From NCBI GenBank assembly GCA_964636255.1, contig CAZWNW010000015.1, forward strand, positions 760 to 64,759: 64,000 nucleotides of DNA. Direction: 5' to 3'. Below are positions 1 through 64,000 of the stretch, in pieces (within the stretch, counting starts at the first letter, position 1; every line of letters begins with the position of its first letter). This stretch comes from an uncultured Bacteriovoracaceae bacterium (lineage in GTDB: Bacteria; Bdellovibrionota; UBA2428). The notes under the pieces are model-generated. The model ran no database searches and was not told the origin of the DNA. It worked only from the letters and a program-made list of their open reading frames with translations. The position numbers were made by a program, and so were the translations under genes.

Positions 1-2269
1 ATCAGAGTGATCCAATAAGTTGAACAAATTCTTGCGGAAGAATGTACTGTCTTTCTGCTGATTGTAAGCAAGTCTCAGTGCTGAACATTGCACCTCTGAT
101 CGCGAATCAGAAGAAAGTTTGACAAACTCTTCTTCATTTAAAGGTGTGATGTCTTTGTTACGAGTAAATTCCTGGGTTGCGGCCTGGCGTAGCTTTTCAT
201 TTGACCCAATAATCCATCCAAAAAGAGCGGAACGAATTTCTGGCCGAATTGCTTTGAGGTGAATCAGCACGCCGATCACATACGGACTCAGTTCCGGATC
301 CGAAAAATGCAAGATCTCATGCAGCAAGTCTATCAGCCGAGGAAAAAATGGATTTGCTGCCGAAACGTGTGTTGCTAAGAGGCGAATATCTTCGGTGGAT
401 AATTTTCGACTTCGAATCTGGCTTTCAAATTTTTCTGCGATCAATTTCCAAAAAATTTCGGGCTTTAGTGGTTCCTGCTTGAGGTGAGTTTCACCCGTAG
501 CCAATCCGACATTGTAGAGTTTGCTATGTTCGATCCATAGCCGATGAAGGGTTGCGATGGAGTTCGCTTCTTGGTCCAATTGACGACCATGAGCATCGAT
601 CAATTCGCCAATGCTTTTAGGACACTCGATACTTTCGGAATTTTGAATCAAGAAGTGATTGTTTTTGATGATGTCGATACCAAAACGGCGGTGAAGAATT
701 TCAAAAGTTTGATCAAGTCCACCAGCCGGCTGTGTGCTTGTTATTTTTTTAAAGTAGGGATGATTTTCAGCTTTCTCCCAATCCAAAATTCTAATTCGGG
801 GATCATTTTTAATCTTCAGTTTAAATACCAGGCCCTCTGTTCCGGCATAATTTTGTGCAGTACTCTCCGAAACGCTGGAATAGGCGCCACGCCCATAGAC
901 ATAAATTCCCCGGTTCTTCCCGGTGGACAACAAGAGTCCCCCTCGAAATATTGCAAGTGCATTATCAATCTTGGGAGTCCCGTGAAAGAGTTGACCATCG
1001 TGGACCCCATACTCATTTTCGAGTGCATTGGGTGAGATCAGAAAATCCCGCGGGAAATCGTGCGGCAAATCAATTTTTTCACTTAACGGAGTTTGGTCTA
1101 TGAATTCCGGGACCAAGACCCTCTGGCTCTTTGCTTGTGCGGACAATAGGAACTCCCTAATGGAGCCTTCCAAAGATCCCGGAGAGCCTCGCCAGAATCG
1201 GTTTTTAGCGCCGGAGCGACGGGAATTTCGAACGAGTTTGAAAAATTGTTCGAGAGCATTTTCCGTTACCTTTGATTCATGAAAGGCCTGATTCAAATCC
1301 TGAAGTTCCTCAAACAACAGTTCCGAGCCCTTGCCCAACTCAATCCAGGGCAATTCAAGTAATGGACGCAATCCCCGTACGGTTTGCTTTAACGAATCTC
1401 GATTTTTTTTGGGGTCAGTAGAAATGAGGTAACGATACTTACCAGCAATAAGATCATCGACCACGCTAAAATCCAAGGCTGGCTCCAAAAACTTGCCATC
1501 AACGGGATCAAAGCTCATCCAATCGACACTCGAGCCTCCAGAAGCAATCGAGCTAGCAAGTTGGGTGTGCCAGTCTTTGATGTCAGCTACTGAAAATAAT
1601 GTTCGCAAAATTGCAGATTTTCCAACCCTAAGATTCTCTGAAGTTTCCATCGAATTAGTGGCTCGTAAAACGAATTCAGTGACTTCCGGCAGGTTCTTTT
1701 GGGAGACCCCATAGGCTAAAGAGTCGAGGTCACTGCCGATACCCCGCACAAATATGGCGGGAATTGCTCTGCCAGTCAGAGCTCGCCCCTGATAAAAGAA
1801 TTTTCCTTGAGCCATGAGTTCAAGGGTTTCTCGTGGGCTTCTAGGCGAGTCACTCTGTACCCCGGACAGCAATTCGTCGTAGATGTAAGCCACCGCGCTT
1901 CGAACAACCCCACCCGAGGGAATGACCCTGCTGTTACTTCCGAAGCGCGTTCTGATTTCCTTGTTTAAATAAGGGAAATAGGGAATCAGCTGAGGTTTGG
2001 AGTTGCCCTCAACGATCATGGGAATCGATAAACTCAGGAAAATTTCTTTCAGCGCTTTGGCAAGGAGCGCTTTGGATTCGTCCAGCTGACTTTTCGTTGG
2101 GCTGCTGGGTCCGCCGCGGTTGTCCAGATCTAAGAATAAATTCGGAAAATCTCTTTTTAATTCAAAGTAGTTGTTTGCAGAAATAGCGGCTGGTGATTCT
2201 GATTTTGCAGTTCCGCATAGAAAAACCAATAAGAGGCAAAGAAAAAAGCCCTTAAGCCGATACCCCATT
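1..2269 (-). CDS. large secreted hypothetical protein, C-terminus beyond window start (>750 aa in window)
   Basis: Hand translation of the minus strand from ATG near 2269 gives an open frame to position 1 with no stop seen. It is absent from the ORF track because it is edge-truncated. N-terminus MGYRLKGFFLCLLLVFLCGTAKS is signal-peptide-like. The plus-strand ORFs at 544-1714 are short fragments. No family recognised. Confidence 0.45.
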
Positions 2270-2400
2270 CGTGCCCGGCAATATGGCAACTTCGACAGTT
2301 CAACTCAAGCGATTTAATCTCCGGGCAATTCCCTAGTCAGCCATCCGGTCGCCGCTTCGAATAGCTCGCACTCAATGCGATGATCAGTCGTGGGGCTGCT

Positions 2401-2811
2401 TCAATTGGATCGAATGTTTTGACGCCCATCAGGACATGGATAACCTTGATGGTGTTTTAATATTCCTGAGGCACAGTGAAGAGTTATCGAATCTTTTTTT
2501 GGAAAATGGGAATCCGGTCGCTCACAGGTAAAACTCCGATAATATGCGACACTCTGGGTTTCGTAGGAATCTCCGCTAAGGGTAAAACCGATTTGATCTG
2601 GAAATGTTTTATAATCGGATTCGTTATAGGCCACAAAGCCGTTGAATATGACCCCTTGTTTTGTTCCCGAGCCATCTCGACAGGTGATCTCGGCAAATCT
2701 TGGATTTACGAGACTAGAGCTTTCGCTGCTTTGTGAAGGCTTTCGGTCCTTTAGACTCGAACAAGCAGAAAACATTAATATCAACGCAAAAAATAACGAG
2801 AATTTCATCAC
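2401..2811 (-). CDS. small lipoprotein, unknown function
   Basis: N-terminus MMKFSLFFALILMFSAC has a signal peptide with lipobox FSAC. 136 aa. Confidence 0.45.
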   Translation of the reverse strand: MMKFSLFFALILMFSACSSLKDRKPSQSSESSSLVNPRFAEITCRDGSGTKQGVIFNGFVAYNESDYKTFPDQIGFTLSGDSYETQSVAYYRSFTCERPDSHFPKKDSITLHCASGILKHHQGYPCPDGRQNIRSN

Positions 2812-2859
2812 CCATATTCTACATCGATTGGCATAAATTAAGCAATAACCGATCCCCGC

Positions 2860-3756
2860 CTAGCGCGTGTCGATGATGCGCCAGCGATTTGAATAGGGAT
2901 TGTAGAGAACGTTGTTGGTGTGTGGGTTCATGCCATTGAAAATATTTGGACCGAATTGGCGGTAGTTGCTGTTGATGAAGCGGGAATACTGCAGCAAAAA
3001 AAGTTTTCGGGCCTTGGATGGCATCATGTCGCTTTGGATGGCTTGATCGATGTCATCAATGGCAAGCCCAGTTTCGTAGCTGAGCATCAACGCATTACGG
3101 TCAGCGTCTTCGCCCAGCACCTCGACGACCGAAACACCGGTATCCTTCAACTCACGCAGGGCTTGGGCTTGATTTTGACGTTCATGATTGGGCGGGAAAA
3201 TGTGGAAAACCTTGATCACAAACTCTCGTTCACCGTCTCGTACAAGGTAAGCGATTCCTTCCTCGGCTCCGCCCAGACGGGCCGTGACCAAATAGTCGCG
3301 TTCGTTAAAGCGAATCTTTTCCACGTCACGTGAATCGGCGGCCCGCGCACGCACAATGGCGGAATGCGCTTCGGTCAAATGACTTCGGAGCGAGAGCCAC
3401 TCCGTCTCGGCCTGCTTTAAAAATTTATCGAATTCCGCGCGGATCTCGCGGGCCGTAAAGAGGCGTTCAGGCGCGGCACCAAAAGAGGTCTTCATGTAAT
3501 CCATGAATACCAACAAAATGTATTTATTCGGATCAGCGGTCATGGGACCGATGAAGGCATCATGCGGCCCCATGAAATCAACCAGACTACGGTAATTCTG
3601 AAAAAACTTGGGGTAGGGCTGGGCATCGGGGATCGTCGCAGGCATCGCTGCGACTTCACATGGGCTTGGGGCCGGCAGCCCTGTCTGGGTCGCCCAGGAA
3701 GCGGAGGACATCAAGAGAAGTAGCTGAAATCCCAAGAGCTTAACGCGCAGCGCCAT
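2860..3756 (-). CDS. secreted hypothetical protein
   Basis: Track ORF 2860..3849. An internal Met begins a signal peptide MALRVKLLGFQLLLLMSSASWA, giving a likely start near 3756. No family recognised. Confidence 0.45.
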   Translation of the reverse strand: MALRVKLLGFQLLLLMSSASWATQTGLPAPSPCEVAAMPATIPDAQPYPKFFQNYRSLVDFMGPHDAFIGPMTADPNKYILLVFMDYMKTSFGAAPERLFTAREIRAEFDKFLKQAETEWLSLRSHLTEAHSAIVRARAADSRDVEKIRFNERDYLVTARLGGAEEGIAYLVRDGEREFVIKVFHIFPPNHERQNQAQALRELKDTGVSVVEVLGEDADRNALMLSYETGLAIDDIDQAIQSDMMPSKARKLFLLQYSRFINSNYRQFGPNIFNGMNPHTNNVLYNPYSNRWRIIDTR

Positions 3757-3997
3757 GAATATGTGTGTATACCCATTTTGAGTCCAACTGGTCAAGTTGC
3801 GAATCCGGGCTGCGGCCTGGCCAAAATCGGATCTCAGCCCCCTCTCCAAAACTTCGATCGGCTATGGCCTTTCTTGAGGATTCGGGGACACTATTCTTAT
3901 GGATTCGCGCAATGATGAAATCATGGAAGCTCGGGATACCCATTCCGTCTGATTGCGGCGAAGGAGGGCCGGTAGGCCTAGTCCGCAATATAGGTCG

Positions 3998-4537
3998 TCA
4001 GTGTGTTTTCTTCGGGTTCTTCTTTTCTGCCCGAGGTGGATTATTTTTTGCCTCTTCTTCCATTAACTGAACATAAGATTCCATAGCCATGTTGAAGGAC
4101 AATAAAGATGAATAAGCCGGGAATTTTTCTGGGTCGAAAAGGAACTGGGCAGTTTTTGCCGGATAGTGAAAACCACCTTCAGGATAAGCTTTTCTCCAGC
4201 CTTTCAAGGCCGAAAGTTTGAGCTCCTTTATCCAGCCTCTGGACAGGAGGCCAGCAACTTTTTGAGCGTCCTCGGCGGTTTCACAATGCAAGAACTCCCA
4301 TTCATGCAGCTCCGGAATTTCGATGCGTACAACCGTTGGCTGTCCATTGGTATCGTTGACGACAGTAGCTTTGCTCATCTTGCCCGAAGTCCGAAGACGT
4401 AATTCCTGAATAATTTTTCCATGAGGCTTTCCGTCGATTCTTTCATAAATATCGCTTGTTGAAACCACAGTCTCCGCTATGCATAGCCGAGAAAAGAATA
4501 AGGTGATCGCCAAAGCAAATTTCCAATTTCTAATCAT
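3998..4537 (-). CDS. secreted hypothetical protein
   Basis: N-terminal hydrophobic signal MIRNWKFALAITLFFSRLCIA. 179 aa. Confidence 0.4.
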   Translation of the reverse strand: MIRNWKFALAITLFFSRLCIAETVVSTSDIYERIDGKPHGKIIQELRLRTSGKMSKATVVNDTNGQPTVVRIEIPELHEWEFLHCETAEDAQKVAGLLSRGWIKELKLSALKGWRKAYPEGGFHYPAKTAQFLFDPEKFPAYSSLLSFNMAMESYVQLMEEEAKNNPPRAEKKNPKKTH

Positions 4538-4748
4538 AGACTGATTATGACTCTAATACCCTCAATCGGCAAATTCAAAGAGCTTCGTCCGAATGCCATT
4601 TACAAGATCCCGACGCATCTCAACTTTAGGGGCACGGGTGAGCGGAAGGCCTAAAGCTTTGCAGAGATCTTTTACATTTTTCACTTCAATGTAGGGCTTC
4701 GTTTGAGCATCTCCTTAAGTTTCTTCTTGGCGCATTCAATCTCGTGGG

Positions 4749-5084
4749 TCATGCGGCCTCAAGCGATACTCTGTACCTAAGTTTCGCGCGGTTCAGCTGG
4801 TCTTGAAGCGAAAGCCGAATGTATTGCTCCTCTGAGTAACCCAAAACCGTGGCAAAGTGGGTGGCACGCTCGGGGCTAACGAATTTTCGTCCTTTTTCAA
4901 TGTCATTTAGGTGTGAAACCGAGATTCCAAGCTTCTTAGCAAAATCCACCATGGTGGATTCCTCGGAAAGTCGTGTGCTTTCAAGCATACGAGCAAAACT
5001 CATAGGTGCGCCCACCAGTGAATCTAGAAATTTCATGGTGGAAGTCTTACGCCTTTTCTTGCGAGTCGGAATTTTAGTAGTCAT
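4749..5084 (-). CDS. XRE-family helix-turn-helix transcriptional regulator
   Basis: HTH segment TMVDFAKKLGISVSHLNDIEKGRK is typical of Cro/C1-type HTH. Small, basic N-terminus. Confidence 0.6.
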   Translation of the reverse strand: MTTKIPTRKKRRKTSTMKFLDSLVGAPMSFARMLESTRLSEESTMVDFAKKLGISVSHLNDIEKGRKFVSPERATHFATVLGYSEEQYIRLSLQDQLNRAKLRYRVSLEAA

Positions 5085-5138
5085 GCTTATTTACCTCCAC
5101 GACCAGTACTTCAATCTTCGACGACCGCACGTTTTTGA

Positions 5139-5157
5139 TTATACACCAATTTGGTGT
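5139..5157. promoter_or_regulatory. 17-bp perfect palindrome TACACCAA-T-TTGGTGTA upstream of the XRE gene, candidate operator
   Basis: Seen in sequence about 55 nt upstream of the 5084 start in the 170-nt intergenic region. Coordinates approximate. Confidence 0.4.
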
Positions 5158-5255
5158 AAGGCGCCGTAAATATTTCCTCAAAATTTTGTCCAAAAGTTGA
5201 TTAAAAAATGATCCGGATCATCGGATCTGTGGTTTTAGCAACGAAGCTGCCGTAG

Positions 5256-6314
5256 TCAGCGGCTCGAAAGTTTAGCCTTGTCACGATCCACCACTCCACT
5301 GCCGTTAGCGGCAGTAGAGCTTCGTATCCGTGGAATAAACTGAGCCAGCTTTTTTGCGCCAAAAGATTCAATGGCCGCAAGTTGATTATGCGCCCGACAA
5401 CGAAGCCTAAGATTTTCCGCAGAATTATCGCCGCCCATAGCAAAAGGCAGGATGTGATCAAACTCTAGTTTGTGTTTGGAGCAACACTGACGATCCCTGG
5501 CCGGATAAATGAATGTACATTGCCCCCGATCCCGCTGCCAAACCTGACGTTTGATCTCTCGCTCGATGTATCGTTTCGCTTTTGGCTGAGAATGATCGCC
5601 GTCCCCAATATTCCGATTCGTCCGGGGATCATGCCCGCTCACCACTTTCCGATCGCCACCCGAATCATTCGCACTCACAGAAAGCTTCACCTTCGGCGCT
5701 TTGGGCCGCAGCTCCTTCACAGTCCGAGAAACAGAAAACGCGATCAGATCTTTAATCGTCGCATTAGGTTTGGCGTGCGAGAGGAGATTCCGCAGTTCCT
5801 CGATCTCACTAAGAAGACCTGCTTCTGCAAGAAACTTGATTTCGCTATGGGTGTCAGACACCGCTCTCACACGTTCGGGCACGAGGCTAAATGGGTTTGA
5901 CGAACGGCTCACTAATTCCTTTTGAACTTGCTGCAGGGATTTGTTTTCCAAAGTCTGCAGAATCTGAACCTTCGCCTGCACACTCGTAATTTTTTCCTTC
6001 TCCTGCCTAAAAAAACTCTGCGCTTTTGATAGCGCACTCAAAGTCAGCGCGCCCGATTCCACCTTCGCCTCAATTTCAGGAATCTCCCTCAAAAGCCGCA
6101 TGCTGGAAATTCGTCTCTGCGCAGCACTCTCGGAATATTTCAATTCCTTCACCGCATACTCAAACAAACTTGAGTAAGACAATTTCGCATAAAGATGCCG
6201 CCTCTCCACCTCTCGCAAATGATGCAAAACTTTAAGAGTAATTTCCCTCTCCCCATGAACAAGATCATTCAAGTTTTCCAGGAGATTTTTGTCAGAAAGC
6301 CCACGTAAATTCAT
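5256..6314 (-). CDS. HNH endonuclease-domain protein with long helical N-terminal region (DUF222-like architecture)
   Basis: C-terminal CTFIYPARDRQCCSKHKLEFDHILPFAMGGDNSAENLRLRCRAHN is an HNH motif (Cys pairs, DH, N..N). The N-terminal 250 aa are helical, like 13E12/DUF222 proteins. Confidence 0.65.
   Translation of the reverse strand: MNLRGLSDKNLLENLNDLVHGEREITLKVLHHLREVERRHLYAKLSYSSLFEYAVKELKYSESAAQRRISSMRLLREIPEIEAKVESGALTLSALSKAQSFFRQEKEKITSVQAKVQILQTLENKSLQQVQKELVSRSSNPFSLVPERVRAVSDTHSEIKFLAEAGLLSEIEELRNLLSHAKPNATIKDLIAFSVSRTVKELRPKAPKVKLSVSANDSGGDRKVVSGHDPRTNRNIGDGDHSQPKAKRYIEREIKRQVWQRDRGQCTFIYPARDRQCCSKHKLEFDHILPFAMGGDNSAENLRLRCRAHNQLAAIESFGAKKLAQFIPRIRSSTAANGSGVVDRDKAKLSSR
5295..5316. 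repeat. small palindromic element copy 1 (ACTGCCG-TTA-CGGCAGT)
   Basis: Intergenic hairpin at the HNH gene 3' end. Shares the core CACTGCCG...CGGCAGTA with copies at ~6387 and ~7847. Confidence 0.4.
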
Positions 6315-6321
6315 AAAAAAT

Positions 6322-6349
6322 ATATACCATACAAATGTATGGTATATAA
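6322..6349. promoter_or_regulatory. 28-bp palindrome TATATACCATACA-AA-TGTATGGTATATA immediately upstream of HNH gene start
   Basis: 13-bp perfect inverted arms seen in sequence 8-35 nt upstream of the start. Candidate operator or promoter element. Coordinates approximate. Confidence 0.4.
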
Positions 6350-6386
6350 GTGTTTTTCCCTAGGGCTCCGCAAAAAAACAGAAAAC

Positions 6387-6420
6387 TTCACTGCCGCCAC
6401 CGGCAGTAAAATCCGGCGCC
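6387..6420. repeat. small palindromic element copy 2 (TTCACTGCCGCCACCGGCAGTAAAATCCGGCGCC)
   Basis: Intergenic. Hairpin ACTGCCG/CGGCAGT plus a shared 3' tail AATC.GGCGCC with copy 3. Confidence 0.4.
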
Positions 6421-6440
6421 CACATCAAAACCCCAGCAAC

Positions 6441-6641
6441 TCAAGGAACGATCGGCACGCCGTCAATGTTCCCATCTTTGTAAAGCATTCTCAGATAGGC
6501 GCGGGCCGCGTCTTCCTTGGATTTGTGAACTTCTTCTTCGACGATCGCGAAACGATAAAGGCCAATTTCGTCCGACAGATAGACACGGAAGTCGCCTTCC
6601 GCCCTCTTCAAAATCACCGCTCGGGCCATGGGCATCTTCAA
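6441..6641 (-). CDS. small hypothetical protein (weak HicB-antitoxin-like pattern)
   Basis: 66 aa. Pattern AVILKRAEGDFRVYLSDEIGLYRFAIVEEEVHKSKEDAARAY resembles the HicB N-terminal fold loosely. No HicA partner found. Confidence 0.25.
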   Translation of the reverse strand: MKMPMARAVILKRAEGDFRVYLSDEIGLYRFAIVEEEVHKSKEDAARAYLRMLYKDGNIDGVPIVP

Positions 6642-6874
6642 ATCTAGATCTTCCAGATTTGCATTTCGCTCATGGCTTCCATAAAACTCGATTTTTACTG
6701 CCTACCCTGACTTCTTCATCCCGCAAATTCCACCGGCTTTGGGAAAAAAGAAAGTCACCGTCGTGCCCGCCTCATCCTGAGATTCGATCAGAGTCAGATA
6801 AATATTTGTTATTTAAAGATAAATTTCTGTGAGACAAAGAAAGCTATTGCTCCGCGTTAGCGCTTGGACTATCC

Positions 6875-7147
6875 GTGCAATGCGAGAGGCGCTATCTAAT
6901 GTATCTACTTATTTTATTTAGTTTGGTTTTTCTGGCACCCACGACTGCTCTTTCAATAAAAGTAGGCAATGGAATTTGGCAGGGTTGCGTTTGGGATGGA
7001 CCTCGGGATGGCGGCGATGTTACCGATGCCCCTAGATCCACTCAACGTGTTTTCGAAAAGAAAGAGCCACTTCAAATCAAAGACCATGTCATCATCCAAG
7101 GTGGAGAAACCGGCGAAGTTCATTCTCTTGTTGAAGGCAAACCGTGA
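6875..7147 (+). CDS. small ORF with signal-peptide-like segment, overlaps start of next gene
   Basis: Internal MYLLILFSLVFLAPTTALS is signal-like. Its 4-nt overlap with 7144..7794 suggests an operon or a frameshifted single gene. Confidence 0.25.
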   Translation: MQCERRYLMYLLILFSLVFLAPTTALSIKVGNGIWQGCVWDGPRDGGDVTDAPRSTQRVFEKKEPLQIKDHVIIQGGETGEVHSLVEGKP

Positions 7148-7794
7148 TTGTTCGGATTCGAGATGGAGTGTTGAAGGCGGCTCATGTTGATGTCATTGGA
7201 AAATCCATGAAGCAATGGGGACCCTTCAAAGTGGGATCCGCTGTCCTAATGAGAGTTCCAAACCTGGGTCAGGAGAAATATTTTTACGGAAAAATTGAAG
7301 AGCTTTACGACAATGGTTATGCGCACGTTAACTGGATGAATAGAGATTCTAACTCGTCGTTAGAGTCGATCACTGAGTTGCTTGCAGAGCATCCGCGAGA
7401 AACCCCCTTTGCTTTGGGTGATACGGTTCTACGTAAATTAGAGCCTGAAGTGGACAGTTTCACGAATAGGTATCAGCTGAACACTGTCGTCGCAACATTT
7501 GAGAACAACCTGGCTTTAGTCCGAGACTCGGATGGGGTGCACTCTGTCGAACGATATTTAGGTTCGAGCCGTGGAATCATTCCTGAAATCGAGGATCACC
7601 AAAACCTTTCAAAAAACACTTTGATTTATGTTTCCTTTCCAAATGACCCGTCAAGAGCGTGGACCATCGGCAAGCTCTTGAGGACTTTTTCAAGCGATCT
7701 TTTTCTTTTTCAAGATCAAAAGAGAATCGATCCGGAAGTTATACAGTATTCACAAATCAGAAAACTTTGCGACGGTCCACTCGCTCGACAATAG
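7144..7794 (+). CDS. hypothetical protein with two Tudor/agenet-like barrel-like segments
   Basis: Segments ...MRVPNLGQEKYFYGKIEELYDNGYAHVNWMN and ...LIYVSFPNDPSRAWTIGKLL were noted. No confident family. Confidence 0.35.
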   Translation: MIVRIRDGVLKAAHVDVIGKSMKQWGPFKVGSAVLMRVPNLGQEKYFYGKIEELYDNGYAHVNWMNRDSNSSLESITELLAEHPRETPFALGDTVLRKLEPEVDSFTNRYQLNTVVATFENNLALVRDSDGVHSVERYLGSSRGIIPEIEDHQNLSKNTLIYVSFPNDPSRAWTIGKLLRTFSSDLFLFQDQKRIDPEVIQYSQIRKLCDGPLARQ

Positions 7795-7846
7795 TTTGTA
7801 AAAGACCTGGATTTTAAAAGCGCTTAATCGAGAAACTCCTCATCCA

Positions 7847-7880
7847 CCTTCACTGCGGCAGTGAATCGGGCGCCGACGCG
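7847..7880. repeat. small palindromic element copy 3 (TTCACTGCGGCAGTGAATCGGGCGCC)
   Basis: Intergenic between convergent genes. Hairpin CACTGC/GCAGTG and the same tail. Confidence 0.4.
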
Positions 7881-7907
7881 AATGCATTTGATTCCTGAAA
7901 AACGCTC

Positions 7908-8351
7908 TTAAAGACTCCCTTCGGCCGCAAAGGGAGCCTGGACCAATAGTGGCGGGGCTTCTTTTCTAACGAATTCACTTTTAATGACCTGGTAGCGATA
8001 GCGGAAGATCATTTCTAATTGCTGCTTTACGAAGAATTTCCAAGCCAGATGGCCGATGAATCCTAGCGGAATGCGGTAGTGAACGGTGTCGATCATCAGG
8101 GTGCCGCTGGGGACTGGGTGAAATTCGTGCAAGTGTTCCCAGAGTTTGTAGGGGCCGCTGCTTTGGAAATCTATGGAATTCGTCCGGGCAAGGGTGTGAT
8201 CGCCTATTTGCTTTTTGATCACGAAAAAGGTTTCCCGCGGCAGCGTGAGCACGCCGTCTTGGGCGACTATGTGAAGGCTCCCGAATCGAGCGACTGGGAA
8301 ATCGCATTGCCTGTTCAAGTGAATAAAAAATATGTGCTGACCGTGTACCAA
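7908..8351 (-). CDS. possible SRPBCC/RatA-like (polyketide_cyc2) protein, conflicts with overlapping + ORF
   Basis: 147 aa, the typical length. C-terminal helix HLAWKFFVKQQLEMIFRYRYQVIKSEFV resembles the RatA/Coq10 C-terminus. Overlaps 8079..8525 by about 270 nt. Confidence 0.3.
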   Translation of the reverse strand: MVHGQHIFFIHLNRQCDFPVARFGSLHIVAQDGVLTLPRETFFVIKKQIGDHTLARTNSIDFQSSGPYKLWEHLHEFHPVPSGTLMIDTVHYRIPLGFIGHLAWKFFVKQQLEMIFRYRYQVIKSEFVRKEAPPLLVQAPFAAEGSL

Positions 8352-8525
8352 GATCTAAATGGCAATCGGCAGCTTGATAAAGATATCTTTGGCTATCCCC
8401 AAGAGCCGGTTGGCGCCTCCATGAATCCGCGCGTTTGCTTTGGGCCGCCGTCTTATAGTGATTGCGAATTTTTAATCAATGAATCAACAACTTTGATTGA
8501 TGTACATTGCAGTTGGATAAGTTGA
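8079..8525 (+). CDS. DUF2141-like protein (no signal peptide seen)
   Basis: Segments LEIYGIRPGKGVIAYLLFDHEKGF and YQDLNGNRQLDKDIFGYPQEPVGASMNPRVCFGPPSYSDCEF match the characteristic DUF2141 pattern (GI+..G.v...L..., NGNgkLD...GiP.E..G.SnN....GPPsf.d..F). GTG start. N-terminal signal absent. Confidence 0.45.
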   Translation: MNGVDHQGAAGDWVKFVQVFPEFVGAAALEIYGIRPGKGVIAYLLFDHEKGFPRQREHAVLGDYVKAPESSDWEIALPVQVNKKYVLTVYQDLNGNRQLDKDIFGYPQEPVGASMNPRVCFGPPSYSDCEFLINESTTLIDVHCSWIS

Positions 8526-8700
8526 TGAAATTCGGCGAACTTCTGGCAAATCTGTGAAGTCGGTGGCTTCTCAACATGAGCAACACGTCATTTAGTGACA
8601 TAAACAAAAAAAAATTAGTTATCCGATGCAGCTAGGAATGCGCAAAAAATCAGGTTAGGCTAACCCACTGTTAACGGATCGTGGTCTTAATGAGGTTGAA

Positions 8701-9324
8701 TTGCTACGACTTTTGGTAATAGATGATGAAGCATTTTATCGGTCTGCCGTTCAGGATCTGCTGAAAGGTGAAGATTTTGATCTTCGCTTGTCGCGTTCGC
8801 CCGGGGAAGCGTTGGAGGAGTTGACGCGTTCTTTTTTTGACTTGTTGATCTGTGACCACCTGATGCCAGAAATGAATGGGCTCGATTTGCTTGCCCACGC
8901 CCGAAAATCCTGTTCTGTGCCGGCCGTTTTGATGGCCGTTTCCTTGGATGAAGTCGCAGAATCCCGAATGAATAAATTGGGTTCAATATCATTCCTTCGC
9001 AAGCCCTTCCAAAAGAATGAATTGTTGAAGGCCATTCAAGGCGCCCAAGAGATTTCAATCGAAAGGAACCTAATACTAGGTCCCGATGCAAAGATGTCTG
9101 CGGTCGCTATTGGAATTTTTGCCAATGGCAGACAGCTAAAGTGCCCGGTCTATTGGAAAAGTCAAAACGGACGATTTCTTCGTTTTCAACAACTGGCTCG
9201 GGCGGGTGAATTTCTGAGTGCTGAGGTGATTGCGGGTTTCAAAAGACGTGGTTTGGATTTTCTCTTTTTAAGAGAAGAAGATTATCAACGACATCAATCC
9301 GAATTGAGCACTGCAGGGGAATAA
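8701..9324 (+). CDS. response regulator (REC domain) with uncharacterised C-terminal domain
   Basis: LLVIDDE..., phospho-acceptor context LLICDHLMPEMNGLDLL and K in FLRKPF match a REC domain. The C-terminal 80 aa are unassigned, with no PilZ motifs. TTG start. Confidence 0.65.
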   Translation: MLRLLVIDDEAFYRSAVQDLLKGEDFDLRLSRSPGEALEELTRSFFDLLICDHLMPEMNGLDLLAHARKSCSVPAVLMAVSLDEVAESRMNKLGSISFLRKPFQKNELLKAIQGAQEISIERNLILGPDAKMSAVAIGIFANGRQLKCPVYWKSQNGRFLRFQQLARAGEFLSAEVIAGFKRRGLDFLFLREEDYQRHQSELSTAGE

Positions 9325-9333
9325 CCCGCATTT

Positions 9334-9828
9334 TCACGCAGCTCGAAGTTGGAGATCCTTCAACAAGCGCGAATGTAAGTCGGCCAGTAGTTGATCCCGC
9401 GGCAGGAGTTTTCGTAGAGCCCCAATGGCATCGCAAACACCCTGACGATCCGAGTAGAAAAAGGAGCGCTTATTTTTTGAAGTGGGTTTGGGAATGATTG
9501 CGTGGGCGCCATGAGGGCGATTTCCTCGGGGTTCGACGTCAAGAAATGCCGACATAAGTAAAACCACAGGGCTTTTCTCCAGGTCCGCGCTTTCGATTGC
9601 TTGAACGAGTTCAGGGCCCGAGCCCATTGGCATCCGCATGTCAGAGAGGACCAAATCCACGGGGTTTTCCCGTAATAGTTTAATGCCCTCATAACCGCCG
9701 CTGGCGGCCAGAACGCGGAAGCCGATGCGTTCGAAACGCTTCACCAAAATCCGCCGAATTTCTTCCTCGTCATCGACAACTAATACGCAAATTTGAAGCG
9801 AGGACTCTACTCTGGCTGCTGACTTCAT
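9334..9828 (-). CDS. single-domain CheY-like response regulator
   Basis: VLVVDDEEEIRRIL, LVLSDMRMPMGSG and IIPKP are REC motifs. Confidence 0.7.
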   Translation of the reverse strand: MKSAARVESSLQICVLVVDDEEEIRRILVKRFERIGFRVLAASGGYEGIKLLRENPVDLVLSDMRMPMGSGPELVQAIESADLEKSPVVLLMSAFLDVEPRGNRPHGAHAIIPKPTSKNKRSFFYSDRQGVCDAIGALRKLLPRDQLLADLHSRLLKDLQLRAA

Positions 9829-9908
9829 GAAGTCATTTCATCAGAAATTTCATTTGGGGGATAAGAAGATTTAGTTAATTGAAAGAAGAGTGGGGCTTAA
9901 ACCCTGCT

Positions 9909-10937
9909 TCAATCAATGACTTCCCGGCAGCAAGCAAGATAGCTGTGAAAATTTTCCACCTGTTGTTGATTGTGTTTTCGCAAACGAATCTCAATATGGG
10001 GCTCTCGTATCTCATCAACGATGGCAAGTAGGTCTAGATTTTCCCCGCGGCTCTTCTTTTTGCAGAGCCTCTCGTATACAGAGACTGCCAGGTTAAATGC
10101 TCGAACTTCGGGGCTTAGTTGCGGACCGTTGAGTTTGCGTGGATAGCCAAGTCCGTTTTCAAGTTCATGGTGGCACAAAATGAACTGCGAAGATCGCGGT
10201 GGAAAATCCCTAATGGATCTAGAGGCAAAGTGTGCGGCCTCAATGGGATGTTGCCGAATTTTGTTGAACTCATTGAGAGTGAGACTTCCCGGCTCCTGCT
10301 CATAGCGGGAAAGAGTTCTATTTGGTATAGACCGAAGCGGAGCATCCATCAGCAAAACCGCTAGGGCGGCTTCGCGTAGCAAGGCCCTAGATTCAAGGGA
10401 TTCTGATGAAAAAACCATGGTGACCAGGCTGCAAAGCGCAAAGCTTTTTTCGATCTCTGTTAAAATTTGAGCTGAAAAGAGTGCGTTGCGTGGAATGCCA
10501 TAGTTGAGCGGAAGAATTTGCTTCAGAAGGGAATCGGCCAGGTCCTCCCAAGCCTTAACTTTGGTCGAAAAATTCTTGAGTAGAGCACCTTCTCGGTGGC
10601 CCAGACCCTTTAGGCGCTCGTCCAGCTCTCCACTGAAGCTTCGCAAAAGATTGGCATCTTCTTCAGGGTTACGAGCCTGCCTCTTGAGGAACTCAAAGCG
10701 TTCCGGAAATCTACGTAAGAGATCCGCCTCATCTAGAGCACCGCGGCGAACATAAATTCCACGGTCATGTTGGCTCTTCAGCACATCCAGCCGAGTCTGA
10801 GTGACCTGATCACCCTGCTGCAGGAACTTTAAATAGACTTGAGAATGTGGAAAATGAACGAAAAGGTCAATAAGTGCGTAGCCTTCCTCGGTTACAGGAA
10901 TTTGGGTAGGGCCAACAGCGTCAAATTCGTTAATCAA
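9909..10937 (-). CDS. HD-GYP domain protein (putative c-di-GMP phosphodiesterase or degenerate sensor)
   Basis: CHHELENGLGYPRKL matches the HHExxDGxGYP signature. An upstream HD-like segment is less clear. Confidence 0.55.
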   Translation of the reverse strand: MINEFDAVGPTQIPVTEEGYALIDLFVHFPHSQVYLKFLQQGDQVTQTRLDVLKSQHDRGIYVRRGALDEADLLRRFPERFEFLKRQARNPEEDANLLRSFSGELDERLKGLGHREGALLKNFSTKVKAWEDLADSLLKQILPLNYGIPRNALFSAQILTEIEKSFALCSLVTMVFSSESLESRALLREAALAVLLMDAPLRSIPNRTLSRYEQEPGSLTLNEFNKIRQHPIEAAHFASRSIRDFPPRSSQFILCHHELENGLGYPRKLNGPQLSPEVRAFNLAVSVYERLCKKKSRGENLDLLAIVDEIREPHIEIRLRKHNQQQVENFHSYLACCREVID

Positions 10938-11050
10938 GACATCCCCTTAGAGTCAATTTTAAGGATAGCTTGATTACTAAACTAATAAAATTTGGTTAAT
11001 ATTTATTTATTAATCTTCCTATATCTGGGAATTGTGTTTAAATTTTCAAT

Positions 11051-12433
11051 ATGAACGTCGTGGGTCTTATCAAGAGCCAGGAGGAGAGAAATCTCATTCG
11101 GGTCTTGGTGAATGAGTGTGTGCGCAGTCGTGATTTTAAAGGACCCAAGGATCTGGAATTGAAGCTTTTTGGCACGCAAGAGGAATTTCTGGATTCACTG
11201 GCACAGCTAAAAAACATCAAACTTGTTGTGATTGATTCCTTGATCGAAAATTATTCGGTTTTATTAGAAAGCGTCTTGGCAGGTTTTGACGGCGAACGGC
11301 CTGTAATCATAGTCCTAGCCGATACTCATGGCGGCGAACGTGGCGTCGTGGATCAGGCCGAAGAGTTGAATGCCCTGGGCGTTGAGCTCGTAGTTTTTCG
11401 ACCCTATACCCGAGAGCAGCTTGTGCTCTCTTTGCAAAAGGGAATTTCGTGGATGCAGGAGCTTCCGCACTGGGTGAAACTTGTGCGTGCGGGAAAACAA
11501 CTCGTTAATCAGTCGAATCGGGAAGCAGTAAAAAAAGCGCTCGGTATTTTACATCAGCAGATGCCAGACAATTCTTCCATCGCCCTGCTCTATGCTCGTG
11601 TGCTTGGAGTTTTGGGAAGTTCCGTAGCTGATGCGCGCGAGTCTTACCGCGTGTTAGATGGACTTCTTGCGACTCAGCCCTCGAGTATTCTGGCCCTGAG
11701 TTTAGCATCGCAGGTCGCTAAGAAGTTCGGTGATCGTCTACAGCTGATGGAATATGCGAAGAAAACTTTTCTAGCTGCTCCTTCGCGATCAGCAATTTTA
11801 GAGGTGATTGCAACAGGGAAAGAGATTGCAGCTCAAGATCATAATTTTAAGTGGATTGCTCTGGTTGAGGAACTCGCCAAGCGCGGTGCAGATTTCACAA
11901 ATTTACGACCGCTTTTTGAATTGGCAATTGAAGAACTTTCAGATTTTGAAAAATTGGAAGGCATTTTAAATTGGTTGAAGAATCCGCAGGCTTTGGAAGA
12001 TATTGAGCCCGAGGTTCTCAGTCGCTGTTACTTTCGTCTTCGCAAGCGTATCGAGGAGTTAGGTGGTTTGAGTGCGATCAACAATCGCTTACGCGCCAAA
12101 ATGATGGCCGATTTTGGTAGCCTTTTGGTTCTTCATCTATCTTCGAATCTTGAGCTGGTGGATGATTATGTGAGTACAATGATTCACCAGTCCCGGGTGA
12201 TCGAGTCCGAGCAAAAACTGTCCCTTATCAAGCGAAAAGACGCATCTTGGAAGTACTTTTATTTAGGTATGGCTAAATTGGCGATGTCGCGCGACAGGCG
12301 TTTAGAGGCCAGCGATTACCTGCTTAGGTGCGATAAAATGCTCGCGCAGTTTTCCAGTGTCGAAAAAATGCTCTTCGACCGTGTTCGTGATGAAGCAGTT
12401 TCGCGCTGGGGGCCACTTCAAAAGCGGAGCTAA
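11051..12433 (+). CDS. pseudo-receiver domain + TPR-repeat protein
   Basis: The N-terminal ~140 aa have REC-like topology (LKLVVIDS..., PVIIVLA, VVFRPY) without a clear acceptor Asp. The rest is helical TPR-like repeats. Confidence 0.45.
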   Translation: MNVVGLIKSQEERNLIRVLVNECVRSRDFKGPKDLELKLFGTQEEFLDSLAQLKNIKLVVIDSLIENYSVLLESVLAGFDGERPVIIVLADTHGGERGVVDQAEELNALGVELVVFRPYTREQLVLSLQKGISWMQELPHWVKLVRAGKQLVNQSNREAVKKALGILHQQMPDNSSIALLYARVLGVLGSSVADARESYRVLDGLLATQPSSILALSLASQVAKKFGDRLQLMEYAKKTFLAAPSRSAILEVIATGKEIAAQDHNFKWIALVEELAKRGADFTNLRPLFELAIEELSDFEKLEGILNWLKNPQALEDIEPEVLSRCYFRLRKRIEELGGLSAINNRLRAKMMADFGSLLVLHLSSNLELVDDYVSTMIHQSRVIESEQKLSLIKRKDASWKYFYLGMAKLAMSRDRRLEASDYLLRCDKMLAQFSSVEKMLFDRVRDEAVSRWGPLQKRS

Positions 12434-12480
12434 TCAAATATTCATACAATTTATTGCTCAGATAAGAGACACTATTTTAG

Positions 12481-12918
12481 GTGAAGGAAAGTCAAATGGA
12501 CGGAAAAGGGATTCGACTCTTGATAGTCGATGATGAAAACGAGCTGCGAGAAGCATTGAAAAGAAAATTTCATCGCTTGGGCTTCGATGTTCACACGGCC
12601 AGCGGCGGCCACGAAGCCTTGAAGACTTGCCTCAAGCACGACTTTGACATCATTCTTACGGATGTGCGTATGCCCGAGGGATCGGGCATTGAATTACTCG
12701 ATGGAATAAAATCGGCTAAACTTAAACACCCCCCTGTCATCATTTGCATCTCTGCTTTTTCCGATTTGACCAAAGAAGACGCCATCCTGAAAGGCGCACA
12801 CGCACTCCTCCCAAAGCCGGTAGAATCTTCGGTTTTGATTAGCACTATCGAACACTTTCATCTCCAGCGAGCCCAGCGATTGGAAGCTGAAAAAGCTAGA
12901 GGTAATACAAGAAATTAG
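12481..12918 (+). CDS. single-domain CheY-like response regulator
   Basis: IRLLIVDDENELRE, IILTDVRMPEGSG and LLPKP are REC motifs. The likely true start is the ATG near 12496 after AGGTGAAGGAAAG. Confidence 0.75.
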   Translation: MKESQMDGKGIRLLIVDDENELREALKRKFHRLGFDVHTASGGHEALKTCLKHDFDIILTDVRMPEGSGIELLDGIKSAKLKHPPVIICISAFSDLTKEDAILKGAHALLPKPVESSVLISTIEHFHLQRAQRLEAEKARGNTRN

Positions 12919-12976
12919 TTGGTTCTTATTCTTCGGTCAGTAGTAGCGGTACGTTTTCTGATTAGGGAGGCCATTA

Positions 12977-14104
12977 ATGAAAGTTCAGCAATTTTTCTGG
13001 CAAGCCAAGAGTGGATGGAGTCTTCGTCCGCACGAAGTAATTGAAGCCGACATGCTTCTCATATTCGGCGGAATTGAACACTTCAAATCCAAGCAGATCT
13101 TAACTGAACTCGCTCAGTTATTTCCGCAGGTGCCATTGATGGCCTGCTCAACCGCTGGTGAGATCATCGAGAGTCGAGTGCTGGATAAAAGTTTAGTGGC
13201 AACCGCAGTAAAATTCGAAAAAACTCAACTGAAATTTGCGAAGGTTCAAAATCCGAGTGAAAGCTTGAGTCGAAAATCTGGCGAGGAAATTGGCAAGAAG
13301 CTTCTGGCTGAAAATCTAAAACACGTCTTTGTCTTGTCACCAGGGCTTAATGTTAACGGAAGCGAGTTGGTTCGGGGCATCACAAGTCAATTGCCAACAC
13401 ATGTGAGTGTCACGGGGGGCTTGGCCAGTGATGGTGGCGCATTCCAAGAGACTTTCGTCACCTTGGGAGATCAGACCGCAAATGATTTAGTGGCAGCCGT
13501 TGGATTTTATGGTGATCACATCAAGATTGGCTGTGGATCTGTCGGCGGCTGGGACTCCTTTGGTCCCGAGCGGCTGATTACTAAGTCAAGCGGGAACGTA
13601 CTCTACGAATTGGATGGCAAGTCCGCACTAGAGCTTTATAAAACCTATCTCGGTGAAGAAGCTAAAAATCTGCCGGCGAGTGGTCTGCTTTTCCCCTTAT
13701 CTTTGCGACAGCACGAAGGCAATCCAGGACTGGTGCGGACAATTTTGTCGGTGGATGAAAAGACTCAATCATTGACATTCGCGGGCGATGTTCCCGAGGG
13801 GCACTACGTCCAATTGATGAAAGCGAATTTTGATCGACTTCTGGAAGGGGCAGAAAGTGCCGCCGAGGCTAGTCTCAATCAATTTTCAAAAGTTCAACTG
13901 GCGATTTTGATCAGCTGTGTGGGGAGAAAACTTGTTTTAAAGCAGCGGATCGAGGATGAGGTCGAAGGCGTCCGAGGCATCCTAGGGTTTGAGGTTCCGG
14001 TAACGGGTTTTTATTCCTACGGCGAGATTTCGCCTTTTACTCCGACGGCGCGTTGTGAGTTGCATAATCAGACCATGACGGTCACGACTTTTGCGGAGGA
14101 CTGA
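12977..14104 (+). CDS. FIST-domain sensor protein
   Basis: LLIFGG... and PLMACSTAGEI match FIST-N (G.sTaGei). ATGA overlap with the downstream histidine kinase. Confidence 0.65.
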   Translation: MKVQQFFWQAKSGWSLRPHEVIEADMLLIFGGIEHFKSKQILTELAQLFPQVPLMACSTAGEIIESRVLDKSLVATAVKFEKTQLKFAKVQNPSESLSRKSGEEIGKKLLAENLKHVFVLSPGLNVNGSELVRGITSQLPTHVSVTGGLASDGGAFQETFVTLGDQTANDLVAAVGFYGDHIKIGCGSVGGWDSFGPERLITKSSGNVLYELDGKSALELYKTYLGEEAKNLPASGLLFPLSLRQHEGNPGLVRTILSVDEKTQSLTFAGDVPEGHYVQLMKANFDRLLEGAESAAEASLNQFSKVQLAILISCVGRKLVLKQRIEDEVEGVRGILGFEVPVTGFYSYGEISPFTPTARCELHNQTMTVTTFAED

Positions 14105-15432
14105 TGGGCTTTCACAAGCTACTTGCCCGGCAGTTGCGTAAAATCCCAAATCTAAATTGGGAAAATTCGCCTGAATTGCAGCAGCTGCTGCGGGCAGTGG
14201 ACGAGGCCTATCACCAGGCTGATGCTGATCGCATGATGCTCACACGTTCCATTGATTTAAGCTCACGCGAGCTAAATGTGGCCAACCGAGAACTGATGAT
14301 CAAGGGTGATCGTCTGAAGCGCAGTTGTGAAGTGACGGTGGACCTCTATCACGCATCAAGTGATGAAGAGGGTTTCGAGCGCGTCTTGAGCGAGCTGAGA
14401 AAAGAAAAACAAATTGAGCTGGCCCAAATATTGGATATTCGTAAAAGTCCTGGACAAAGAGAAGTCGTTGAAATTTCGCAAAGACTTTTTTTGTATGAGA
14501 ACTCAGCAGATGTTGCGCGAGAGGTACTAATCCCTGTTACGGGATCAGAAAACTCGACCTATGCAGTCCTTCATCTGGTCGCCGCTCAGGATCGAGTGAT
14601 CGACAAAGATCTTCAACTTTGGGTGGAAAATTTGGCCAACGGCCTCGGGATCTGGGTGGAGATTCAGCTTCAAAAGCGCGAACTCGAAGAGCACCGGGCA
14701 CAGGCTGTCAATGGCTCAAAAATGGCTTCGCTGGGTTTGATGGCAGGTGGCGTCGCTCACGAAATCAACAATCCTTTGGCTGTCATCTCGCTTTTGGCGG
14801 AAGAGATGGTCGATTTGCTTGGCGATGAATCGCTTTCACCAACCGAACTAAAAGCGGAATTATCGCAAAGCTTGCAGAAAGTTTCTCGCACCACGGAACG
14901 TATAGCTAAAATCGTTAAAGGCCTGAGAAGTTTTTCACGTGATAGTACACATGATCCCGTCGCGAGGGTAACTTTTGCGAATCTCTTAGACCAGACCACT
15001 TCGTTTTGCATGGAGAGATTCAGGTTGCGAAGTGTCAATCTGATCGTTGATCCTATTGAGCCTGAGCTGTGGATGGAATGTCGGGAGGCGCAGATTTCTC
15101 AAGTTTTGCTCAATCTTCTGAATAATGCTTTTGACGCTGTTCAAGGCAGCGAAAATGCCTGGGTTCGCATTAGCCATAGCACCACTGAATCCGAAATCGT
15201 TATCCAAATTCGCGATAGTGGAAAGGGAATCAGTCCTGAAGTTTCTGAAAAACTTTTTCAACCATTTTTTACAACAAAAAGTGTGGGGAAAGGAACTGGC
15301 CTTGGACTGAATATTTCGCACGCGATCGCGCGTGCGCATGATGGTGAACTGTTTGTGGACAGGACCGACCCTAACACCTGTTTCGTCTTGCGTTTGCCGC
15401 GCGAGCAAAAAATCCAGCGGGAGGCATCCTAA
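14104..15432 (+). CDS. cytoplasmic sensor histidine kinase
   Basis: H-box GVAHEINNPLAVI, N-box LLNLLNNAFDAV, G-boxes DSGKGI and GTGLGLNISH. Coiled-coil N-terminus, no TM segment. Confidence 0.85.
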   Translation: MGFHKLLARQLRKIPNLNWENSPELQQLLRAVDEAYHQADADRMMLTRSIDLSSRELNVANRELMIKGDRLKRSCEVTVDLYHASSDEEGFERVLSELRKEKQIELAQILDIRKSPGQREVVEISQRLFLYENSADVAREVLIPVTGSENSTYAVLHLVAAQDRVIDKDLQLWVENLANGLGIWVEIQLQKRELEEHRAQAVNGSKMASLGLMAGGVAHEINNPLAVISLLAEEMVDLLGDESLSPTELKAELSQSLQKVSRTTERIAKIVKGLRSFSRDSTHDPVARVTFANLLDQTTSFCMERFRLRSVNLIVDPIEPELWMECREAQISQVLLNLLNNAFDAVQGSENAWVRISHSTTESEIVIQIRDSGKGISPEVSEKLFQPFFTTKSVGKGTGLGLNISHAIARAHDGELFVDRTDPNTCFVLRLPREQKIQREAS

Positions 15433-15490
15433 TCGATGACGCAGAGATCAAAAAGACTTCGCAAACGGCGCTCTTTGGACTAAACTTTTT

Positions 15491-15880
15491 TTGATGAGCA
15501 GGTCTATGGTTCATCACATGTCGATTTCTGTTGGGGATTTACAACGTTCGTCCAAATTCTATGATGCGATCTTTGGAATATTGGGTTTTGAACGTGTTTG
15601 GAGAGCCACCGATGCCGTTGGTTATGGTTTTGGCGAACAAGATCAATTCGCAATTAAAATGATATCGAAAGATGCAGTGCGGATTCCGATTGCGGGTTTC
15701 CATATCGCCTTTTCCGCCAGAAGCCGCGAGGAAGTTGCCAAGTTTCATGTAACCGCTTTGAAAAACGGGGGCACCGACAATGGTCGGCCGGGCCCGCGCC
15801 CTGACTATGGTCCAAATTATTATGCCGCCTATGTTGTGGATCCAGACGGTTATCGGATCGAGGCCGTGTTTATAGGATAG
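15491..15880 (+). CDS. VOC/glyoxalase-bleomycin-resistance family protein
   Basis: HHMSISVGDLQRSSKFYDAIFGILGF fits the VOC fold signature. Probable start at the internal Met (MVHHM). Confidence 0.5.
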   Translation: MMSRSMVHHMSISVGDLQRSSKFYDAIFGILGFERVWRATDAVGYGFGEQDQFAIKMISKDAVRIPIAGFHIAFSARSREEVAKFHVTALKNGGTDNGRPGPRPDYGPNYYAAYVVDPDGYRIEAVFIG

Positions 15881-15901
15881 CCACAGGTCAGTGGAGCATC
15901 T

Positions 15902-17158
15902 TCATTTCGATGTGTCGGAATTCTTTTCACGATGGCCTTTGAGACTTCGAACCATGAGCATCGGATCGAGTAGCTCGGCTACGGGTCGACTTTCCCGGGT
16001 AAAATATTGAACACGAAAGAGATCTCCTTGAGCAAAGGGTTTTTGTAGGATCAATGCTTCCAAGGGATCGTGCACATATTGATCCGCTTCGGTTTCAGGC
16101 ATGTCTAGTTTGCGCTGCACCTGACCATTGGCATATAGAAGTTGGGCACCACGATAGACATAAGAAAGATAATCAAGTTCTAGGGCTAACATAAAATCGC
16201 CCTCGCTAAACAGTCTTCCTGCTTTCGCAATGGCCGAAGGCTTGGCGTTTTTAAAATCGATAAAATAGGCTTTGATGAGACGCGAAAAGGCTCGGAGCAC
16301 CTTGCCTGCATCGGTAGCAAAAACTGCAATCCGCAATTTATCCTCGGGATCCGATTTCAGAGATCGGAGATAGTTAATGAACGCTGGCAGATCCACGCTG
16401 TCTTCCGCACCCAGCGTTTCGTCTTCGTCACTGAGGATGATGATTCCAGCACAGGCTTTGGGTCTAAGAACATCAGCTCCGCCATTTCGCAGCGCTCGCT
16501 CTAAACTAAGCAATGGTCGCTCATCGCCCGAACCCCCGGTGCCTACTTCCAGAGCTTTTTTAATTTTTGCTGTCCCAAACAAGGGATTCGAAAAAGTGCT
16601 TCCCGGAGTCTCTCCTAAATATGTGTCCGTCGTAAGCACGTAGCCCCTTATGTCGCCCTTGCTACCGGCTATCTTTAAAAAATCTGAAATCGTTTTCTGA
16701 AAAACATCCTGCAGAGCTTCCATGGATCCCGAATTGTCGATGACAAATATCAGATCTGTTTCACTACATTCTCCACGAAGTTTGGGTATCTCATAGAGAG
16801 ATTCGATGTAGCCTTCGGTCTGGCATTGTGCGTGAACCTTCGTCCCTTTATCGACAAGATTGGCTCCGATGTGGGTCAGCACGGGCCAGCGTGCGGGTGG
16901 GGCGATTGAAAGGGGCGGATCGGCGAATTCCTGACAAGCATTTTTCAATCCACCACTGAAGGTAAAGTTTTCTCGGGCCGTAGATTTGGGCTTGATGATC
17001 AGCGGTTCGACTAAGTCTTTATCAATCCACTCGAGCTTTTGAGCGGGGCTTGCTTTTGAAAAACAGAGCCCGGCAGTTAAAAGAAGAATTAAATGCTTTT
17101 GCAGATGGCTTGCCATGTCTTGTATCGAACTCCATTCAAATACTCTCGATGCCCGCAT
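15902..17158 (-). CDS. secreted von Willebrand factor A (vWA) domain protein, putative pilus-associated adhesin
   Basis: MIDAS motif DLIFVIDNSGSM. Signal peptide at the internal Met (MASHLQKHLILLLTAGLCF). Last gene of the pseudopilin operon. Confidence 0.6.
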   Translation of the reverse strand: MRASRVFEWSSIQDMASHLQKHLILLLTAGLCFSKASPAQKLEWIDKDLVEPLIIKPKSTARENFTFSGGLKNACQEFADPPLSIAPPARWPVLTHIGANLVDKGTKVHAQCQTEGYIESLYEIPKLRGECSETDLIFVIDNSGSMEALQDVFQKTISDFLKIAGSKGDIRGYVLTTDTYLGETPGSTFSNPLFGTAKIKKALEVGTGGSGDERPLLSLERALRNGGADVLRPKACAGIIILSDEDETLGAEDSVDLPAFINYLRSLKSDPEDKLRIAVFATDAGKVLRAFSRLIKAYFIDFKNAKPSAIAKAGRLFSEGDFMLALELDYLSYVYRGAQLLYANGQVQRKLDMPETEADQYVHDPLEALILQKPFAQGDLFRVQYFTRESRPVAELLDPMLMVRSLKGHREKNSDTSK

Positions 17159-17631
17159 TTTAGTTTAGTGAGATGCTTGGGCAAATCAAGATAGTCCCGT
17201 CGCGGGAGATAGATCTTGATGTTACGGTGAAAGGTAGTGGATAACTTTCCGCTCAATTCAAGGTCGACCTCGATGAGATCTGGACCGCGGACCAGGTAGC
17301 TCCCTTTCAAATCGAATCCACGCAGTGCCCAATCAAATTCACTATTGAAGCTAACGCTTCCACGGTTTTCTACCGGGCAACCTTCCTGCAAACACTCCAA
17401 CAAGTCACGATTTCTGGGCGCATCCAAAATAAGTTCGCGTATGAGATCCGGGCTGCGAAAGGCCATCATAAGATTTGCTTCCAGCGCGGCAGATTGAATT
17501 CTTCGATTCAATAAAGCGTTCTCTTTTTCGAAGGTGTTGAAAAGTGATGCCGCCCCTGAAAAAATGATGCCGAAAATTACAAAAGCGACCATCAATTCCA
17601 TAATGGAGAGGCCGTGAAGTGTCTTATTCAC
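17089..17631 (-). CDS. prepilin-type N-terminal cleavage/methylation domain protein (minor pilin/pseudopilin)
   Basis: MNKTLHG|LSIMELMVAFVIFGII has a class III signal with Glu at +5. Confidence 0.7.
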   Translation of the reverse strand: MNKTLHGLSIMELMVAFVIFGIIFSGAASLFNTFEKENALLNRRIQSAALEANLMMAFRSPDLIRELILDAPRNRDLLECLQEGCPVENRGSVSFNSEFDWALRGFDLKGSYLVRGPDLIEVDLELSGKLSTTFHRNIKIYLPRRDYLDLPKHLTKLKCGHREYLNGVRYKTWQAICKSI

Positions 17632-18353
17632 CAGTCGCTACCTCCTTGGACAGCAGGATCGCCGCACTGAGCTTTGTCTTGGGCAATATCAACGCTTAAG
17701 AGGTATGATCCGGGCGCAAGACATAGCCCTCCGCCGCGCACTTCGCATGCGGCACCTCCGGGCTGCCGTGCAAAGGGTACGTAGTAACGAATTTCACGGC
17801 GCAGATCGAGGTCAGGAACAGAAATCTCTATGCGAATTTCAGCGGCACTATCAAGTCCAGCACGCCACCACGCGATGCTTCGACCTCGGCAATTGTCGGG
17901 AAATCTTGGTGGAATTGTTACGTCATGTTCTTTGCCGAAGGGTTTCGGCAATTCGGGACAGGCCACCCAGTCTTTTGAAATATGATGGGCGCCCGCTACA
18001 TAGGTCCAATCCGATAGAGGCGTCTTTTTGTAGCGATAGAGCTTTACGTTTTTCCAGCCCAGTGGCTTCCAATCCTTTTGAAGTTTGCAGTGCTCCAAAC
18101 AGGGTTCTTGGAGACATTCTTTCAGAAGATCATCAGAGGCTAAATTGAGAGCATCACGAAATCGCTCTTCGATGATGAAATCCAGGCGCCGTTGCAATTC
18201 ATCTTTCTGTACAGATTCAGCGGCCGAGGCCTTGCTAGAATAACGACCCAGTAGGCCCGTCGCATAGGCATAGAGCACCATGAGAAAGGAGAGAATGGCC
18301 ATGGAGACGATGAGTTCTGCCATCGTAAAACCTAGTCGATTTTTTTTGCGCAC
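17628..18353 (-). CDS. prepilin-type N-terminal cleavage/methylation domain protein (minor pilin/pseudopilin)
   Basis: RKKNRLG|FTMAELIVSMAIL. Track ORF extends to 18428. A GTG preceded by GGAG would give the short basic leader MRKKNRLG, so the start is near 18353. Confidence 0.65.
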   Translation of the reverse strand: MRKKNRLGFTMAELIVSMAILSFLMVLYAYATGLLGRYSSKASAAESVQKDELQRRLDFIIEERFRDALNLASDDLLKECLQEPCLEHCKLQKDWKPLGWKNVKLYRYKKTPLSDWTYVAGAHHISKDWVACPELPKPFGKEHDVTIPPRFPDNCRGRSIAWWRAGLDSAAEIRIEISVPDLDLRREIRYYVPFARQPGGAACEVRGGGLCLAPGSYLLSVDIAQDKAQCGDPAVQGGSDW

Positions 18354-19000
18354 AATAACTCCAGGGGCGGGGCTGTTAATTGAATGGCTCGAAAACCTTC
18401 TCGACACTCGAGACTTTGCATCTGCCAATGATTACCGGCAAAGTTCAGTGGAAATTCTACGGTGAATTGATTTTCAGGATTCTTAGGGTTGATCGGACCT
18501 GTTCTTCGATGATCGCGTGTGGAGAGCGTCATGTGAAGTTTTGCCCAAATCATCAGACCTTGGCTTCGAATGCTTCCGAAAAAATGCGATTGGATCGGGC
18601 AATTTGCACCCGGTAAACAGCTTTCAAGTCCGCCGCGTCGGTGACTAGCTCCGGCTCCCAACCAAGGCTTTCCATCGGCATCTAGAACGCGAAGCGCTTG
18701 GTTGTTGGTGTAGTTGGGCAAAGGTTGAGAATTTTTCAGCGCCTCGTAGGCTTTGCTGAGAAATTCTTCGATATCAGGATTGGCTTCAATAAATGATTTT
18801 TCAATGAAGTGACTTGAGCGCACGGCGTTTTCAAGGCGAATGCGGAGAGCCTCCATGGCATGTTTTCGTTCAAGGGCGATCATCTCCAACTGCCGTCGTT
18901 GGAAGATGTTGTAGGAAATGACTGCAAAGAGACTCACTCCCACTACAAAAAGTGCCGCCATAATATAGGTCGAGCTCCCACGCCGACTTCGAAGATTCAT
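18332..19000 (-). CDS. N-terminally membrane-anchored protein, divergent pseudopilin-like
   Basis: RRGSSTYIMAALFVVGVSLFAVISY is a single N-terminal TM segment without the canonical G-F-T-x-x-E. First gene of the operon. Confidence 0.35.
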   Translation of the reverse strand: MNLRSRRGSSTYIMAALFVVGVSLFAVISYNIFQRRQLEMIALERKHAMEALRIRLENAVRSSHFIEKSFIEANPDIEEFLSKAYEALKNSQPLPNYTNNQALRVLDADGKPWLGAGASHRRGGLESCLPGANCPIQSHFFGSIRSQGLMIWAKLHMTLSTRDHRRTGPINPKNPENQFTVEFPLNFAGNHWQMQSLECREGFRAIQLTAPPLELLCAKKID

Positions 19001-19028
19001 GCGCTCAGTCTAACGGTGGTCTGCACAA

Positions 19029-20402
19029 ATGAGTAGCGTGCTCTGGGAATACAATAAAAATTTGATTTTTCTTCAGCTGCCCGAGCAAACAAGGAGGAAT
19101 TTTAGTAGCGCAGAGTCTATACTGAACCGGATGGGGCGACTTGTTTATGCGATCGATTTTGGAACTTCGAATTCACTGCTTGCTGCGTCGGACGGCAAAG
19201 GCGTCTTAGGTCCTATTCCGCTCGATGCGGGGGCGCCTGATCCCACGGTGATGCGCAGTGTCCTCTATTACCCGAACCAAAACGAATGCCTACTGGGTTC
19301 GCGCGCAGTAGCAGAGTATTTGAATCGTGATCTTTCCGGGCGCCTGATTCGTTCGATCAAACGCTTCCTTCCCGTTCGAAGTTTCATCGGAACCTATGTT
19401 GAAGACCGCCCTTTGAATCTTGAAGATATTATTGGTCGCTTTCTTCTTGAGATGCGCCGCCGGGCCAATGAACATTTTCAGCAAGATGTTGATTCCGTTG
19501 TCTTGGGAAGGCCCGCGAAATTTTCGATTGATGAAGCCGATGATCGATTTGCCGAGTATCGATTGGAAAAATCGGCGCGCAACGCGGGATTTAAAAATAT
19601 CGAATTTTGTCCTGAGCCTGTGGCTGCTGCCCGAGAGTTCCGGCGTAGTTTACAAACTGAAAAGATTGTTTTTGTCGCAGATTTCGGCGGCGGGACATCA
19701 GATTATACGGTCGTAAAAATGGGTGCTCATGACTACCAGGCGTCGGATGTATTGGCCGTCGGGGGAGTGCCCCTAGCTGGGGATTCCCTGGATGGTTGTG
19801 TGATGAGAAATCGGATCGCCCGACACTTTGGTTCAGAAGTTCAATATAAGGTACCTTTTGGAAAAAATATTTTGAAAATGCCACTGCATCTGATGGAACG
19901 CATTTGCTCCCCGGCTGACTTGGCCATTCTTCGAAAACAGGACACTTTGCAGTTTCTCAAAAATATTCAGGAATGGAGTCTTGGTCCCAATGATCGAAAA
20001 TGCATGGATCAACTCTTGATGCTGATCGAAGAGCAACTGGGTTTCGGCATTTTCGAAGAGATTGAAAAAAGCAAAAGAGTATTGACCGTCGACAGTCAGT
20101 CGCTTCTGGAATTTCTCTACGCAGGAATTGAAATCCGCGAAAAAATTACGCGCAAACAATTCAATCAATACACTGAACGACATGTTACAGAGATTCTAAA
20201 AGGTGTGGATGAAACCTTAAATCGCGCCGGTCTCCAGGCGGCTGATGTGGATATACTTTGTTGCACCGGAGGCACAGCGCAGATACCTGCTATTCAAGAA
20301 GGACTTGCCGCGCGATTTGGTGCCGAGAAGCTGCAGCAGCACAAACACTTTCATAGCGTCGTTGAGGGGCTGGCCGAGCGCGCGCGCGATCTTCTTAATT
20401 AA
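19029..20402 (+). CDS. Hsp70-family actin-like ATPase (YegD-like, nucleotide-binding domain only)
   Basis: AIDFGTSNS matches the DnaK phosphate-1 motif and VADFGGGTSDYTVV matches phosphate-2. Size fits an NBD without a substrate-binding domain. Likely start at the internal ATG near 19131. Confidence 0.65.
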   Translation: MSSVLWEYNKNLIFLQLPEQTRRNFSSAESILNRMGRLVYAIDFGTSNSLLAASDGKGVLGPIPLDAGAPDPTVMRSVLYYPNQNECLLGSRAVAEYLNRDLSGRLIRSIKRFLPVRSFIGTYVEDRPLNLEDIIGRFLLEMRRRANEHFQQDVDSVVLGRPAKFSIDEADDRFAEYRLEKSARNAGFKNIEFCPEPVAAAREFRRSLQTEKIVFVADFGGGTSDYTVVKMGAHDYQASDVLAVGGVPLAGDSLDGCVMRNRIARHFGSEVQYKVPFGKNILKMPLHLMERICSPADLAILRKQDTLQFLKNIQEWSLGPNDRKCMDQLLMLIEEQLGFGIFEEIEKSKRVLTVDSQSLLEFLYAGIEIREKITRKQFNQYTERHVTEILKGVDETLNRAGLQAADVDILCCTGGTAQIPAIQEGLAARFGAEKLQQHKHFHSVVEGLAERARDLLN

Positions 20403-20507
20403 TTTGGCCGTGGCGCGGAGCGTTGTTAGCGCTTTTTCATCTTCTCTGCGTTGACTGGGACGCGGCCTCATATTTTTTTGTCGCCTCAAGAGAGAGAGGA
20501 ATTTTTG

Positions 20508-21305
20508 ATGAAAAATTTATGGAAGAAAAGCCTGGCCCTTGTGGTCATTGCCTTGGGCATGAATGCCGAGGCACAAACCCGCGCCTATTTGAACTTTTTG
20601 GAGGATTGCTCTCGATCTTGTTCACGCGTCTGCCGTGAATCTGCAGAAGATGTGCAGGGCGCCCTTCGACAATTGAATCGTGATTGCCGATTCACGGGTG
20701 GCCCCGTTGATCCTCCCCGCCGAGGAAGTTCATTAGAAATTTTCAATTCAGATTCTTGCAGTGGCGAAATCATCGCGATCGTTCGTGATGATAGTCGTTG
20801 TTCGGATCTCCCAGCTACCGGCACATCCGCGTGGGCCGTGCGCCAGGACAACGAATGCCACAATATCAAAGATATGTCGCCGCAAGAAGCTTGTTACCGC
20901 TTCACGGGAATGAACGAGCGAGGAAGCCGTGTGCGTGTTTACAACAATGATTCCTGTCGCGGAGAATTGCTCTCCGCAATTGGCCGTCGTAGTGATTGCT
21001 CGCAGTTTCCGACTTCGGGAACGTCGGCGTGGGGCATCGAGATCAATGGAACTTGCCACAACATTTTCGATATGAGTGAAGCGGATGCCTGCCGTCGCTT
21101 TAAAGATGGTGTCTCAGATCGCGCAGTGCAGATCTACAATTCTGATAGCTGTTCGAAGGATCTCTTGGCCGTGGTTCACAGTCGGCGCGGTTGCGAAGAG
21201 CTCCCCGCTAACGGAACCCAAGCATGGGGTGTGAAAATCGATGGTGTCTGCCAAAACATTACAGACACTTCGGTTCGTGATGCCTGCCTACGCTTTGCTC
21301 CCTGA
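20508..21305 (+). CDS. secreted cysteine-rich protein with 3.3 tandem ~57-aa repeats
   Basis: Track ORF starts at 20451. The signal peptide MKNLWKKSLALVVIALGMNAEAQ starts near 20508. Repeats share Y/FN.DSC...L.A........C...P..GT.AW......C.NI.D.S...AC.RF. Confidence 0.55.
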   Translation: MKNLWKKSLALVVIALGMNAEAQTRAYLNFLEDCSRSCSRVCRESAEDVQGALRQLNRDCRFTGGPVDPPRRGSSLEIFNSDSCSGEIIAIVRDDSRCSDLPATGTSAWAVRQDNECHNIKDMSPQEACYRFTGMNERGSRVRVYNNDSCRGELLSAIGRRSDCSQFPTSGTSAWGIEINGTCHNIFDMSEADACRRFKDGVSDRAVQIYNSDSCSKDLLAVVHSRRGCEELPANGTQAWGVKIDGVCQNITDTSVRDACLRFAP

Positions 21306-21326
21306 GCGATCGTAACTTACCTTTAG

Positions 21327-21365
21327 AAGCAAGCCGAGTCAGTGGATTCGGCTTGCTTTATTCAG
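21327..21365 (+). terminator. rho-independent terminator after 20508..21305
   Basis: 11-bp perfect stem AAGCAAGCCGA/TCGGCTTGCTT with a 10-nt loop followed by TTTATTC. Confidence 0.6.
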
Positions 21366-21434
21366 GCAAAGAAAATCAAGGCTTCCGGATTTCTCGCTAG
21401 ATTTTCGTCCAAATTCGCGCCATGTTAGGCCGCT

Positions 21435-22523
21435 ATGACTTCACCCATCGATTATACGAAAGATTCCCGATCGGCCTTGGAATCCAAAGAATATGCGCAG
21501 TGGATTGCCTTTGCTCCCTCGGTTTTTCAGGCCTCCCGCGTGCTCTGTGAAAGTGGCATTCTAAGTTCTATTGAAAAAGCAGGAAACGATGGGCTCACAA
21601 TGGATGAGATTGTGAGTGAAGTGAGGCTTTCGAATTATGCTGTGCGCGTTTTGTTGGAAGCTGGTCTGGGAATTGGCCTCGTTTTGGAAAATGAAGATCG
21701 TTATCGCCTGACCAAAACCGCTTGGTTTCTTCTGCATGATCCGCTGACGCAGGCGAATCTCAATTTTACCCATCATGTGAATTATCGAGGATTTTACAAT
21801 CTCGAAGAGGCGATCCGCAGCGGGAAGCCTGAAGGTTTAAAAACTCTTGGAAATTGGTCGACAATTTACGAGGGCTTGAGAGATCTGCCCGATGTTCCGC
21901 GACGGGCATGGTTTAATTTTGATCATCACTATTCCGAGGCTGCATTTCCGGATGCGCTTCCTCATGTGTTTGCTCATAATCCAAAGCGACTTCTGGACAT
22001 CGGGGGCAATACCGGGAAATGGGCGATCGCTTGTGCGCGCTACAATCCCGAAATCAAAATCACCATCATGGATTTGCCAGGGCAGTTGGCCATGGCCAAA
22101 AAGGCGGTGACCGAGGCCGGCTTCACAGATCGTGTTGATTTCGTAGAAGCCAATCTTTTAGATCCACAACAGAAAATTCCAGAAGGTTTTGATGCTGTAT
22201 GGATGAGCCAGTTTCTCGACTGCTTTTCCGAAGCTGAAATTGTTTCGATCATGAGTCGCTGTCGTTCGGCATTGAATCCTGGGGGCCTTGTTCATATTCT
22301 TGAGCCCTTTTGGGATCGGCAAAACTATAAGACCGCAGCATTCTGCTTGCAGCAAATTTCTCTCTATTTCACCGCGATGGCCAATGGAAATAGTCAGATG
22401 TATCGCTCAACCGTTTTTGAAAAGTGTGTCGAGGCTGCAGAATTTCGCATCAAAATCGCGAAAGACAATTTGGGAGTCGGTAGCACTCTTTTCAGCTGTG
22501 AAGTGATTGGTCCTCAAAAATAA
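21435..22523 (+). CDS. class I SAM-dependent O-methyltransferase (plant-type OMT family 2 architecture)
   Basis: N-terminal dimerisation/winged-helix region plus motif I LLDIGGNTGKWAIACA and downstream acidic motifs. 362 aa. Confidence 0.65.
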   Translation: MTSPIDYTKDSRSALESKEYAQWIAFAPSVFQASRVLCESGILSSIEKAGNDGLTMDEIVSEVRLSNYAVRVLLEAGLGIGLVLENEDRYRLTKTAWFLLHDPLTQANLNFTHHVNYRGFYNLEEAIRSGKPEGLKTLGNWSTIYEGLRDLPDVPRRAWFNFDHHYSEAAFPDALPHVFAHNPKRLLDIGGNTGKWAIACARYNPEIKITIMDLPGQLAMAKKAVTEAGFTDRVDFVEANLLDPQQKIPEGFDAVWMSQFLDCFSEAEIVSIMSRCRSALNPGGLVHILEPFWDRQNYKTAAFCLQQISLYFTAMANGNSQMYRSTVFEKCVEAAEFRIKIAKDNLGVGSTLFSCEVIGPQK

Positions 22524-22528
22524 ATTTC

Positions 22529-23401
22529 ATGATGAATCGTAGTTTGTATTTTCACTTCGCTTTCATTGCGCTCTCTCAATTCATTTTTGGCCCACAAGCA
22601 ATCGCGGAAGCAGCACTTTCCAGTCCGGAAAAAGTTCAAAATCCGCATGAGATAGAAAGCTTCGCAGAACTACCTCGAGAGTCGGTCATTATGTTGGCCG
22701 CACCCCGAGAAGTTCAAACGAAGGTCACTTTCTTACGAAACGAGAACGGTAGCTTTTTTGAACCCCAACTCGGTGGAGACCTAGGTATTATTAGGAAGAG
22801 TCGCGGAAGATTCCGTAGTGCCGATCGAAACAGTTTCGATCTTTCGGTCCGCGGTGTTTTTATTCCGCGTTTTCAGTTTGCTTCGAATTCTTTTGATCTT
22901 TGGAATACGGATTTTATTGGGGGAATGGCCGGTATTTATCGCTTTGGACTCAGCGCCCTCGATGTATTTCTCTACCATAAGAGCTCGCATCTGGGTCCCC
23001 GACTTGCCCAAATACGCGCGGATGAAAATCATAGTTTTGAAACAATTCGGGTACTCTACACGAGGCAGTGCCCAGCAGGATTGGAGATTTATTCCGGTCT
23101 CTCTTTCACATTTCATGCCGATCCCGCCCGTATCGCAAACAACGCGGATCTACATCTCGGGGCGAATTGGCGCAGTCCCTATCTCGGCGAACGTTTGTAT
23201 TTCAGTGCGGATCTTGAGGCACGTCAGTATTATCGCGGAATCAACGTGGCCTTGGAGACCGGATATGAATTGGGTAGCAAGATTGCCGGCGGACGTCGTC
23301 AACGAGTCTTTTTGAATTACTACGGTGGTCATTCGCCCATGGGCCAATTCCACCGCAGCACAGAGTCTTCTCTCTCGATGGGAATAGCAGCGGCTTATTA
23401 A
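22529..23401 (+). CDS. putative outer-membrane beta-barrel protein
   Basis: Signal peptide, alternating amphipathic strands and C-terminal aromatic ...GIAAAY. Confidence 0.4.
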   Translation: MMNRSLYFHFAFIALSQFIFGPQAIAEAALSSPEKVQNPHEIESFAELPRESVIMLAAPREVQTKVTFLRNENGSFFEPQLGGDLGIIRKSRGRFRSADRNSFDLSVRGVFIPRFQFASNSFDLWNTDFIGGMAGIYRFGLSALDVFLYHKSSHLGPRLAQIRADENHSFETIRVLYTRQCPAGLEIYSGLSFTFHADPARIANNADLHLGANWRSPYLGERLYFSADLEARQYYRGINVALETGYELGSKIAGGRRQRVFLNYYGGHSPMGQFHRSTESSLSMGIAAAY

Positions 23402-23415
23402 TCTCGCTGAACGTC

Positions 23416-24084
23416 TTAGCCTTCACTCCACGCAATGCTGATGAAATGACCCTGCCATTCCAGCAAGCGGAAATCAAAAAATTGATCAGAGTGTCTCGCT
23501 AAACCAGAATAAATCTTTGAATCATTGGGATCGTTGGAGGCTCGTATTTCTAAGACGCAAAAATCTCGATAGCGTCGTCCTTCATTCTGAGGATCAGCTT
23601 TAAATAGGGCTTCTTTTAATGTCCAGATCTGGATGGGCGGAAGCTCAAGCACTATGTCTTTTTCGTTTCGAATCCGATCCAAAGCAGCACTGCTCAATTT
23701 TCGATCAGCTTTTTCAATATCAATCGCAGCACTTGGGCGAAGAGAGTTAGTTTTCGTGGCTTGTAATCCCACAATGCGAATTGCAGCGCAGGCACTGCGG
23801 GTGTGAGAGAGTGCATAGGCATCAGCGACGCTTCCCTCGGCCAAAAGAGCCAAAAGAGCGGCACGCGAAGTGCACCATTGCGTCCTGCGGTGGGAGGGGG
23901 CGGCCTCATCTAATTTTTTGAGGAGAGCACTGAGCCATGGTTTGGAGTGAAATTTCGATCGAAGTGCATCTATTTCACCCTCAACACGCTCGTCTTCTTT
24001 CCCATTTTCTATATTCAGCTGCGCAATCCAGCTTATTTGCAGCGAGCCATGAGAGAAATTATTGATCAGTCCCGGCTTTTTCAT
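23416..24084 (-). CDS. 4'-phosphopantetheinyl transferase
   Basis: AAIDIEK matches the GxDxE motif and WTLKEALFKA matches the W..KEA..K motif. Confidence 0.65.
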   Translation of the reverse strand: MKKPGLINNFSHGSLQISWIAQLNIENGKEDERVEGEIDALRSKFHSKPWLSALLKKLDEAAPSHRRTQWCTSRAALLALLAEGSVADAYALSHTRSACAAIRIVGLQATKTNSLRPSAAIDIEKADRKLSSAALDRIRNEKDIVLELPPIQIWTLKEALFKADPQNEGRRYRDFCVLEIRASNDPNDSKIYSGLARHSDQFFDFRLLEWQGHFISIAWSEG

Positions 24085-24101
24085 GGCGAACGACTCGTCT
24101 C

Positions 24102-25820
24102 TTAGGGGCTAGAGAAAAGCCGAATTTCTCCTGTGCATAAAACTTGGAGTTGCTTAGTAAGCACTTCACCCTGAACGAGGGCGACCGGTCCAAATTCGCG
24201 AGTCGTGCGGACGCGTACCAAGACTTCGGATTCAAGCCTGGGTACAGGGTGAAATTTGAAGTTTCGAAAGCCAACTAAATAAGCTTGCTTTAAATCCGCC
24301 GTAGGTCCGGGCGCGTGCCGCTTCCTAAGGGCAGTTACAAATCCCATCGCCTGGGCGATCCATTCCACACCTGCACTGTCTCGGATCCGGCCGTCGCCAT
24401 CAAGGTAGTTTCGATTTTCGGCGCGCTCGTCCAAAAAGACACGGGCCTGACCTTCGTCTGTGTGGACCCAATCGATTTGCTGAATCCACACAGCCCCGTC
24501 GCGGTGAGGCAGGAAGCTTTGCAGTTCCGTTACCGGCACGGGATCAACGACTAATTGTTTTCCGCGCAAAAGCTCTGCCGCGCCATTTCTCCAGATTTTC
24601 CCTTGAGGACTGAGAGGTAAATCCGAAACAAAATAAAAATGACGTGCGGAAAAACGGCGGCCGTATTTCTGAAGAAGAGCCGACTCAATTTCGATTCGGG
24701 GCAGGCTGCTCTGTCGATTTCCCCGGGGGGCCATCATGAGCCCTAGCTCAGCTCCCAGTCGATTATCAGGAACTTCGAAGGCCATTACTCGAAAAGGAAT
24801 CTTTGATTCCAAAAAAGCTTCGATTTCCGTTAAAGAAAACTTTTCCCCGCCCCGGTTCAATGTCCAATCCCAGCGACCTTTGAATATTAATGAATCCTTC
24901 TCAGTCTCTACAAGATGGTCGCGAATAATTAATTTTTCGGGGTGCTCGATCTTTCCGTCCTGAGCCAGCCCCCAACATAAATTGGGTCCTGAAAATTCGA
25001 TGCCCATCGAATCGACTAGTTTCGCATTCACTCCGGGAAGAAAAGTGCCAATCTCGCCAAACTCAATGGGTTCCACGCCTGGGGCCAAGTGGCTAAGCCC
25101 TGGCGAAGCCTCCGTGCATCCGTAACCGATACTTGGTTTTGCGATGTGAAGTTCGTCGCGAATCGATTTCCACAAAGCCGGGGTGACCGGAGCTCCGCCG
25201 ATAATACAGGTTGGCGACTGCGCAAATATCTTGGAGGAATTTTTCCGCACACATTCCACTAGATCAAAAAAATGCGCGGGTGATCCCAGCGTTAAAGTTT
25301 TCGAAGTGACGCGTTCCTTCCAGATTTCGAGATTGTCTTTTTTATAGGGACCCGTAATGAAATCAAGTTCCCAACCCTTTAGATAGGCCTGCAAATATCC
25401 GAGCGTGAATCCGAAAGTGTGAAAGGGTTGAGGGAGGCAGAAAATTCGGTCGAGATCAAAGCCTTTAAAGTGCGATGAAATAGCAACAAGGGAGCTTTCT
25501 ACATTTTCTTTTGAGTAGAGGACCAATCGAGATTCGCCAGAAACAGAGCCCGAAGTGAAGAGAGCAAACTGGCATTCTTTAAAACTGCGTGAACTTTTCC
25601 AGGATGCCCGATCATGGGATTCTTCGATTTTAACTCGAAGTTCCTTTGCATTCGGCTCTGTCCACTCGCCCAGAAAACTGAGCTCCTCTTTTGGTAGGGA
25701 TTCTACGAAATTTCCCGTGTGAAGAGTGGGCGGCAGAAGAATGAGTGTTTCCTGGCGAGTCCACGCGCGCTCTACAGTTTCGAAAAGTTCTTTTGAATGA
25801 TAGCCGCGCCAAAGAAGCAT
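24102..25820 (-). CDS. AMP-dependent synthetase/ligase (aryl-acid or acyl-ACP activating) with C-terminal ~130-aa extra domain, possibly hotdog-fold
   Basis: FTSGSVSGESRLV (A3-like), GYGCTEAS (A5), GRWDWTLNRGGEKF (A8). The C-terminal region after ~aa 440 is an extension not found in plain ligases. Confidence 0.55.
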   Translation of the reverse strand: MLLWRGYHSKELFETVERAWTRQETLILLPPTLHTGNFVESLPKEELSFLGEWTEPNAKELRVKIEESHDRASWKSSRSFKECQFALFTSGSVSGESRLVLYSKENVESSLVAISSHFKGFDLDRIFCLPQPFHTFGFTLGYLQAYLKGWELDFITGPYKKDNLEIWKERVTSKTLTLGSPAHFFDLVECVRKNSSKIFAQSPTCIIGGAPVTPALWKSIRDELHIAKPSIGYGCTEASPGLSHLAPGVEPIEFGEIGTFLPGVNAKLVDSMGIEFSGPNLCWGLAQDGKIEHPEKLIIRDHLVETEKDSLIFKGRWDWTLNRGGEKFSLTEIEAFLESKIPFRVMAFEVPDNRLGAELGLMMAPRGNRQSSLPRIEIESALLQKYGRRFSARHFYFVSDLPLSPQGKIWRNGAAELLRGKQLVVDPVPVTELQSFLPHRDGAVWIQQIDWVHTDEGQARVFLDERAENRNYLDGDGRIRDSAGVEWIAQAMGFVTALRKRHAPGPTADLKQAYLVGFRNFKFHPVPRLESEVLVRVRTTREFGPVALVQGEVLTKQLQVLCTGEIRLFSSP

Positions 25821-25830
25821 GCGCTCTAGT

Positions 25831-27429
25831 CTACCTGTTTTTGAAATAGTCGGGGCCGAAATTTAGTGCCGATGTCCATAGTGTGGATCGGAGTGCGCCA
25901 ATTGATGGGCCCAAACTCTGGTCGCGATCCACGAAAGGCACTGCTCGACGGATTTCTGCGAAGATTTTCTTTGAAACTTCGCCTTTGAGCGCGATTTTTC
26001 GCAAATCTAAAGCCTGAGCTAGGCAGACCAGTTGCAGGCTTTGCAGTGTAAAAAGTTTTTCCAGCATTTCAGAGGCTTGAGCCGCAGCCCCCATGCCCAT
26101 ACTCACCTTGTCTTGATTGTGAGACTCCGTGCTGCGGGACAAAACACTTGAAGGAAAACTTTTTTGTATGATTTCCGCAGTGATTGCGGATGCTGCTTGA
26201 TGCAATCCTTTTAGACCATGATGGAGATGCTTCTCGTCAGGGGGCAGTCGCTCCCAATCCACCAGATTGGGGGGTAGCCCGCGATTTGACTTGTCGTCGA
26301 CCAAGACCAAGATCTGGCGATCCAGAAGATCCGCAAGATTCGCTAGAGAAATCTTCAGGTAGTCCATTCCATGGGCGAGATAGCCGCCATAAAAATTTCC
26401 ACCATTCTGCACTTCGCCCTCGGGATCCAAGAGTGGATTGTCCGTGCAACTATTCACCTCGTCTTCGATCCATCGGGAAATAAGGTCGAGGGTGTCGCGT
26501 TGTGGTCCCAAAATTTGAGGAACGCAGCGAAGGGAATAGCGATCTTGGACATAACCCTCTGTGGTCATGTCGTTTTTCACCGGCACCCGGCTTCCGGAAA
26601 GCGGTCGATAATCTTCGGCATCCAGGTACTGGCTGATTCTTTCAGCAATGAGCGATTGAGATCCGTGCCTTTTGGCTTCGCGATTGACGAGGGGGCCAAA
26701 GGCTTCGCGACGACCACCAAGGGCCAAACACTGCCAGGAAGCTGTTAATGTTGCCATTTCCAATGAAAACTCTGAGAGCCGCCAATTATAAAGTGCATAG
26801 GCACTCATGACGGTCGTACCGTTCACGGTCGAAAGGGCTTCCTTGGGTTTGAAGACGTAAGATTTAAAATCTTTAATCTGCTGGCTTTCGTTGTAGCGCT
26901 CGCCGCGTTGGATTGCTGGTCCTCGACCAGAGAGCATGCGTGCCAGATAAGAGAGTGGCACAAGATCTCCGCTAGCACCTAGCGAACCTTCTTCAGGAAT
27001 TTCAGGGAGACAATCGTTTTCGATACAAAATTTCATTTGGTCCAAGAGCTCAAGGCTCACACCCGAAAAACCACGACTGAGGGCCCTGAGGTGAATCCAG
27101 AGCACTGCGCGTGAAACTTCGCGGGGCAAAATTTTTCCGCTGCCGCAATTTAGATATTCAGCCAAATTTTGTTGAAGCGATTGCGCCTTCTCATAGGGGA
27201 TCACGCGATGGCAACTGTCACCGAAGCCCGTGTTGACCCCATAGATCACCAGGCCGGACTTGAGACGATCCTCTAGTGCTTGACGGCTGCGGGCAATTTT
27301 TTCTCGAAGTGCGGTATCCACTTCGACTTCCGGAAAAGCATCTTCTCTAAGAAAAACGACGGATTGAAGTTCCTCGAGGCTCAAGGCTCTTTCACTCAGG
27401 CAAATTTTCGGCAAGCCTTGGGAAGACAT
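25831..27429 (-). CDS. aromatic amino acid ammonia-lyase (HAL/PAL/TAL family, MIO cofactor)
   Basis: GSLGASGDLVPLSYLA contains the Ala-Ser-Gly MIO-forming triad. Full-length 532 aa. Substrate class not resolvable by eye. Confidence 0.85.
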   Translation of the reverse strand: MSSQGLPKICLSERALSLEELQSVVFLREDAFPEVEVDTALREKIARSRQALEDRLKSGLVIYGVNTGFGDSCHRVIPYEKAQSLQQNLAEYLNCGSGKILPREVSRAVLWIHLRALSRGFSGVSLELLDQMKFCIENDCLPEIPEEGSLGASGDLVPLSYLARMLSGRGPAIQRGERYNESQQIKDFKSYVFKPKEALSTVNGTTVMSAYALYNWRLSEFSLEMATLTASWQCLALGGRREAFGPLVNREAKRHGSQSLIAERISQYLDAEDYRPLSGSRVPVKNDMTTEGYVQDRYSLRCVPQILGPQRDTLDLISRWIEDEVNSCTDNPLLDPEGEVQNGGNFYGGYLAHGMDYLKISLANLADLLDRQILVLVDDKSNRGLPPNLVDWERLPPDEKHLHHGLKGLHQAASAITAEIIQKSFPSSVLSRSTESHNQDKVSMGMGAAAQASEMLEKLFTLQSLQLVCLAQALDLRKIALKGEVSKKIFAEIRRAVPFVDRDQSLGPSIGALRSTLWTSALNFGPDYFKNR

Positions 27430-27463
27430 AAGCCGCTAAAAAATCACAGATTGCCTAGGCTTA

Positions 27464-28126
27464 TCAAGCCTGGAGATAGAAAAGCCAAGGCCCAACGCGA
27501 CCCGGAGAGCGCTGATCTTCGATTGCTTGCCAGAGGGCTTTGTCATCCGCCAAAGGAGCCGGAAGGGAGCCAGCTTGATCGCCGATCTCCGCTCGAAGTT
27601 TTAATGATCCCAACCCCACGGTATCTTCTACTGGCCATGGGACCCCGGAATCGTCACCAATCAGGGCAAGTAACACCTCGTGAGTCGTCGAATTCTGCGG
27701 ACGGAGGCTTATCAACAGTTGCAGCTTTCCACTCATTCGAGCCTCAAACAGTGCCTCAGTAAATCCACTTAGTAGAGTTTCTTTGCCATTTTGGAGGCAC
27801 AAAAGGGGGCCATGGAATTTGGAGACCTGCAAAAAACTCGAGATCCGCACATTTGAAAGTGTGTGCACAAATTTCGAGGGACTTAAGCTGCCACCCCGGG
27901 TGAAGTCGTGATCCGTGGTGTTCGAAGCTCCTTCACAGGCTAGAACGAGGCCGCCAATGCGCAGCTCAGCCAATCCTCGATTTTTCTCCACAAGATTGCT
28001 CCAGGCTTCGGCCAAGGCATAGGCAGCGGCATCGAGAAGTTGCCATCGTTCGCAGGAATCTTTCCAGGACGGCTCGACCTGGGCGGGCCATTCACAGAAG
28101 GCTCGGAAAATTTCAAGGCGCATCAT
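27464..28126 (-). CDS. KS-like chain-length-factor-type protein (no active-site Cys seen)
   Basis: 220 aa. ATGA overlap with the upstream KS. Weak KS N-terminal-domain-like pattern. Assignment mainly by context. Confidence 0.35.
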   Translation of the reverse strand: MMRLEIFRAFCEWPAQVEPSWKDSCERWQLLDAAAYALAEAWSNLVEKNRGLAELRIGGLVLACEGASNTTDHDFTRGGSLSPSKFVHTLSNVRISSFLQVSKFHGPLLCLQNGKETLLSGFTEALFEARMSGKLQLLISLRPQNSTTHEVLLALIGDDSGVPWPVEDTVGLGSLKLRAEIGDQAGSLPAPLADDKALWQAIEDQRSPGRVGPWLFYLQA

Positions 28127-29241
28127 TTTTCGGTCTCCAAGACGCAGACCGCGTGAATGCCACCAAAGCCTAAAGAGTTGATCAAAATTCGAGGCTCCAA
28201 GAGTTTTTCGGATTCGAGAAGAAAGCGGTTTCGAAATTGAGGGGCTACCTGAGTAGTGTTGGTGATGGGAAAAATTTTCCCGTGGCGGAGTGCCTCGATC
28301 GCGGCGCAGATATCAACAGCGGAACTGGCGCCCAGGCTGTGTCCGATGCAGCCCTTGCTTGCAGTGATTCCGACTTGGTGATTGGGGCTAGTGCTCGGAA
28401 AAACTTCGGAGAGCGTGGCCGATTCAACTTCATCATTGGCGAGTGTTCCGGTGCCGTGGGCAATGATGGCCCCGAGCCGAAGATCCGAGGGAAGAGCGAG
28501 TGCCTCGAGCGCACGTTTGAAGCTACGGCCCCCTTCTTGCGGCCGGGTGATCGAGAAGCCTTCGACATCCAGTGCGCTGGCGCGTAGGCGGATCGGAAAA
28601 TCTCCGCGAGCTTCGCGCTCCATCAGGATCGCAACCGCTGCTTCGCCGATCCGCATCCCGGCCCGTTTTTCATCAAAGGGTCGAAGTGGGGTGGGGCTCA
28701 GGGCGCGCAAGGCATAAAATCCATTTAAGACAAAAGCACCCACAACGTCGGACGAGATTACCAAGACTTCGTCAACTCGATCACTCTCCATCCAGCGTTG
28801 GCCTAGATGGAGCGCCGAAATTCCGCTGGTGCAAGCGTTGCTGAGGCAAATTTGAACTTCGGGCTGCAGATTGTGCCGATTTAGGAAAGCATCCAAGATC
28901 GGACCTAAGGGATCCATCGGCGATACGGAATCCAACCAGGCGATGTCTTCGCTGAGGCCCTTTGTACTGGCGAAAATGATGCCAAGGCGTGTGGATCGCA
29001 AACTTAGTTTCTTGCTCAATCCTCGGTAGGCCTCGTCCAACAAATGGGCGATGCGATTTTCTGCAGACGTGCTTAGTAGATCAGGGACACGGTAGGCATG
29101 AACACTTGGTGGGACGAGTCGAGGAAAGTCTGTGATGGTGAAGCTTTGGCTTAAATCGCGCTTTTCGCAAAGAGCCGTCCACAGGGCATCGTTTCCGGAG
29201 CCCGCAGCTGTCACAGAATAAGAGGCGTTTAGATAAGCCAT
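28123..29241 (-). CDS. beta-ketoacyl-ACP synthase
   Basis: Active-site Cys in LSNACTSGISAL, then IIAHGTGT, KGCIGHSLGASSAVD and NSLGFGGIHAVCVLE. Confidence 0.8.
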   Translation of the reverse strand: MAYLNASYSVTAAGSGNDALWTALCEKRDLSQSFTITDFPRLVPPSVHAYRVPDLLSTSAENRIAHLLDEAYRGLSKKLSLRSTRLGIIFASTKGLSEDIAWLDSVSPMDPLGPILDAFLNRHNLQPEVQICLSNACTSGISALHLGQRWMESDRVDEVLVISSDVVGAFVLNGFYALRALSPTPLRPFDEKRAGMRIGEAAVAILMEREARGDFPIRLRASALDVEGFSITRPQEGGRSFKRALEALALPSDLRLGAIIAHGTGTLANDEVESATLSEVFPSTSPNHQVGITASKGCIGHSLGASSAVDICAAIEALRHGKIFPITNTTQVAPQFRNRFLLESEKLLEPRILINSLGFGGIHAVCVLETEK

Positions 29242-29275
29242 AGGCAGGCTCGGAAGTTTCCGTTATTGTTGAGTC

Positions 29276-29644
29276 GTGATCAACCCTGAAGATGAGTTTT
29301 TCTTTGAAGGGCTCGAGCAGTCTGAATCAGAAATCCGCGCACAGCTCCCGCTGCGTCCCCAGATTCGTTACTTCACGGGCCATTTCCCAGGGGATCCCAT
29401 TTTGCCAGCCGTGGCCGTTGTTGATGCCGCTCATCTCTTGATCAAAAAGACGGGCCGAGTCGGGCGACTCGTGGAGATTGTGAATGGCAAGTTCACGCAG
29501 GCTTCGCGGGCGGGACAAAAATTGGAATTTCGCGCCTCGCTTCATCAACAAACAGAAACTGGGCTGGAGTGGCGGGTAGAGTGGCAAGAAGTCGGCTCAT
29601 CCGAAAAATCCGGTGAGCTCATTTTTCTTTTTGCCCGACTTTAG
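29276..29644 (+). CDS. FabA/FabZ-like hotdog dehydratase
   Basis: YFTGHFPGDPILPAVAVVDA matches the FabZ signature. 122 aa. Confidence 0.65.
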   Translation: MINPEDEFFFEGLEQSESEIRAQLPLRPQIRYFTGHFPGDPILPAVAVVDAAHLLIKKTGRVGRLVEIVNGKFTQASRAGQKLEFRASLHQQTETGLEWRVEWQEVGSSEKSGELIFLFARL

Positions 29645-29664
29645 GACATCGCTAGCTTTAGAAT

Positions 29665-29985
29665 CTAATTTTGAGCTGTAGTTTGGCCGTTCGTTGGATT
29701 GAGTTCAGCGGCAATCAGAGTTCGGATCATCGAATGCACATCGCCTAAAGTACGGATTTCTTTCAGACGGTCACCATCGACGCGAAGATCAAGTTTTTCT
29801 TCTAGGTGCACCAACATATCAACCGCGTCCAAGCTATCAAGCTCGAGGTCCTGGAAAACAGTGGCTTCTGGAAGGAGCTTTTCTTTGGGAATCTCGAATC
29901 CCGTATGAAATACGTCGTTGATTTCTTCGATCAAGAGCTGAGGATTGTTGAAAAGCGAGGCCAGTTTTTCTTTTTGCGTATCCAT
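29665..29985 (-). CDS. acyl carrier protein
   Basis: DLELDSLDAVDMLVHLEE contains the phosphopantetheine Ser motif DSL. Confidence 0.7.
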   Translation of the reverse strand: MDTQKEKLASLFNNPQLLIEEINDVFHTGFEIPKEKLLPEATVFQDLELDSLDAVDMLVHLEEKLDLRVDGDRLKEIRTLGDVHSMIRTLIAAELNPTNGQTTAQN

Positions 29986-29989
29986 AAAC

Positions 29990-31216
29990 TTAGTCGACTT
30001 TCGATAATATCAGGGATGTGCACATCCCTCCAAACGCAAAGTTATTGCTAAGGACGTTTTTGATGGGAAGTCGAAGGGGCTCTTTGATGAGATTCGCGCC
30101 GGCACAAGTAGAATCTATGTTTTCTAAATTTTTGGTAGGGATCAGAGTTCCGTGACCCATCATTTCCATCGACATGATCACTTCGATTCCTCCACAGGCC
30201 GCCAGGGAATGGCCGAAATGACCCTTGAGTGAACTTACGGGGGTTCTGGATCCGAAAGTATCTGCAATGGCTTGGGCCTCTTCAGCATCGCCCTGAATAG
30301 TGCCGGTTGCGTGCGCGTTTACGTAGTCAATATCAGCGGGCCCAAGTTCAGAGCGTTCGAGACTAAGGCGCATTGTTTTAACCATGGCCTCTCGATTGGA
30401 TTGGCTGGCATGAGAGCCTTCACAGACATAGGCCCCGCCCCGAATTTCTGCGCGTGCTTTTTGGCCTCGTTTTTGAAGACTTCGTTCACTTTCTAGAATG
30501 ATGACCGAGGCTCCTTCAGAAACTGCGAGTCCATCGCGATCGCGGTCAAAGGGACGCGGCGATTGATCGGCTCGGTCGTTAAAATTACGGGTAGCCGCAT
30601 GCACGGTGTCAAAAACTGCAGCGCTTGTGTAGTGCAATTCGTCAGCACCGCCGGCGATCACTCGGTCGTAGACTCCTGCGCGAATCAATTCCCAGCCCAG
30701 AATTATGGCTTGGGTCGATGTCGAGCAGGCCGAGGCGACTCCCAAAGCAGGACCCGTGAATCCAAGGGCTGCCGCCACATTTGTTGAGATCGAGTGATTC
30801 ATGACTTTGAAAAAGGAAGTCCCGAGTTGCCCCTCGGGTCCTCCGACTTCCAAAAGTTTTTTAAAATAAGTTTCCAAGGTATCGGGGCTGCCGGAAGTTG
30901 AGCCCATGCAAATCAACGTGCGCGGAAATTCCTGATTGATCGCCTCGGGGCTGATCCCCGCGTCCTCTAGGGCGTCCAGTGCGGCCCGGGCGGCCATCTC
31001 AGACATGCGGGACATGGTTCGACGAGAGCTTCGTGGAACACTTTTAATATCAAAGGGATGTGCCGGGGCGCCAAGGCGAGAGTGAAGGCCTTTGTATTGT
31101 TCCCACTCGGGGTAGGCGCGGATCGCACTCTCGTGTCGAAGGAGCGCTTCGAAGGCAGTCGTGGCACGATTTCCTAATGAGGAAACTAAACCCGTCCCCG
31201 ATATAAAAACTTTCAC
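29990..31216 (-). CDS. beta-ketoacyl-ACP synthase (FabF/FabB-like)
   Basis: GVASACSTSTQAIILG has the catalytic Cys. HATGTIQGD, KGHFGHSLAACG and NNFAFGGMCTSLIL complete the KS motifs. Confidence 0.85.
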   Translation of the reverse strand: MKVFISGTGLVSSLGNRATTAFEALLRHESAIRAYPEWEQYKGLHSRLGAPAHPFDIKSVPRSSRRTMSRMSEMAARAALDALEDAGISPEAINQEFPRTLICMGSTSGSPDTLETYFKKLLEVGGPEGQLGTSFFKVMNHSISTNVAAALGFTGPALGVASACSTSTQAIILGWELIRAGVYDRVIAGGADELHYTSAAVFDTVHAATRNFNDRADQSPRPFDRDRDGLAVSEGASVIILESERSLQKRGQKARAEIRGGAYVCEGSHASQSNREAMVKTMRLSLERSELGPADIDYVNAHATGTIQGDAEEAQAIADTFGSRTPVSSLKGHFGHSLAACGGIEVIMSMEMMGHGTLIPTKNLENIDSTCAGANLIKEPLRLPIKNVLSNNFAFGGMCTSLILSKVD

Positions 31217-31219
31217 CGA

Positions 31220-32728
31220 CTAATAGCTAAGCTCGCTCAGTCGACGAATCAAGGGTTTGATCCCCAAAAGATGGCCAGCCGTTCGCAGGCCAGAGACGCT
31301 GGCCCCCATGACGCCTGGGAAAAGTGTGTTCTGCCCAGTCAAAAGGAGATTCGGAATTTTGGTGCGGGGTCCAAGCGAGCGCGCCCCTGTGTTGGAAATG
31401 GAATGATAAAGTCCATAGGGCGAGCCCTCGGGCGAGGGATTGTAAAACTGATTGGTCAGTGGGCTTGAGGTGGTCGAGTCGATGATTTCAGCCTGGAAAC
31501 CAGGTTCAAAGCGCTCGACCAGTTCGAGGCTTTTCTCTGCTAGTAGCTTTTTTGCTTCCTGGTAGTCCGCTGGACGTTTGCCGATTTGGCTTTCTGCCCA
31601 ACGTTCAAACCAACTGTATTCACATCCGACCAAAAGATTAAATGCAGCTGTTTCGCCTAAGGTTTTGGCATCGCGCTGTGCAGCGGATCGAAAAGCTACC
31701 AGTGGAAGATCAAAGGGAGCGGCCAGTTCTACGGGGGATGTTCCGCCTGACTCGCGGAAGAAATAATCGTTCTTTAGATAGGCCTGGGCCGGTCGATTGT
31801 GGGGCGTTTTCAAGTAAAGACCAAATATCCCGGAGCTTTCTTTCAGTCGCTCAACTCGGCCCTTGAATGCGGGAGTGAAGATTGAGGTGTCGTCGAGCAT
31901 TTGAAAAGTACTCTTTGGATGGATCCCAGAGATAAGAATTTTGCATTCAATCACCGATCCATCTTCCAGTTGGACACTTCGGACTTCGCCGCCTTTTGTG
32001 TGGATGGCCTGGACGCGACTTCTAAGGTGAATTTCTCCGCCCAAATTTTTGAGTCGCTCAACAAAGCGTCCCGCCACCACATCGCCGCCATTTCGAAAAC
32101 CAAAGGCTCCCAATAGCAGAGAATCCAAGATCACGGCGTGCATCCCAAAGGAAGTTTCCGAGGGATCTGCCCCATGCAAAGCGCAGTAGGCGAAAAGGAT
32201 TTTTTTCAAGTTAAGATCGCGAACGTGCCCATCGACCACCTGAGCGAGGGGAGTTTCCATGCTTTTTAAAAGTGCAGACGAATCGACTTCTTCATTAAAG
32301 CGATAAGTTTGAAAGTGAAAGGTAGCCCGACGGGATTCCTCAAGAAATTTGTGAATTCCTTGGCGCTCTGCGGGAAATTGCTCGCAAAGGCCTTCGGCAA
32401 AATTCTCGTATCCGGTGGGAATTTTGAAATCAAAGTTCGGGAAGTGCAAGTGATCAAAGCCCTTCGGGTCGAGTTCAATGTAATCCTCTTCGAAAAATAC
32501 CCCGAGTGATTGCAGCAAGGCGTGAAAGGGTTGGCCTGTCTTAAGCGCGCCCACATAATGGGCACCGGTATCAAAGCGATGGCCAAAACGATTAAAGCAA
32601 TGAAGATAGCCTCCGGGTTTGAAAGTTTTTTCTAAAACACAAACCGATCGACCGGCTTCCGCAAGCAGGATTGCAGCCGTGAGGCTTGAAACCCCAGAAC
32701 CGATCAAGACCACATCATAGGATTTCAT
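31220..32728 (-). CDS. FAD-dependent oxidoreductase, phytoene-desaturase (CrtI)-like
   Basis: MKSYDVVLIGSGVSSLTAAILLAEAGRSVCVLEK is an N-terminal Rossmann GxGxxG dinucleotide fold. 502 aa. Confidence 0.65.
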   Translation of the reverse strand: MKSYDVVLIGSGVSSLTAAILLAEAGRSVCVLEKTFKPGGYLHCFNRFGHRFDTGAHYVGALKTGQPFHALLQSLGVFFEEDYIELDPKGFDHLHFPNFDFKIPTGYENFAEGLCEQFPAERQGIHKFLEESRRATFHFQTYRFNEEVDSSALLKSMETPLAQVVDGHVRDLNLKKILFAYCALHGADPSETSFGMHAVILDSLLLGAFGFRNGGDVVAGRFVERLKNLGGEIHLRSRVQAIHTKGGEVRSVQLEDGSVIECKILISGIHPKSTFQMLDDTSIFTPAFKGRVERLKESSGIFGLYLKTPHNRPAQAYLKNDYFFRESGGTSPVELAAPFDLPLVAFRSAAQRDAKTLGETAAFNLLVGCEYSWFERWAESQIGKRPADYQEAKKLLAEKSLELVERFEPGFQAEIIDSTTSSPLTNQFYNPSPEGSPYGLYHSISNTGARSLGPRTKIPNLLLTGQNTLFPGVMGASVSGLRTAGHLLGIKPLIRRLSELSY

Positions 32729-33498
32729 GTGGGAAAGAGGCCACCATTAATGCTGAGCGTGTGCCCAGTGACATATGAGGCGGCGGGTGAACAGAGGAAA
32801 TCGATGCAGGCTGCGACTTCGTCGGCTGTTCCAAAGCGCCCCATAGGAATACGTTTTTTAAAGTCTTCGAGTTGAGGAATATTTTGGATCATTTCAGTTT
32901 CGATCAAACCAGGAGCTACCGCATTCACGCGCACATTGCGGGGCCCTAGTTCCATGGCCAGAGTTTTGGTCATCGCGATCAGGCCCGCCTTGCTCGCGGC
33001 ATAATTAATCTGCCCAGGATTGCCGGTTTGCCCAGCAAGAGACGCGACATTGACGATGGCACCCTTGCGGGCGCGCATCATTTTCCGCGCAGCCCACTTC
33101 AGCAAGACAAAGGGCCCGTGAAGATTCGTGCGCACGACGCGATCAAAAGATTCCAGAGACATCAATCCCGCTAGTGTGTCTTCGTGAATGCCGGCGTTGT
33201 TGACAAGAACTTCAACGGAGCGACTGCCATGTTCCTTCCAAAAGCTCTCGATACGTTCTTCAATCTCTTCAGGTCGGCCCAGATCAGCTTGCCAAAGAAG
33301 GCCTTGACCGCCCCCATCACGAATTTCCTCGAGGACCTTTTCGGCCTTTCCCTGGTTCGAATTGTAATGGATCCAGATTTCATAACCTCGAGCAGCCAAT
33401 CTCCGGGCAGTAGCCGCGCCAATTCCCGAGGAGGCGCCCGTTACCAAGGCTATTGCGGAAGACGGGGTCGACATTAAGATGTAAGGTACTTGGCTCAT
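32725..33498 (-). CDS. 3-oxoacyl-ACP reductase (SDR, FabG-like)
   Basis: ALVTGASSGIGAATARRL, NNAG and YAASKAG are SDR signatures. Start possibly at the internal Met near 33474. Confidence 0.85.
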   Translation of the reverse strand: MSQVPYILMSTPSSAIALVTGASSGIGAATARRLAARGYEIWIHYNSNQGKAEKVLEEIRDGGGQGLLWQADLGRPEEIEERIESFWKEHGSRSVEVLVNNAGIHEDTLAGLMSLESFDRVVRTNLHGPFVLLKWAARKMMRARKGAIVNVASLAGQTGNPGQINYAASKAGLIAMTKTLAMELGPRNVRVNAVAPGLIETEMIQNIPQLEDFKKRIPMGRFGTADEVAACIDFLCSPAASYVTGHTLSINGGLFPT

Positions 33499-34298
33499 TT
33501 ATGAACGTCAAACCCGGAGCTTCTCTACGAAGTGAAACCTCGATTTTCTGGACGATTTATTTCTACATCAGCTTTCTATTTCTGGGCGCGTTCTATGCGA
33601 TGCCTATTGTTTTGCCCTTGGCGCTCTTGGCCCGTATTTTTCCGCGCTTTCGTCCTTTAGCCCATTGGGCTTTGAGTTGGGGAACGGGCTTGTTTTTGAA
33701 ACTTCAACCGTGGCTCAGGGTCGAATTTCGACGTCCGGCCGGAGCTCGAAGTCTTGGGCCGGGCCCCACGCTTTTTGTCGCGAATCATCGATCGATATTA
33801 GATGGCTTTTTAATGTTAACGCTGATCCCTGGAGTATCGATGCTTGCAAAACGAAGTCTCTTTAATTTGCCGATGCTGGGCATCATGATGCGGGCAACGG
33901 GCCAAATCCCTGCGGTAAAAGGGGATTTAAATAGTTTGCTGCGAGCCCGCGAAATCTGCGCGAAAAAATTAAATGGGGGCGGAAAGGTTCTTGTCTTTCC
34001 GGAGCTCACACGTTGCCCTCCGGGTCACCCGGCTTCCAAAGATTTTTCCTCTTTGCCGTTTACACTTGTCGGTGGAACCTCGTGTACTTTAGTTCCCATT
34101 GTGATTCATGGTTCAGATCGAGCGTGGTTTCCGGCGACCTCCAAAGTGGCCCGTCGTGCCCATGTGACGATTCAAGAGCTTGATCCGATAGTGATTACTG
34201 ACGCGGCTTCCAAGGATCTGGCACGGACTGCAAAAGAGAGTATCGATCGCGAATGGTTTTTGCGGGAAGCTTTCTCGGGTCGGGATCTGAATCAATGA
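33453..34298 (+). CDS. lysophospholipid (1-acyl-glycerol-3-phosphate) acyltransferase family protein
   Basis: VANHRSILD is the HX4D motif and FPELTR matches the FPEGTR motif. N-terminal TM segment. Start likely at the internal Met (near 33501 or 33600), because the listed ORF overlaps the divergent KR gene. Confidence 0.7.
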   Translation: MRKTGSTLRCKVLGSFMNVKPGASLRSETSIFWTIYFYISFLFLGAFYAMPIVLPLALLARIFPRFRPLAHWALSWGTGLFLKLQPWLRVEFRRPAGARSLGPGPTLFVANHRSILDGFLMLTLIPGVSMLAKRSLFNLPMLGIMMRATGQIPAVKGDLNSLLRAREICAKKLNGGGKVLVFPELTRCPPGHPASKDFSSLPFTLVGGTSCTLVPIVIHGSDRAWFPATSKVARRAHVTIQELDPIVITDAASKDLARTAKESIDREWFLREAFSGRDLNQ

Positions 34299-36337
34299 AA
34301 ATCAGACTTTGTATTTTAGTCCCCACCTACAACAATGCGGAAAGTATTCTTCAGGTTTGCTCGGAGTTGATCGAAAATACTGAGCTGCCCGTTCTCGTTG
34401 TGGACGACGGATCTTCGATTCCGGTCGAGACTCTGTTGGGCGAGGAAAAATTTCTCATAGCCCGGGCGAGTGGTCGACTTACGATTCTTTGTAACGACGA
34501 GAATCGTGGCAAAGGATTTAGTCTCGAGCGCGGATTTCGATGGTGCATCACTCAGGGCTACACGCACGCACTGGCTTTCGACGGCGATGGCCAACATCTG
34601 GTAAGTGAAATCCCTAAACTTTTGAACGAAGCACGAGAAAATCCCTGGGCTTTGATCGTCGGTAGTCGCAAATTCCAGGGACCGAGCGTGCCAGAGGTCA
34701 GTCGATTCGGCCGCAAATTTTCGAATTTTTGGGTGCGCTTTCAGACCGAAATGGGTGTGAGCGATTCGCAAAGTGGCCTGCGTGTTTATCCTCTCTTTTT
34801 CATTCAGCGCATGAATTTTTTCAGCAAGCGCTTTGACTTCGAGATCGAAGTTCTGGTGCGCTTGATGTGGCGGGGCGTGGCCATTCGCGATGTCGAGGTG
34901 GCTTGTTATTATCCACCCGCAGAAGAGCGCATCAGCCACTTTGATAAACTCTGGGACAATGTCCGTATTTCGCTTTTGAATACGGTTTTAGTCGTGGTGA
35001 GCTTGTTGCGCACCCGTCTTTCGCCCATTCCCGTGGGCGTTGCGGTAGCGCTTGGGGTATGGGTGGGAACGACGCCTTTTTTTGGTTTTCATGCTTTGAT
35101 CTGTGCCGGACTGTCGTTCGTCTTTCGTTTGAATTTCCTGATGCTTCTGTTGGGTTCGCAGATTTCCATTCCTCCAATCGCACCTTTTCTTTCGGTGGCT
35201 TCTATTGCGCTGGGTGAAAATCTTTTTGGACTTGCGGGCGAGTCTAAGATTCTTGGGATGGCGGGGGCCTGGTTGGCTGGTTCACTTGTCTTAGGGGCAA
35301 TTCTTGGGCTCTTGATTGGAGGACTCGTCAGCATCTTGCTGTATCGTGTGAAAAGTCAGCGCGCGAATTGGCAAGGCAAAACCCGCGGCGGGCGTTTCGG
35401 AAATGCCTTCATGAAATTTGTGGCGCAAAAAGTCGGACTTCGCGTCGCCTATTTCTTTCTTTATTTTATTGTTCCGTATTTTTATTTTTTTTCGCCATCC
35501 GGCACTCGCGCTTCGAATCACTACTGGAAGCAGACACGACCGGAAGTCGGTTTTTGGAAACGACAGTGGCTTGTGCTTTGTCATTACATGACTTTCGCCA
35601 AGACACTCCTCGATCGAATTCTTCAGAGCGGACATGAAAATTCTCTTTACTATTATCCCTCCCAAGGTGGGGAATTGCTACACGAAGCTTTGGATCGGGG
35701 CGAGGGAATTGTTTTGATCGGTTCACATGTGGGGAATTGGCATCTGGCTCTAACGGAACTTGCTCGCAGACGACGGGATCAGTCGTTGGTTTCACTTGAG
35801 TATCAGTCCGAGGGTTTGACCTTTGATAAGGCAATCGGTGGTGATGCATCACCCTTAACGGAAGTTTTGTCTTCAAAAATGGCTCTACCACTTCTTGAAG
35901 CGCGTTCACTTTTGGAGCGGGGCCAGCCGCTGGGCATGATGATTGATCGGCCCGGAATCGGCACTGCAGAACTGATACCCTTTTTTGGGGGCTTGGCCGC
36001 TTTTGATGCAACACCTATACGTCTGGCGATGGCCTGTCGAAAGAGAATACTTTTCACATTTAGTTTTAAGGATGGTGACAGAACTTACCGCTCCTTCGCC
36101 TTCGAGGAAATTTTCCCGATTCCCGGAGAAGGAGTAGATCGCGAAACCCATCTTCACCAGGCTTTGTGCGTTTACGCGACACGCCTTGAAAGCATGCTTC
36201 GCCGTTATCCGGATCAGTGGTTTAATTTTTTCCCTTTTTGGTCTCGGCCCCCCTTTTCTCCGCTGGATGCAGCGATGGCAGATTCAGAGGTGCCCGTGGA
36301 GAGGCGAAAAGTCTCCGAAGCCAGTGCCAAATTGTGA
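34295..36337 (+). CDS. fusion protein: GT2 glycosyltransferase + multi-TM region + LpxL/HtrB-like lipid acyltransferase
   Basis: N-terminal CILVPTYNNAES...VVDDGS...DGDGQH is GT-A/GT2. The middle hydrophobic block has several TM segments. C-terminal GSHVGNWHL resembles the HxxNWE motif of lauroyl/myristoyl acyltransferases. ATGA overlap with the upstream gene. Track ORF starts at 34253. Confidence 0.6.
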   Translation: MKIRLCILVPTYNNAESILQVCSELIENTELPVLVVDDGSSIPVETLLGEEKFLIARASGRLTILCNDENRGKGFSLERGFRWCITQGYTHALAFDGDGQHLVSEIPKLLNEARENPWALIVGSRKFQGPSVPEVSRFGRKFSNFWVRFQTEMGVSDSQSGLRVYPLFFIQRMNFFSKRFDFEIEVLVRLMWRGVAIRDVEVACYYPPAEERISHFDKLWDNVRISLLNTVLVVVSLLRTRLSPIPVGVAVALGVWVGTTPFFGFHALICAGLSFVFRLNFLMLLLGSQISIPPIAPFLSVASIALGENLFGLAGESKILGMAGAWLAGSLVLGAILGLLIGGLVSILLYRVKSQRANWQGKTRGGRFGNAFMKFVAQKVGLRVAYFFLYFIVPYFYFFSPSGTRASNHYWKQTRPEVGFWKRQWLVLCHYMTFAKTLLDRILQSGHENSLYYYPSQGGELLHEALDRGEGIVLIGSHVGNWHLALTELARRRRDQSLVSLEYQSEGLTFDKAIGGDASPLTEVLSSKMALPLLEARSLLERGQPLGMMIDRPGIGTAELIPFFGGLAAFDATPIRLAMACRKRILFTFSFKDGDRTYRSFAFEEIFPIPGEGVDRETHLHQALCVYATRLESMLRRYPDQWFNFFPFWSRPPFSPLDAAMADSEVPVERRKVSEASAKL

Positions 36338-36363
36338 AGCGTCGCATTAGATTCGAGAGATGA

Positions 36364-36882
36364 GTGTCAAGTCACTTGCCGGAAATCCTTTCCCGGTGCA
36401 GCCTAATGGGCATGAAGCTTATCTCGCTAAAAATATTTTCAATTTTAGTTTTAAGTTGCTTAGTTTTTTCCTGTCGCGCCAAACAAGCGAAGGTCGCTCC
36501 GATGGTGAAGACAGATATCGACCTTTCACAATTGAAGCTGCCTCACAATGCAGGACTCAATGATGGGAATCTTGGTATGTTTAGTGGAGGCAGCCTGTCT
36601 ACCTTGGTGAAAACCACCGAAGGCCCCTATGTTCTTCAGTTGGAGGCTCGTGCAGATCTCTTTCGCGGCAAAGGCCCGATCGTCGATGTGACGGTCAATG
36701 GTCGTTCCGAGGGACAGCTTGAAGTCGTTTCCACGACTTTCAAAACCTATGATCTAAAGATCTCGCATCTCAGGGCCGGTACCCACGAAATTGTCATACA
36801 CTTCACGAACGATCAATACGATGAAGCGACCAAAGAAGACCGCAATCTCTATCTGAAACGCATTACCTATTGGCGGCAATAA
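36364..36882 (+). CDS. lipoprotein, unknown function
   Basis: Internal Met gives MGMKLISLKIFSILVLSCLVFSC (lipobox). Likely start near 36406. Confidence 0.4.
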   Translation: MSSHLPEILSRCSLMGMKLISLKIFSILVLSCLVFSCRAKQAKVAPMVKTDIDLSQLKLPHNAGLNDGNLGMFSGGSLSTLVKTTEGPYVLQLEARADLFRGKGPIVDVTVNGRSEGQLEVVSTTFKTYDLKISHLRAGTHEIVIHFTNDQYDEATKEDRNLYLKRITYWRQ

Positions 36883-36898
36883 TTTTGCTGACTGCAGT

Positions 36899-37657
36899 TT
36901 AGTAGAAAAGACGAAGTCGACCGAATAAGCCCGTTTCTGAATATTCACCGGAGAGTCCTTCAGTAAATTCAATTTCCTTCGATCGATATCCGAATTCACC
37001 GCGAAGACTGCCGACCTCCAGAAAAGCCGATGCGAAATAGCTCGATCCGCCAAAAGCCCGATCTTGGAAGCGGGTTTCCTGCTTTAGAAGTTTTTTGTAT
37101 TCACCCCGAAGGCCTAGCCATTGCGCGAGATAAACTTGAAGTTCGGGTCCTATGGAAAATCCTGTGTAGTAATCGCGCGGACCCGTGGGGTGTTTCAAGT
37201 TGTTGTATTCGTAACCCACACGAAGAATTAAATTGGTGTCTTGAATATTGCCACCGAAAAGTCGAAATTGCGCGTCGACTTCAATCATCTGGTTGTTAAT
37301 GTCACTTGCCTCTGCGTTCGGAAGCCAACTCGAAGCATCTTCGTATCGCAGACGAAGACCGGCTCGCATCAGATAATAATCAATTTCAAAACCTTGACGA
37401 TAGGGACTCAGATCCCACGAAAATGTGAAATCCATGGGTAATTTATTCGTGTGTTGCATCAACCAACGATCTTGGGCCGCCATCTTTTCCTTCGTACGAA
37501 GCCAAGAATCCAGAGTCCATCGCGATTGCCTCCGTTCCCTTTGTCTCTCTGGAAAAAACACAATCGCGATTGGACTAGAGTCTTGTCCCCGAGCCGGAAG
37601 CGAAAGAATGCCGAGAAGAACTACTGCTGGTAGGTAGCGCAATTGTCTAAATAACAT
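36899..37657 (-). CDS. putative outer-membrane beta-barrel protein
   Basis: Signal peptide MLFRQLRYLPAVVLLGILSLPARG, alternating strands and terminal ...RLRLFY. Confidence 0.4.
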   Translation of the reverse strand: MLFRQLRYLPAVVLLGILSLPARGQDSSPIAIVFFPERQRERRQSRWTLDSWLRTKEKMAAQDRWLMQHTNKLPMDFTFSWDLSPYRQGFEIDYYLMRAGLRLRYEDASSWLPNAEASDINNQMIEVDAQFRLFGGNIQDTNLILRVGYEYNNLKHPTGPRDYYTGFSIGPELQVYLAQWLGLRGEYKKLLKQETRFQDRAFGGSSYFASAFLEVGSLRGEFGYRSKEIEFTEGLSGEYSETGLFGRLRLFY

Positions 37658-37799
37658 TGCCTTAGTCTATGTCAGGATGCTTTTGAATGACACTTCATTC
37701 CCTATCTTCACTTCTTTTTAACAGAAAAAGAATGCGATCTTCACTGGGGCTCTAGCACTCGAATTTATTATAATTATTGGGGAAGGGCGAAGCATCACG

Positions 37800-40538
37800 A
37801 TGGAAGGTTTCTGTAGTTTTAAATGCGTTCGCTCGGTCCAGCTTTTTCTAGGCATTATGCTCTTGGCGGCTTGTAAGCCGATCCTGCAGACGAAATCGAT
37901 CCGAACAGAAATCTCTGAACCGCCAACAGCTAGCCTCCATGTTGTCGATGACTCACTAAGCGAGGGTCCCTTGGTGGATGCGGGGCTCTTACGACTCAGT
38001 CGAAGTGGAAATCTCGATCAAAGCCTCAAGGTCAATATGACTTACTTGGGAACGGCAGTGGCGAATAGTGATTACAAGTCCCTCTCGTCGTCGATCGAAA
38101 TACCGGCAGGTCTCTCGTCGGTGGAAATTGTCATCGAGCCTATCAGTGATGGGAACTACAAGGGCGACCGTAGCCTGGAAGTGAGCATCTCATCCGGAGA
38201 AGATTATCTCTTGGGTGACTCAATTTCGGCGCTACTGATTATTTCAGACTCCGATGCAGAAGGCGGGGGCGGTGACAATTTCGAGCCGGGGACCATCACG
38301 GACTTTCGGGTTCAGGCTGATGGCTGGTTTGCTGAAATTGATATCGCCGGATTCAGCGTCGGCGGCACGGCCGACTATGGATTCCAAGACGACAATGATC
38401 CGGACACGGTCGACAATGATGTCACTAATGCAAAAATGGTCCTGAACGTTAGCTCCGAAGGTTTTAATGCGGCGGGTGTACTAGGGACCGTCAGTCGAAA
38501 TGTTTTTGGTGTGAAAACAATCCGGAAGCCCTTCCCTGAAAATACGATGCAAGATCGGAGTGTTTTGGACGAGCGAGTTCAGAATGGCAAATTAACAGTC
38601 AAAGTTGCTTTGAGTGATTTCATATATCGCGACGATCGAGACGGAGGCGTTGGAACTTCGGGTCAGAATCTAAGATTGAGTCTTCCAGCGGGATGGTACA
38701 CGGACGATGGACCCGGAGGCAGTGGTCTGCAAAGTCGCGCGCTCTCAAATGCGGTGGTGAAAAATTTTTCGACTCTTCAATATCCTAAAGTCATTGGCCG
38801 ATGGGCTTGGCCGGCCTGGGAACGGAGCGCGAATAATTATCAGGTGGAGCTGCTTCCGATTCATCGTTTCGCCCGGAATGCTCGACCTGTGGTCGCGGTC
38901 ATCATCAGCGCAAATGATCAAAGCGGCAATAATCTTTCGCTGACTGTAAACGAAATGAATAAGTCGGCCCGCAGTGGAGACGCAAATGTCGTCCAGGTCT
39001 ATGCAGCAAGTATTCCGATGGCTGAATTTGACCAAGGCGAAGTTGTCGATATTAACTTCCGAGCCTATCCGTGGATCGGCGATGAAAGTTCTGTATTGGA
39101 TTCGCGCACAAATAAGGATGGTTTTTTACAACCTGACGAAAGGTTGGGACCCCTGCACGTTTTAAATGATCGAAGTGGTAGTTATGGCGCGGGTTATGCG
39201 CGCGTCTCAATGACGGGTGTCGATGCAAGTGGAATCGTGGCTGCTTCGGAGGCTGCTGCCGCAACTGCAAACGCTTTTCGGACGATTGGCGCGGCAGCAG
39301 TGGCAATCAAAGCTTTTCATCAAACTCAATTCAATCGAGACAGTGCCGCCGGCGGCGTGATTTTGCTGGAAGCTGGCGATCACGCATATCCGGGCAGCAT
39401 ACCTGCTGCCAGTCTTGGAATCACGATGGACAGCTGGCTAATCATCCGCCCAGCGGCGGGCGCCACACGTGAGCAAGCCAGGATTGTGTCGGCGACCGAG
39501 TCACTCAAAGCAAGTCGCGTGAAAATCGAAGGTCTCAATCTCGTGCTCAGCAGTGGGAGTATTCGTGGAAACCCAAGCACTGATGTTTTATGGTTGCATA
39601 ACAATTTGATCAATCCCGAAACGGAGCTTCCTTTTCTCTCGTGGAAAGTTGCCTACGCTACTCAAAACAGAATTTCTTCTGCCTTGGAAGATTTGGCCGC
39701 AAATTTCGGTGGCATCCGGGGTCCTTTTGCGTTGGTACGAGGTAACGATGCTGAAGCGTCGGTTGATACCCATTTTTATGCAGTTCTGGGAAATAAAAAC
39801 GTCAACGGACGACTCTTTGTTGAAAACGTCGTCAATTCTGCGAACCACCATCCTAGCCACAATTCGATCATGGCATTCAATACGAATTACGCTTTGCTCC
39901 ATACAACTTCGGTCGCAGAGAGCTCTGAAATGAGTGGAGTTGCCGTCATTCAAAATATTTTCGAACGCATAGGACCAAGTCCCTCGGGAGTTATGCAGGT
40001 CGCAGGCTCTGGAGGCAAGGGAGCCGCGTCGACTAACTTGATATTCTGGCACAACACTTTCGTGGGCGAACGCATCCAGTGGGGATATAGCTACAACGGG
40101 AATGTGGATGCCCCACTTAAAAAGCTCAATTGGGGTAGTAAGTTCAATATTTTCACAAAACAGGGAATCAAAACAGATACCTTCACAGATGCCGAAGGAC
40201 TTGTTGAAAACCACCTGGCCAACTGGGCGTTGGTTTACAACGTCGGCAGTGTAGGGAACAAATGTCTCAACAAAATATTCGATGGAGACTTTCACGGTCT
40301 TTATTCTCAATGGGGACCGGCTACAGGCTTCATAGAGCCTGGCTTTCTCAATGATCGCTCGAAAGACACGGGAACAGGTGAAGGTCAGGGTGATTATCGA
40401 TTGCAGGAAAGCTCGATGGCCATAAACCCCGTTAGCGCTCCCAATGCGGACGAATATCGAGTTTTGCCGTTTGATATTTTTGGGACTCCGCGCACCGGAT
40501 CGCCAGACTCTGGCGCTACGGAGTATGAATCTCCATAG
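37800..40538 (+). CDS. large (912 aa) lipoprotein with Calx-beta-like domain and beta-helix-like repeats
   Basis: LLAACK is a lipobox. LRLSRSGNLDQSLKVNMTYLGTAVANSDYKSLSSSIEIPAGLSSVEIVIEPISDGNYKGDRSLEV fits the Calx-beta pattern. The rest is Gly/Asn/Ser-rich. The antisense ORF 39588..40577 is judged spurious. Confidence 0.5.
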   Translation: MEGFCSFKCVRSVQLFLGIMLLAACKPILQTKSIRTEISEPPTASLHVVDDSLSEGPLVDAGLLRLSRSGNLDQSLKVNMTYLGTAVANSDYKSLSSSIEIPAGLSSVEIVIEPISDGNYKGDRSLEVSISSGEDYLLGDSISALLIISDSDAEGGGGDNFEPGTITDFRVQADGWFAEIDIAGFSVGGTADYGFQDDNDPDTVDNDVTNAKMVLNVSSEGFNAAGVLGTVSRNVFGVKTIRKPFPENTMQDRSVLDERVQNGKLTVKVALSDFIYRDDRDGGVGTSGQNLRLSLPAGWYTDDGPGGSGLQSRALSNAVVKNFSTLQYPKVIGRWAWPAWERSANNYQVELLPIHRFARNARPVVAVIISANDQSGNNLSLTVNEMNKSARSGDANVVQVYAASIPMAEFDQGEVVDINFRAYPWIGDESSVLDSRTNKDGFLQPDERLGPLHVLNDRSGSYGAGYARVSMTGVDASGIVAASEAAAATANAFRTIGAAAVAIKAFHQTQFNRDSAAGGVILLEAGDHAYPGSIPAASLGITMDSWLIIRPAAGATREQARIVSATESLKASRVKIEGLNLVLSSGSIRGNPSTDVLWLHNNLINPETELPFLSWKVAYATQNRISSALEDLAANFGGIRGPFALVRGNDAEASVDTHFYAVLGNKNVNGRLFVENVVNSANHHPSHNSIMAFNTNYALLHTTSVAESSEMSGVAVIQNIFERIGPSPSGVMQVAGSGGKGAASTNLIFWHNTFVGERIQWGYSYNGNVDAPLKKLNWGSKFNIFTKQGIKTDTFTDAEGLVENHLANWALVYNVGSVGNKCLNKIFDGDFHGLYSQWGPATGFIEPGFLNDRSKDTGTGEGQGDYRLQESSMAINPVSAPNADEYRVLPFDIFGTPRTGSPDSGATEYESP

Positions 40539-40626
40539 ATTATTAGTAAATAAATACAGTTTTATCTTTCGAATCAAATTCCTTCTTTTCTGGCAGAGGC
40601 TAAGAGGAATTTGCTAAGCTTCAGAT

Positions 40627-41184
40627 GTGGCAGATCTGGAAGCGGAAACATTTCTTTCGGTGCTGAACGGTGAAGAATGGGTCTTTTATGTCGCTCACTT
40701 AAGTGGGGGTAAGTGGCAGTTTTTTTCCAAGGACAAAGTGTTTTCGCGCGAGGGGATCGTGGTTGTTTCGCGTGATCAGCTGCTACAACTCGATTTACGC
40801 CTTCAGGAAATTGAAGATTTACCTGCCGGATGGCACACATGGCGCGACGATCCGGAGTCGGAATGGCGAAGAGCCAAAAGACCGGAGGGTCCAACATTTT
40901 TTTTCCGTTTCCGTCTGGCTGAGAAGCAAAGCTTAGAAGTATCCACCGCGGATCTTTGGATCATAGCCTCAGACTTGTCCGAGGCCCGCCAGCGTGGGCT
41001 CCAAATTTTCAAGAACATGGGTATTGTGGTCACCGATGAAATCGAAGCCCATGAAGTTCAAGCGATTGATTACGAAGAGGACGAAAAAGGATTAGATTTT
41101 TATCGCAAGGTTCAATTTGACGGCTATTTGTTCTTGGCCGGGAAAAAAACATCATCGGGATCGAAAGAAGCGATTTCCCACTAG
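40627..41184 (+). CDS. hypothetical protein
   Basis: 185-aa ORF with GTG start. No family recognised. Confidence 0.3.
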   Translation: MADLEAETFLSVLNGEEWVFYVAHLSGGKWQFFSKDKVFSREGIVVVSRDQLLQLDLRLQEIEDLPAGWHTWRDDPESEWRRAKRPEGPTFFFRFRLAEKQSLEVSTADLWIIASDLSEARQRGLQIFKNMGIVVTDEIEAHEVQAIDYEEDEKGLDFYRKVQFDGYLFLAGKKTSSGSKEAISH

Positions 41185-41358
41185 AAGTTTTTTCGTGATC
41201 AAGAATGCCCAGAGAAAGCCGACTAAAACCCAGGTCCAGACCCATGGGGGAGCGATCTGGGTGGGGCTCGAATTCAAAAGCAATCGTCGATAAATGATTT
41301 CTGCGGCCAGCCCAAAAATGAGCAGTGCGTAGGCACCGCGAATGACTGAAATGATCAT
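41152..41358 (-). CDS. small two-TM membrane protein
   Basis: 68 aa with two hydrophobic helices. ATGA overlap with the upstream gene. Last gene of the LolA-MMPL operon. Confidence 0.35.
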   Translation of the reverse strand: MIISVIRGAYALLIFGLAAEIIYRRLLLNSSPTQIAPPWVWTWVLVGFLWAFLITKKLLVGNRFFRSR

Positions 41359-41912
41359 GGTTTCTCGGTCTCCTGAACTTTAAGAATTTCGATCTTTGCC
41401 TCGAATTTCTTGTGCAGAATTTTGAGATATTTCCCCACAGTCGAGGACTCATTTCTAAAACCTTCGGGAACTTCGAGACGCAGACTTCCCAGCCGCGACG
41501 AAATATTTGCCCCTTGAATCTGCTTTTCCTTTTCGGATTGAAGATCAGAGACTTTTAGGTCAAAACTTTGCTCCAAACTTTCGAACAATATATGGCTCAG
41601 ATGGCGCATCTGCCGGGGCGCGGATTCCGGAAATTGAGAGCTGACGCTCCCGGATCTTTCATTTCTTTTGAGGCTAAAAAGCGTGTTTCCCAAAGGCGAG
41701 AGCACAAGAAGCGAGCGTTCAAAGTTAGGCTTGTCTTCAACTTTGAAAATGCCCCAAAAAGAGTTGCTGCTTCCTGACTTCGTCCTGAGATCTCGTAGAG
41801 TCAGGCGATGTTCGTAAATTCCGCGCGCAAAGACAAGATTTTCATCCCTAGGCTTTGCGTTGTGAGCACAGCTTTGGAAGATCCAGAAGAAAATCAAGAT
41901 TAAAGTCTTCAT
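41355..41912 (-). CDS. lipoprotein, possibly LolB-like
   Basis: Internal start MKTLILIFFWIFQSC (lipobox) overlaps the upstream stop as ATGA. Weak LolB-like character. Track ORF extends to 42002. Confidence 0.35.
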   Translation of the reverse strand: MKTLILIFFWIFQSCAHNAKPRDENLVFARGIYEHRLTLRDLRTKSGSSNSFWGIFKVEDKPNFERSLLVLSPLGNTLFSLKRNERSGSVSSQFPESAPRQMRHLSHILFESLEQSFDLKVSDLQSEKEKQIQGANISSRLGSLRLEVPEGFRNESSTVGKYLKILHKKFEAKIEILKVQETEKP

Positions 41913-43537
41913 GGCAGATTTTTCCGTAGGCGATCTATTTCGCTTTTCGCAGTTTTTGCTTCGCGCGCATAGGCTGGAGGGCTCTGCAATGCCGACTCCC
42001 AAGCCCTAAGTGCCGCGCGAAGATCTTGGCTACAATTCTCGGCAACACGTCCCCGAAGAGCATGATAGGCATAACTATCGCGAAGGATTTCAAGTTTTTG
42101 TATTTCGGATTCTAGGTAGGCGCAGTCACTGCTACGGTTCAGAATTTGAATTCTCTTCTCCTCATCTTTGAGAAGCTGATAAGCCTTGGCATCGATTTTA
42201 TTATCTGCTGGAAGATTGCGCCCAAGCACGGGACGACGTTCCCGAAAAGAGCGCTCCAAATCATAACCCTCAAAGGCTCCGACCAGCGAAGGGCCCCGAC
42301 TGACATAAATTTGGAAATTTTCGCTGTCGTAGACCACTGCGTGTGTAGCAATCAGAGCATCGATTGCCTGGCGATTTCCTATTGGCAGGGACTTTCGTTC
42401 CGTACCGTGGCGGTCTCTGAGTATCGATAAAATTTGAAGTGTTTTTTCATGTGTTCCGGCCTTATCAGAGATTGCGTTTAGGAGTTCCTTTGCGCGTCCC
42501 TCGCGGTGAAGTGTTGTTAGTTCGCGTTGGCGATAGAGATTAACGGAGTCCTGATTCCACCGCGAGGAATTCAGGTGATTGGTCACAACACTTGCGCGGT
42601 TGGAACTAAGGACTTCGGTATTGAGCGGCGATTTCTCGACCCTGTAAAAACTAACGGAATGCCGATCCACGACAGAAAAAATATCCGTAATCAAAGTTGG
42701 ATGTTTGGAGAGAATGGCGACCGCCTCTTCCGCGTTCGTCGAAAATTGCAGGGCCTCCAGAAGAAGAAGTGTCGAGGGCCATGCCTTGAATGTGAATTCC
42801 GAACTTCCGGCCGCATTGATCGCGATAAAAACACCGTGTTCGTTCACTCCGGTGACGGCTCCCACCATTCCACCCCAAATGACCGATAAAAATGCCGAAC
42901 CCTTGTCGGGGAAGACCCACTTGAGAATTTTCTCTTCGTCGAAAATGCGTCCTGCTTCAAAGTCGAAGTTGCGGCCGACAATCCAGCCTTTATTAGTCGG
43001 CAAAGCCAGAACCGTACATGCCATAGTGGGATAACCCTGATCGACCATCAATTGCCCGATCTCGTGAATTCCGTGAAGGCCAATCTGACGTAAAAATGGA
43101 TCACCTAAAGAATTGAAATCCGTCGAAGCACTTTCCGCGATACCGGCCATCTCCTCTAACTGATGGTGGGGTATAAGTCCCGGAACATCTGTAAAAAGAG
43201 TCAGCGCAACGGCCTCTAAAAAAAGTTGGAGGGCCCGAGTTGGAAAAATTTTGTCCAATTGATCGTGCAATTCTTTCTCTTTTTTATGTAGAAGTTCACG
43301 AGTGAGCCGGCCGGCCTCGCGCCCGCGCGGATAGGCGCTCCCCTCCATGACCAGGCTATGCAATTGGCGTCCCATTGATGGATCACGCGGAAACCATTCC
43401 GCAGTCCCGATTAAAGCAGGGTCTTTATAATTCTCTGCTGCGTAATAGTGCCGGTGAAAGGTGTGCAAGCACCATAAAACCAAAAGAAGAAAGGCCGAGA
43501 AAAGAATTTTCATGATGGCCATAACTTTAAGCTTCAT
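41909..43537 (-). CDS. Ntn-hydrolase-like protein (C45 / acyl-CoA:6-APA acyltransferase-like), membrane-anchored
   Basis: N-terminal TM segment. Candidate nucleophile context GYPTMACTVLALPT. Size and pattern are loosely Ntn/C45-like. Low certainty. Confidence 0.35.
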   Translation of the reverse strand: MKLKVMAIMKILFSAFLLLVLWCLHTFHRHYYAAENYKDPALIGTAEWFPRDPSMGRQLHSLVMEGSAYPRGREAGRLTRELLHKKEKELHDQLDKIFPTRALQLFLEAVALTLFTDVPGLIPHHQLEEMAGIAESASTDFNSLGDPFLRQIGLHGIHEIGQLMVDQGYPTMACTVLALPTNKGWIVGRNFDFEAGRIFDEEKILKWVFPDKGSAFLSVIWGGMVGAVTGVNEHGVFIAINAAGSSEFTFKAWPSTLLLLEALQFSTNAEEAVAILSKHPTLITDIFSVVDRHSVSFYRVEKSPLNTEVLSSNRASVVTNHLNSSRWNQDSVNLYRQRELTTLHREGRAKELLNAISDKAGTHEKTLQILSILRDRHGTERKSLPIGNRQAIDALIATHAVVYDSENFQIYVSRGPSLVGAFEGYDLERSFRERRPVLGRNLPADNKIDAKAYQLLKDEEKRIQILNRSSDCAYLESEIQKLEILRDSYAYHALRGRVAENCSQDLRAALRAWESALQSPPAYAREAKTAKSEIDRLRKNLP

Positions 43538-45716
43538 TTTGACCTCGAAGCCGGAAAAATTTCGATTTCAGTAATGCTGGAACCGCGGTTGTCGCGCTCA
43601 GATAAGTCGCCAGAGATCCAAAGAAAAGTGTGATTCCAAGATGTTTCAGAACCGGATGCTCGCAGAATATCAAAGGTAGGAATCCGCAGACTGTAGTTGC
43701 TGCATTCAACAAGAGTGTCGTCTCTAGGTCCTGATCCCGCACGGCAATATCCCGTACCGCGGAATCCGTTGCGAATATTCCATAGTCCAGACTGAGGCCG
43801 AAAAGTAAAACGGCAGCCATCAGACTCACGAAACTAAAGGCTTCTCCCAGAAGAAGATGCGCCAGCAACGCCGCGCCAAGACCCGAAAGAAAAGGAAGAA
43901 AGCTGGTGAGGATGGGAAGCAGTCGTCTGTAATGGAAAGCAAGTATCAAGAAGTTCAGTATAAATACAAGCGGCAGGAGTCGCGACAAATCCTGACTCAA
44001 GATTCGCGGAAAAACAGACACGACTTCCCGCAAACTTTGAAAAGCAGGCAAAGTATCTCGAACGATCGAAATCCCTTCTTGGGAATTTCCGCCAGGAAAA
44101 ACAATCAAACTGATTGCCTGATTCTTGGAAAGTAAAGTGCCTGTTAGAAGTGGTAATTCTTTGATCACTTCTTCCAAACTAAGAGAAGTATCTTGAAAAA
44201 ATACGGATGCGCATGCTGACTGCAAAAAGGGATCGAATAGATTTTTCAATTGCGGCGAGAGCCGAGGCAAGAGTTCCTGGCATCCCGCCTTCCAACTTTG
44301 CAAATTGCTTTGAAAGTCGCGCGCGTTGCCGATCAAGTCTCCCAAGGTTTGGGCCTCCGCTCCCACCGTGCCTGCGATACTGTGGATTTTTGAACTTTGA
44401 AGAAGGGCATCTTCCGCCGACTCATGAATCCAGTAAAACGGCATTTGATTCGGCAGATGCTTCCACAGTGAATTTTCAGCTTCTTTTTGATTCGAGCTTT
44501 TGAATTCGAACTGACCAAGCGAAAGATCGACACGGCTGAGCGGCAAAAGAAGCGTGCAAAGCGCAAAAATTATCGAGAGAGTCGCAAAGCCACGAAAGCG
44601 GGGAACGAGGCTAAAGGCTTTCATCTTGAATGCGGAAGCTGAAAAGTAAAAGAGAGAGCGATAAAGTAGGTAACTACAGATGAGACCCAGACTCGCGAAA
44701 ATCATCATTTCTGAAAGAAGGGGGATTTTGCTGGCAGAAAGGCACAGGAGGGCCGTAAGTGTCGTGAGTAGTCCGATGCGATTGCTGCGCCAGACCTTTT
44801 GTTGATTGCTTGAAAATGCGGCATGAATTCCATAGTCAAGCCCCAGGCCGATGAGTCCTCCTCCGAAAGATAGAGTCAGTGCATGAACGCTGCCTTGAAA
44901 TAAAATCAGCAGGCCGGCGGCCAAAACTACGGAAAAGAGCGGAATCAGCAAAAGTAGAAAATAAGCCCCGCGCCTCCGGCACCAGAGAAGCAAGGCCAAG
45001 ATGAAAAAGACAGGTAGCGAGAGATAACTAACAAGACTGAGATCAGATATCACCTGGGCTTGGTTGCTTCTGGCGGCATTGTGCGGACCGATGAGAGCCA
45101 CCTGAAGTTGCAAAGACTCGGCTTCACGCTCCCAACTTGAAATGAGCTCGTGGAACCTCGACGCGTCGCTTGCGTTCTGGGAGAAGAGAATGGGTATCAA
45201 AAGATCACGGCTGCCGGGTAAAAGCGTCATGCCACCTTCACTGTCGAATCTGTCTTGAATACGTCGGGCGAAGTTTTCCCAGGATCGTAGTGGATCATGG
45301 CGCATGATCTCAAACTCCGAAGATCGGCTATCAAGAAAGGCCATGGCTAAATTCGCGCGCAGCTTCGCGGACAGCTTCTCGACGCCGGGGAAGTTTTCAC
45401 GAAGGGGAAGGGCTTTGACCCACTCTTTCACCAGTGGCAAATAGTCCGAAGCTTCCTGCAGGCACTCGATACGCTGGACATGGGGGCTGGGCGCGGCCCG
45501 CATGCGTCGGCAAAGTTCTTGGCTTTTCTCGCTGATCCCGTCTTGAGCTCCGTTTTTGATCCACAACGTGTTCCACCAGAAGGCCGGATAGGCGGTGGGA
45601 GCTAGGACTTCTTGGCGCAATTTATCTGGTAAAAAGCGGGAGACATCGCTTTCAATCCAGGCCGCCGCTGCTTTTTCGCTCAGAAAAAAACTCAGCAATA
45701 GAAAAAAAAGTTTCAT
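43527..45716 (-). CDS. MMPL/RND-superfamily exporter
   Basis: 729 aa with two blocks of ~6 TM helices each preceded by large soluble loops. Internal duplication pattern of MMPL transporters. Overlaps flanking genes (operon). Confidence 0.65.
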   Translation of the reverse strand: MKLFFLLLSFFLSEKAAAAWIESDVSRFLPDKLRQEVLAPTAYPAFWWNTLWIKNGAQDGISEKSQELCRRMRAAPSPHVQRIECLQEASDYLPLVKEWVKALPLRENFPGVEKLSAKLRANLAMAFLDSRSSEFEIMRHDPLRSWENFARRIQDRFDSEGGMTLLPGSRDLLIPILFSQNASDASRFHELISSWEREAESLQLQVALIGPHNAARSNQAQVISDLSLVSYLSLPVFFILALLLWCRRRGAYFLLLLIPLFSVVLAAGLLILFQGSVHALTLSFGGGLIGLGLDYGIHAAFSSNQQKVWRSNRIGLLTTLTALLCLSASKIPLLSEMMIFASLGLICSYLLYRSLFYFSASAFKMKAFSLVPRFRGFATLSIIFALCTLLLPLSRVDLSLGQFEFKSSNQKEAENSLWKHLPNQMPFYWIHESAEDALLQSSKIHSIAGTVGAEAQTLGDLIGNARDFQSNLQSWKAGCQELLPRLSPQLKNLFDPFLQSACASVFFQDTSLSLEEVIKELPLLTGTLLSKNQAISLIVFPGGNSQEGISIVRDTLPAFQSLREVVSVFPRILSQDLSRLLPLVFILNFLILAFHYRRLLPILTSFLPFLSGLGAALLAHLLLGEAFSFVSLMAAVLLFGLSLDYGIFATDSAVRDIAVRDQDLETTLLLNAATTVCGFLPLIFCEHPVLKHLGITLFFGSLATYLSATTAVPALLKSKFFRLRGQNEA

Positions 45717-46354
45717 GGGTGACTAGCATCCGGCTTTTTCAAAATAGTTTTTGAAAAAGAAAGACGCATTTGGTCTCCGCTCACTTCGTGAATGACCACT
45801 TCTTTGATCCAGGCGTTTCGGTCCCAATGGATCTCCAAGCTCGTAAATGGCAGAGAAGAATCTGTCTGCGGCTCAAGCGTTACAAAATTCTTTCCGCCCG
45901 ATTTAATGCGAAAATTTCGCAAACTCTCGTCAGCCTGCATAAGAAAGAGGTTTCGCAAGTGTTGGATGGCAAAAGTCGAGGTTAGTTTCTCGGGAAGTTT
46001 CTTCAAATTCAATACGCGTTCCGTTCCGCCATCTTCGGACATGCGGATTTTATCGGCCTCCAGTTGCCATCGGCTCCGGGCGGGTTTTAGCGTCTCCCAA
46101 ATTAGAATTCCTCGATCTCGATCAATAGTGACATTGCCTTCAGATTCTATGCTGATTTTAAAAGCCTTGATCTCCTTTTGCATGCGGAACTGCGAGTCTA
46201 TTCGTGCCACTTTTGAGTGGGATTCCACCCATTTGCGAAAGGAATCTTCAAATTTTGAGGGGCCCCCGGATGGTGGGATTTCAGCCTTGAGGGGTGCATT
46301 CAGAAGGCTGATAAAGAGGCAGAGAAGCAGAAAGAGGCGTTGCTGATTGATCAC
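45713..46354 (-). CDS. LolA-like periplasmic lipoprotein-carrier family protein
   Basis: Signal peptide MINQQRLFLLLCLFISLLNAPLKA. ~190-aa mature size. 4-nt overlap with the MMPL gene. Assignment largely by context. Confidence 0.5.
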   Translation of the reverse strand: MINQQRLFLLLCLFISLLNAPLKAEIPPSGGPSKFEDSFRKWVESHSKVARIDSQFRMQKEIKAFKISIESEGNVTIDRDRGILIWETLKPARSRWQLEADKIRMSEDGGTERVLNLKKLPEKLTSTFAIQHLRNLFLMQADESLRNFRIKSGGKNFVTLEPQTDSSLPFTSLEIHWDRNAWIKEVVIHEVSGDQMRLSFSKTILKKPDASHP

Positions 46355-46379
46355 GCCGATAGTAAATTATTTTTTTACA

Positions 46380-46670
46380 ATGAATCAAGGCGCGACCCTA
46401 AAAAAAGCTGAAGGGGATCTCTTTCAGGAAATCGTTGAAACTCTCTTGTCGTCGCTTAACTTGAAGCATATTGATCGCTCCCGCTTGGGTCCTGAGACCC
46501 TTTTAGGAAAGGGCGGAATGGATCTAGACTCCATTGAGATGCTCGAAATTGTCATCGCTTTTGAACAAAAATACGGCCTTAAGGTCAGTGGACCCGAAGA
46601 AGGTCGAGAAAAATTCCACACCTTGGGCAGTCTTCAGCACTTCATTGAAAGCGCCAGGGATCAGGCCTGA
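46380..46670 (+). CDS. acyl carrier protein
   Basis: GMDLDSIEMLEIVIAFEQ has the DSI phosphopantetheine site. Track ORF from 46347 would overlap divergent LolA, so the internal Met (MNQGATLKK) is preferred. Confidence 0.65.
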   Translation: MNQGATLKKAEGDLFQEIVETLLSSLNLKHIDRSRLGPETLLGKGGMDLDSIEMLEIVIAFEQKYGLKVSGPEEGREKFHTLGSLQHFIESARDQA

Positions 46671-46691
46671 AGCGAAGTTTTTTCGCCGATT

Positions 46692-47864
46692 ATGGGAAAG
46701 AATCCTAAATTCAGGGTCGTCGTCAGCGGTACCGGTACCCTAAGTCCCTTTGGTGAGGGAAGCGATCAACTTCTCCGGGCGGCACTAGCGGAAACTACAG
46801 CGGTTCGAGATGGCCTGGGTAGAATTCCCGAGGAAGTACTAGCGCGTCATCACAATTCTAAGAATGAGGGCATGGAGCTGGCTCTTTGTAGGCCCGCACT
46901 TGAGGAAGCATTGCGTGATGCCTCTTGGGGTAGCTTGGGACCTCGCGATGGCTTCATTTTGGCAACGACAGTTGGCCAACCCAGTCTTTGGCAACGACAG
47001 TTGATGGATTGTTTGAAAAAGGGAGAAGCGGTCAAAGCAGATGAACTAGCCGCAGTTTTGCGCAAACAACCTCTGGGTACATTGCTCGAGGATCTCTGCG
47101 AAATCATGGATTTTCAGGGGCCGCGCCTCTTGGTCACTTCGGCTTGTGCGGCCGGAACCCAGGCCTTGGCATTGGCCGCCCTTTGGATCGAGGAAGGCCG
47201 CGTGGATCGTTGCCTTGTCGGCGGCATCGAATTTTTGTGTGATCTTACGGTCGAAGGATTTCGTAGCCTCCAGCTTTTAAGCCCCGAAGCCTGTCGCCCC
47301 TTTGATCTCAATCGTTCGGGTATCAATCTCTCGGAAACCGCGAGTTTTATTTGTTTGGAATCTGCGAAAAATGTTCCGCAGTCTCGCCATCAAGCCTATG
47401 TGCTGGGCTGCGGTTTTTCGACTGACGCCTATCACTCCGCATCGCCGGAACCTTCGGGTAGTGGCATTGAACGTTCGATGAGAATGGCGATGGAAATGGC
47501 CGATCTCTCCCCCTTGGATATCGATTGGATACATGCTCACGGCACGGCTTCGATCGCGAACGATCTCAGCGAGGGGAACGCAGTGAGCCGAATTTTTTCC
47601 GCAGATCCCGAACACTCGCCGATCTCGTCGACGAAGTGGCTTCATGGCCACGCGCTGGGAGCTTCGGGAGTTTTGGAATCGATCTTATGTGTGCACGCTC
47701 TTCGCGAAGGCTGGCGTTTGAGGAGTTTTGGTCTCAGCGAGAAAGATCCCGCAATTTCCTATCCAATTCTTCGAAAAAATGAGCGCACGCGTCCAAGGTT
47801 TCTTTTGAAAAATACCCTGGGTTTTGGCGGCAATAATGCAAGTCTTGTCCTGGGTGCGCCATGA
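46692..47864 (+). CDS. beta-ketoacyl-ACP synthase
   Basis: LLVTSACAAGTQALAL has the catalytic Cys. HAHGTASIANDL, WLHGHALGASG and NTLGFGGNNASLVLG complete the KS motifs. Confidence 0.8.
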   Translation: MGKNPKFRVVVSGTGTLSPFGEGSDQLLRAALAETTAVRDGLGRIPEEVLARHHNSKNEGMELALCRPALEEALRDASWGSLGPRDGFILATTVGQPSLWQRQLMDCLKKGEAVKADELAAVLRKQPLGTLLEDLCEIMDFQGPRLLVTSACAAGTQALALAALWIEEGRVDRCLVGGIEFLCDLTVEGFRSLQLLSPEACRPFDLNRSGINLSETASFICLESAKNVPQSRHQAYVLGCGFSTDAYHSASPEPSGSGIERSMRMAMEMADLSPLDIDWIHAHGTASIANDLSEGNAVSRIFSADPEHSPISSTKWLHGHALGASGVLESILCVHALREGWRLRSFGLSEKDPAISYPILRKNERTRPRFLLKNTLGFGGNNASLVLGAP

Positions 47865-48589
47865 GTTATCACGTCAAAGGCTGGGGCATCGCAGAATGCA
47901 GTGAAAGCGAGAGACTCGCCGATGATCCACGATTCCGACGAGCGAGTCCCTTAATGTTGTGGGCCGCAGCTGCAATTGAAAATCTCCTGAAGAACACTGA
48001 GAAAACGTGGGGTGATGCGCGCACGGCCTACATACTTGCTTCCAGTTATGGGGAGCTGACGTTGACCACAGAGTTTCTTCGGTCTCTGTCGTTGGACGGT
48101 GTCGCGCGTCCGATGCTTTTTCAAAGTAGTCTCTACAATGCGACGATTGGATTTTTGTCGATTCATTACCAGTGGCGTGGACCCACATTTACGCTTAGCA
48201 ATCGTCTCGCCTCGTCCGAGAGCGCCTTGGAAATGGCCAGTACGTTGATGCGCTCAGGTCTTGCTGATGATTGTTTAGTGATCGCCATGGACGAAGCTGT
48301 TGAATATTTTCAGGGAGCTTATTTAAAAATTTATGATCGCCCATTTGTATTCAAGGGTGGGGCTTCGGTTCTGTGGCTCAGTCGGAATAACAAAAATGCG
48401 CGCTCAAGTTTTGAACTCTATCCGGATGAAGACCAAGGACGTCGTTTGAGCGAATTGCACCCCATCGAATATTCAGACACCAATGTGCTACTAGAAGTCG
48501 CAAAACGCCTGGCGAAGAAGCAGACCGAAGAAGATTTCATCATCCCTAAACCCTGGGGCGCCTCGGTGCGTGTTCACTGGTCAGTGTGA
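47861..48589 (+). CDS. KS-like chain-length-factor protein (no catalytic Cys)
   Basis: 242 aa. ATGA overlap with the upstream KS. KS N-terminal-domain-like segments lack the Cys/His/His triad. Confidence 0.55.
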   Translation: MSYHVKGWGIAECSESERLADDPRFRRASPLMLWAAAAIENLLKNTEKTWGDARTAYILASSYGELTLTTEFLRSLSLDGVARPMLFQSSLYNATIGFLSIHYQWRGPTFTLSNRLASSESALEMASTLMRSGLADDCLVIAMDEAVEYFQGAYLKIYDRPFVFKGGASVLWLSRNNKNARSSFELYPDEDQGRRLSELHPIEYSDTNVLLEVAKRLAKKQTEEDFIIPKPWGASVRVHWSV

Positions 48590-48592
48590 GCG

Positions 48593-49243
48593 ATGAGTTT
48601 CTTGGATTTTAGTTTTCGTAGTTCCGCATTGAAGATGCACCGGCTGCCGGAATCTGAAAGGCCCCGTATTTATTTCAGCTTTGATGACGGACCCCGCGCG
48701 GGGAGTACGGAGCAGGTTTTAGACCTCTTCGATGAATTAGCTTTGACTGCTACATTTTTTGTCATCACCGAGCGGGTCCGGAAAAATCGCGCGCTTTTCG
48801 AGCGAACCGTTAAATCGGGACATGCAATTGGAGATCACAGCCTCGACCACAACTATTGGAACTATCTATCCTCTCGCGCCCAAGTCCAGAATTGGATCAA
48901 AGCCAGTTGGGAGGAACTTTCCGAGATGCTGGGGCGCCGCCCCGTTGGTTTTCGACCACCGGCGGGAGTGGTGACACCGCCCCTTCTTGCCAGCTTGGAA
49001 GAGCTTGGTATTCCGCTGATTTTATGGACCCATCGTTACTTTGATACCCGAAAGCCTCCGACCGAGATGGTGATGGCTCGCTCACTTCGACAGGCGCGGG
49101 ATGGAGATTTGCTTTTACTTCACGACGCTCTGCTGCCAGATCAGCAACGGCAGCTTTGTCAGACGCTTCGTCCAGTCCTGATTGAGCTTCGGGCTCGCGA
49201 CCTCTTGCCAAGTGCCATAGCGTCACTGAGAGGCGACACTTAA
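48593..49243 (+). CDS. polysaccharide deacetylase (NodB homology) family protein
   Basis: YFSFDDGP, GHAIGDHSLDHNY and LLLHD motifs. Confidence 0.65.
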   Translation: MSFLDFSFRSSALKMHRLPESERPRIYFSFDDGPRAGSTEQVLDLFDELALTATFFVITERVRKNRALFERTVKSGHAIGDHSLDHNYWNYLSSRAQVQNWIKASWEELSEMLGRRPVGFRPPAGVVTPPLLASLEELGIPLILWTHRYFDTRKPPTEMVMARSLRQARDGDLLLLHDALLPDQQRQLCQTLRPVLIELRARDLLPSAIASLRGDT

Positions 49244-49244
49244 A

Positions 49245-49871
49245 TTGAAACGCTTAAAGACTTTATTTGAAATCATCAAGATCCTCTGGAGTGGAGATAA
49301 TGTCGGTGACGTGGCAGTTTTGAAGCTTAGTCTCTTCTCGCGATCCGAGGGGCTACTTCCCACCAGTGAAGCCGCTCGAAAAATGAAGGAAACTAATTTC
49401 AAGGCGATCGAAATCGAAGAGCTGGCACTTTATCCCGCCGGAAGTTTTGGACGTGCTTATTTCGAATTTATGAAGCGTCATCGGCTGAAACCCTTCAATT
49501 TTTCAGATCGCGTCGAGTCCTATTATGAAAATTATCCTATCGCCATTCGTTACGCCCGAATTCACGACATGGTTCACGTTCTCTTGGGCTTCGAGGCCGA
49601 TTTTGAAGGCGAGCTAGGGGTCTACGCCTTTGTGGGGGCTTAGAATTATGTGCCTATCTTAACAAAAGCCTATCGGACGGCTCAGATCGTGCTTCGTTTA
49701 CTCAAGCCATGGAGCTGGCAGCGTTTGAGGGAAGTTGAAAGACGTGGAGCTATTTTGGCAATTGGAGCTCGTAACTTGATCCTAGAGCCATTGGAGACGA
49801 GGCTGGGGGATGATCTGGAAAGCCTCCGACGAGAGTATTTGCCCAATTGGCAGGCATTGGACCCGAAATAG
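49245..49871 (+). pseudogene. Coq4-family-like gene interrupted by an in-frame TAG (49641-49643)
   Basis: ORF 49245..49643 contains ARIHDMVHVLLGFEADFEGELG, matching the Coq4 HDxxH(x)nE zinc motif. ORF 49650..49871 is in the same frame two codons after the TAG. Confidence 0.4.
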
Positions 49872-50407
49872 CTCGTCTTGTTTTTTTTCGTCATGGAGGC
49901 CATGGATACTTTGAAGGCTTTTGGCTATTCTCTCGGCCTATGAAAACAAAATTATTTAGTGGTCTTGGAATTCTATTGGCAATTGGGATCTCGGCTTGCG
50001 GCAGCAAAAAAGTAGTCATGGACGCGGAATCGGGCGCCGTCACCAAGGCCGGCGTGATCGCAGTCAACGTCAACTGGATCAAAGACAAGAAAAAGAAGTT
50101 CGATATCGAATTTAAACTTACGAATGAGCGAACGGACGGCAAGGCACTGATCGTTAACTTGGCCGAAATTAAATGTGGTCGAGGAACGGACCCCGGTGAG
50201 ATGAAACATACTTTTTTCAATACGGGCGAAAAGACCATTAATCTTCATGGCGGAGAGACCAAACAGTTTCGAACTGTCTGCAGAATCGGCAAAGTCTCCG
50301 AAGGCAAAGCCTTCTTGGAAATCCTCCGCGTTTATGACAATCCGGCCAATGATGGAAAGACAATCGGAAAAATCCTAGCCCAAAAAATTCGCTGGCAAGA
50401 GAAATAG
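49847..50407 (+). CDS. lipoprotein, unknown function
   Basis: Internal Met MKTKLFSGLGILLAIGISACGSKK has a lipobox. Likely start near 49940. Confidence 0.4.
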   Translation: MAGIGPEIARLVFFRHGGHGYFEGFWLFSRPMKTKLFSGLGILLAIGISACGSKKVVMDAESGAVTKAGVIAVNVNWIKDKKKKFDIEFKLTNERTDGKALIVNLAEIKCGRGTDPGEMKHTFFNTGEKTINLHGGETKQFRTVCRIGKVSEGKAFLEILRVYDNPANDGKTIGKILAQKIRWQEK

Positions 50408-50416
50408 AGCTTTTAG

Positions 50417-50893
50417 ATGTTGAATTTCAAAATCGCTCTACTGGCGTTGGGACTTCTTCCATTTTTTCCGCAAAGTGCCGAAGCTCAATCAGCTGCTGAT
50501 CGAGCGGTTGTTCGCGAATGTCTCAAGAATTGGCCCAAGGCGCCCTTCAAGGATTCAGAGTCCCTATCATTTGACGTGCTGGAACCGAGTGTGAAAGTGA
50601 TCGGTATCGGAGGCAAGGACATTTATGACGGCCCAAGCGAGAAAGCAAAGCTCGTTTTGGTTAAAGCCTCTGTCAATGTGATGAGTAAATCGACCATGAA
50701 GCTGATGAACCCTAAGGGTTGGTACTGCATCAAGGGTTCCACTGCCGTATTGGGTTCTGTGCACTTCGAAGTTGATTGTAAGGCACAGGTCGCCTCCGTG
50801 AATGACGGAAAAGTCGCGGTATTGGGAGCTGCGGAAAAAGAAGGCGTGGCCGTATTGGGTTCAGTGCGTTTGAAGCGACTGAATTGCCCGTAA
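50417..50893 (+). CDS. secreted hypothetical protein
   Basis: Signal peptide MLNFKIALLALGLLPFFPQSAEA. 158 aa. Confidence 0.4.
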   Translation: MLNFKIALLALGLLPFFPQSAEAQSAADRAVVRECLKNWPKAPFKDSESLSFDVLEPSVKVIGIGGKDIYDGPSEKAKLVLVKASVNVMSKSTMKLMNPKGWYCIKGSTAVLGSVHFEVDCKAQVASVNDGKVAVLGAAEKEGVAVLGSVRLKRLNCP

Positions 50894-50901
50894 TATAGGT
50901 C

Positions 50902-50936
50902 GAGCAGGCCGCAAGTTGCGGCCTGCTCTTAGTTTC
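50902..50936. terminator. bidirectional rho-independent terminator
   Basis: 13-bp perfect inverted repeat GAGCAGGCCGCAA/TTGCGGCCTGCTC followed by TTAGTTTCT. Lies between convergent genes 50417..50893(+) and elbB(-). Confidence 0.65.
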
Positions 50937-51603
50937 TGGCCAATTGTAAAACGTTCTTAACCAGTGCCTGAATTCCCTTGAAGATATCGGCCAAGGGAGC
51001 CTGATCCAGCATATAGGCTGGGCTTGTAACGATTTTGTTTTTTGCATCGACGACACAGTCACTGGCAGCACAGACTTGGTGCAGGTGCCCCATTTTTTCG
51101 ATTTCATCGGAAGCTTCCGATCGCGACCCCACCGTCAGAGTAAAGGCCGAATTTTTGAAGGCAAGTCCAACGATGGCCGGCGCAATGCAAATAGCACCCA
51201 TAGGTTTTTTCGATGAATAAAATTCAACTAATATTTTTTGGAGATCATCCCGCAATTTTCCATTCGATCCACGACTGGCAAAATCGCACAAGTTTTTCGC
51301 AGCGCCGAAGCCTCCGGGGATAATGACGGCCTCGAAATCGCTTGCACGCAGCGTTTTTAAATCTCGGACATCACCGCGAGCAATGCGGGCAGCTTCTACG
51401 CGCATGTTGCGCGACTGATCCTTCATCGTCTCGCCACTGAGGCAGTTGACGACGTCGCTTTGAAGTTCGTCGGGAGCAAAACATTGAAATTCGACTCCTT
51501 CCTGGCTGAGGGCAATCAATGTGCTGACGCTTTCGCGAATTTCGCTTCCATCTTTGTATCCCGATCCACAAAGAATTACGGCCACTCTTTTAATTGCTGA
51601 CAT
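50929..51603 (-). CDS. elbB: ElbB (DJ-1/PfpI-family glyoxalase-like protein)
   Basis: Near-colinear similarity to E. coli ElbB: VAVILCGSGYKDGSEIRE, CFAPD, IIPGGFGAAKNL, ICIAPA and KIVTSPAYML. Confidence 0.8.
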   Translation of the reverse strand: MSAIKRVAVILCGSGYKDGSEIRESVSTLIALSQEGVEFQCFAPDELQSDVVNCLSGETMKDQSRNMRVEAARIARGDVRDLKTLRASDFEAVIIPGGFGAAKNLCDFASRGSNGKLRDDLQKILVEFYSSKKPMGAICIAPAIVGLAFKNSAFTLTVGSRSEASDEIEKMGHLHQVCAASDCVVDAKNKIVTSPAYMLDQAPLADIFKGIQALVKNVLQLARN

Positions 51604-51660
51604 GGCGCAAGTTTAATTCCACTTTGCGATAGTGAAAAGAATTAACTTCGAAATGCTCGC

Positions 51661-52752
51661 TCAGCGACGACGTGCGTATGATTTTTCGAAGGCATGTTGT
51701 TCGGCCGCAAGATGTTTAATGAGGCCATGAAAATTAGCCTGCTTATTTTTCTTTACGCGTGTATCGTTTAATTCAAGTTTCGAGGAGCGCAGACTAAGGC
51801 TGCGTTCGGAATCAATCTGAGTAAAGAGAGTTTTTTCATCATAGGTGACAACCCAATCATATTGTTGAATGTAGGTGCCACTTAAAATTTTAGCAAAGTT
51901 TGCCGCAGATCCCGAAGATCTTTCACCCGTGTATTGATCGATTTCAACCATTCCCGTACGTGGATGTTTCAGTGGCTTCAGGCCCCAGCTGAGCTTAGGT
52001 AGATCGGGACAAAGATGAAGTCCCATTTCATGTCCGACGCTGAGTCCATAAATCAGGAGGAGGGAGTGGGAATCATCTCCAGCTCGACCCGCTCGCAATA
52101 AGGCCCGGGCGGCGAGGCCGCGACGAATGTCTTCGCAGCATTTTGCGCGATCCACTTTTTTGGATCTGCTGCTTGATAAAAATATTTTGCTTGCGATCCA
52201 AGAATCAGTCCATCGCAAGAGATCGGCATTGGCTCGGAGCCGCGCAATACGAATGCCTCTGCGAAAAGTCTCCTCTTCCAATCGATTGAAATAGGCGAAT
52301 TCGGCGTCTGATTTGGATGGCTCGCGAAGTTCTTCGTAGGCAAAGGGGCGTGTGAAGCTCCTTCGACCCGTCTCCCAGCGGGGTTTCGAGGCCGGCATTT
52401 CGCGGTCGATCAAGGGATTTCCTTCTCGACCCGAGGGAAGGGGAGGTAGGTGAAAGACAGAAGTCTCTAAAACCTGCGTCCACGCAGCGCGCGCCTCAGT
52501 AAAATCTTCTCGAGCCTGGCCTTCATCGTATAAAATGGCAATTTCTTCTAATACTTTGAGATCTAGTAATTCACGTTCTTGGACTTCGGCCTTTGCATTC
52601 AGCGGGTCCCAGCCCCAAATGCAAAAGAGGGTCAAAATCCTACAGATGAAGGGGGTCCGTAGATTCATTAAATTGTGTTTAATGACGTTCGAAGTTTTAT
52701 GCTCCAAACCCGGACAAACATCTTTGATCCGAAAGATTTGCCTATGATTCAA
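51661..52752 (-). CDS. secreted protein with HEXXH motif (putative zinc metallopeptidase)
   Basis: GLSVGHEMGLH contains HEXXH. Signal-like MNLRTPFICRILTLFCIWGW at an internal Met. Confidence 0.4.
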   Translation of the reverse strand: MNHRQIFRIKDVCPGLEHKTSNVIKHNLMNLRTPFICRILTLFCIWGWDPLNAKAEVQERELLDLKVLEEIAILYDEGQAREDFTEARAAWTQVLETSVFHLPPLPSGREGNPLIDREMPASKPRWETGRRSFTRPFAYEELREPSKSDAEFAYFNRLEEETFRRGIRIARLRANADLLRWTDSWIASKIFLSSSRSKKVDRAKCCEDIRRGLAARALLRAGRAGDDSHSLLLIYGLSVGHEMGLHLCPDLPKLSWGLKPLKHPRTGMVEIDQYTGERSSGSAANFAKILSGTYIQQYDWVVTYDEKTLFTQIDSERSLSLRSSKLELNDTRVKKNKQANFHGLIKHLAAEQHAFEKSYARRR

Positions 52753-52774
52753 AGGCAGGGCAAACTAGCCGCGC

Positions 52775-53914
52775 ATGCCATTACTCCATAATATTCAATC
52801 ATCTTTCCTTAATTTGACGATTCTACTGGGCCTTGCTTCATGCGGTTTGCAGCTCAGCCAGGGTGGGCCTAAGACACCAAGATCAGAGAGCGATTCGTCC
52901 TTTGTTAGTGGTGGTCAGGCGGTTTCCCTTGGTTATGGGACAAACTGTTTGGTCCAAGACGAAGCTCTGAAGTGTTGGGGAAAAATGTTCTATTGTAGTA
53001 ACGGCGAATGCATCACAGAGTCGGATCCGGCTTCGCGCACTCTTCACACTGTTCGCAGTAGCAACGTTCACTCGGTCTCCGTTGGTGCCAATGGAATTTG
53101 TTATGTGACTGTGGATCAGAAACTTCGTTGTTGGGGCTCTAATGAATATGGCGAACTCGGAAGCGGCGAAACTTTCTCGGGTTACGCTACCGGTGAACGG
53201 GAAGTATTCTCAACGAAGGTTCAAGCACTCTCCTTCAGGAATCGCCATGCCTGTGCGATTGTGGCGGATGCACTTTATTGCTGGGGGCAAAATAACTATG
53301 GCCAGATCGGTAATGGTCAAAGTGGAAATTCCGTGAGCAGTCCCTATAAGGTTTTTGATTCCGGGGTCACGGCTGTGTCCGTGGGCAATCATCATAGTTG
53401 CGCCCAGGTTGATGGCTCACTTTACTGTTGGGGTGCAAATTGGGACGGACAAATTGGCAATGGCCAACGCGAAGACCGCGTGCCGACGCCTTATAAAGTT
53501 CTCGACGGGGAGATTGAAAAAATCAGTTTGGGATACAGTTATAGCTGTGTCGTTCAAGGTGGAAAACTTAGTTGTTGGGGCGCAACTTGGAACGGTGCTG
53601 TTGGAAATGGTGTCGCTTTGGACCAGGACCGTGCCTACGCTCTTAGCCCAGTTGAAATCATTGCCTCGGGTGTTACGGATATCGCGACTTCCAATGCTTT
53701 GACCTGTGCGGTGGCAAGCGGGGATCTTCGGTGCTGGGGGACGGCGGAAAGTCTCTTTCCAAACTTTTCGCTCCCTGAGACGAATGCTAGTCCTCAGAGA
53801 ATCATGGCCGCCTCGGCGACCTCCTGGGTCAGCACCGGACTGAATCATTTGTGTCTGGGTGATCAAGGCGAGTTGACGTGTTTCGGGGATTCACTGTGGG
53901 AACAGGCCCTGTGA
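52775..53914 (+). CDS. RCC1-repeat (beta-propeller) lipoprotein
   Basis: Lipobox LLGLASCG. Six or more repeats of CWG.N..GQ(I/L)GNG (for example YCWGQNNYGQIGNG, YCWGANWDGQIGNG). Confidence 0.75.
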   Translation: MPLLHNIQSSFLNLTILLGLASCGLQLSQGGPKTPRSESDSSFVSGGQAVSLGYGTNCLVQDEALKCWGKMFYCSNGECITESDPASRTLHTVRSSNVHSVSVGANGICYVTVDQKLRCWGSNEYGELGSGETFSGYATGEREVFSTKVQALSFRNRHACAIVADALYCWGQNNYGQIGNGQSGNSVSSPYKVFDSGVTAVSVGNHHSCAQVDGSLYCWGANWDGQIGNGQREDRVPTPYKVLDGEIEKISLGYSYSCVVQGGKLSCWGATWNGAVGNGVALDQDRAYALSPVEIIASGVTDIATSNALTCAVASGDLRCWGTAESLFPNFSLPETNASPQRIMAASATSWVSTGLNHLCLGDQGELTCFGDSLWEQAL

Positions 53915-54528
53915 TGCGCGTTCTCTGTTTTGGGGATTCGAATACCTGGGGATATCAACCCAGAAGTGGCGAACGTTTTCCAAAGCCCGCACGGTGGACG
54001 CAAATACTCCAAACTCAGTTGGGCTCGCAGTACGAAATCATCGAAGAAGGTTTGAACGGACGAACCTTTAACAGCGATTATCAGGGGCGTTTAGGGAAAA
54101 ATGGTCTGCAGTATTTGCGACCATGTTTAGATTCGCATTATCCCGTGGATGTTTTGATTTTGTGGCTGGGTACCAATGACACAAAGGTAGAATTTTCACT
54201 CAGCCCCGAACGCATTTGTGATGGCCTTCGATGTTGTTTGGCTGCTGCACGCGGTGAGGGGATCGAGCGACCCACGCTTGGAATGAAGATCATCGTCGTG
54301 GCACCGCCGCTCATTTGCGAAAAAGACATCGCGGGTGATGAGGCCTTCGTCGGAGCGGAAGAGAAAACGCGTCAACTGCCGAAACTCTTCGAGAAGTTGA
54401 CTGGCGAATATGCTGCCCACTTTGTGGATCTCTCGCGCCAAATTCAACCAAGCTCGTTGGATGGTTGTCATGTTGATATCGAGAATCAAGGAAAAGTTGC
54501 CGAGATCATGGCTCGCGCAATACGATAA
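53913..54528 (+). CDS. SGNH/GDSL-family hydrolase
   Basis: MRVLCFGDSNTWG is block I GDS. GTND, and DGCH near the C-terminus (DxxH). TGATG overlap with the upstream gene. Track ORF starts at 53878. Confidence 0.7.
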
Positions 54529-54544
54529 TTTTCACAGGAATCAA

Positions 54545-55504
54545 TTACTTATTTTTTAGTATGCGACTTAGTTCTATTTTAACTTTATCAAAATGTTCAT
54601 ACCTTAGTTTCTTTCCATTTTTTTCGAAAATTAGCTGGGGCAAAATACCGTTATTTGCATAGCTATTCTTGGGCGCTTCGTTGTAGAGGGGATCTTGGAA
54701 TGCCTCGGCTGCGCTGATGATTTTCCAGCCCGCCATGCGGAGACCCTTGACGATCTGCTCGATGTACATCACGGTGATGTCCCTCTCGTGCAGTAAAAGT
54801 ATGTGTTTAGGGGAACGGCCTAGGTTTTCTCTAGCTAGCCCATCGTAAAATTCCGCAGCTCCCAGTACGTGTTCTAAAAAAAGCTTCTCGATTTTTTTGT
54901 AATCAACGCTCAGACCTCGTCGTCGAGCTTCATTCACGCGAAACGAAAAATAATAGTCGTCGTTGTCGACCGAGACCATTCCATTTCGATAATGATTGGC
55001 GGCGAGCCATAGGCGCATTTGATCGCGCATCTTGGTCTCAGTTCCCTCATTGAGCATAGGATAGCGAAAGAAGCGTGCGCTCCCGTCATAGAGGGGTCGA
55101 AGCAATTCATCGGCCAATCGCACGTCGGCTGAAAATTTATCAAATCCAACAGTGTCGAATCTTGGGTGAGTGCAACTGTGATTGGCTATTAAGTGACCGG
55201 CGTCGCGATAAGTCTTAAGCTGCGCGATGACTCCCTTGCGGTCGGCGCGTTTACAAGGATTAGCAAATATCATAACTGGCGGTACCTGTAGTTCCGCTAA
55301 TTTTTCGATCAAGATGCGTGTGCGTTCCTGACTCGTAAAGTGGGGTGAATCGGGCATCGGAGCATCATCGAAAGTCAGTGCGATTTCTTTGGCTGGTGCG
55401 TGAATGGATGCGAGCAGGAGAAAAAAAATAAAGAGCTGATGGAAAGCATGAATTCGCATCGAAGAATTGATCCTAACGCAAGGGATAAGAAGGGTCACCT
55501 GCAC
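54545..55504 (-). CDS. secreted polysaccharide deacetylase (NodB) family protein
   Basis: ALTFDDAP and LIANHSCTHP motifs. Signal peptide at the internal Met MRIHAFHQLFIFFLLLASIHAPA. Confidence 0.65.
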   Translation of the reverse strand: MQVTLLIPCVRINSSMRIHAFHQLFIFFLLLASIHAPAKEIALTFDDAPMPDSPHFTSQERTRILIEKLAELQVPPVMIFANPCKRADRKGVIAQLKTYRDAGHLIANHSCTHPRFDTVGFDKFSADVRLADELLRPLYDGSARFFRYPMLNEGTETKMRDQMRLWLAANHYRNGMVSVDNDDYYFSFRVNEARRRGLSVDYKKIEKLFLEHVLGAAEFYDGLARENLGRSPKHILLLHERDITVMYIEQIVKGLRMAGWKIISAAEAFQDPLYNEAPKNSYANNGILPQLIFEKNGKKLRYEHFDKVKIELSRILKNK

Positions 55505-55510
55505 CGCAAT

Positions 55511-55807
55511 TCAGTCTCTCAGAATTCGAAAACCGTCATTCAGTGGATTCTGCTCTAGATCCACAATTTCGACTTGAAGGCGGTTGACTTTAACGGGGGG
55601 AATCATTCGGCTACGAAGAATGTCCTCGAGATCTTTGATGCGCCAATCGGGTCCCTTCACGCAGACTTCGACATTTCCTTCTGGGAGATTTCGCACAAAT
55701 CCCGACAAATGACCGATCATGTCCACCCATTCCTGCACCTGCGCGCGACATCCGACGCCCTGAACGTGCCCCTCTAAGATGAATCGCTTGGCGATGTATT
55801 GAGGCAT
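55511..55807 (-). CDS. acylphosphatase
   Basis: ILEGHVQGVGCRAQV matches the acylphosphatase signature V.G.VQGV.FR. 98 aa. Confidence 0.65.
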   Translation of the reverse strand: MPQYIAKRFILEGHVQGVGCRAQVQEWVDMIGHLSGFVRNLPEGNVEVCVKGPDWRIKDLEDILRSRMIPPVKVNRLQVEIVDLEQNPLNDGFRILRD

Positions 55808-55830
55808 AGGTGGAACTTACCTTAACACGA

Positions 55831-55867
55831 GGCCCAGAGGAAGATTCGGCAAATCTTCCTCTGGGCC
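55831..55867 (-). terminator. 15-bp-stem hairpin downstream of 55880..56995, putative terminator or attenuator
   Basis: GGCCCAGAGGAAGAT-TCGGCAA-ATCTTCCTCTGGGCC is a perfect inverted repeat. It sits between two same-strand genes. The U-tract is weak. Confidence 0.4.
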
Positions 55868-55879
55868 AGTTCCAAAAAA

Positions 55880-56995
55880 TTAACGCTGAATATTGTCTTT
55901 TTCCATACCTGCTTCGATCCTACGGGTGACTTCCTCTTTTGTTGTCCCAAGCTCGATCCCGATGATTTGGGCTTTGCTATCAATTTGTTGGACAAGGGTC
56001 TGAGGCTTTACGATCACGATCGGCTCTTCGCGACCGGCACGAAATTCTGGGCCCTCATTCAGGGGTGCCACAGTTAGAGTCAGGCGCCCGTTTTGAAGGC
56101 TTGTGTAGAGATATTTTTCATCAGCCGCGCTGACTAAATCCTTTTGCCGCATGACTTCAACAAGAAGTCGGTCCATGCGCGCATTTTTTTCGATATTCCA
56201 ATTAGGAACTTGATCGTGCGCGATCTCACTGGGAGTAAAGAGGATACTTAGAGCTCCCAAGGCTCCCGCAGTTCTTGGGCCGTGCTCCATGAAGTTTTCA
56301 AAAGCTTCTTTGGCTCCGTCATAGAGATTTTCATAATCCGAGTTCACTTCATCTGATGAGGAATAGGTGTAACCACCAAAGCTCCATCGGAATTGACCAA
56401 GTCGATTCTCGAGATCAACATCGGTATTCGCCTTCGGATCCACCACGGACGGTGAAAGGGTGCCTTGCATTTTCATTTCCTCGACCTGTTTTTGATTGAG
56501 ACTCACGCCACCCGCGATAGCACCGGCTGCCGCAGCAGAATTGTAGGCACCGATTTTAAAGCTCGCATCACCGACACCCAATAAGAAAGTGCATCCATCG
56601 ACGCAGGCTGCATAACCCACAACAGCAATGGCCGCGACCATGGCGATGGCTTCTTTATTTTCATCGATCCAGTAACCAGTTTTTTTAACGCTTGTTTTGA
56701 TATCACTCAGAAGCTTTTCGCTTTGTGGTGACTTTTTGCCATGTAGGGCATCGAAGATTCCTTTTTGGCGATCGACGACCTTTTTACGGCATCTGCTTTT
56801 TTTGCCTCTCAGTACATCGATATGACCCTGCACATGGCAGTCTATCGACTTACTTTTTTTGGACTTTTTTCCACGGGCTTTGTCGATAATGCCTTGGCCA
56901 ATTTTTCCAAAAGCAGCCGCCTGCATGGGAGTGATGAGGATGCTGCTAACGGTAAGCGCAAAGACCAGTGATTGGATGTTTTTAGTTTTTTTCAT
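55880..56995 (-). CDS. secreted hypothetical protein with N-terminal basic GKKS repeats
   Basis: Signal peptide MKKTKNIQSLVFALTVSSILITPMQAAA. Three copies of IDxxRGKKS-like units (IDKARGKKS, IDVLRGKKS, FDALHGKKS). Confidence 0.4.
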   Translation of the reverse strand: MKKTKNIQSLVFALTVSSILITPMQAAAFGKIGQGIIDKARGKKSKKSKSIDCHVQGHIDVLRGKKSRCRKKVVDRQKGIFDALHGKKSPQSEKLLSDIKTSVKKTGYWIDENKEAIAMVAAIAVVGYAACVDGCTFLLGVGDASFKIGAYNSAAAAGAIAGGVSLNQKQVEEMKMQGTLSPSVVDPKANTDVDLENRLGQFRWSFGGYTYSSSDEVNSDYENLYDGAKEAFENFMEHGPRTAGALGALSILFTPSEIAHDQVPNWNIEKNARMDRLLVEVMRQKDLVSAADEKYLYTSLQNGRLTLTVAPLNEGPEFRAGREEPIVIVKPQTLVQQIDSKAQIIGIELGTTKEEVTRRIEAGMEKDNIQR

Positions 56996-57140
56996 TTTTA
57001 TCTTTCCTTCTTCAACTTGCAGGTTTTTTCCAGGTATCTGGGATCACGTTATGAAGGATCGAAAGAATTCGGGATAGCTTTCATTTATAAAGAATGATAA
57101 AGTAACTTTAGTAAAACTGAATAAATATGATAAATATCAA

Positions 57141-57953
57141 ATGAATATAAATATTTACAGCTATAACGACTATAAGAAATATTTGAATGATTTGACCAAG
57201 ATTCGTTCACGTGGCTTTCGGAAAGAGCTGGCCGCCCGGGCACGCTGTCAGACCGGTTACATCACCCAGGTTCTCTCGGGAAAGGGGCAATTCAATTTGG
57301 ATCAGGCGGAAGCCATTGCGGAATATTTAGGTTTCGATGACGAAGCTACGGATTACTTTTTACTTTTGGTAAATCATGCCCGATCCGGAACTCAATCCTT
57401 ACGACGAAGATTCCAAAAAAAGATCCAAGCTGCTCGCGATGCGGATTTGAATCTGAAGAAAAAAATACCGAGTCGTTCCTTGATCAGCGATTCCGACGGC
57501 AATGCTGATCTGCAACTTTATTATTCAAGTTGGCATTATGCTGCCGTTCACGTTTTGGTTTCGAGTGAAAAGTTTCAGACCCGGGACCAAATACAAAAAG
57601 CCCTACAGATGGAAGCCTCTCACTTGAATCGAGTCATCGACACCCTCAGCCGTTTGAGACTGGTAGAAGAGAGGGCGGGGCGCCTGAAAATGAGTGAAAC
57701 CGCGCTGCACCTGAGCCAAGATTCCCCATTGATCGCCCAACATCACAGCAATTGGCGCCTGCGCGCAATGCAATCCATCACGACCCGCACCCCGGGCAAT
57801 CTGCATTTTTCCGCAGTTTTCACCCTGTCTCGCGAAGACGCCGAAGAAATCCGCGAAAATCTCTTCACCCAAATCACCCGCAGCGTAAAAAAAGCTCAAC
57901 AGTCACCGGCGATCGATCCCTTCGTGCTGAATCTAGATTTTTTTGGGTTGTGA
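57141..57953 (+). CDS. TIGR02147-family-like putative HTH regulator
   Basis: N-terminal YNDYKKYLNDLTKIRSRGFRKELAARARCQTGYITQVLSGKGQFNLDQAEAIAEYLGF resembles the paralogous family annotated TIGR02147 in Bdellovibrio/Fibrobacter. Assignment from memory, moderate. Confidence 0.45.
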   Translation: MNINIYSYNDYKKYLNDLTKIRSRGFRKELAARARCQTGYITQVLSGKGQFNLDQAEAIAEYLGFDDEATDYFLLLVNHARSGTQSLRRRFQKKIQAARDADLNLKKKIPSRSLISDSDGNADLQLYYSSWHYAAVHVLVSSEKFQTRDQIQKALQMEASHLNRVIDTLSRLRLVEERAGRLKMSETALHLSQDSPLIAQHHSNWRLRAMQSITTRTPGNLHFSAVFTLSREDAEEIRENLFTQITRSVKKAQQSPAIDPFVLNLDFFGL

Positions 57954-57968
57954 GCCTGTAAAACCTTT

Positions 57969-59738
57969 TCAAAACGGCCAAAAGAACAAAAGACAAGGAA
58001 GCGCCAACACTAAGACCAGTAGAGTCAGCGGGAATCCCAGATAGGAGTATTCCTTAAATTTGTAGCCACCAGGACCCATCACAAGAGCGTTGGACTGATG
58101 GGCAATCGGAGTAATAAAGGCCGCAGAGGCGGCGACCGCCACTGCCATTAACAACGCATCCGGTGAAACCTTTAATTGCTTGGCCACTTCAATAGCGACA
58201 GGAGCCATGACAATCGCGGCGGCCGCATTGTTAATAACATTTGTGAGAAGAATCGTGAATGTCATGAGTATCGTTAAAATAAAAATGGGACTTAAGCCAG
58301 AAACTAGACTCAAGATCGAATCCGAAACCAACTCCAGCGAGCCTGCAGCTTCCAATCCTTCGCCTATGGGGATCAGGCAAGCCAAAAGAACGATCACAGG
58401 CCACTCGATCTTGTTGTAAAGTTCAGTCGGTCGAATATAACCCATCAACACGTATAAAAGCGCACAGGCGATAAATGCCCAAGTAATGTCAATATAGCCA
58501 AAATAACTGCCCGCAATAGCCGCGATAAAGAGAATCACCGGACGAAATAGTTCTCTCTTGTATTGGAACAAGGAAGCTCTTTCCGACAGAAAAACCCAGC
58601 CCAGATCTTTAGCTGCTCTTGCGATATTAGACTTTTCTCCCTGAAGTAAAAGGATGTCGCCTACGTTGTAACGAACATCAGAGAGATGGCGAGTGATCCT
58701 GTCTCCGACGCGAGCAATCCCAAGGACGTTGACTGAGTACTTCCAGCGTAAATCTAGATCCCTGGATGAACGCCCAACGCCAAAGGAATCGGCGGGCACC
58801 ACGAGTTCTACAATCGTCGTGATCTTATCATCTAAAACCTTTAAGGCTCGATCCTTGCCTAACAAAATAAATTTTTCTTTTGAAATAAGCATCTCCAAAA
58901 CCTCAGAAACTGCCTCGATGATTAGGTAGTCACCGGCCTCCAGCTTTTCAAATTGGCTAGGAACGCCAAAGAGATGAATTCCGCGCTTGATGCCGAGAAG
59001 ATTGCAATCTGGGTACTTTTCCAGAAATTCCCTAATGGTCATTCCTACTAGTGGGCTGCGGTCGCTCACTTGAAGCTCGGTAAGGAAATCGCGCGTTTTT
59101 TTAATTAAATTTTCCTCAGAAGTGCTGGACACCCGGATGAAAAATCTCGAGCAAAGGGAAATAAAAAGCACCCCTCCAAGGCAGAGCGTCAGTCCGACAG
59201 GCGTGAAATCAAACATACTGAAACGATCTCCGCCCAGCGCATGGGCGCGGTATGCGGCTATGATGATGTTAGGTGGCGTTCCAATAAGAGTTACAAGACC
59301 GCCAAGCAAAGAGGCGAAGGCCAAGGGCATCAAATAGAGTCGTACGGAGCGTTCAGAGTTGTAGGCGAGTTTAACTACGAACGGAATCATCAGGGCCACA
59401 GCGGCAACGTTGTTGATAAATCCGGATAACAAAGCGGTTACGCTGCAGAGTAAAAGAAGTTGAAACCACAAAGGCTTTCCCTCTACGGGAAGGGAACCCA
59501 TTACAGCTTGTAGGGCTCCGGACGATTTAAGTCCTGCGCTAATAATGAGTACGGCTGCCACTAAAACCACAGCCGGATGTCCAAAGCCTAGAAATGCAGA
59601 AGCAACGGGTACAAAACCGAGCAGCACAGCACACAAAAGGCCGAAAACGGCCACTAAATCATAACGCCAACGATTCCAAACAAAGAGAATCAACAGAACG
59701 AGCAATAAGATTAGTGGGATATAAGGAGAATCTAGCAT
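57969..59738 (-). CDS. SLC13/DASS-family permease with two central TrkA-C domains
   Basis: Two hydrophobic repeat halves with the SGFINNVAAVALMIP motif flank a soluble region with two TrkA-C-like segments (VVPADS..., ...LIIEAVSEVL). Confidence 0.7.
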   Translation of the reverse strand: MLDSPYIPLILLLVLLILFVWNRWRYDLVAVFGLLCAVLLGFVPVASAFLGFGHPAVVLVAAVLIISAGLKSSGALQAVMGSLPVEGKPLWFQLLLLCSVTALLSGFINNVAAVALMIPFVVKLAYNSERSVRLYLMPLAFASLLGGLVTLIGTPPNIIIAAYRAHALGGDRFSMFDFTPVGLTLCLGGVLFISLCSRFFIRVSSTSEENLIKKTRDFLTELQVSDRSPLVGMTIREFLEKYPDCNLLGIKRGIHLFGVPSQFEKLEAGDYLIIEAVSEVLEMLISKEKFILLGKDRALKVLDDKITTIVELVVPADSFGVGRSSRDLDLRWKYSVNVLGIARVGDRITRHLSDVRYNVGDILLLQGEKSNIARAAKDLGWVFLSERASLFQYKRELFRPVILFIAAIAGSYFGYIDITWAFIACALLYVLMGYIRPTELYNKIEWPVIVLLACLIPIGEGLEAAGSLELVSDSILSLVSGLSPIFILTILMTFTILLTNVINNAAAAIVMAPVAIEVAKQLKVSPDALLMAVAVAASAAFITPIAHQSNALVMGPGGYKFKEYSYLGFPLTLLVLVLALPCLLFFWPF

Positions 59739-59772
59739 TGTCGTTACATAGATTAAGAAATAGCTTAGTCAA

Positions 59773-60648
59773 ATGGAATATGAATATTTAACTTCTGGGA
59801 TTCAGCAAGTGTCCAACGTGTTTAATAAGGCCTTTTTCAAAATCGGCGACTTTCAGATCAGTTTGTTTACGATTCTCCATATCGCATTTTTATTTTTTCT
59901 GCTCTATTTCGTCTCAAGCCGCATTCGCCAAATTTTGCATAGGCGCCTGACTCAATTCCAGAGCACGAAAACTGAGACCGTTTTATCTCTCCTTCATTAT
60001 TCAATACTCACGATTGGCTCTTTGGTGATCTTGCAATCGGCCGGAATGGATCTGAGTGCGCTGGCTGTGCTGGCCGGAGCGATAGGCATAGGGCTTGGCT
60101 TTGGATTACAGAATGTCACTAACAACTTCATCAGCGGTTTAATAATCCTCTTCGAACGACCCATTAAGGTCGGTGACCGCGTGGAAGTCGGGCAGGTCAT
60201 GGGACAAGTGATACGAATTGGACTGCGGTCTACTACGGTGCTGACCAATGATAATATCTCCATCATCATTCCCAACGCCGATTTTGTTTCGGGAAACGTC
60301 ATCAATTGGAGTCACACGGATGATGTTGTACGAATACGCATACCCATTGGAGTTTCCTATAACTCAGATCCTAAAAAAGTAGTCAAAATTCTTGAATCCA
60401 CTATTAAAACTCTTCCTGGTGTTTTGGAGAATAGGGGCTCCGATGTGATTCTTGATAGTTTTGGCGATAACGCTATTAATTTCGTTATTCGGGTTTGGAC
60501 TCAAGATTTCTCCAAGAAACCTGGACTCATGAAACACCAAGTTAACATGGCCGTTTGGGAGGCTCTGAAGCTGGAAGGAATTGAGATTCCATTTCCACAA
60601 TTGGATCTGCATATTCGCTCGCGGATTGAAGGCAGCTCTACCACTTAA
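59773..60648 (+). CDS. small-conductance mechanosensitive channel (MscS family)
   Basis: LAVLAGAIGIGLGFGLQNVTNNFISGLIILFERPIKVGDRVEV is the MscS TM3/beta-domain signature. Confidence 0.8.
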   Translation: MEYEYLTSGIQQVSNVFNKAFFKIGDFQISLFTILHIAFLFFLLYFVSSRIRQILHRRLTQFQSTKTETVLSLLHYSILTIGSLVILQSAGMDLSALAVLAGAIGIGLGFGLQNVTNNFISGLIILFERPIKVGDRVEVGQVMGQVIRIGLRSTTVLTNDNISIIIPNADFVSGNVINWSHTDDVVRIRIPIGVSYNSDPKKVVKILESTIKTLPGVLENRGSDVILDSFGDNAINFVIRVWTQDFSKKPGLMKHQVNMAVWEALKLEGIEIPFPQLDLHIRSRIEGSSTT

Positions 60649-60722
60649 AATCCGCAGAAATTATTGTTCATCTGCTATTATTGTGCTTCGATTACGGTAG
60701 TTCTACTTTGTAGGAGGTAACT

Positions 60723-60941
60723 GTGGCTAATCAAAAAGACGAGCTATTACTAAGAATAAAGGCAAAAAAGAAAGCTCTAGAGGCCGCTTTAGCTCAATTA
60801 AAAGCGGACTCGCAGGGCGCCATCAATGAAAAGCAAGAAAAGATAGAAGACGATTTAAAGAAATTGTCTTACATAATCCGAGAAGCCTCGGAAAATTTCA
60901 GCGAAAAAATCGCAAAGAAAATAAATGAATGGTTAAAGTGA
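60723..60941 (+). CDS. small coiled-coil protein
   Basis: Strong SD AGGAGGT 5 nt before the GTG. 72-aa helical K/E-rich. Confidence 0.4.
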   Translation: MANQKDELLLRIKAKKKALEAALAQLKADSQGAINEKQEKIEDDLKKLSYIIREASENFSEKIAKKINEWLK

Positions 60942-60944
60942 ATC

Positions 60945-61445
60945 TTGAAAAAGTTTTTTATTTATTCCTATATTTTTTTCATTTTGGGTGCTTCGATTTT
61001 CTTCCATTATTATCTACCTAAAACAATAAAAGTTTACGTCGTCGGCACAGAGATAAAAAGAGAAATCCGCAGCAGTGGAAGCGAGGATGATCTTGTTAAA
61101 GACATGCGCTATGTAATCGCGAGAAGTTTAGAAGACGGTAAAACGTTAATGTTTAGGAATGAAGATATTCTGTGGCCACCCTACTTTAAATTTAATTCTG
61201 GCGACTTGGCAGGCAAAGTAATGAATTACCAAAAATTTGAGAATGAAAAGGTGTTTTTGGCAACCTTTTACGGGTGGCGCATACCCATTTTAAGTATGTA
61301 CCCTAACTTAACGAAGCTAATTGATGTTGATGAAGAATTCGAATCTATACCTTGGTTGAATATTATTGTTTTATCGGTTTTTTACGTTGCAGTCGTTACT
61401 ATTTTTATATTGTTGTTCAAGTCGCCGCTTAAAAAAAATTCTTAG
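60945..61445 (+). CDS. membrane protein with N- and C-terminal TM helices
   Basis: TTG start. AT-rich and low-complexity. 166 aa. Confidence 0.35.
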   Translation: MKKFFIYSYIFFILGASIFFHYYLPKTIKVYVVGTEIKREIRSSGSEDDLVKDMRYVIARSLEDGKTLMFRNEDILWPPYFKFNSGDLAGKVMNYQKFENEKVFLATFYGWRIPILSMYPNLTKLIDVDEEFESIPWLNIIVLSVFYVAVVTIFILLFKSPLKKNS

Positions 61446-61764
61446 GACTTGGATTTGTTTAAGCTCTCGTTCCGTTAATTATTTTCAGACCCGCGGGTCC
61501 CCCCAAAAACCGTAAAATTTGATGGATGAGTCACTCCGCAGCAAAATAGCCTGAATGTAGCCAAAGCGGTCTTGGCCTTTGGGTTGGAGAGGTTGAAACC
61601 CGAGAATCGCTGCAGCTGACGAGCCTCGCGGTCAACGGCTGAAAATTAAGCCGCCGCATGAAAATTGCTACGAGTTCGGGGCGTGAGACGAAGACCAGAG
61701 GAGCCCAATTCTTGGTCGGCCTATAAAGTTTTTGCCCGTTGGGATTTAGTGAACTTCAAAAGCA

Positions 61765-62787
61765 CTAAGGACAGATTTTCGTAGCGCAGTTTCGAATCTC
61801 ATGACTGTCGCCATCATATGGAACGCTAGAAGTTTGCCGATTAGATGGCACTTCGGGCTGCGACAAACCCGCTCCAGAGGGATTCATTTTAAGGAAGGAT
61901 TCTTTGCTATCCAAAGTTGGTATGGGTGCCTGACTTGCTGGTTTGGGCGATGGATAAAAAGTCACACTCAACTCACCTGGTTGGGTCGCAGATCCCGTAG
62001 CTTGATTCGGCTCTTGTTTCGGGATTGGATCAAATAACGGTTGCTCTTGTTCCTGGGCCAACTCACTAAGCGGTCGGTCTATGTCTAAGTTTAGCACATT
62101 ACAGTCCTCAGCCATGTAGACTAAACTAGCAATTTCTTTCTCAGGGTTCATCTCATGGTCTTTCGCAGTGAAATCAGTTCGATCACATTGAGCAGATGTC
62201 TGACTAGTTCGAGAGCAACGAATGAGCCGATCGCTTGTTAATCTAGGATAACTGCCCTCATAACTTTGATTGAAAGACGGGCCACTTAAAATGCTCCGAA
62301 AATAGGAGTTCCCTTTTTTTAAATCGTAGACACAAAGGACTCTAGTTTCGAAGGGACTTAAATGTATCTCGCCTTTACGATCAAATCCGAAGCGGAAAAT
62401 ATTTCTTGCTCTCGAATTCAGTATACACATGTTGATAGACGTAATCGTACCTTCACTGCGAGCAGCAGGCAGAGGCCGAGGATAGTAAAATCTAAAAAAC
62501 GACTTCGGATCACACGGGTCTTTGCTGTGGGATTCTGCCCAAAGTTCAGCTAACCAACGATTTTTATCATTACGGTGACGGGTAAAAGGCAGTTTTGTTC
62601 TGCCGTTGATTAGCTCTCCCACCTGATATGGGCACTCTAAAATGCCATTTTCTGGTAGACAGTCTTCTGGATTTTTCAGAGTACAGGGCCTGTACCCATT
62701 CTCTGCTAAACTCTGAGCCAGGACACCGCTTCCCATTCCGTTAAGAAAAGAGATCATCATTAGGACATTATTATTAAAGGATCTCAC
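61765..62787 (-). CDS. secreted hypothetical protein, Cys-containing
   Basis: Signal-like MMISFLNGMGSGVLAQS. 340 aa. No family recognised. Confidence 0.4.
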   Translation of the reverse strand: MRSFNNNVLMMISFLNGMGSGVLAQSLAENGYRPCTLKNPEDCLPENGILECPYQVGELINGRTKLPFTRHRNDKNRWLAELWAESHSKDPCDPKSFFRFYYPRPLPAARSEGTITSINMCILNSRARNIFRFGFDRKGEIHLSPFETRVLCVYDLKKGNSYFRSILSGPSFNQSYEGSYPRLTSDRLIRCSRTSQTSAQCDRTDFTAKDHEMNPEKEIASLVYMAEDCNVLNLDIDRPLSELAQEQEQPLFDPIPKQEPNQATGSATQPGELSVTFYPSPKPASQAPIPTLDSKESFLKMNPSGAGLSQPEVPSNRQTSSVPYDGDSHEIRNCATKICP

Positions 62788-63010
62788 CGGGCCTCCAAGA
62801 TCCAGGGGTAGGGCAAGTTCAAACGTACAGCGATAGACCTATATATTTCCATGATAACACCCGCTCCTAAGAACCTTCGATTAAATATTGTTTAAGGCGA
62901 ATGGCTAACAAATCCGATTTTCGTCGATCTACGCGTGCTCGTTCTCATCCGGGCCACTAGAGGACTCGGATAGTCTTGCCACTTAGAATTAACAACTTTC
63001 TGCGATTTCT

Positions 63011-63595
63011 CTAGGCCGTTTGGTTCACGGTGCTAGCATTTAGCCAACGCTTTAACGCCTTCAGCGCATGGTCCTTGGGCGAAACAAAACGCATGCGCCT
63101 GGGATGCGGACCATCCATGAAGACATCAGCCTCGAGCATGATGGTTTCACTGAACCTCTGGTTGCCAATCACGATGCGCAATTTTTTGTTCCACCACTCT
63201 TTCGGAAGAGGTTGATCAAGTTTCAGCCCCAACATGGAGATCTCGGAACACAAGACCCTGAGCACTTTCTCGTCATCTGTTAAAATCACTCGCAGCTTTT
63301 CTGAAATGCTCAGCTTAATGGGGCGCGGATCGGAGCCCGCTCTTGGTGGAGGGGGTAGCGATGCAGGGCGGCCGGGTCTCTTATTAGGCAATTCTTGAGC
63401 AGGAAGGCGATCGTGCGGCAGAAGCAATGAAATCGGCAAAATTTCTGCGCCCGTCTTCGGATCTATTTTGGCCAAAGTCCACTTATTGTCGATGTCGAGC
63501 TGGAACTCGTCCAGAATAGCTCGAACCGAGTCCAACCCCAAAACTTGGATGCTTTGCTTTGTCGTCTTAGAAGTAAACCTGTACACATCGGCCAT
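63011..63595 (-). CDS. hypothetical protein
   Basis: 194-aa ORF with a Pro-rich central linker. No family recognised. Confidence 0.3.
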   Translation of the reverse strand: MADVYRFTSKTTKQSIQVLGLDSVRAILDEFQLDIDNKWTLAKIDPKTGAEILPISLLLPHDRLPAQELPNKRPGRPASLPPPPRAGSDPRPIKLSISEKLRVILTDDEKVLRVLCSEISMLGLKLDQPLPKEWWNKKLRIVIGNQRFSETIMLEADVFMDGPHPRRMRFVSPKDHALKALKRWLNASTVNQTA

Positions 63596-64000
63596 AGACC
63601 TAGAGTGTAGACGGCCGAAAGAACTTTCTTTTGTGAAGTTTTGAACAAGAGCGTGCGAGGATCTGACGAAGAATTAAGTTCTTGATTTTCAGTAGCTCAG
63701 GAGGTGCTCCGGTCTTGGCCCCTAAAAATGGTGGAGAACTAGAGAAGTTCCCAAGAATCTTCTTCTCCACCTCTGCTTAGCACCGGTGGATAAAATCAGG
63801 GAGATTCTGGGGTCTTAGCAAGCCCGGTTGGGACAAAAAAGGAGATTTATCATGATTCAGATGCCGTTTTCTCAATCTCTAAGCAAAGAATTTTTTTGGA
63901 GAAGAACGCAAAAGTGGGGAGAAGAATCTTCTCGGTGACCGATACCCTCAAAGTTGATAAAAGTCGGTTTAATGGGAGCAAAATAATGTTTTATAAAGCC

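What the first reader, a model, noticed from the sequence alone, without database searches (positions are those of the whole stretch)
21435..49871. Aryl-polyene / flexirubin-type type-II-PKS-like biosynthetic gene cluster (~28 kb) in a non-Bacteroidetes-looking genome
Co-localised genes match the aryl-polyene and flexirubin cluster inventory.
- Starter and tailoring: MIO-type aromatic amino acid ammonia-lyase, AMP-ligase, O-methyltransferase, PPTase.
- Chain building: three KS, two Cys-less CLF-like partners, two ACPs, FabZ-like dehydratase, SDR ketoreductase, CrtI-like FAD oxidoreductase.
- Lipid attachment and export: LPLAT acyltransferase, GT2/LpxL-like acyltransferase, NodB deacetylase, LolA-like and MMPL exporter.

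The ammonia-lyase plus ligase implies a coumarate/cinnamate-type aryl starter, as in flexirubin. That differs from the chorismate-derived 4-HBA starter of proteobacterial APE clusters. The flanking gene content (TIGR02147-like paralog, pseudopilins, ~50% GC) does not look like Bacteroidetes. This is plausibly a hybrid or new subtype of membrane-anchored aryl polyene pigment system. No dialkylresorcinol genes (DarA/DarB-like KSIII) were seen.
Basis: partly seen in the sequence, partly recalled or inferred. Interest (0 to 1): 0.8.

Follow-up and report, generated by a model that had tools for sequence, protein, structure and literature searches.

The report
Aryl-polyene pigment-lipid gene cluster, Bdellovibrionota
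This is a real but fairly ordinary member of the very widespread aryl-polyene (APE) pigment-lipid gene cluster family, found here in an uncultured Bdellovibrio-like bacterium and split by about 5 kb of unrelated genes.

Summary

- **Direct counterparts.** Thirteen window proteins or domains match the characterised E. coli CFT073 ApeB, D, E, F, I, J, L, M, O, P, Q and R proteins at 21-45% identity. Two KS map to ApeO.
- **Ketosynthases.** Their best solved-structure matches are ApeR and ApeO-ApeC, not FabB or FabF.
- **Host.** It is a Bdellovibrionota MAG. The core block is syntenic in about 20 other Bdellovibrionota MAG loci.
- **Insertion.** Window 36364-41184 is lineage-specific and not part of the cluster.

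An ammonia-lyase inside an APE cluster does not set it apart from proteobacterial clusters, because Acinetobacter baumannii and Ralstonia APE clusters carry one too. The window lyase (37-39% identity) and ligase resemble those, not the flexirubin enzymes. The flexirubin-like features are the accessory genes: C45 acyltransferase, CrtI-like oxidoreductase, NodB and a second KS/CLF pair.

The likely product is an outer-membrane aryl-polyene glycolipid primed from an ammonia-lyase-made cinnamate-type acid, probably p-coumarate.

Verdict: new member of a known kind, with low to moderate interest.

The parts
21435..22523 (+). SAM methyltransferase of the ApeB/FlxJ family (aryl head-group methylation)
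   Evidence: NCBIfam FlxJ_fam_MTase scores 514.8 bits against a cut-off of 560; E. coli ApeB scores 470.4 on the same model. It is 45% identical to ApeB over the full length and 50% to the Persicobacter flexirubin-cluster methyltransferase.
22529..23401 (+). DUF1207 protein with a signal peptide. Membership in the cluster rests on position only.
   Evidence: Pfam DUF1207 at 65.3 bits. Not found in related loci.
23416..24084 (-). Probable Sfp-type phosphopantetheinyl transferase
   Evidence: Pfam ACPS scores 25.1 bits against a cut-off of 25. A 34% homologue lies in L026, and the A. baumannii APE cluster also ends with a PPTase.
24102..25820 (-). Adenylate-forming ligase (residues about 1-420) fused to an ApeP-like hotdog dehydratase (about 425-572)
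   Evidence: Pfam AMP-binding. The N-terminal part is distantly ApeH-like: hhalign 95.8%, 21% identity. The C-terminal part matches E. coli ApeP at hhalign 95.7%, E 9e-9, and the Persicobacter 143-aa dehydratase at 96.5%. In some relatives the two parts are separate genes.
25831..27429 (-). MIO-type aromatic amino acid ammonia-lyase of PAL/TAL type, not a histidine ammonia-lyase
   Evidence: PF00221 at 431.7 bits. The ASG motif is present. The selectivity switch is Tyr-Leu, aligned to RsTAL His89-Leu90. Motif 2 reads HNQDK, against NQEDH in HutH. It is 37-39% identical to the lyases inside the Ralstonia and A. baumannii APE clusters.
27464..28126 (-). CLF1, the Cys-less partner of KS1
   Evidence: It overlaps the KS1 stop codon. 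Lys occupies the Cys position. There is no Pfam hit. hhalign gives 76.6% to CLF2 and 92% to the 194-aa ORF that follows the equivalent KS in the Persicobacter cluster. The AlphaFold model (pLDDT 73) has XdApeC 6QSP_B as its best PDB match, E 5.6e-4, TM about 0.42.
28123..29241 (-). KS1, an ApeO-like ketosynthase with Cys-His-His
   Evidence: 32% identical to E. coli ApeO. Best PDB hits are 6QSP_A XdApeO and 7F28_B AbApeO. Triad shown. It is 29% identical over nearly its full length to the second KS of the Persicobacter cluster.
29276..29644 (+). ApeI-like hotdog dehydratase
   Evidence: Pfam FabA at 29.6 bits and ApeI-like at 24.8 bits. 36% identical to E. coli ApeI over 56 aa. The HFPGDPILP motif is present. 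Orthologues in L001 and L002 carry Pfam ApeI-like.
29665..29985 (-). ACP1 (ApeF-like)
   Evidence: NCBIfam PRK05350 scores 69.3 bits against a cut-off of 65; E. coli ApeF defines that model at 146.6 bits. 36% identical to ApeF. DSL serine present.
29990..31216 (-). KS2, an ApeR-like ketosynthase
   Evidence: 39% identical to E. coli ApeR over the full length. Best PDB hits are 4EWG PpApeR at 277 bits and 7F27 AbApeR at 275 bits, against about 185 bits for FabB (PDB ids checked). PRK09116 is its best NCBIfam model.
31220..32728 (-). CrtI/CrtD-like FAD oxidoreductase with an unknown role
   Evidence: Pfam Amino_oxidase; NCBIfam carotenoid isomerase and CrtD far below cut-off. Conserved in 14 of the related loci. 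28% identical over the full length to the FAD oxidoreductase that sits next to C45 in the Persicobacter and Aureispira clusters.
32725..33498 (-). Ketoreductase (ApeQ/FlxB-like SDR)
   Evidence: 41% identical to E. coli ApeQ. FlxB model 262.4 bits against a cut-off of 340, the same level as ApeQ at 266.3.
33453..34298 (+). Lysophospholipid acyltransferase (ApeD-like)
   Evidence: Pfam Acyltransferase. 33% identical to ApeD. HX4D motif NHRSILD present.
34253..36337 (+). GT2-DUF2062-LpxL-type glycosyl/acyl-transferase (ApeJ-like)
   Evidence: Pfam finds three domains. Identity to E. coli ApeJ is 37% for the GT part and 25% for the acyltransferase part.
36364..41184 (.). Interruption that is not part of the conserved cluster. 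It holds a CBM60-like lipoprotein, a 252-aa OMP-barrel-like protein, a 912-aa secreted protein and a 185-aa ORF.
   Evidence: None of the four has a homologue in any of the roughly 20 syntenic Bdellovibrionota loci, where the GT2/LpxL and DUF3261/C45 genes are adjacent. Pfam results.
41355..41912 (-). ApeN/DUF3261-like (LolB-like) lipoprotein
   Evidence: It has a lipoprotein signal. jackhmmer converges on the same ORF set as the Pfam-DUF3261 protein of L002, which occupies the same position after C45.
41909..43537 (-). C45-family (acyl-CoA:6-APA acyltransferase-like) autoproteolytic acyltransferase
   Evidence: NCBIfam C45_proenzyme scores 139.4 bits against a cut-off of 85. 33% identical to the C45 protein of the Persicobacter flexirubin-type cluster.
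43527..45716 (-). MMPL/RND exporter (ApeM-like)
   Evidence: Pfam MMPL at 28.6 bits; HAE3 at 54.7 bits. phmmer against ApeM gives E 1.6e-8, at 21-24% identity.
45713..46354 (-). LolA-like carrier (ApeL-like)
   Evidence: phmmer against ApeL gives E 5e-7, 27% identity. LolA2_flexi scores 28.9 bits, below its cut-off.
46347..46670 (+). ACP2 (ApeE-like, presumed starter ACP)
   Evidence: PRK09184 scores 53.8 bits against a cut-off of 70; ApeE scores 89.5 on that model. 33% identical to ApeE. DSI serine present.
46692..47864 (+). KS3, an ApeO-like ketosynthase
   Evidence: 37% identical to E. coli ApeO. Best PDB hits are 9S5H_B, 7F28_B AbApeO and 6QSP_A XdApeO. PRK09185 is its best NCBIfam model.
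47861..48589 (+). CLF2 (ApeC-like chain-length factor)
   Evidence: Pfam Ketoacyl-synt_2 scores 38.7 bits against a cut-off of 25. Best PDB hit is 7F28_A AbApeC, E 0.0024. Arg occupies the Cys position, as in E. coli ApeC.
48593..49243 (+). NodB-family de-N-acetylase
   Evidence: Pfam Polysacc_deac_1 at 94 bits. 43% identical to the L009 neighbour and 29% to the Persicobacter cluster deacetylase.
49245..49871 (+). Coq4-like protein interrupted by an in-frame TAG at 49641-49643
   Evidence: Sequence. The Pfam Coq4 match (50.6 bits) runs across the stop, covering profile positions 69-214 of 221.
50417..50893 (+).
   Evidence: 43-47% homologues lie directly after the ligase/dehydratase in L014 and L047. 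No Pfam family.

Best explanation
This is a biosynthetic gene cluster of the aryl-polyene (APE) lipid family in a Bdellovibrionota genome. Steps marked 'inferred' rest on homology to characterised enzymes, not on any test here.

**Proposed pathway**
1. The PAL/TAL-type ammonia-lyase deaminates an aromatic amino acid, most likely tyrosine, to a cinnamate-type acid (p-coumarate). Inferred.
2. The ApeH-like adenylating enzyme activates that acid and loads it on the ApeE-like ACP2. Inferred from ApeH biochemistry.
3. Two KS/CLF heterodimers (KS1-CLF1 and KS3-CLF2) and the ApeR-like KS2 extend it with malonyl units.
4. After each extension the ApeQ-like ketoreductase reduces the chain, and the ApeI-like dehydratase together with the ligase-fused ApeP-like dehydratase dehydrates it. 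No enoyl reduction follows, so a conjugated polyene results.
5. The ApeB/FlxJ-type methyltransferase methylates the aryl head group.
6. The ApeD-like LPLAT and the ApeJ-like GT2/LpxL enzyme attach the polyene, and probably a second acyl chain carried by ACP1, to a glycerophospho-aminosugar anchor, as in Xenorhabdus APE lipids.
7. NodB and the C45 acyltransferase may remodel the aminosugar N-acyl group. Speculative.
8. The MMPL, LolA-like and DUF3261 proteins move the lipid to the outer membrane.

**What is shown here:** the gene identities, the active-site residues and the synteny.
For: - **One-to-one homology with E. coli CFT073 ApeB, D, E, F, I, J, L, M, O, P, Q and R.** BLASTP/phmmer at 21-45% identity; the ApeP link is a weak BLASTP hit (E 0.006) confirmed by hhalign.
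- **The KS are Ape-type, not housekeeping.** KS2 scores 275-277 bits against ApeR structures and about 185 bits against FabB. The best solved matches of KS3 and KS1 include the ApeO structures; the best match of CLF2 is ApeC.
- **Active sites.** Cys-His-His in all three KS; Cys replaced in both CLFs.
- **All nine core genes of the published ape definition have counterparts.** The definition lists apeO, R, E, F, C, I, P, Q and M (bioRxiv 10.1101/2020.12.19.423268).
- **Synteny.** The core block keeps its order in about 20 Bdellovibrionota loci. Some relatives carry a flavin halogenase between lyase and ligase, which fits a phenolic head group.
- **The lyase is PAL/TAL type.** It has Leu where HAL has His, and NQD rather than NQED in motif 2.
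- **The lyase groups with APE-cluster lyases.** It resembles the lyases embedded in the A. baumannii and Ralstonia APE clusters.
- **An ApeH can use the predicted starter.** A. baumannii ApeH loads p-coumarate onto ApeE in vitro (PMC12624758).
- **Roles of the attachment and export enzymes.** ApeD, ApeJ, ApeM, ApeL and ApeN roles are taken and PMC8253772.
Against: - No product chemistry is available, and every relative is an uncultured MAG.
- Lyase substrate is unresolved. The Tyr-Leu switch is neither the canonical TAL pair (His-Leu) nor the PAL pair (Phe-Leu).
- The ligase is only 21% identical to ApeH, so whether it loads an ACP or makes a CoA thioester is unknown.
- No ApeK-type thioesterase, ApeA or ApeG homologue was found.
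- The Coq4-like gene has an in-frame stop, and the cluster is split by a 4.8-kb insertion, so the cluster might be partly decayed.
- The CLF1, LolA and MMPL assignments rest on weak similarity.
Confidence: 0.82

Rival explanations
1. It is a true flexirubin pathway. The polyene acid would be esterified to a dialkylresorcinol made by darA/darB genes located elsewhere in the genome.
For: - In Chitinophaga pinensis the dar genes (Cpin_6850/6851) lie far from the flx cluster (Cpin_1853-1877), so their absence from this window does not exclude them (PMC3992019).
- The window shares C45, the CrtI-like oxidoreductase, NodB and the second KS/CLF pair with a Bacteroidota flexirubin-type cluster.
Against: - No KSIII/DarB-like gene was found among the ORFs scanned across 64 kb.
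- The lyase and ligase are not of the flexirubin lineage.
- No thioesterase is present.
- The ApeD- and ApeJ-like lipid-attachment enzymes are complete and point to a glycolipid anchor.
Confidence: 0.08
2. These are ordinary type II fatty-acid synthesis genes that merely resemble a polyketide cluster.
For: The KS, KR, DH and ACP all belong to FAS-like superfamilies.
Against: - All three KS score far below the FabF and FabB equivalog cut-offs. For example, KS2 scores 259 against 493.75 for FabF, and its best model is the ApeR model PRK09116.
- The best solved homologues are ApeR and ApeO.
- Two Cys-less CLFs are present.
- No FabD, FabH, FabI or Acc genes are present.
- The cluster holds a lyase, methyltransferase, GT, MMPL and LolA instead.
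Confidence: 0.01
3. The cluster is a decaying remnant that no longer makes the pigment in this organism.
For: - In-frame TAG in the Coq4-like gene.
- 4.8-kb insertion of unrelated genes between the ApeJ-like and ApeN-like genes.
- Every cluster protein is only 30-60% identical to its nearest relatives, while a flanking transporter has 77-80% relatives.
Against: - All catalytic genes are intact full-length ORFs with their active-site residues.
- The insertion falls between genes, not within one.
- The single stop could be an assembly error, and the Coq4-like protein is not a core APE component.
Confidence: 0.07
4. The product is a conjugated polyene lipid without an aryl head group, or with a non-phenyl one such as urocanate-derived, and the lyase serves another purpose.
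For: - The Tyr-Leu switch is non-canonical.
- Xenorhabdus APE lipids also contain a non-aryl conjugated C26:5 acyl chain made by the same machinery.
Against: - Both lyase motifs are PAL/TAL type and differ from HutH.
- An ApeB-type aryl methyltransferase is present.
- A halogenase sits beside the lyase in relatives.
- The lyase-ligase-KS1-CLF1 block is invariant in relatives.
Confidence: 0.03

Closest known systems
E. coli CFT073 / Xenorhabdus doucetiae ape cluster (ApeA-R), which produces APE lipids
   Same: Counterparts of ApeB, D, E, F, I, J, L, M, N, O, P, Q and R are present, plus an ApeC-like CLF. The ApeN and ApeC counterparts show no direct similarity to the E. coli proteins and rest on family models and ApeC structures. 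The logic is the same: KS-CLF plus ApeR, a KR, two DHs, two ACPs, a head-group methyltransferase, LPLAT plus GT/acyltransferase, and MMPL/LolA/LolB-like export.
   Different: - It has an ammonia-lyase.
- It has a second KS/CLF pair.
- It has a CrtI-like flavoprotein, a C45 acyltransferase, NodB, a Coq4-like protein and a PPTase.
- It lacks ApeA, ApeG and the ApeK thioesterase.
- The ApeP-like DH is fused to the ligase.
- The ligase is only distantly ApeH-like.
- The E. coli type uses UbiC-derived 4-hydroxybenzoate (PMC8253772).
APE clusters of Acinetobacter baumannii and Ralstonia solanacearum, which are proteobacterial and carry an embedded aromatic ammonia-lyase
   Same: An aromatic ammonia-lyase of the same lineage sits inside the cluster, at 37-39% identity and with the HNQDK motif. 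The ligases are long (552-563 aa) and fused to a hotdog domain. A. baumannii also carries a PPTase and an FAD oxidoreductase.
   Different: - The switch residues are Phe-His or Tyr-His there, against Tyr-Leu here.
- Ralstonia fuses ApeI, not ApeP, to the ligase.
- They have an ApeK thioesterase.
- They have no C45 acyltransferase, no NodB and no second KS/CLF pair.
Flexirubin biosynthesis clusters of Bacteroidota (C. pinensis flxA-flxY; Persicobacter psychrovividus plasmid pPP6 cluster)
   Same: - A lyase-primed aryl polyene.
- Two KS/CLF-type pairs plus a further KS.
- C45 acyltransferase next to a CrtI-like FAD oxidoreductase.
- NodB deacetylase.
- FlxJ-family methyltransferase at 50% identity.
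- LolA, and MMPL/LPLAT functions.

(PMC3992019.)
   Different: - The lyase is a different lineage: 29% identity and Ser-His against Tyr-Leu.
- The ligase is unrelated to the FlxY-position ligase.
- GT2 and LpxL are fused here, as in ApeJ.
- No thioesterase is present.
- No dialkylresorcinol genes are in view.
- The host phylum differs.
Xanthomonadin / Lysobacter aryl-polyene clusters
   Same: A type II KS/CLF polyene synthase with two DHs and a KR. The pigment sits in the outer membrane, and the head group is halogenated in Xanthomonas, as in some Bdellovibrionota relatives that carry a halogenase (PMC3691225).
   Different: Xanthomonadin uses a 3-hydroxybenzoate starter and no ammonia-lyase (PMC3691225). 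No direct sequence comparison was made here.

Membership tests
Aryl-polyene (ape) BGC family, core genes as defined in bioRxiv 10.1101/2020.12.19.423268 | ApeO-type ketosynthase | tested here: met
   KS3 is 37% identical to E. coli ApeO. Best PDB hits include 7F28_B and 6QSP_A, both ApeO. PRK09185 is its best NCBIfam model; ApeO itself scores 556 on it.
Aryl-polyene (ape) BGC family | ApeR-type (FabB-like) ketosynthase | tested here: met
   KS2 is 39% identical to ApeR over the full length. It scores 275-277 bits against 7F27 and 4EWG, against about 185 bits for FabB.
Aryl-polyene (ape) BGC family | ApeC-type chain-length factor lacking the active-site Cys, encoded next to the KS | tested here: met
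   CLF2 scores 38.7 bits on Pfam PF13723 against a cut-off of 25. Its best PDB hit is AbApeC 7F28_A, E 0.0024. Arg occupies the Cys position. It overlaps the end of KS3.
Aryl-polyene (ape) BGC family | Two dedicated ACPs (ApeE and ApeF) | tested here: met
   ACP2 is 33% identical to ApeE and ACP1 36% to ApeF. ACP1 passes the PRK05350 cut-off; ACP2 is below the PRK09184 cut-off at 53.8 against 70.
Aryl-polyene (ape) BGC family | Two hotdog dehydratases (ApeI and ApeP) | tested here: met
   The ApeI-like ORF at 29276-29644 is supported. The ApeP-like domain fused to the ligase gives hhalign 95.7%.
Aryl-polyene (ape) BGC family | ApeQ ketoreductase and ApeM RND/MMPL transporter | tested here: met
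   The KR is 41% identical to ApeQ. MMPL scores 28.6 bits on Pfam against a cut-off of 20.5, and phmmer against ApeM gives E 1.6e-8.
Aryl-polyene (ape) BGC family | Product is an aryl-polyene carboxylate or lipid (yellow pigment, absorbance about 430 nm) | not testable with these tools
   Needs expression and LC-MS/UV analysis.
Aryl-polyene (ape) BGC family | antiSMASH 'arylpolyene' rule (APE_KS1 / APE_KS2 profiles) | not tested
   antiSMASH is not available here. Published surveys do call APE BGCs in Bdellovibrionota MAGs (PMC13635244).
Flexirubin pathway (Bacteroidota) | FlxA-type tyrosine ammonia-lyase | tested here: not met
   The NCBIfam FlxA model scores 289.9 bits against a cut-off of 700. 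Identity to the Persicobacter cluster lyase is 29%. The switch is Tyr-Leu against Ser-His there.
Flexirubin pathway (Bacteroidota) | FlxY-type 4-coumarate-CoA ligase | tested here: inconclusive
   hhalign gives only 1.4% probability against the ligases at the FlxY position of the Persicobacter and Aureispira clusters. C. pinensis FlxY itself could not be fetched.
Flexirubin pathway (Bacteroidota) | DarA/DarB dialkylresorcinol genes | tested here: inconclusive
   None were found among the ORFs scanned in the 64-kb window. In C. pinensis they lie at a separate locus, and the rest of this genome is not available.
Flexirubin pathway (Bacteroidota) | Accessory set: C45 acyltransferase, FAD oxidoreductase, polysaccharide deacetylase, second KS plus short partner | tested here: met
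   Identity to the Persicobacter pPP6 cluster proteins is 28-33%. The CLF1-like partner gives hhalign 92%.
Flexirubin pathway (Bacteroidota) | FlxJ-family methyltransferase at the curated equivalog score | tested here: not met
   It scores 514.8 bits against a cut-off of 560. That is close, and higher than E. coli ApeB at 470.4.
Housekeeping type II fatty-acid synthase | FabF/FabB equivalog-level KS plus a fab operon (FabD, FabH, FabI, Acc) | tested here: not met
   The KS score 107-259 bits against the FabF cut-off of 493.75. No FabD, FabH, FabI or Acc genes were found among the genes scanned in and around the interval.

The most novel reading that the evidence does not exclude
The Bdellovibrionota clusters would form a distinct, so far uncharacterised APE subfamily. 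Its features are a Tyr-Leu ammonia-lyase, a ligase fused to an ApeP-like dehydratase, two KS/CLF pairs, and a NodB plus C45 pair acting like NodB/NodA to swap the N-acyl group of the aminosugar anchor. The subfamily would make a structurally new aryl-polyene glycolipid in the outer membrane of uncultured predatory bacteria. The head group might derive from a substrate other than tyrosine.
Probability: 0.2. Interest if true: 0.45.

Novelty: new member of a known kind. Interest (0 to 1): 0.25.

Why it matters
APE clusters are regarded as the most widespread bacterial biosynthetic gene cluster family, and their lipids protect cells against oxidative stress. This case adds a well-resolved example from Bdellovibrionota, a phylum of mostly predatory bacteria. 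All the related loci recovered here come from uncultured genomes.

It shows that the lyase-primed layout is not a Bacteroidota speciality. The gene content mixes a proteobacterial-type lyase and ligase with flexirubin-type accessory enzymes.

A by-product may be more useful than the cluster itself. The much-studied Acinetobacter baumannii APE cluster also contains an aromatic ammonia-lyase that the papers read here do not mention. That raises the testable question of whether its real starter is p-coumarate rather than 4-hydroxybenzoate.

None of this changes the current understanding of the family.

Tried and rejected
- **Exact-sequence look-ups.** The lyase was not found in the contig index. 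Cluster-member look-ups returned no names or accessions. The source organism is therefore inferred only from homologues.
- **Literature on lyases in non-Bacteroidota APE clusters.** Searches found nothing explicit. The Cimermancic 2014 paper is not held.
- **Ligase against plasmid records.** Only an irrelevant Paracoccus hit came back.
- **Close relatives of the flanking transporter** (77-80% identity). They are not syntenic with the window beyond an MscS gene, so they say nothing about whether near relatives carry the cluster.
- **E. coli ApeC, ApeN, ApeH and ApeK.** BLAST and phmmer gave no direct hits. The first three links were recovered only with profile, iterative or structural methods. 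No thioesterase was found.
- **CLF1.** Sequence-only evidence was weak (hhalign 8.8% to ApeC). Its assignment rests on position, the 92% match to the Persicobacter partner ORF, and a modest fold match (TM about 0.42).
- **Housekeeping fatty-acid synthesis and a histidine ammonia-lyase role.** Both were considered and rejected (see the rival explanations).

Full report

Left arm:
- Methyltransferase, 21435-22523.
- DUF1207 protein.
- Weak PPTase.
- ANL ligase, 24102-25820.
- MIO-type aromatic ammonia-lyase, 25831-27429 (PF00221, 431.7 bits).
- Short ORF (CLF1) overlapping the end of KS1.
- Hotdog dehydratase on the opposite strand, 29276-29644.
- ACP1, KS2, a CrtI-like flavoprotein and an SDR ketoreductase.
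- LPLAT.
- GT2-DUF2062-LpxL fusion, 34253-36337.

Right arm:
- Lipoprotein, 41355-41912.
- C45 acyltransferase.
- MMPL transporter.
- LolA-like protein.
- ACP2, KS3 and CLF2.
- NodB.
- Coq4-like gene.

An alignment shows Cys-His-His in KS1, KS2 and KS3. The catalytic Cys is replaced by Lys in CLF1 and by Arg in CLF2, the latter as in E. coli ApeC. Both ACPs keep the phosphopantetheine serine, and the LPLAT keeps its HX4D motif. No KSIII/DarB-like gene was found among the ORFs scanned across the 64 kb. GC is 0.47-0.53.

**Host and conservation.** The lyase itself is on record in NCBI on a 65,991-bp contig. Its next-best relatives are only 52-54% identical, and where named they are Oligoflexia, Bdellovibrionales or Pseudobdellovibrio.
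- A scan of one genome per species found lyases of at least 41% identity almost only in Bdellovibrionota, all from MAGs and none from isolates. The few exceptions are MAG contigs labelled Gemmatimonas (L015) and Pseudomonadota (L047). Next come actinomycetes at about 40%.
- A flanking SLC13 transporter is 70% identical to a Bdellovibrionales MAG protein, which supports the phylum call independently of the cluster.
- In about 20 of these loci one block recurs in the same order: ligase, lyase, CLF1, KS1, ApeI-like DH, ACP1, KS2, (CrtI-like), KR, LPLAT, GT2/LpxL, (DUF3261, C45, MMPL). Two of them, from the same population, carry a flavin halogenase between lyase and ligase.
- The four ORFs at 36364-41184 have no counterpart in any relative. 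They are a CBM60-like lipoprotein, an OMP-barrel-like protein, a 912-aa secreted protein and a 185-aa ORF. In the relatives the ApeJ-like and DUF3261/C45 genes are adjacent, so this stretch is an insertion that splits the cluster.

**Direct test against the characterised APE system.** I fetched the E. coli CFT073 ape cluster (L084, ApeA-R) and compared all window proteins with it.

| Window protein | E. coli counterpart | Identity |
|---|---|---|
| Methyltransferase | ApeB | 45%, full length |
| KS2 | ApeR | 39% |
| KS3 | ApeO | 37% |
| KS1 | ApeO | 32% |
| Ketoreductase | ApeQ | 41% |
| GT2/LpxL | ApeJ | 37% (GT part), 25% (acyltransferase part) |
| LPLAT | ApeD | 33% |
| ACP1 | ApeF | 36% |
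| ACP2 | ApeE | 33% |
| Small dehydratase | ApeI | 36% |
| LolA-like | ApeL | 27% |
| MMPL | ApeM | 21-24% |

- The last 150 residues of the ligase form an ApeP-like hotdog domain (hhalign 95.7%, E 9e-9). In some relatives this domain is a separate gene.
- The lipoprotein at 41355-41912 belongs with the DUF3261/ApeN proteins, by jackhmmer convergence and by position.
- Searches of solved structures give ApeR (4EWG, 7F27; 275-277 bits against about 185 for FabB) as the best match for KS2. ApeO (7F28_B, 6QSP_A) is among the best matches for KS3 and KS1, and ApeC (7F28_A) is the best match for CLF2. The PDB identities were checked in PMC8358021.
- The NCBIfam models that best fit the window proteins (PRK09116, PRK09185, PRK09184, PRK05350) are the ones E. 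coli ApeR, ApeO, ApeE and ApeF hit above cut-off.
- All nine core genes used to define ape clusters (apeO, R, E, F, C, I, P, Q, M; bioRxiv 10.1101/2020.12.19.423268) therefore have counterparts.
- The housekeeping-FAS alternative fails. FabF/FabB equivalog scores are far below cut-off, and there is no fab operon.

**CLF1.** This 220-aa protein has no Pfam hit and only 12 homologues in the large protein database. Four observations support calling it a second chain-length-factor-like partner:
- It carries a conserved SPSKFVHTLPN motif.
- It aligns weakly with CLF2 (hhalign 76.6%).
- It aligns at 92% with the 194-aa ORF that follows the equivalent KS in a Bacteroidota cluster.
- Its AlphaFold model (pLDDT 73) has X. 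doucetiae ApeC as its best PDB match (E 5.6e-4, TM about 0.42), followed by other thiolase-fold enzymes.

The assignment is reasonable, though the evidence is modest.

**The starter enzymes.**
- The lyase has the ASG MIO motif.
- At the selectivity switch (Rhodobacter TAL His89-Leu90, PAL Phe-Leu, HAL Ser-His) it has Tyr-Leu. So do 116 of 120 homologues.
- At the second motif it has HNQDK, like PAL/TAL enzymes, whereas HutH sequences have NQEDH.
- It is therefore not a histidine ammonia-lyase. Tyr against Phe cannot be decided from sequence.
- An ApeB-type aryl methyltransferase, and a halogenase in relatives, favour a phenolic (tyrosine-derived) head group. This is an inference.

- A tblastn of the lyase against annotated plasmid, chromid and mislabelled chromosome records led to the Ralstonia solanacearum megaplasmid and the Acinetobacter baumannii APE clusters.
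- Both carry an aromatic ammonia-lyase between the ApeJ-like and ApeK-like genes.
- These lyases are 37-39% identical to the window enzyme and share HNQDK. Their switch is Tyr-His or Phe-His.
- Lyase-linked Ape-like genes also occur in Planctomycetota, Syntrophales and a Fibrobacter MAG.
- By contrast, the lyase of a Bacteroidota flexirubin-type cluster (Persicobacter plasmid pPP6) is only 29% identical and has the HAL-like Ser-His switch. That matches what Schoner et al. reported for FlxA (PMC3992019). The FlxA model scores 290 against a cut-off of 700.
- The ligase is distantly ApeH-like (hhalign 95.8% to E. coli ApeH, 91.7% to A. baumannii). It is unrelated to the ligase at the FlxY position (hhalign 1.4%).

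**What is flexirubin-like.** The Persicobacter cluster shares several features with the window that the E. coli, Acinetobacter and Ralstonia clusters lack:
- C45 acyltransferase (33% identity).
- The adjacent CrtI-like FAD oxidoreductase (28%, full length).
- NodB deacetylase (29%).
- A second KS (29%) followed by its short partner.
- The best methyltransferase match (50%).

The gene content is thus a mosaic: a proteobacterial-type lyase and ligase and a fused ApeJ, combined with flexirubin-type accessory genes. 'Hybrid' is a fair description. It is still variation within one very large known family, and APE clusters have already been reported in Bdellovibrionota MAGs by antiSMASH surveys (PMC13635244).

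**Mechanism.** The gene identities are shown here; the chemistry is inferred.
1. The lyase makes a cinnamate-type acid, probably p-coumarate.
2. The ApeH-like enzyme adenylates it and loads the ApeE-like ACP2. ApeH loads ACPs directly, and the A. baumannii enzyme accepts p-coumarate (PMC8253772; PMC12624758).
3. KS1-CLF1, KS3-CLF2 and KS2 extend the chain. The ketoreductase and the ApeI and ApeP dehydratases act after each extension, with no enoyl reduction, giving the polyene.
4. The ApeB-type enzyme methylates the aryl head group.
5. The ApeD- and ApeJ-like enzymes build the lipid anchor, by analogy with the Xenorhabdus GalNAc-phosphoglycerol APE lipids.
6. NodB and the C45 acyltransferase might exchange the aminosugar N-acyl group, as NodB/NodA do in Nod-factor synthesis. 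This is speculation from general knowledge.
7. MMPL, LolA-like and DUF3261 proteins export the lipid to the outer membrane.

Open points:
- The roles of the CrtI-like, Coq4-like and DUF1207 proteins.
- The absence of a thioesterase.
- The in-frame TAG in the Coq4-like gene.

**Verdict.** This is a new member of a known kind, with some variant features: the Tyr-Leu lyase, the ligase-ApeP fusion and the mosaic accessory set. Interest is low to moderate.

Noticed in passing
window 49245-49871 (+), stop at 49641-49643: The Coq4-like gene is interrupted by an in-frame TAG, and the Pfam Coq4 match continues across it. It could be a pseudogene, an assembly error or read-through.
   Followed up: partly
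window 36364-41184: Four ORFs split the cluster and are absent from all syntenic relatives. They are a CBM60-like lipoprotein, a 252-aa OMP-barrel-like protein, a 912-aa secreted protein with a faint Calx-beta match, and a 185-aa ORF. Their function is unknown.
   Followed up: partly
window 50417-50893 (+); L014 14643-15053; L047 4078-4428: A small secreted protein with no family has 43-47% homologues directly downstream of the ligase/dehydratase in two related loci.
   Followed up: partly
L086 14992-16527 (A. baumannii) and L085 14926-16512 (Ralstonia solanacearum megaplasmid): Both well-known proteobacterial APE clusters contain an aromatic ammonia-lyase. The A. baumannii APE papers read here assume a 4-hydroxybenzoate starter and do not mention the lyase, although their ApeH also loads p-coumarate in vitro.
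   Followed up: partly
L087 189-22734 (Persicobacter psychrovividus plasmid pPP6): A complete flexirubin-type cluster is carried on a 157-kb plasmid of a Cytophagales bacterium. A partial one lies on an Aureispira plasmid (L088).
   Followed up: partly
window 20451-21305 (+): A secreted, Cys-rich 284-aa protein has about three internal repeats of roughly 65 residues (…NSDSCSGE…TSAWG…CHNI…). It matches no family.
   Followed up: no
L002 11555-12742 and L003 3478-4665: Two related loci from the same population have a tryptophan-halogenase-type flavin halogenase inserted between lyase and ligase, which suggests halogenated head groups in those relatives.
   Followed up: no
window 17089-18428 (-), 19029-20402 (+), 52775-53914 (+), 54545-55504 (-), 57141-57953 (+), 5256-6314 (-): Flanking genes, none with a visible link to the cluster:
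- Two pseudopilin-like proteins with N-terminal methylation motifs.
- An Hsp70/MreB-like ATPase.
- An RCC1-repeat protein.
- A second NodB-family deacetylase.
- A DUF4423/HTH (TIGR02147-like) protein.
- An ORF with an HNH nuclease motif.
   Followed up: no
L089-L091: Genomes whose SLC13 transporter is 77-80% identical to the window's show no APE genes within 10 kb of it. Every window cluster protein is at most 60% identical to its nearest relative. The cluster may therefore be patchily distributed among close relatives.
   Followed up: partly

Follow-up and report, generated by a model that had tools for sequence, protein, structure and literature searches.

The described systems closest to the locus studied here are the aryl-polyene (APE) and flexirubin pathways. 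ApeI and ApeP associate into a heterodimeric dehydratase that has a single active site; in A. baumannii the ApeI part is a C-terminal fusion to ApeH and forms its pair with ApeP (PMC8041823). APE synthesis in E. coli starts from 4-hydroxybenzoate and proceeds without a lyase, and ApeH of Xenorhabdus doucetiae transfers the aryl acid directly onto the acyl carrier protein (ACP), with no CoA intermediate (PMC8253772). The flexirubin cluster has flxA at one end and flxY at the other, and no hotdog fusion was reported for FlxY (PMC3992019).

In this work we analyzed a 64,000 bp stretch of DNA from an uncultured Bacteriovoracaceae bacterium (hereafter the window). An earlier note on this DNA had proposed a starter module composed of an ammonia-lyase and an adjacent ligase; its coordinates were upheld, with both ORFs on the minus strand. 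The 532 aa MIO-dependent aromatic amino acid ammonia-lyase is encoded at 25831–27429 and the 572 aa ligase at 24102–25820. Unlike flxA and flxY, the two genes are separated by only 10 nt (lyase stop to ligase start). The lyase adjoins the sole adenylating enzyme of an aryl-polyene-type cluster, which supports the proposed starter module. We consider it quite probable that the pair acts as starter module in an aryl-polyene/flexirubin-type type II PKS, with the ligase fused to a predicted ApeP-like dehydratase half.

Judging from pairwise matches to Ape proteins and from Pfam assignments, the surrounding genes form an aryl-polyene/flexirubin-type type II PKS cluster. Its core comprises a KS/CLF pair, an initiating KS, a KR, two hotdog DH protomers and two ACPs, accompanied by a methyltransferase, an acyltransferase, a glycosyl/acyltransferase, a LolA-like protein and an MMPL/RND transporter. 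With E. coli CFT073 proteins as queries, homologs of ApeB, ApeC/O, ApeR, ApeQ, ApeI, ApeP, ApeE, ApeF, ApeD, ApeJ, ApeL and ApeM were revealed in the window, and none of ApeK, ApeG, ApeN or ApeA could be detected there.

Upstream of the lyase and the ligase, in the same gene string on the minus strand (27464–29241), lie a ketosynthase (28123–29241; Pfam ketoacyl-synt, 32% identity to ApeO) and a 220 aa partner (27464–28126), which form a single 569 aa ORF in one related locus (L003). The minus strand also encodes an ApeF-like ACP with a DSL motif (29665–29985; Pfam PP-binding, 36% identity to E. coli ApeF), an ApeR-like ketosynthase (29990–31216; 39% identity to E. coli ApeR over 407 aa) and an ApeQ-like ketoreductase (32725–33498; 41% identity to E. 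coli ApeQ, Pfam adh_short). Directly downstream of the fusion is a 4'-phosphopantetheinyl transferase-like gene (23416–24084, minus strand), whose Pfam ACPS score of 25.1 bits is at the cut-off. On the plus strand we found an ApeB-like SAM methyltransferase putatively acting in aryl head-group methylation (21435–22523; Pfam Methyltransf_2, 45% identity to E. coli ApeB over 350 aa, E 3e-115) and, at 46692–48589, an ApeO-like ketosynthase (46692–47864; Pfam Ketoacyl-synt_2, 37% identity to ApeO) with a chain-length-factor-like protein (47861–48589). The same strand carries a second, ApeE-like ACP with a DLDS motif (46347–46670), which is 33% identical to E. coli ApeE (E 4e-11, small database) and has no Pfam match at E ≤ 0.01; by analogy with ApeE, it is likely the starter acceptor.

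All main features of the MIO family were revealed in the lyase. It matches Pfam PF00221 Lyase_aromatic (E 4e-129, 431.7 bits) and contains the catalytic Tyr loop and the Tyr/Arg carboxylate-binding pair. The Ala-Ser-Gly triad noticed earlier is indeed present as Ala152-Ser153-Gly154 in GASGDL (codons at 26968–26976, minus strand) and, like Tyr63, Tyr298 and Arg301, is invariant in an alignment of 120 homologs. The best PDB sequence matches were to AdmH, RsTAL and cyanobacterial PALs, with E values that all lie around 1e-56 to 1e-60. The enzyme scores below every NCBIfam equivalog cut-off, with 348.8 bits against 539 for HutH, 339.6 against 1000 for BagA/FevW and 289.9 against 700 for FlxA. Gln at motif 2 is of the TAL/PAL type and Glu of the HutH type (PMC3992019); the window lyase has Gln439, in an NQD stretch (residues 438–440) identical to NQD of RsTAL. 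HutH, together with nearby hut genes, had been named as the finding that would count against the proposal. Assignment to HutH was ruled out by the score, by Gln439 in place of Glu and by the neighborhood, which consists of PKS genes and includes no hut operon.

The note had suggested reading the substrate from His or Phe at the TAL/PAL switch position. Neither residue is found there: NLAEYL of the lyase aligns with NLVHHL of wild-type RsTAL (PDB 2o6y) and with NLVHFL of its His89Phe variant (2o78), so that Tyr92-Leu93 (codons at 27151–27156, minus strand) correspond to His89-Leu90. Tyr-Leu is kept in 120 of the 120 homologs. Thus, the RsTAL-type switch His, the TAL hallmark at this position, is missing, and the substrate cannot be read from the lyase sequence.

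Nevertheless, the substrate is probably tyrosine, which would give a (hydroxy)cinnamate starter. The ApeB-like ring methyltransferase favors tyrosine, and so do flavin halogenases located between the lyase and ligase genes in relatives and the flexirubin precedent of FlxA/FlxY. A competing explanation is that the lyase is a different MIO enzyme, either a PAL yielding a cinnamate starter or an aminomutase yielding a beta-amino acid that the ligase would load. Such a route has parallels, since in hitachimycin-type pathways (HitA/HitB) a beta-amino acid starter is made and then loaded. It would also fit the switch Tyr in place of the TAL His, the aminomutase AdmH as the top PDB match (E 1.2e-60, marginally above RsTAL) and the NCBIfam Phe aminomutase score of 326 bits, close to the scores of the lyase models; motif 1, as FlxA shows, has no predictive value for specificity. 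However, all these NCBIfam scores are far under their cut-offs, hence none discriminates. Moreover, all cluster components match aryl-polyene/flexirubin machinery, where head groups are phenolic, and the ring methyltransferase here, like the halogenases in relatives, implies that the phenol ring is activated. We therefore regard an enzyme other than a TAL as rather unlikely.

The ligase matches Pfam PF00501 AMP-binding (E 3e-17, 62.8 bits, cut-off 29.9). The A3, A5 and A8 adenylation motifs expected from the note were all found, as A3-like FTSGS (residues 88–92), GYGCTE (232–237) and GRWD/RGGEK (315–327), and so was the A10 Lys408 (SPQGK); the P-loop is diverged (FTSGSVSGESR). In an alignment with 56 relatives E237, D301, R316 and K327 are invariant and K408 is at least 90% conserved, and all ANL core motif residues (A3, A5, A7 Asp, A8, A10) fall into one of these two classes. 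In a Foldseek search, the model of the full ligase matched 4-chlorobenzoyl-CoA ligase, MenE, aryl-acid adenylating enzymes, acyl-ACP synthetase and 4CL. It should be mentioned that no sequence orthology of the ligase to ApeH was found: BLASTP gave E 0.75 in the A3 region alone, and the family HMM scored 12.5 bits on E. coli ApeH. As the relationship is so remote, the acceptor may be either an ACP or CoA.

According to Pfam AMP-binding and NCBIfam profiles, the ANL domain occupies residues 1–424 (24549–25820, minus strand) and comprises both subdomains and a short N-terminus. An extension of about 130 aa had been reported, with the reservation that it might be the normal A9–A10 subdomain. This is not the case. 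The NCBIfam MenE-, Aas- and FadD-type profiles reach their C-terminal ends at residues 412–422, and the AlphaFold model of the 572 aa protein (pLDDT 90) shows the ANL subdomains up to about residue 424, a lower-confidence linker and a separate domain of a beta-sheet plus a long helix at 448–571. Thus, the ANL part is complete near residue 424, and the 130–140 residues beyond it are a genuine, distinct extension.

Profile comparisons, the predicted structure and the existence of stand-alone orthologous genes show that the extension (residues 433–572; 24105–24524, minus strand) is an ApeP-like hotdog domain. A profile of its family retrieved ApeP (6qsr_B) from the PDB first (E 7.7e-7), followed by FabZ enzymes. 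The AF2 model of the domain (pLDDT 92) gave the same order in Foldseek, with 6qsr_B at rank 1 (TM 0.83, E 1.4e-9) and then about 40 FabZ chains (TM 0.77–0.80). In hhalign comparisons the probability was 96.9% for E. coli ApeP (E 2e-10), 0.6% for ApeI and 0.08% for ApeK. The domain contains LPHR at 437–440 and Glu486 in VEWIAQ; the LPH motif, Glu486, Ala489 and Gln490 are invariant among 22 diverse family members. It lacks the HFPxxPxxPG catalytic-His motif, and Asn471/Tyr472 occupy the HF position, where Phe is likewise found in ApeP of E. coli and X. doucetiae. Four of the 22 members, the window protein not among them, have His at the FabZ catalytic-His position in a register uncertain by one residue.

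The window domain itself lies under all Pfam and NCBIfam thresholds for ApeP, with FabA as the sole match (E 0.07–0.08) and no match to Pfam PF22817 ApeP-like (gathering score 27 bits) at E ≤ 10, so its ApeP membership rests on profile and structure. The Pfam ApeP-like model, validated on E. coli ApeP (141.5 bits), gave 17.9 bits on a stand-alone relative and weakly matched eight of the 22 family members (best E 0.001).

We also compared the gene organization in relatives. Among 60 species-level Bdellovibrionota genomes the fusion was present in 14 and a separate downstream ApeP-like ORF in 32, in all but one of the latter (31/32) within 300 nt of the ligase gene. In two related loci, L002 and L003, the ligase gene encodes 416 or 445 aa and its stop is overlapped by a 152 aa ApeP-like gene, the synteny being otherwise identical. 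In a library-wide profile search, stand-alone proteins (about 150 aa) and fused proteins (about 560 aa) were intermixed by score. The fusion was probably derived from an ancestral gene order in which the ligase gene preceded the ApeP-like gene.

The putative partner of the fused domain is encoded separately at 29276–29644 on the plus strand. This stand-alone ApeI-like hotdog protein of 122 aa carries a GHFPGDP motif, a catalytic-type His36 (GHFPGDPILPAV) and Asp50. It scores 29.6 bits with Pfam FabA and 24.8 bits with ApeI-like, under the cut-off of 28.5, and matches PDB 6qsr_A (E 2.8e-4) and E. coli ApeI (36% identity, E 8e-6). An ApeI-like gene with HFPGDP was found in all five loci examined (the window, L001, L002, L003 and L005), and thus always accompanies the stand-alone ApeP-like genes of L002 and L003.

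Based on these data, the following scheme can be suggested. The lyase would deaminate an aromatic amino acid (in all likelihood tyrosine), and the ANL domain would adenylate the resulting cinnamate-type acid and transfer it to a carrier thiol. One of the two ACPs of the cluster, activated by the adjacent phosphopantetheinyl transferase, probably serves as acceptor, as the analogy with ApeH and FlxY suggests. The fused ApeP-like domain, with Glu486, is predicted from the ApeI:ApeP precedent to pair with the ApeI-like protein, with His36, in a heterodimeric 3-hydroxyacyl-ACP dehydratase whose single active site would install each polyene double bond. The role of the fusion would be to tether loading enzyme and dehydratase together, not to supply a thioesterase.

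This last point departs from the note, which had guessed a hotdog fold for the extension and had proposed that it supplies an ApeK-like thioesterase. The fold was predicted correctly; the type was not, since the domain falls within the dehydratase branch of hotdog folds, with ApeP and FabZ, and shows no ApeK profile similarity. The premise that a stand-alone thioesterase is missing agrees with our searches: tblastn with E. coli ApeK returned no window hit at E ≤ 1, no 4HBT/thioesterase Pfam family was found among about 50 window ORFs scanned, and the genes listed up to 10 kb away in four related loci include none. A proofreading hydrolase standing in for ApeK would fill this gap, some hotdog thioesterases likewise conserve an acidic residue in the central helix, and the Foldseek matches include hotdog thioesterases such as YdiI and Arthrobacter 4HBT. 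However, they stand at ranks 42–47 with TM of about 0.64, well behind ApeP and FabZ. The domain has no 4HBT Pfam match, while E. coli ApeK matched 4HBT_2 and 4HBT in a comparison run, and its orthologs are stand-alone ApeP-like genes with a conserved, His-bearing ApeI-like partner. In addition, ApeK is dispensable in E. coli for APE acid formation (PMC8253772), and we consider the hydrolase reading very improbable.

Another possibility is that the fused hotdog is catalytically silent, serving dimerization, scaffolding or ACP docking, and that the ApeI-like protein alone acts as a FabA-like homodimeric dehydratase. The latter has an Asp on its central helix in addition to the His, so homodimer activity like that of FabA is conceivable. 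The fused domain lacks the catalytic-His motif, and its sub-threshold family scores fit relaxed constraint. Against this, Glu486, Ala489, Gln490 and LPH are invariant in the 22 members, which argues for a constrained active-site role, and ApeI:ApeP has been published as an obligate heterodimer that has one active site (PMC8041823; PDB 6qsr). A silent domain appears unlikely, and we prefer the heterodimeric dehydratase.

A ligase–dehydratase fusion as such is already published for Acinetobacter ApeH-ApeI; in the window it is the opposite protomer that is fused, and the ligase is a distant relative. It is tempting to combine the observations and to suppose that two unrelated lineages fused a starter ligase to opposite dehydratase halves and that the lyase clade represents a new specificity class, but we regard this joint reading as doubtful. 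The lineages concerned are Acinetobacter, with ApeH-ApeI, and Bdellovibrionota, in which a distant ANL ligase would have been joined to ApeP repeatedly. If true, the loading enzyme and the dehydratase of aryl-polyene synthases would generally act as a single physical assembly, and a lyase clade with an invariant switch Tyr could act, for example, on ring-substituted tyrosines.

Comparison with known systems revealed both common and distinct features. FabZ shares with the window domain the hotdog fold, the LPHR N-terminal motif and a central-helix Glu in xExxAQ; in contrast, FabZ is a homo-oligomer with the HFPxxPxxPG His in each protomer, where the window domain has Asn471/Tyr472. In Chitinophaga pinensis a MIO lyase, FlxA (TAL), and an atypical ANL ligase, FlxY (4-coumarate-CoA ligase), similarly feed a type II FAS-like polyene synthase. 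FlxA, which had been annotated as HAL, also has Gln at motif 2, but its motif 1 residues are HAL-like whereas the window lyase has Tyr-Leu and scores 290 bits with the FlxA equivalog model, whose cut-off is 700. In the E. coli CFT073 APE cluster (apeA-apeR), ApeH, ApeI and ApeP are encoded by separate genes, with ApeI beside ApeH. In the X. doucetiae ApeI:ApeP complex (PDB 6qsr), chain B corresponds to the fused domain of the window and chain A to its free partner. Finally, as in A. baumannii ApeH-ApeI, the starter-acid ligase bears one dehydratase protomer C-terminally, with a separate gene in the cluster for the other; there, according to the publication, ApeI is fused and ApeP is free, whereas in the window the ApeP-like protomer is fused to a ligase remote from ApeH (12.5 bits) and the ApeI-like protomer is free.

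Two ORFs with a gap of 10 nt between them were found on the minus strand of 24102-27429, a lyase of 532 aa (25831-27429, -; Pfam Lyase_aromatic, E 4e-129) and a ligase of 572 aa (24102-25820, -; Pfam AMP-binding, 62.8 bits). The earlier note had described the former as an MIO lyase with the Ala-Ser-Gly triad, which is borne out by the Pfam match and by the presence of Ala152-Ser153-Gly154 inside GASGDL. The ligase contains a diverged P-loop (FTSGSVSGESR), GYGCTE, Asp301, a GRWD/RGGEK hinge region and Lys408 in SPQGK, and its residues E237, D301, R316, K327 and K408 are invariant or almost so among 56 relatives. Its predicted fold resembles those of aryl-acid ligases, MenE, an acyl-ACP synthetase and 4CL. 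ApeH is only a remote relative. The matched MenE-, Aas- and FadD-type NCBIfam ANL profiles have their C-terminal ends at residues 412-422, and in the full-length AlphaFold model (pLDDT 90.4) the two ANL subdomains are followed by a linker of lower confidence (about 421-432) and then by a third domain. Therefore, the earlier observation of extra C-terminal residues was correct: a complete ligase is followed by about 140 aa (residues 433-572, window 24105-24524). That this extension is the normal ANL C-terminal subdomain is ruled out by the location of A8-A10 and the profile ends at 315-422 and by the third domain of the model.

The ligase of the fusion ORF is the sole ANL enzyme detected in the cluster. 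It may transfer the starter directly to an ACP, as ApeH does, or form a CoA ester in the manner of FlxY. Carrier candidates in the cluster are an ApeF-like ACP (29665-29985) and an ApeE-like ACP (46347-46670), and a PPTase-like gene adjoins the fusion ORF. Promoter and terminator scans around the lyase-ligase module gave results at or below shuffle expectation.

By its fold the extension is a hotdog domain of the dehydratase branch, not of the thioesterase branch. In Pfam and NCBIfam scans the isolated C-terminal 142-147 aa revealed only a sub-threshold FabA match (E 0.07), and the sole match in a single-sequence PDB search was chain B of 6qsr (E 0.56), the ApeP protomer of the ApeI:ApeP dehydratase heterocomplex from Xenorhabdus doucetiae; the match became significant only once a family profile was used. 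This profile was derived from an alignment of 22 extension-type domains taken from homologous proteins, which share the pattern LPHRxPMxWID...Y....R.S..IEW.AQ..G with invariant Pro438, His439, Trp445, Glu486, Ala489 and Gln490. Its best match in the PDB was again ApeP (6qsr_B, E 7.7e-7), followed by FabZ enzymes, and 8 of the 22 aligned domains gave weak matches to Pfam PF22817 ('ApeP-like'). The AlphaFold model of the extension alone has a hotdog fold (pLDDT 92.1); Foldseek ranked 6qsr_B best (TM 0.83, E 1.4e-9) and then about 40 FabZ chains, whereas hotdog thioesterases (YdiI, Arthrobacter 4HBT) appeared from rank 42 onward with TM of about 0.64. With the annotated ape genes of E. coli CFT073 as reference, hhalign of the alignment gave a probability of 96.9% for ApeP (E 2e-10, 117 columns) versus 0.6% for ApeI and 0.08% for the thioesterase ApeK; in a control with the E. 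coli proteins themselves, Pfam placed ApeP in the ApeP-like, ApeI in the ApeI-like and ApeK in the 4HBT family. Thus, the hotdog fold suggested in the earlier note stands, but the fused ApeK-like thioesterase that it proposed does not, and a plausible but wrong annotation is corrected to one half of a dehydratase. The accompanying remark that the cluster has no stand-alone thioesterase is consistent with our data, as searches of the window and of the regions flanking four related loci revealed neither an ApeK homolog nor any thioesterase family. Since E. coli does not depend on ApeK to form the APE acid (PMC8253772), a cluster lacking it needs no replacement.

The active site of FabZ is composed of the His of the HFPxxPxxPG motif from one protomer and the central-helix Glu of the other. 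The fused domain retains Glu486 and has Asn471/Tyr472 at the position of the HF motif, where ApeP of E. coli and X. doucetiae has Phe. A separate ApeI-like hotdog protein of 122 aa containing GHFPGDPILPAV (His36) is encoded at 29276-29644 (+); it matches ApeI in the same heterocomplex (6qsr_A, E 2.8e-4) and is 36% identical to E. coli ApeI. A study of the A. baumannii cluster describes ApeI/ApeP as dehydratases that are heterodimers with one active site; according to it, ApeH of that cluster carries ApeI as a C-terminal fusion, and ApeP is the partner of this ApeI (PMC8041823). By this precedent, the free ApeI-like protein would be the partner of the ApeP-like domain in the fusion protein, and the pair would act as dehydratase in polyene elongation. 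That ApeI is the fused protomer here, as in Acinetobacter, is ruled out by the hhalign result and the missing His motif. A protein search with E. coli ApeI, aimed at ApeH-ApeI architectures, gave only 117-aa proteins of Enterobacterales.

The ApeI-like gene is the only opposite-strand gene within a long same-strand run of PKS genes, starting 34 nt from the KS start and ending 20 nt from the ACP stop. Its inverted position relative to the PKS run is conserved in all four relatives examined (L001, 13823-14185; L002, 4998-5360; L003, 5056-5415; L005, 2834-3253), and in L002 it reaches into the ACP gene at its 3' end. The ketosynthase gene at 28123-29241 (-) overlaps by 4 nt that of a 220-aa partner without a Pfam family (27464-28126), and in L003 ketosynthase and partner form one ORF of 569 aa (5463-7172). 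At 27464-29241, NCBIfam gave a likeness to cispentacin AmcF (131.6 bits) and a faint AmcG match (E 0.1).

Among the candidates scored, 227 ligase homologs were found at E<=1e-5. Forty-two of the best 120 are fused (about 540-590 aa), and the unfused remainder have about 365-480 aa, mostly near 415. In two related loci without the fusion (L002 and L003) the ApeP-like protein has its own gene (152 aa), which overlaps the stop codon of the ligase, and the gene order is that of the window: KR, amine-oxidase-like, KS, ACP, opposite-strand ApeI-like, KS with its partner, lyase and ligase. Relatives with the fusion have the same order, among them Bdellovibrio sp. HCB185ZH, whose genome is complete. 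A species scan with one genome per species revealed 60 loci, nearly all labelled Bdellovibrionota (Bdellovibrionales, Pseudobdellovibrionaceae, Oligoflexia, Bacteriovoracaceae, Halobacteriovorax). A single fused reading frame is present in 14 of them; in 32 the ApeP-like ORF is separate and follows the ligase (<=300 nt away in 31 of the 32); no ApeP-like ORF was seen in 14 loci, several of which end at contig ends. In a library-wide profile search that gave 2151 related proteins, stand-alone (~150 aa) and fused (~560 aa) forms interleave by score. Thus, the fusion is real and recurs as a variant of a gene pair whose ancestral order was ligase, then ApeP. An origin from a frameshift or an assembly error is ruled out, because 42 of the 120 best homologs and 14 of the 60 species-level genomes have the fusion in one reading frame. 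On a rough neighbour-joining tree, identity-based and without an outgroup root, fused and unfused states are interspersed and at least 11 fusion/fission changes are implied; repeated fusion or fission, including multiple independent fusions, is therefore likely.

The lyase scores below all NCBIfam equivalog cut-offs (HutH 349 vs 539, BagA 340 vs 1000, FlxA 290 vs 700), and AdmH, RsTAL, cyanobacterial PALs and HALs from the PDB are about equidistant from it. The earlier note had proposed a check for His or Phe at the TAL/PAL switch, and neither residue was found: the position of RsTAL His89-Leu90 is occupied by Tyr92-Leu93 (27151-27156), as seen from the alignment of wild-type 2o6y (NLVHHL), the His89Phe mutant 2o78 (NLVHFL) and the query (NLAEYL). 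Motif 2 is Gln439, the TAL/PAL state; HALs carry Glu in this motif (as defined in PMC3992019). Both Tyr-Leu at the switch and Gln at motif 2 are invariant in 120 of the 120 closest lyase homologs (47-54% identity), and members of this large clade of MIO enzymes are auto-annotated variously as histidine or phenylalanine ammonia-lyase. A HutH within a hut operon, named in the note as the case against its reading, is excluded because there are no hut genes near the lyase. According to the FlxA paper, motif 1 is no predictor of specificity outside its clade, and our literature search gave nothing specific on Tyr at the switch.

The substrate is most likely tyrosine, because the cluster encodes a ring methyltransferase resembling ApeB (45% identity to the E. 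coli protein), because relatives have a flavin halogenase between lyase and ligase, and because flexirubin biosynthesis starts alike; PAL or aminomutase activity instead is possible. The clade with its invariant Tyr at the His/Phe switch is a test case for the rules of TAL/PAL specificity prediction. The flavin-dependent (Trp_halogenase-type) halogenase is located at 8810-10000 in L002, 8767-9987 in L003 and 6725-7390 in L005. Since the window has at this place a 10-nt gap (25821-25830) and no halogenase, the product of its cluster is presumably non-halogenated.

The protein encoded at 34253-36337 (+) combines a GT2 glycosyltransferase, DUF2062 and a lipid-A-type acyltransferase and is a homolog of ApeJ from E. 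coli (37% across the GT part). In the bin 34001-36000, within this gene, the AT skew is strongly negative (-0.20). Within the cluster, ORFs without a Pfam family, a 912-aa protein among them, were found at 37800-40538 (+) and at 36899-37657, 40574-40897 and 41355-42002 (-), and the ORFs adjoining them carry an AAT (acyl-CoA:6-APA acyltransferase) domain (41909-43537) and a CBM60 domain (36364-36882). Directly after the KS/CLF pair there are a Coq4-like ORF (49245-49643, +) and a polysaccharide deacetylase (48593-49243, +); L001 has the deacetylase as well, and it figures in the description of the flexirubin cluster. Two ORFs with a prokaryotic N-terminal methylation (type IV pilin-like) motif located upstream (17089-18428, -) probably mark the left cluster boundary.

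In the literature search we found no paper describing this ligase-ApeP arrangement and nothing specific on Bdellovibrio aryl polyenes; precomputed Pfam domain assignments already list AMP-binding and ApeP-like for fused homologs. Predatory Bdellovibrionota have a lineage of flexirubin-like aryl-polyene clusters of their own, where ligase and ApeP protomer lie side by side, with the two fused in roughly one species in four. Together with the published ApeH-ApeI fusion, this constitutes Rosetta-stone-type evidence that starter loading is physically coupled to dehydration in these type II synthases, and such coupling could guide reconstitution and structural work. The working likeness of the window system is to the APE/flexirubin type II synthases, and it has in common with ApeH-ApeI of Acinetobacter a starter ligase tethered to a dehydratase. 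However, the fused protomer is ApeP-like in the window and ApeI-like in Acinetobacter, the ligases belong to different lineages, and the window, unlike the Acinetobacter case, has an MIO lyase with Tyr at the switch.

What the first reader, a model, noticed from the sequence alone, without database searches (positions are those of the whole stretch)
34295..36337. Single polypeptide fusing a GT2 glycosyltransferase, a multi-TM domain and an LpxL/HtrB-like acyltransferase
In described aryl-polyene clusters the glycosyltransferase and the lipid A-type acyltransferase are separate genes. Here one 680-aa ORF carries DDGS/DGDGQH GT-A motifs, a polytopic membrane middle and a C-terminal SHVGNWHL (HxxNWE-like) acyltransferase motif. 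It follows directly the PlsC-type LPLAT (HX4D, FPELTR) with an ATGA overlap. This suggests a coupled glycosyl/acyl transfer step anchoring the pigment to a lipid.
Basis: seen in the sequence. Interest (0 to 1): 0.55.

Follow-up and report, generated by a model that had tools for sequence, protein, structure and literature searches.

The report
ApeJ-type pigment-anchoring glycosyl/acyltransferase fusion
The 680-residue protein really does join a sugar-transferring domain, a membrane block and a lipid-A-type acyl-transferring domain, but this is the local version of ApeJ, an already described fused enzyme of aryl-polyene pigment clusters, so it is an ordinary member of a known family.

Summary
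Window 34295-36337 (+) is one uninterrupted 680-aa ORF with GT2 (res 6-141), DUF2062 (236-356) and Lip_A_acyltrans (456-649), all above Pfam gathering scores. It overlaps the upstream PlsC-type acyltransferase by ATGA.

It is not a frameshift artefact. More than 100 independent database proteins of 630-734 aa share the architecture, including one in a complete Bdellovibrio isolate genome.

The novelty premise is wrong. In the best-studied aryl-polyene clusters (E. coli CFT073, Xenorhabdus doucetiae) the two activities already sit in one gene, apeJ, annotated "glycosyltransferase/acyltransferase". The window protein aligns to E. coli ApeJ over both catalytic domains (E 4e-40 and 2e-13).

The genes are separate in flexirubin-type clusters of Flavobacteriia, whose gene set this cluster resembles. 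The real difference from ApeJ is the ~125-aa, ~4-helix DUF2062 block between the domains. In split versions that block stays with the GT2 half.

The GT2 domain resembles lipid-phosphate glycosyltransferases (DPMS, ArnC, GtrB). The C-terminal domain resembles LpxM and PatA, and the residues aligning to PatA's catalytic pair (H478, D551) are invariant. Verdict: new member of a known kind, low interest.

The parts
34295..36337 (+). Single ORF of 680 aa: an ApeJ-type bifunctional glycosyl/acyltransferase with an inserted DUF2062 membrane module
34295..34990 (+). GT-A / GT2 domain (res 1-232), of the lipid-phosphate glycosyltransferase type. Motifs: DDGS (res 37-40, nt 34403-34414), DGDGQH (res 96-101, nt 34580-34597), DSQSGLR (res 157-163, nt 34763-34783).
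   Evidence: Pfam PF00535. 38% identity to E. coli ApeJ res 8-230, E 4e-40. PDB profile hits: DPMS 5mlz 1e-10, ArnC 9hwj 2.5e-10, GtrB 5ekp 5e-7. Motif residues are invariant in 26 sequences.
34991..35374 (+). DUF2062 polytopic membrane module (res 233-360), about 4 membrane helices, absent from E. coli ApeJ
   Evidence: Pfam PF09835, 51.3 bits. Hydropathy. AF2 helices 244-259, 266-277, 281-291, 296-311, 319-354. Invariant G254, G258, P261, G264, N280, S291 and near-invariant H266, R278, P293.
35375..36259 (+). LpxL/LpxM/PatA-type acyltransferase domain (res 361-655). Motifs: S-H478-VGNW482-H483 (nt 35723-35743) and D551-R552-P (nt 35945-35953).
   Evidence: Pfam PF03279. 25% identity to ApeJ res 258-552, E 2e-13. 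LpxM 5kn7 8e-8 and PatA 5f2t 2.4e-5 by profile. Foldseek: LpxM 2.7e-11, PatA TM-score 0.70. H478, W482 and D551 align to PatA H126, W130 and E200.
34295..34298 (+). ATGA start/stop overlap with the upstream LPLAT gene (translational coupling is inferred)
   Evidence: The LPLAT lies immediately upstream on the same strand in all Bdellovibrionota relatives with enough flank.
33453..34298 (+). PlsC-type lysophospholipid acyltransferase, the counterpart of ApeD
   Evidence: PF01553. 33% identity to E. coli ApeD around HX4D and FPExTR, E 2e-12.
29665..29985 (-). Acyl carrier protein (ApeF-like), a likely carrier of one of the acyl donors
   Evidence: PF00550. tblastn with ApeF, E 6e-15.
46347..46670 (+). 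Second acyl carrier protein (ApeE-like)
   Evidence: tblastn with ApeE, E 6e-10.
43527..45716 (-). MMPL/RND-type transporter, the counterpart of ApeM (export of the finished lipid)
   Evidence: PF03176. Syntenic in relatives.
48593..49243 (+). Polysaccharide deacetylase family protein in the same cluster. It may act on the sugar added by the GT2 domain (inference only).
   Evidence: PF01522, 94 bits. A 'polysaccharide deacetylase family protein' is also listed in the Chryseobacterium flexirubin-type cluster.

Best explanation
The gene encodes the ApeJ-equivalent enzyme of an aryl-polyene / flexirubin-type pigment cluster in a Bdellovibrionota-like bacterium. It is an inner-membrane protein whose two catalytic domains probably both face the cytoplasm.

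Step 1 is inferred from the X. doucetiae ApeJ model and from the GT2 subfamily. The N-terminal GT-A domain takes a nucleotide-activated hexose or N-acetylhexosamine and transfers it to the phosphate of a membrane lipid. That lipid is probably the phosphatidic-acid-like product of the LPLAT encoded immediately upstream. The product is a lipid-phosphate-sugar.

Step 2 is also inferred. The C-terminal LpxL/PatA-type domain uses H478 as general base, backed by D551, and W482 stacks on the sugar ring. It transfers the ACP-bound aryl-polyene acyl chain to a sugar hydroxyl. This anchors the chromophore to a glycophospholipid, which the MMPL/LolA-like system then exports.

The DUF2062 block of about four helices between the domains belongs functionally to the glycosyltransferase half. 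It is the membrane-embedded part that holds the enzyme at the bilayer and probably helps bind the lipid-phosphate acceptor, as the transmembrane domains of DPMS, GtrB and ArnC do.

Shown here: the three-domain architecture, homology to ApeJ over both catalytic domains, conservation of the catalytic residues, conserved fusion and conserved cluster synteny. Inferred: the substrates, the order of the steps, the topology and the role of DUF2062.
For: - **Architecture:** three Pfam domains above gathering score.
- **Homology to ApeJ:** both catalytic halves align to E. coli CFT073 ApeJ (E 4e-40 and 2e-13). This gene is the only ApeJ match in the window, and counterparts of ApeB, D, E, F, I, O, Q and R are present.
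- **Published genetics:** deletion of apeJ in X. doucetiae accumulates the acyl-cFA-glycerol-3-phosphate intermediate. The final lipid carries GalNAc on the phosphate, with the aryl polyene esterified to the sugar 6-position. E. coli apeD and apeJ mutants accumulate late, unattached intermediates.
- **GT2 subfamily:** the best solved relatives are the lipid-phosphate glycosyltransferases DPMS, ArnC and GtrB, and NCBIfam hits include AglJ and the polyprenyl-phospho-GalNAc synthase PpgS. This fits a sugar-1-phosphate-lipid product.
- **Acyltransferase half:** LpxM and PatA are the best matches by sequence profile and by fold. PatA acylates the 6-OH of a sugar on a glycophospholipid with H126 as base and E200 as relay. 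These residues align with the invariant H478 and D551.
- **Fusion is real:** the top 120 homologs of 630-734 aa include 116 listed with all three Pfam domains and 4 without PF03279. There are 660 cluster representatives at E<=1e-30. A fused three-domain ORF occurs in the complete genome of Bdellovibrio sp. HCB185ZH (L013).
- **Synteny:** the pigment cluster is conserved around the gene in Bdellovibrionota loci, and a KS gene is present in 57 of 80 loci. The LPLAT is always directly upstream.
- **DUF2062 goes with GT2:** in the two split loci scanned with Pfam the GT2 ORF carries DUF2062 and the acyltransferase ORF does not (L067, L069), and in most other split loci the GT2 ORF is about 380-430 aa, long enough to include it.
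Against: - No biochemistry exists for this protein, or for any ApeJ in vitro. The ApeJ model rests on knockouts and product structure from a preprint.
- The HX4D/E acid position is His483 here. That is unique among 124 homologs, and the equivalent E127 of LpxM is labelled a catalytic residue in PDB entry 5knk. Reduced or altered acyltransferase activity therefore cannot be excluded.
- The closest solved GT2 relatives use polyprenyl phosphates, not phosphatidic acid, as acceptor.
- The cluster is of the flexirubin type (TAL, CrtI-like oxidoreductase, AAT-like protein, deacetylase). Its end product is unknown and may differ from the Xenorhabdus lipid.
- The Lip_A_acyltrans Pfam score is modest (26.8 bits against a cut-off of 22.3).
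Confidence: 0.75

Rival explanations
1. The fusion is an assembly or sequencing frameshift artefact that joins a GT2-DUF2062 gene to a separate LpxL-like gene.
For: Split versions, with two adjacent ORFs in different frames, do exist in other phyla, for example Phycisphaerales L067. A few MAG loci (L015, L059) show truncated ORFs.
Against: The junction region (res 350-370, W359, R364, G365, G366, G369) is conserved in frame in 26 aligned homologs. All 120 best database hits are 630-734 aa, and 116 of them are listed with all three domains. These come from many independent assemblies, including a complete isolate genome (L013). E. coli ApeJ is itself a fusion of the two catalytic halves.
Confidence: 0.01
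2. The protein is a genuine fusion, but its acyltransferase half is catalytically weakened or re-purposed because the HX4D/E acid is replaced by His483. It might act as a binding or scaffold domain, or use a different acyl donor.
For: His at residue 483 is unique among 124 homologs, and 110 of them have D or E. The equivalent E127 of LpxM is called a catalytic residue in PDB entry 5knk.
Against: Fourteen of 124 homologs carry a residue other than Asp or Glu at that position (S, G, T, N, H, A, Y, F), while the rest of the domain stays conserved. In PatA the relay residue is E200 rather than D131, and its counterpart D551 is invariant, as are H478, G480 and W482. The domain shows no other sign of decay.
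Confidence: 0.1
3. The GT2-DUF2062 part works like its closest solved relatives. It charges a polyprenyl phosphate carrier with a sugar for use on the periplasmic side, and the LpxL-like domain acylates a different substrate. The two domains would then not act consecutively on one lipid.
For: The best solved relatives (DPMS, ArnC, GtrB) all use polyprenyl phosphates. A PF01522 deacetylase in the cluster recalls the ArnC/ArnD pair. The two halves are separate, even distant, genes in Flavobacteriia.
Against: The X. doucetiae product has the sugar directly on the glycerolipid phosphate, and the apeJ mutant accumulates the phosphatidic-acid-type intermediate. Repeated independent fusion or adjacency of the two halves and the tight coupling to the LPLAT argue for consecutive steps on one lipid.
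Confidence: 0.1
4. The gene serves general envelope biogenesis, such as lipid A or LPS modification, and merely sits next to the pigment cluster.
For: Family names include lipid A biosynthesis acyltransferase and 'glycosyltransferase involved in cell wall biosynthesis'.
Against: All NCBIfam equivalog scores are far below their cut-offs, for example lauroyl acyltransferase at 23 bits against 363. Synteny with KS, CLF, ACP, TAL, FabG and MMPL genes is conserved across Bdellovibrionota, and KS genes neighbour the gene in 57 of 80 loci from many phyla. The gene is homologous to ApeJ.
Confidence: 0.04

Closest known systems
ApeJ of the E. coli CFT073 (c1194) and Xenorhabdus doucetiae aryl-polyene clusters
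   Same: A single polypeptide with an N-terminal GT2 domain and a C-terminal LpxL/PatA-like acyltransferase domain. Both halves are homologous to the window protein (38% and 25% identity). It is encoded in a type II PKS-like pigment cluster with an LPLAT (ApeD), two ACPs, KS/CLF, FabG, a dehydratase, a methyltransferase and an MMPL transporter. Its proposed role is to add a sugar to the lipid phosphate and then acylate the sugar with the aryl polyene.
   Different: ApeJ is 558 aa, with only about 26 residues and no DUF2062 between the domains. ApeJ keeps the HX4E acid (SHLGDVE), whereas the window protein has His. apeJ is not adjacent to apeD in E. coli, whereas here the two genes overlap by ATGA. 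The window cluster also has flexirubin-type genes (TAL, CrtI-like, AAT-like, deacetylase) that E. coli lacks.
GT2-DUF2062 protein plus separate 'lipid A biosynthesis acyltransferase' of flexirubin-type clusters in Bacteroidota
   Same: The same three modules and a very similar accessory gene set: aromatic amino acid lyase, AMP-ligase, NAD(P)/FAD oxidoreductase, AAT-like protein, polysaccharide deacetylase, FabG, KS/CLF and ACP. DUF2062 follows the GT2 domain (L069).
   Different: There the acyltransferase is a separate gene, about 8-9.5 kb away in Flavobacteriia. Here all three modules are in one ORF.
PatA (phosphatidylinositol mannoside acyltransferase, PDB 5f2t/5oce/7ojt) and LpxM (PDB 5kn7)
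   Same: The fold of the C-terminal domain (Foldseek E 2.7e-11 to 2e-9, TM-score 0.62-0.70 on the target). The conserved His, Trp and acidic relay residues align. PatA acylates a sugar 6-OH on a glycophospholipid, which is chemically analogous to the proposed step.
   Different: Sequence identity is only about 15-17%. These are stand-alone enzymes that use acyl-CoA (PatA) or acyl-ACP (LpxM) with ordinary fatty acids. They have no GT2 or DUF2062 module.
Lipid-phosphate GT2 enzymes DPMS (5mlz), ArnC (9hwj, 9bhc, 8vxh) and GtrB (5ekp)
   Same: A GT-A domain with a DXD motif followed by interface and transmembrane helices. They are the best solved sequence relatives of the N-terminal half, and they make sugar-phosphate-lipid linkages.
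   Different: Their acceptors are polyprenyl phosphates. Their membrane domains are not classified as DUF2062. None carries a fused acyltransferase.

Membership tests
ApeJ-type bifunctional glycosyl/acyltransferase of aryl-polyene clusters | N-terminal GT2 (GT-A) domain homologous to that of ApeJ | tested here: met
   BLASTP against E. coli CFT073 ApeJ: 38% identity over 231 residues, E 4e-40. PF00535 is found in both proteins.
ApeJ-type bifunctional glycosyl/acyltransferase of aryl-polyene clusters | C-terminal LpxL-like acyltransferase domain on the same polypeptide, homologous to that of ApeJ | tested here: met
   25% identity over 314 columns, E 2e-13, window res 366-652 against ApeJ res 258-552. 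PF03279 is above gathering score in the window protein.
ApeJ-type bifunctional glycosyl/acyltransferase of aryl-polyene clusters | Encoded within an APE-type type II PKS/FAS-like cluster with ApeD-like LPLAT, ACPs, KS/CLF, KR, DH and MMPL transporter | tested here: met
   Pfam. tblastn of E. coli Ape proteins finds counterparts of ApeB, D, E, F, I, J, O, Q and R in the window. MMPL is found by Pfam.
ApeJ-type bifunctional glycosyl/acyltransferase of aryl-polyene clusters | Same domain architecture as the characterised members (GT2 directly followed by the acyltransferase) | tested here: not met
   The window protein has a ~125-aa DUF2062 membrane block between the domains, whereas ApeJ has ~26 residues. 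This is an architectural variant and does not argue against homology.
ApeJ-type bifunctional glycosyl/acyltransferase of aryl-polyene clusters | Function: adds a sugar to the lipid phosphate and acylates it with the aryl polyene (a knockout accumulates the phosphatidic-acid-type intermediate) | not testable with these tools
   Known only from X. doucetiae and E. coli genetics.
Pfam Lip_A_acyltrans (LpxL/LpxM/PatA) family | Profile match above the gathering score and the LpxM/PatA fold | tested here: met
   26.8 bits against GA 22.3. Profile hits to LpxM 8e-8 and PatA 2.4e-5. Foldseek: LpxM 2.7e-11, PatA TM-score 0.70.
Pfam Lip_A_acyltrans (LpxL/LpxM/PatA) family | Catalytic His of the HX4(D/E) motif plus an acidic partner | tested here: inconclusive
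   H478 is invariant, and D551 (PatA E200 position) is invariant. The motif's own acid position is His483, whereas it is D or E in 110 of 124 homologs.
Lipid A secondary acyltransferase LpxL/LpxM proper (equivalog) | Score above the NCBIfam equivalog cut-off | tested here: not met
   Best scores are 23.0 bits against a cut-off of 363 (NF006438) and 21.7 against 248 (NF006270). The protein is a family relative, not LpxL itself.
GT2 lipid-phosphate glycosyltransferases (DPM1/GtrB/ArnC-like) | GT-A domain with DXD motif, with best similarity to this subgroup | tested here: met
   D96-x-D98 is invariant. Profile hits: DPMS 1e-10, ArnC 2.5e-10 to 7e-10, GtrB 5e-7. NCBIfam: AglJ 1.7e-13 and PpgS 7e-12, both far below their equivalog cut-offs.
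GT2 lipid-phosphate glycosyltransferases (DPM1/GtrB/ArnC-like) | Acceptor is a lipid monophosphate | not testable with these tools
   Inferred from the sugar-1-phosphate-glycerol linkage in the X. doucetiae lipid.

The most novel reading that the evidence does not exclude
The DUF2062 block may be more than a passive anchor. It could be a functional lipid-handling module. It carries conserved polar and helix-breaking residues inside the membrane (N280 and S291 invariant, H266 and R278 near-invariant, a run of Gly/Pro at 254-264, and short helices 266-277 and 281-291 that look re-entrant). Such a module might bind the phosphate head group of the acceptor and pass the glycosylated lipid directly from the GT2 site to the acyltransferase site. 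If so, the three-domain protein would be a self-contained membrane assembly line, and the widespread orphan family DUF2062 would receive its first functional assignment.
Probability: 0.2. Interest if true: 0.45.

Novelty: new member of a known kind. Interest (0 to 1): 0.2.

Why it matters
It matters little as a discovery. The GT2-acyltransferase fusion in aryl-polyene clusters is already in the literature as ApeJ, and the three-domain form is common in databases.

The modest value is comparative. The same three modules occur in four arrangements:
- fused with DUF2062;
- fused without DUF2062;
- split into adjacent genes;
- split into distant genes.

This repeated linkage supports the idea that the glycosyl and acyl transfers are consecutive steps on one lipid. 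It also ties DUF2062 to the glycosyltransferase half.

The window additionally shows that predatory-bacteria-like lineages (Bdellovibrionota) carry a flexirubin-type gene set combined with an ApeJ-type fused anchoring enzyme. Bdellovibrio sp. HCB185ZH could serve as a cultivable system to test ApeJ chemistry and the role of DUF2062.

Tried and rejected
- **ApeG as the DUF2062 counterpart.** I asked whether DUF2062 corresponds to the separate small membrane protein ApeG (COG4648) of the E. coli cluster. The hhalign probability is 0.07%, so the idea is rejected.
- **Promoters and terminators.** I looked for internal promoter-like or terminator-like signals that might indicate two transcription units or a recent join. 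Counts were at or below shuffled expectation.
- **Alternative start at 34253 (694 aa).** Rejected, because all homologs start in register with the 34295 Met.
- **Literature on DUF2062.** Only 7 papers mention it. Most concern the Brucella effector BspA or are gene lists, and none gives a function.
- **Source organism.** The exact protein is in NCBI on a 65,991-bp contig but carries no name. Its nearest relatives are 40-48% identical Bdellovibrionales, Pseudobdellovibrionaceae and Oligoflexia MAG proteins, so the phylum-level placement is an inference.
- **Active-site geometry.** The whole-model Foldseek search was dominated by the two catalytic domains and gave no informative match for the DUF2062 block.


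Full report
**Observation.** Window 34295-36337 (+) is a single open reading frame of 680 codons with no internal stop. Pfam finds three domains, all above their gathering scores:
- Glycos_transf_2 at residues 6-141 (45.2 bits);
- DUF2062 at residues 236-356 (51.3 bits);
- Lip_A_acyltrans at residues 456-649 (26.8 bits, cut-off 22.3).

A hydropathy scan gives hydrophobic segments at about 225-243, 245-263, 268-286, 289-307, 331-349 and 380-398. The start codon overlaps the stop of the upstream gene as ATGA, with ATG at 34295-34297 and TGA at 34296-34298. The upstream gene 33453-34298 is a PF01553 PlsC-type acyltransferase. A longer alternative start at 34253 is unlikely, because all 25 aligned homologs begin in register with the 34295 Met. 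The identical NCBI protein is also 680 aa. 'SHVGNWH' has His, not Asp or Glu, at the acid position of the HX4D/E motif.

**Is the fusion an artefact?** No. The word-indexed search found 1388 relatives at E<=1e-5. All of the best 120 are 630-734 aa and 40-48% identical; 116 are listed with all three Pfam domains and the other four lack only PF03279. They come from many independent assemblies. An exhaustive search of 50%-identity representatives gave 660 proteins at E<=1e-30, many matching residues 1-655 in a single stretch. The junction between the membrane block and the acyltransferase is conserved in frame, with W359, R364, G365, G366 and G369 invariant. A complete isolate genome, Bdellovibrio sp. 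HCB185ZH, carries the same three-domain ORF (L013).

**What it is.** The surrounding genes form an aryl-polyene / flexirubin-type cluster:
- O-methyltransferase, PPTase, AMP-ligase and aromatic amino acid lyase;
- KS/CLF pairs, two ACPs, an ApeI-like dehydratase and FabG;
- a CrtI-like oxidoreductase, the LPLAT and an AAT-like protein;
- an MMPL transporter and a polysaccharide deacetylase.

The published gene table of the E. coli CFT073 cluster lists apeJ (c1194) as one gene, 'glycosyltransferase / acyltransferase' (PMC8253772). I fetched that cluster and compared the proteins. The window protein aligns with ApeJ (558 aa) over the GT2 domain (38% identity, E 4e-40). It also aligns over the C-terminal domain (25% identity, E 2e-13, window 366-652 against ApeJ 258-552). 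In a tblastn of all E. coli Ape proteins against the window, this gene is the only ApeJ match. ApeB, D, E, F, I, O, Q and R also have counterparts. The upstream LPLAT matches ApeD around HX4D and FPExTR.

**How it most likely works.** For X. doucetiae the full pigment lipid is known. It has a glycerol-phosphate-GalNAc backbone, with a conjugated fatty acyl at sn-2 and the aryl polyene esterified to the sugar 6-position. The apeJ mutant accumulates the acyl-cFA-glycerol-3-phosphate intermediate. The authors therefore propose that ApeJ first adds the sugar to the phosphate and then acylates the sugar with the ACP-bound chromophore, after ApeD has placed the sn-2 chain. My analyses fit that model domain by domain.

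- **GT2 half.** A profile of the family finds the lipid-phosphate glycosyltransferases as the best solved relatives: DPMS (1e-10), ArnC (2.5e-10) and GtrB (5e-7). The GT-A motifs D37-D38, D96-x-D98-x-Q-H and D157-S-Q-x-G-x-R are invariant.
- **Acyltransferase half.** It matches LpxM and PatA by profile (8e-8 and 2.4e-5) and by fold on an AlphaFold model of mean pLDDT 78.9 (LpxM E 2.7e-11; PatA TM-score about 0.70).
- **Catalytic residues.** PatA acylates the 6-OH of a mannose on a glycophospholipid. His126 is the general base, Glu200 the relay, and Trp130 packs on the sugar (PMC8519569). In the pairwise alignment these correspond to H478, D551 and W482, all invariant in the family.
- **Topology.** This is inferred. 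Basic residues flank the block on both sides (R238-T-R240 before it, and RVKSQR...KTRGGR after it). Four membrane passages lie between them, which places both catalytic domains on the cytoplasmic face.

**What is different from ApeJ.** E. coli ApeJ has only about 26 residues between the two domains and no DUF2062. The window protein has a block of about 125 residues, modelled as helices 244-259, 266-277, 281-291, 296-311 and 319-354. I classified 80 loci from species-representative genomes, out of at least 586 matches. Four arrangements appear:
- **Fused with a 120-150-aa membrane spacer:** Bdellovibrionota and Myxococcota. Geobacterales have a longer spacer of 225-241 aa.
- **Fused without a spacer:** an Aminicenantes MAG (L080), like E. 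coli.
- **Two adjacent ORFs:** GT2-DUF2062 of about 400 aa followed by the acyltransferase. This occurs in Desulfuromonadales, the PVC group, Nitrospirota, Calditrichota and Omnitrophota. It was confirmed for Phycisphaerales L067.
- **Two distant genes:** Flavobacteriia, confirmed for Gelidibacter L069.

In both split loci scanned with Pfam (L067, L069) DUF2062 stays with the GT2 half, and most other split GT2 ORFs are about 380-430 aa, long enough to hold it. This argues that DUF2062 is the membrane part of the glycosyltransferase. A Chryseobacterium flexirubin-type cluster likewise lists a 'DUF2062 domain-containing protein' and a 'lipid A biosynthesis acyltransferase' as separate genes. Its accessory genes are otherwise the same as in the window. 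It is false for the E. coli and Xenorhabdus reference clusters.

**Caveat on His483.** Among 124 homologs with a recognisable motif, the residue after the invariant Trp is Asp in 103 and Glu in 7. It is another residue in 14, and His occurs only in the window protein. The PDB title of 5knk calls the equivalent E127 of LpxM a catalytic residue, whereas in PatA the relay is E200. The E200 counterpart D551 is invariant, and about 11% of otherwise well-conserved family members lack the motif acid. I therefore consider the domain probably active, but this is not shown.

**Context.** In Bdellovibrionota relatives the whole cluster is syntenic. The LPLAT lies directly upstream on the same strand. KS genes neighbour the gene in 57 of 80 loci across phyla. 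This ties the family to polyketide-like pigment clusters and not to lipid A synthesis. All NCBIfam LpxL, PatA and PpgS equivalog scores are far below their cut-offs.

**Verdict.** The protein is a new, uncharacterised member of the ApeJ kind. It carries a DUF2062 membrane insert that is common in databases but not discussed in the literature I could search. Interest is low. The only open thread of some value is the role of DUF2062.

Noticed in passing
window 36338-41908: About 5.5 kb separates the fusion gene from the AAT-like gene (41909-43537, -), against about 0.7 kb in most Bdellovibrionota relatives. The extra ORFs are a CBM60-like 172-aa protein (36364-36882, +), an OMP beta-barrel-like 252-aa protein (36899-37657, -; below the Pfam cut-off) and a 912-aa protein with no Pfam or NCBIfam hit (37800-40538, +). 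None of the three has a homolog in any of the 80 related loci, so this looks like a lineage-specific insertion inside the cluster.
   Followed up: partly
window 48593-49243 (+) and 54545-55504 (-): Two polysaccharide deacetylase (PF01522) genes. The first lies directly after the KS/CLF pair of the cluster. Together with the ArnC-like GT2 domain this recalls the ArnC/ArnD pair. It suggests that the sugar added here may be de-N-acetylated, unlike the GalNAc of the Xenorhabdus lipid. The E. coli ape cluster has no such gene.
   Followed up: no
window 35741-35743 (codon 483): His occupies the acid position of the HX4D/E motif. This is unique among 124 homologs (Asp 103, Glu 7, others 14).
   Followed up: partly
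window 21435-22523 (+): The O-methyltransferase is 45% identical to E. coli ApeB over 350 residues (E 8e-105). That is much closer than any other cluster gene is to its E. coli counterpart (25-41%).
   Followed up: no
L027, L028, L030 (Geobacteraceae / Desulfuromusa / Desulfuromonadaceae MAGs): These fused three-domain proteins have a much longer spacer (225-241 aa) between the GT2 and acyltransferase domains than the 120-150 aa seen in Bdellovibrionota.
   Followed up: no
L015 1212-2009 and L059 9887-10627: In these two MAG loci the GT2-containing ORF is truncated (266 and 247 aa). The acyltransferase part resumes 388 and 901 nt further on. These may be frameshifts or pseudogenes in those assemblies.
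   Followed up: no
L032 9860-12022: This 721-aa fused homolog from an uncultured delta proteobacterium MAG has a 130-aa, 2-TM spacer that Pfam does not recognise as DUF2062 at E<=0.001. The membrane insert may therefore be more diverse than one family.
   Followed up: no
window 49245-49643, 50929-51603, 52775-53914: A Coq4-like 132-aa ORF, a DJ-1/PfpI-family protein and an RCC1-repeat protein lie just downstream of the cluster. Their relation to the pigment pathway is unknown.
   Followed up: no
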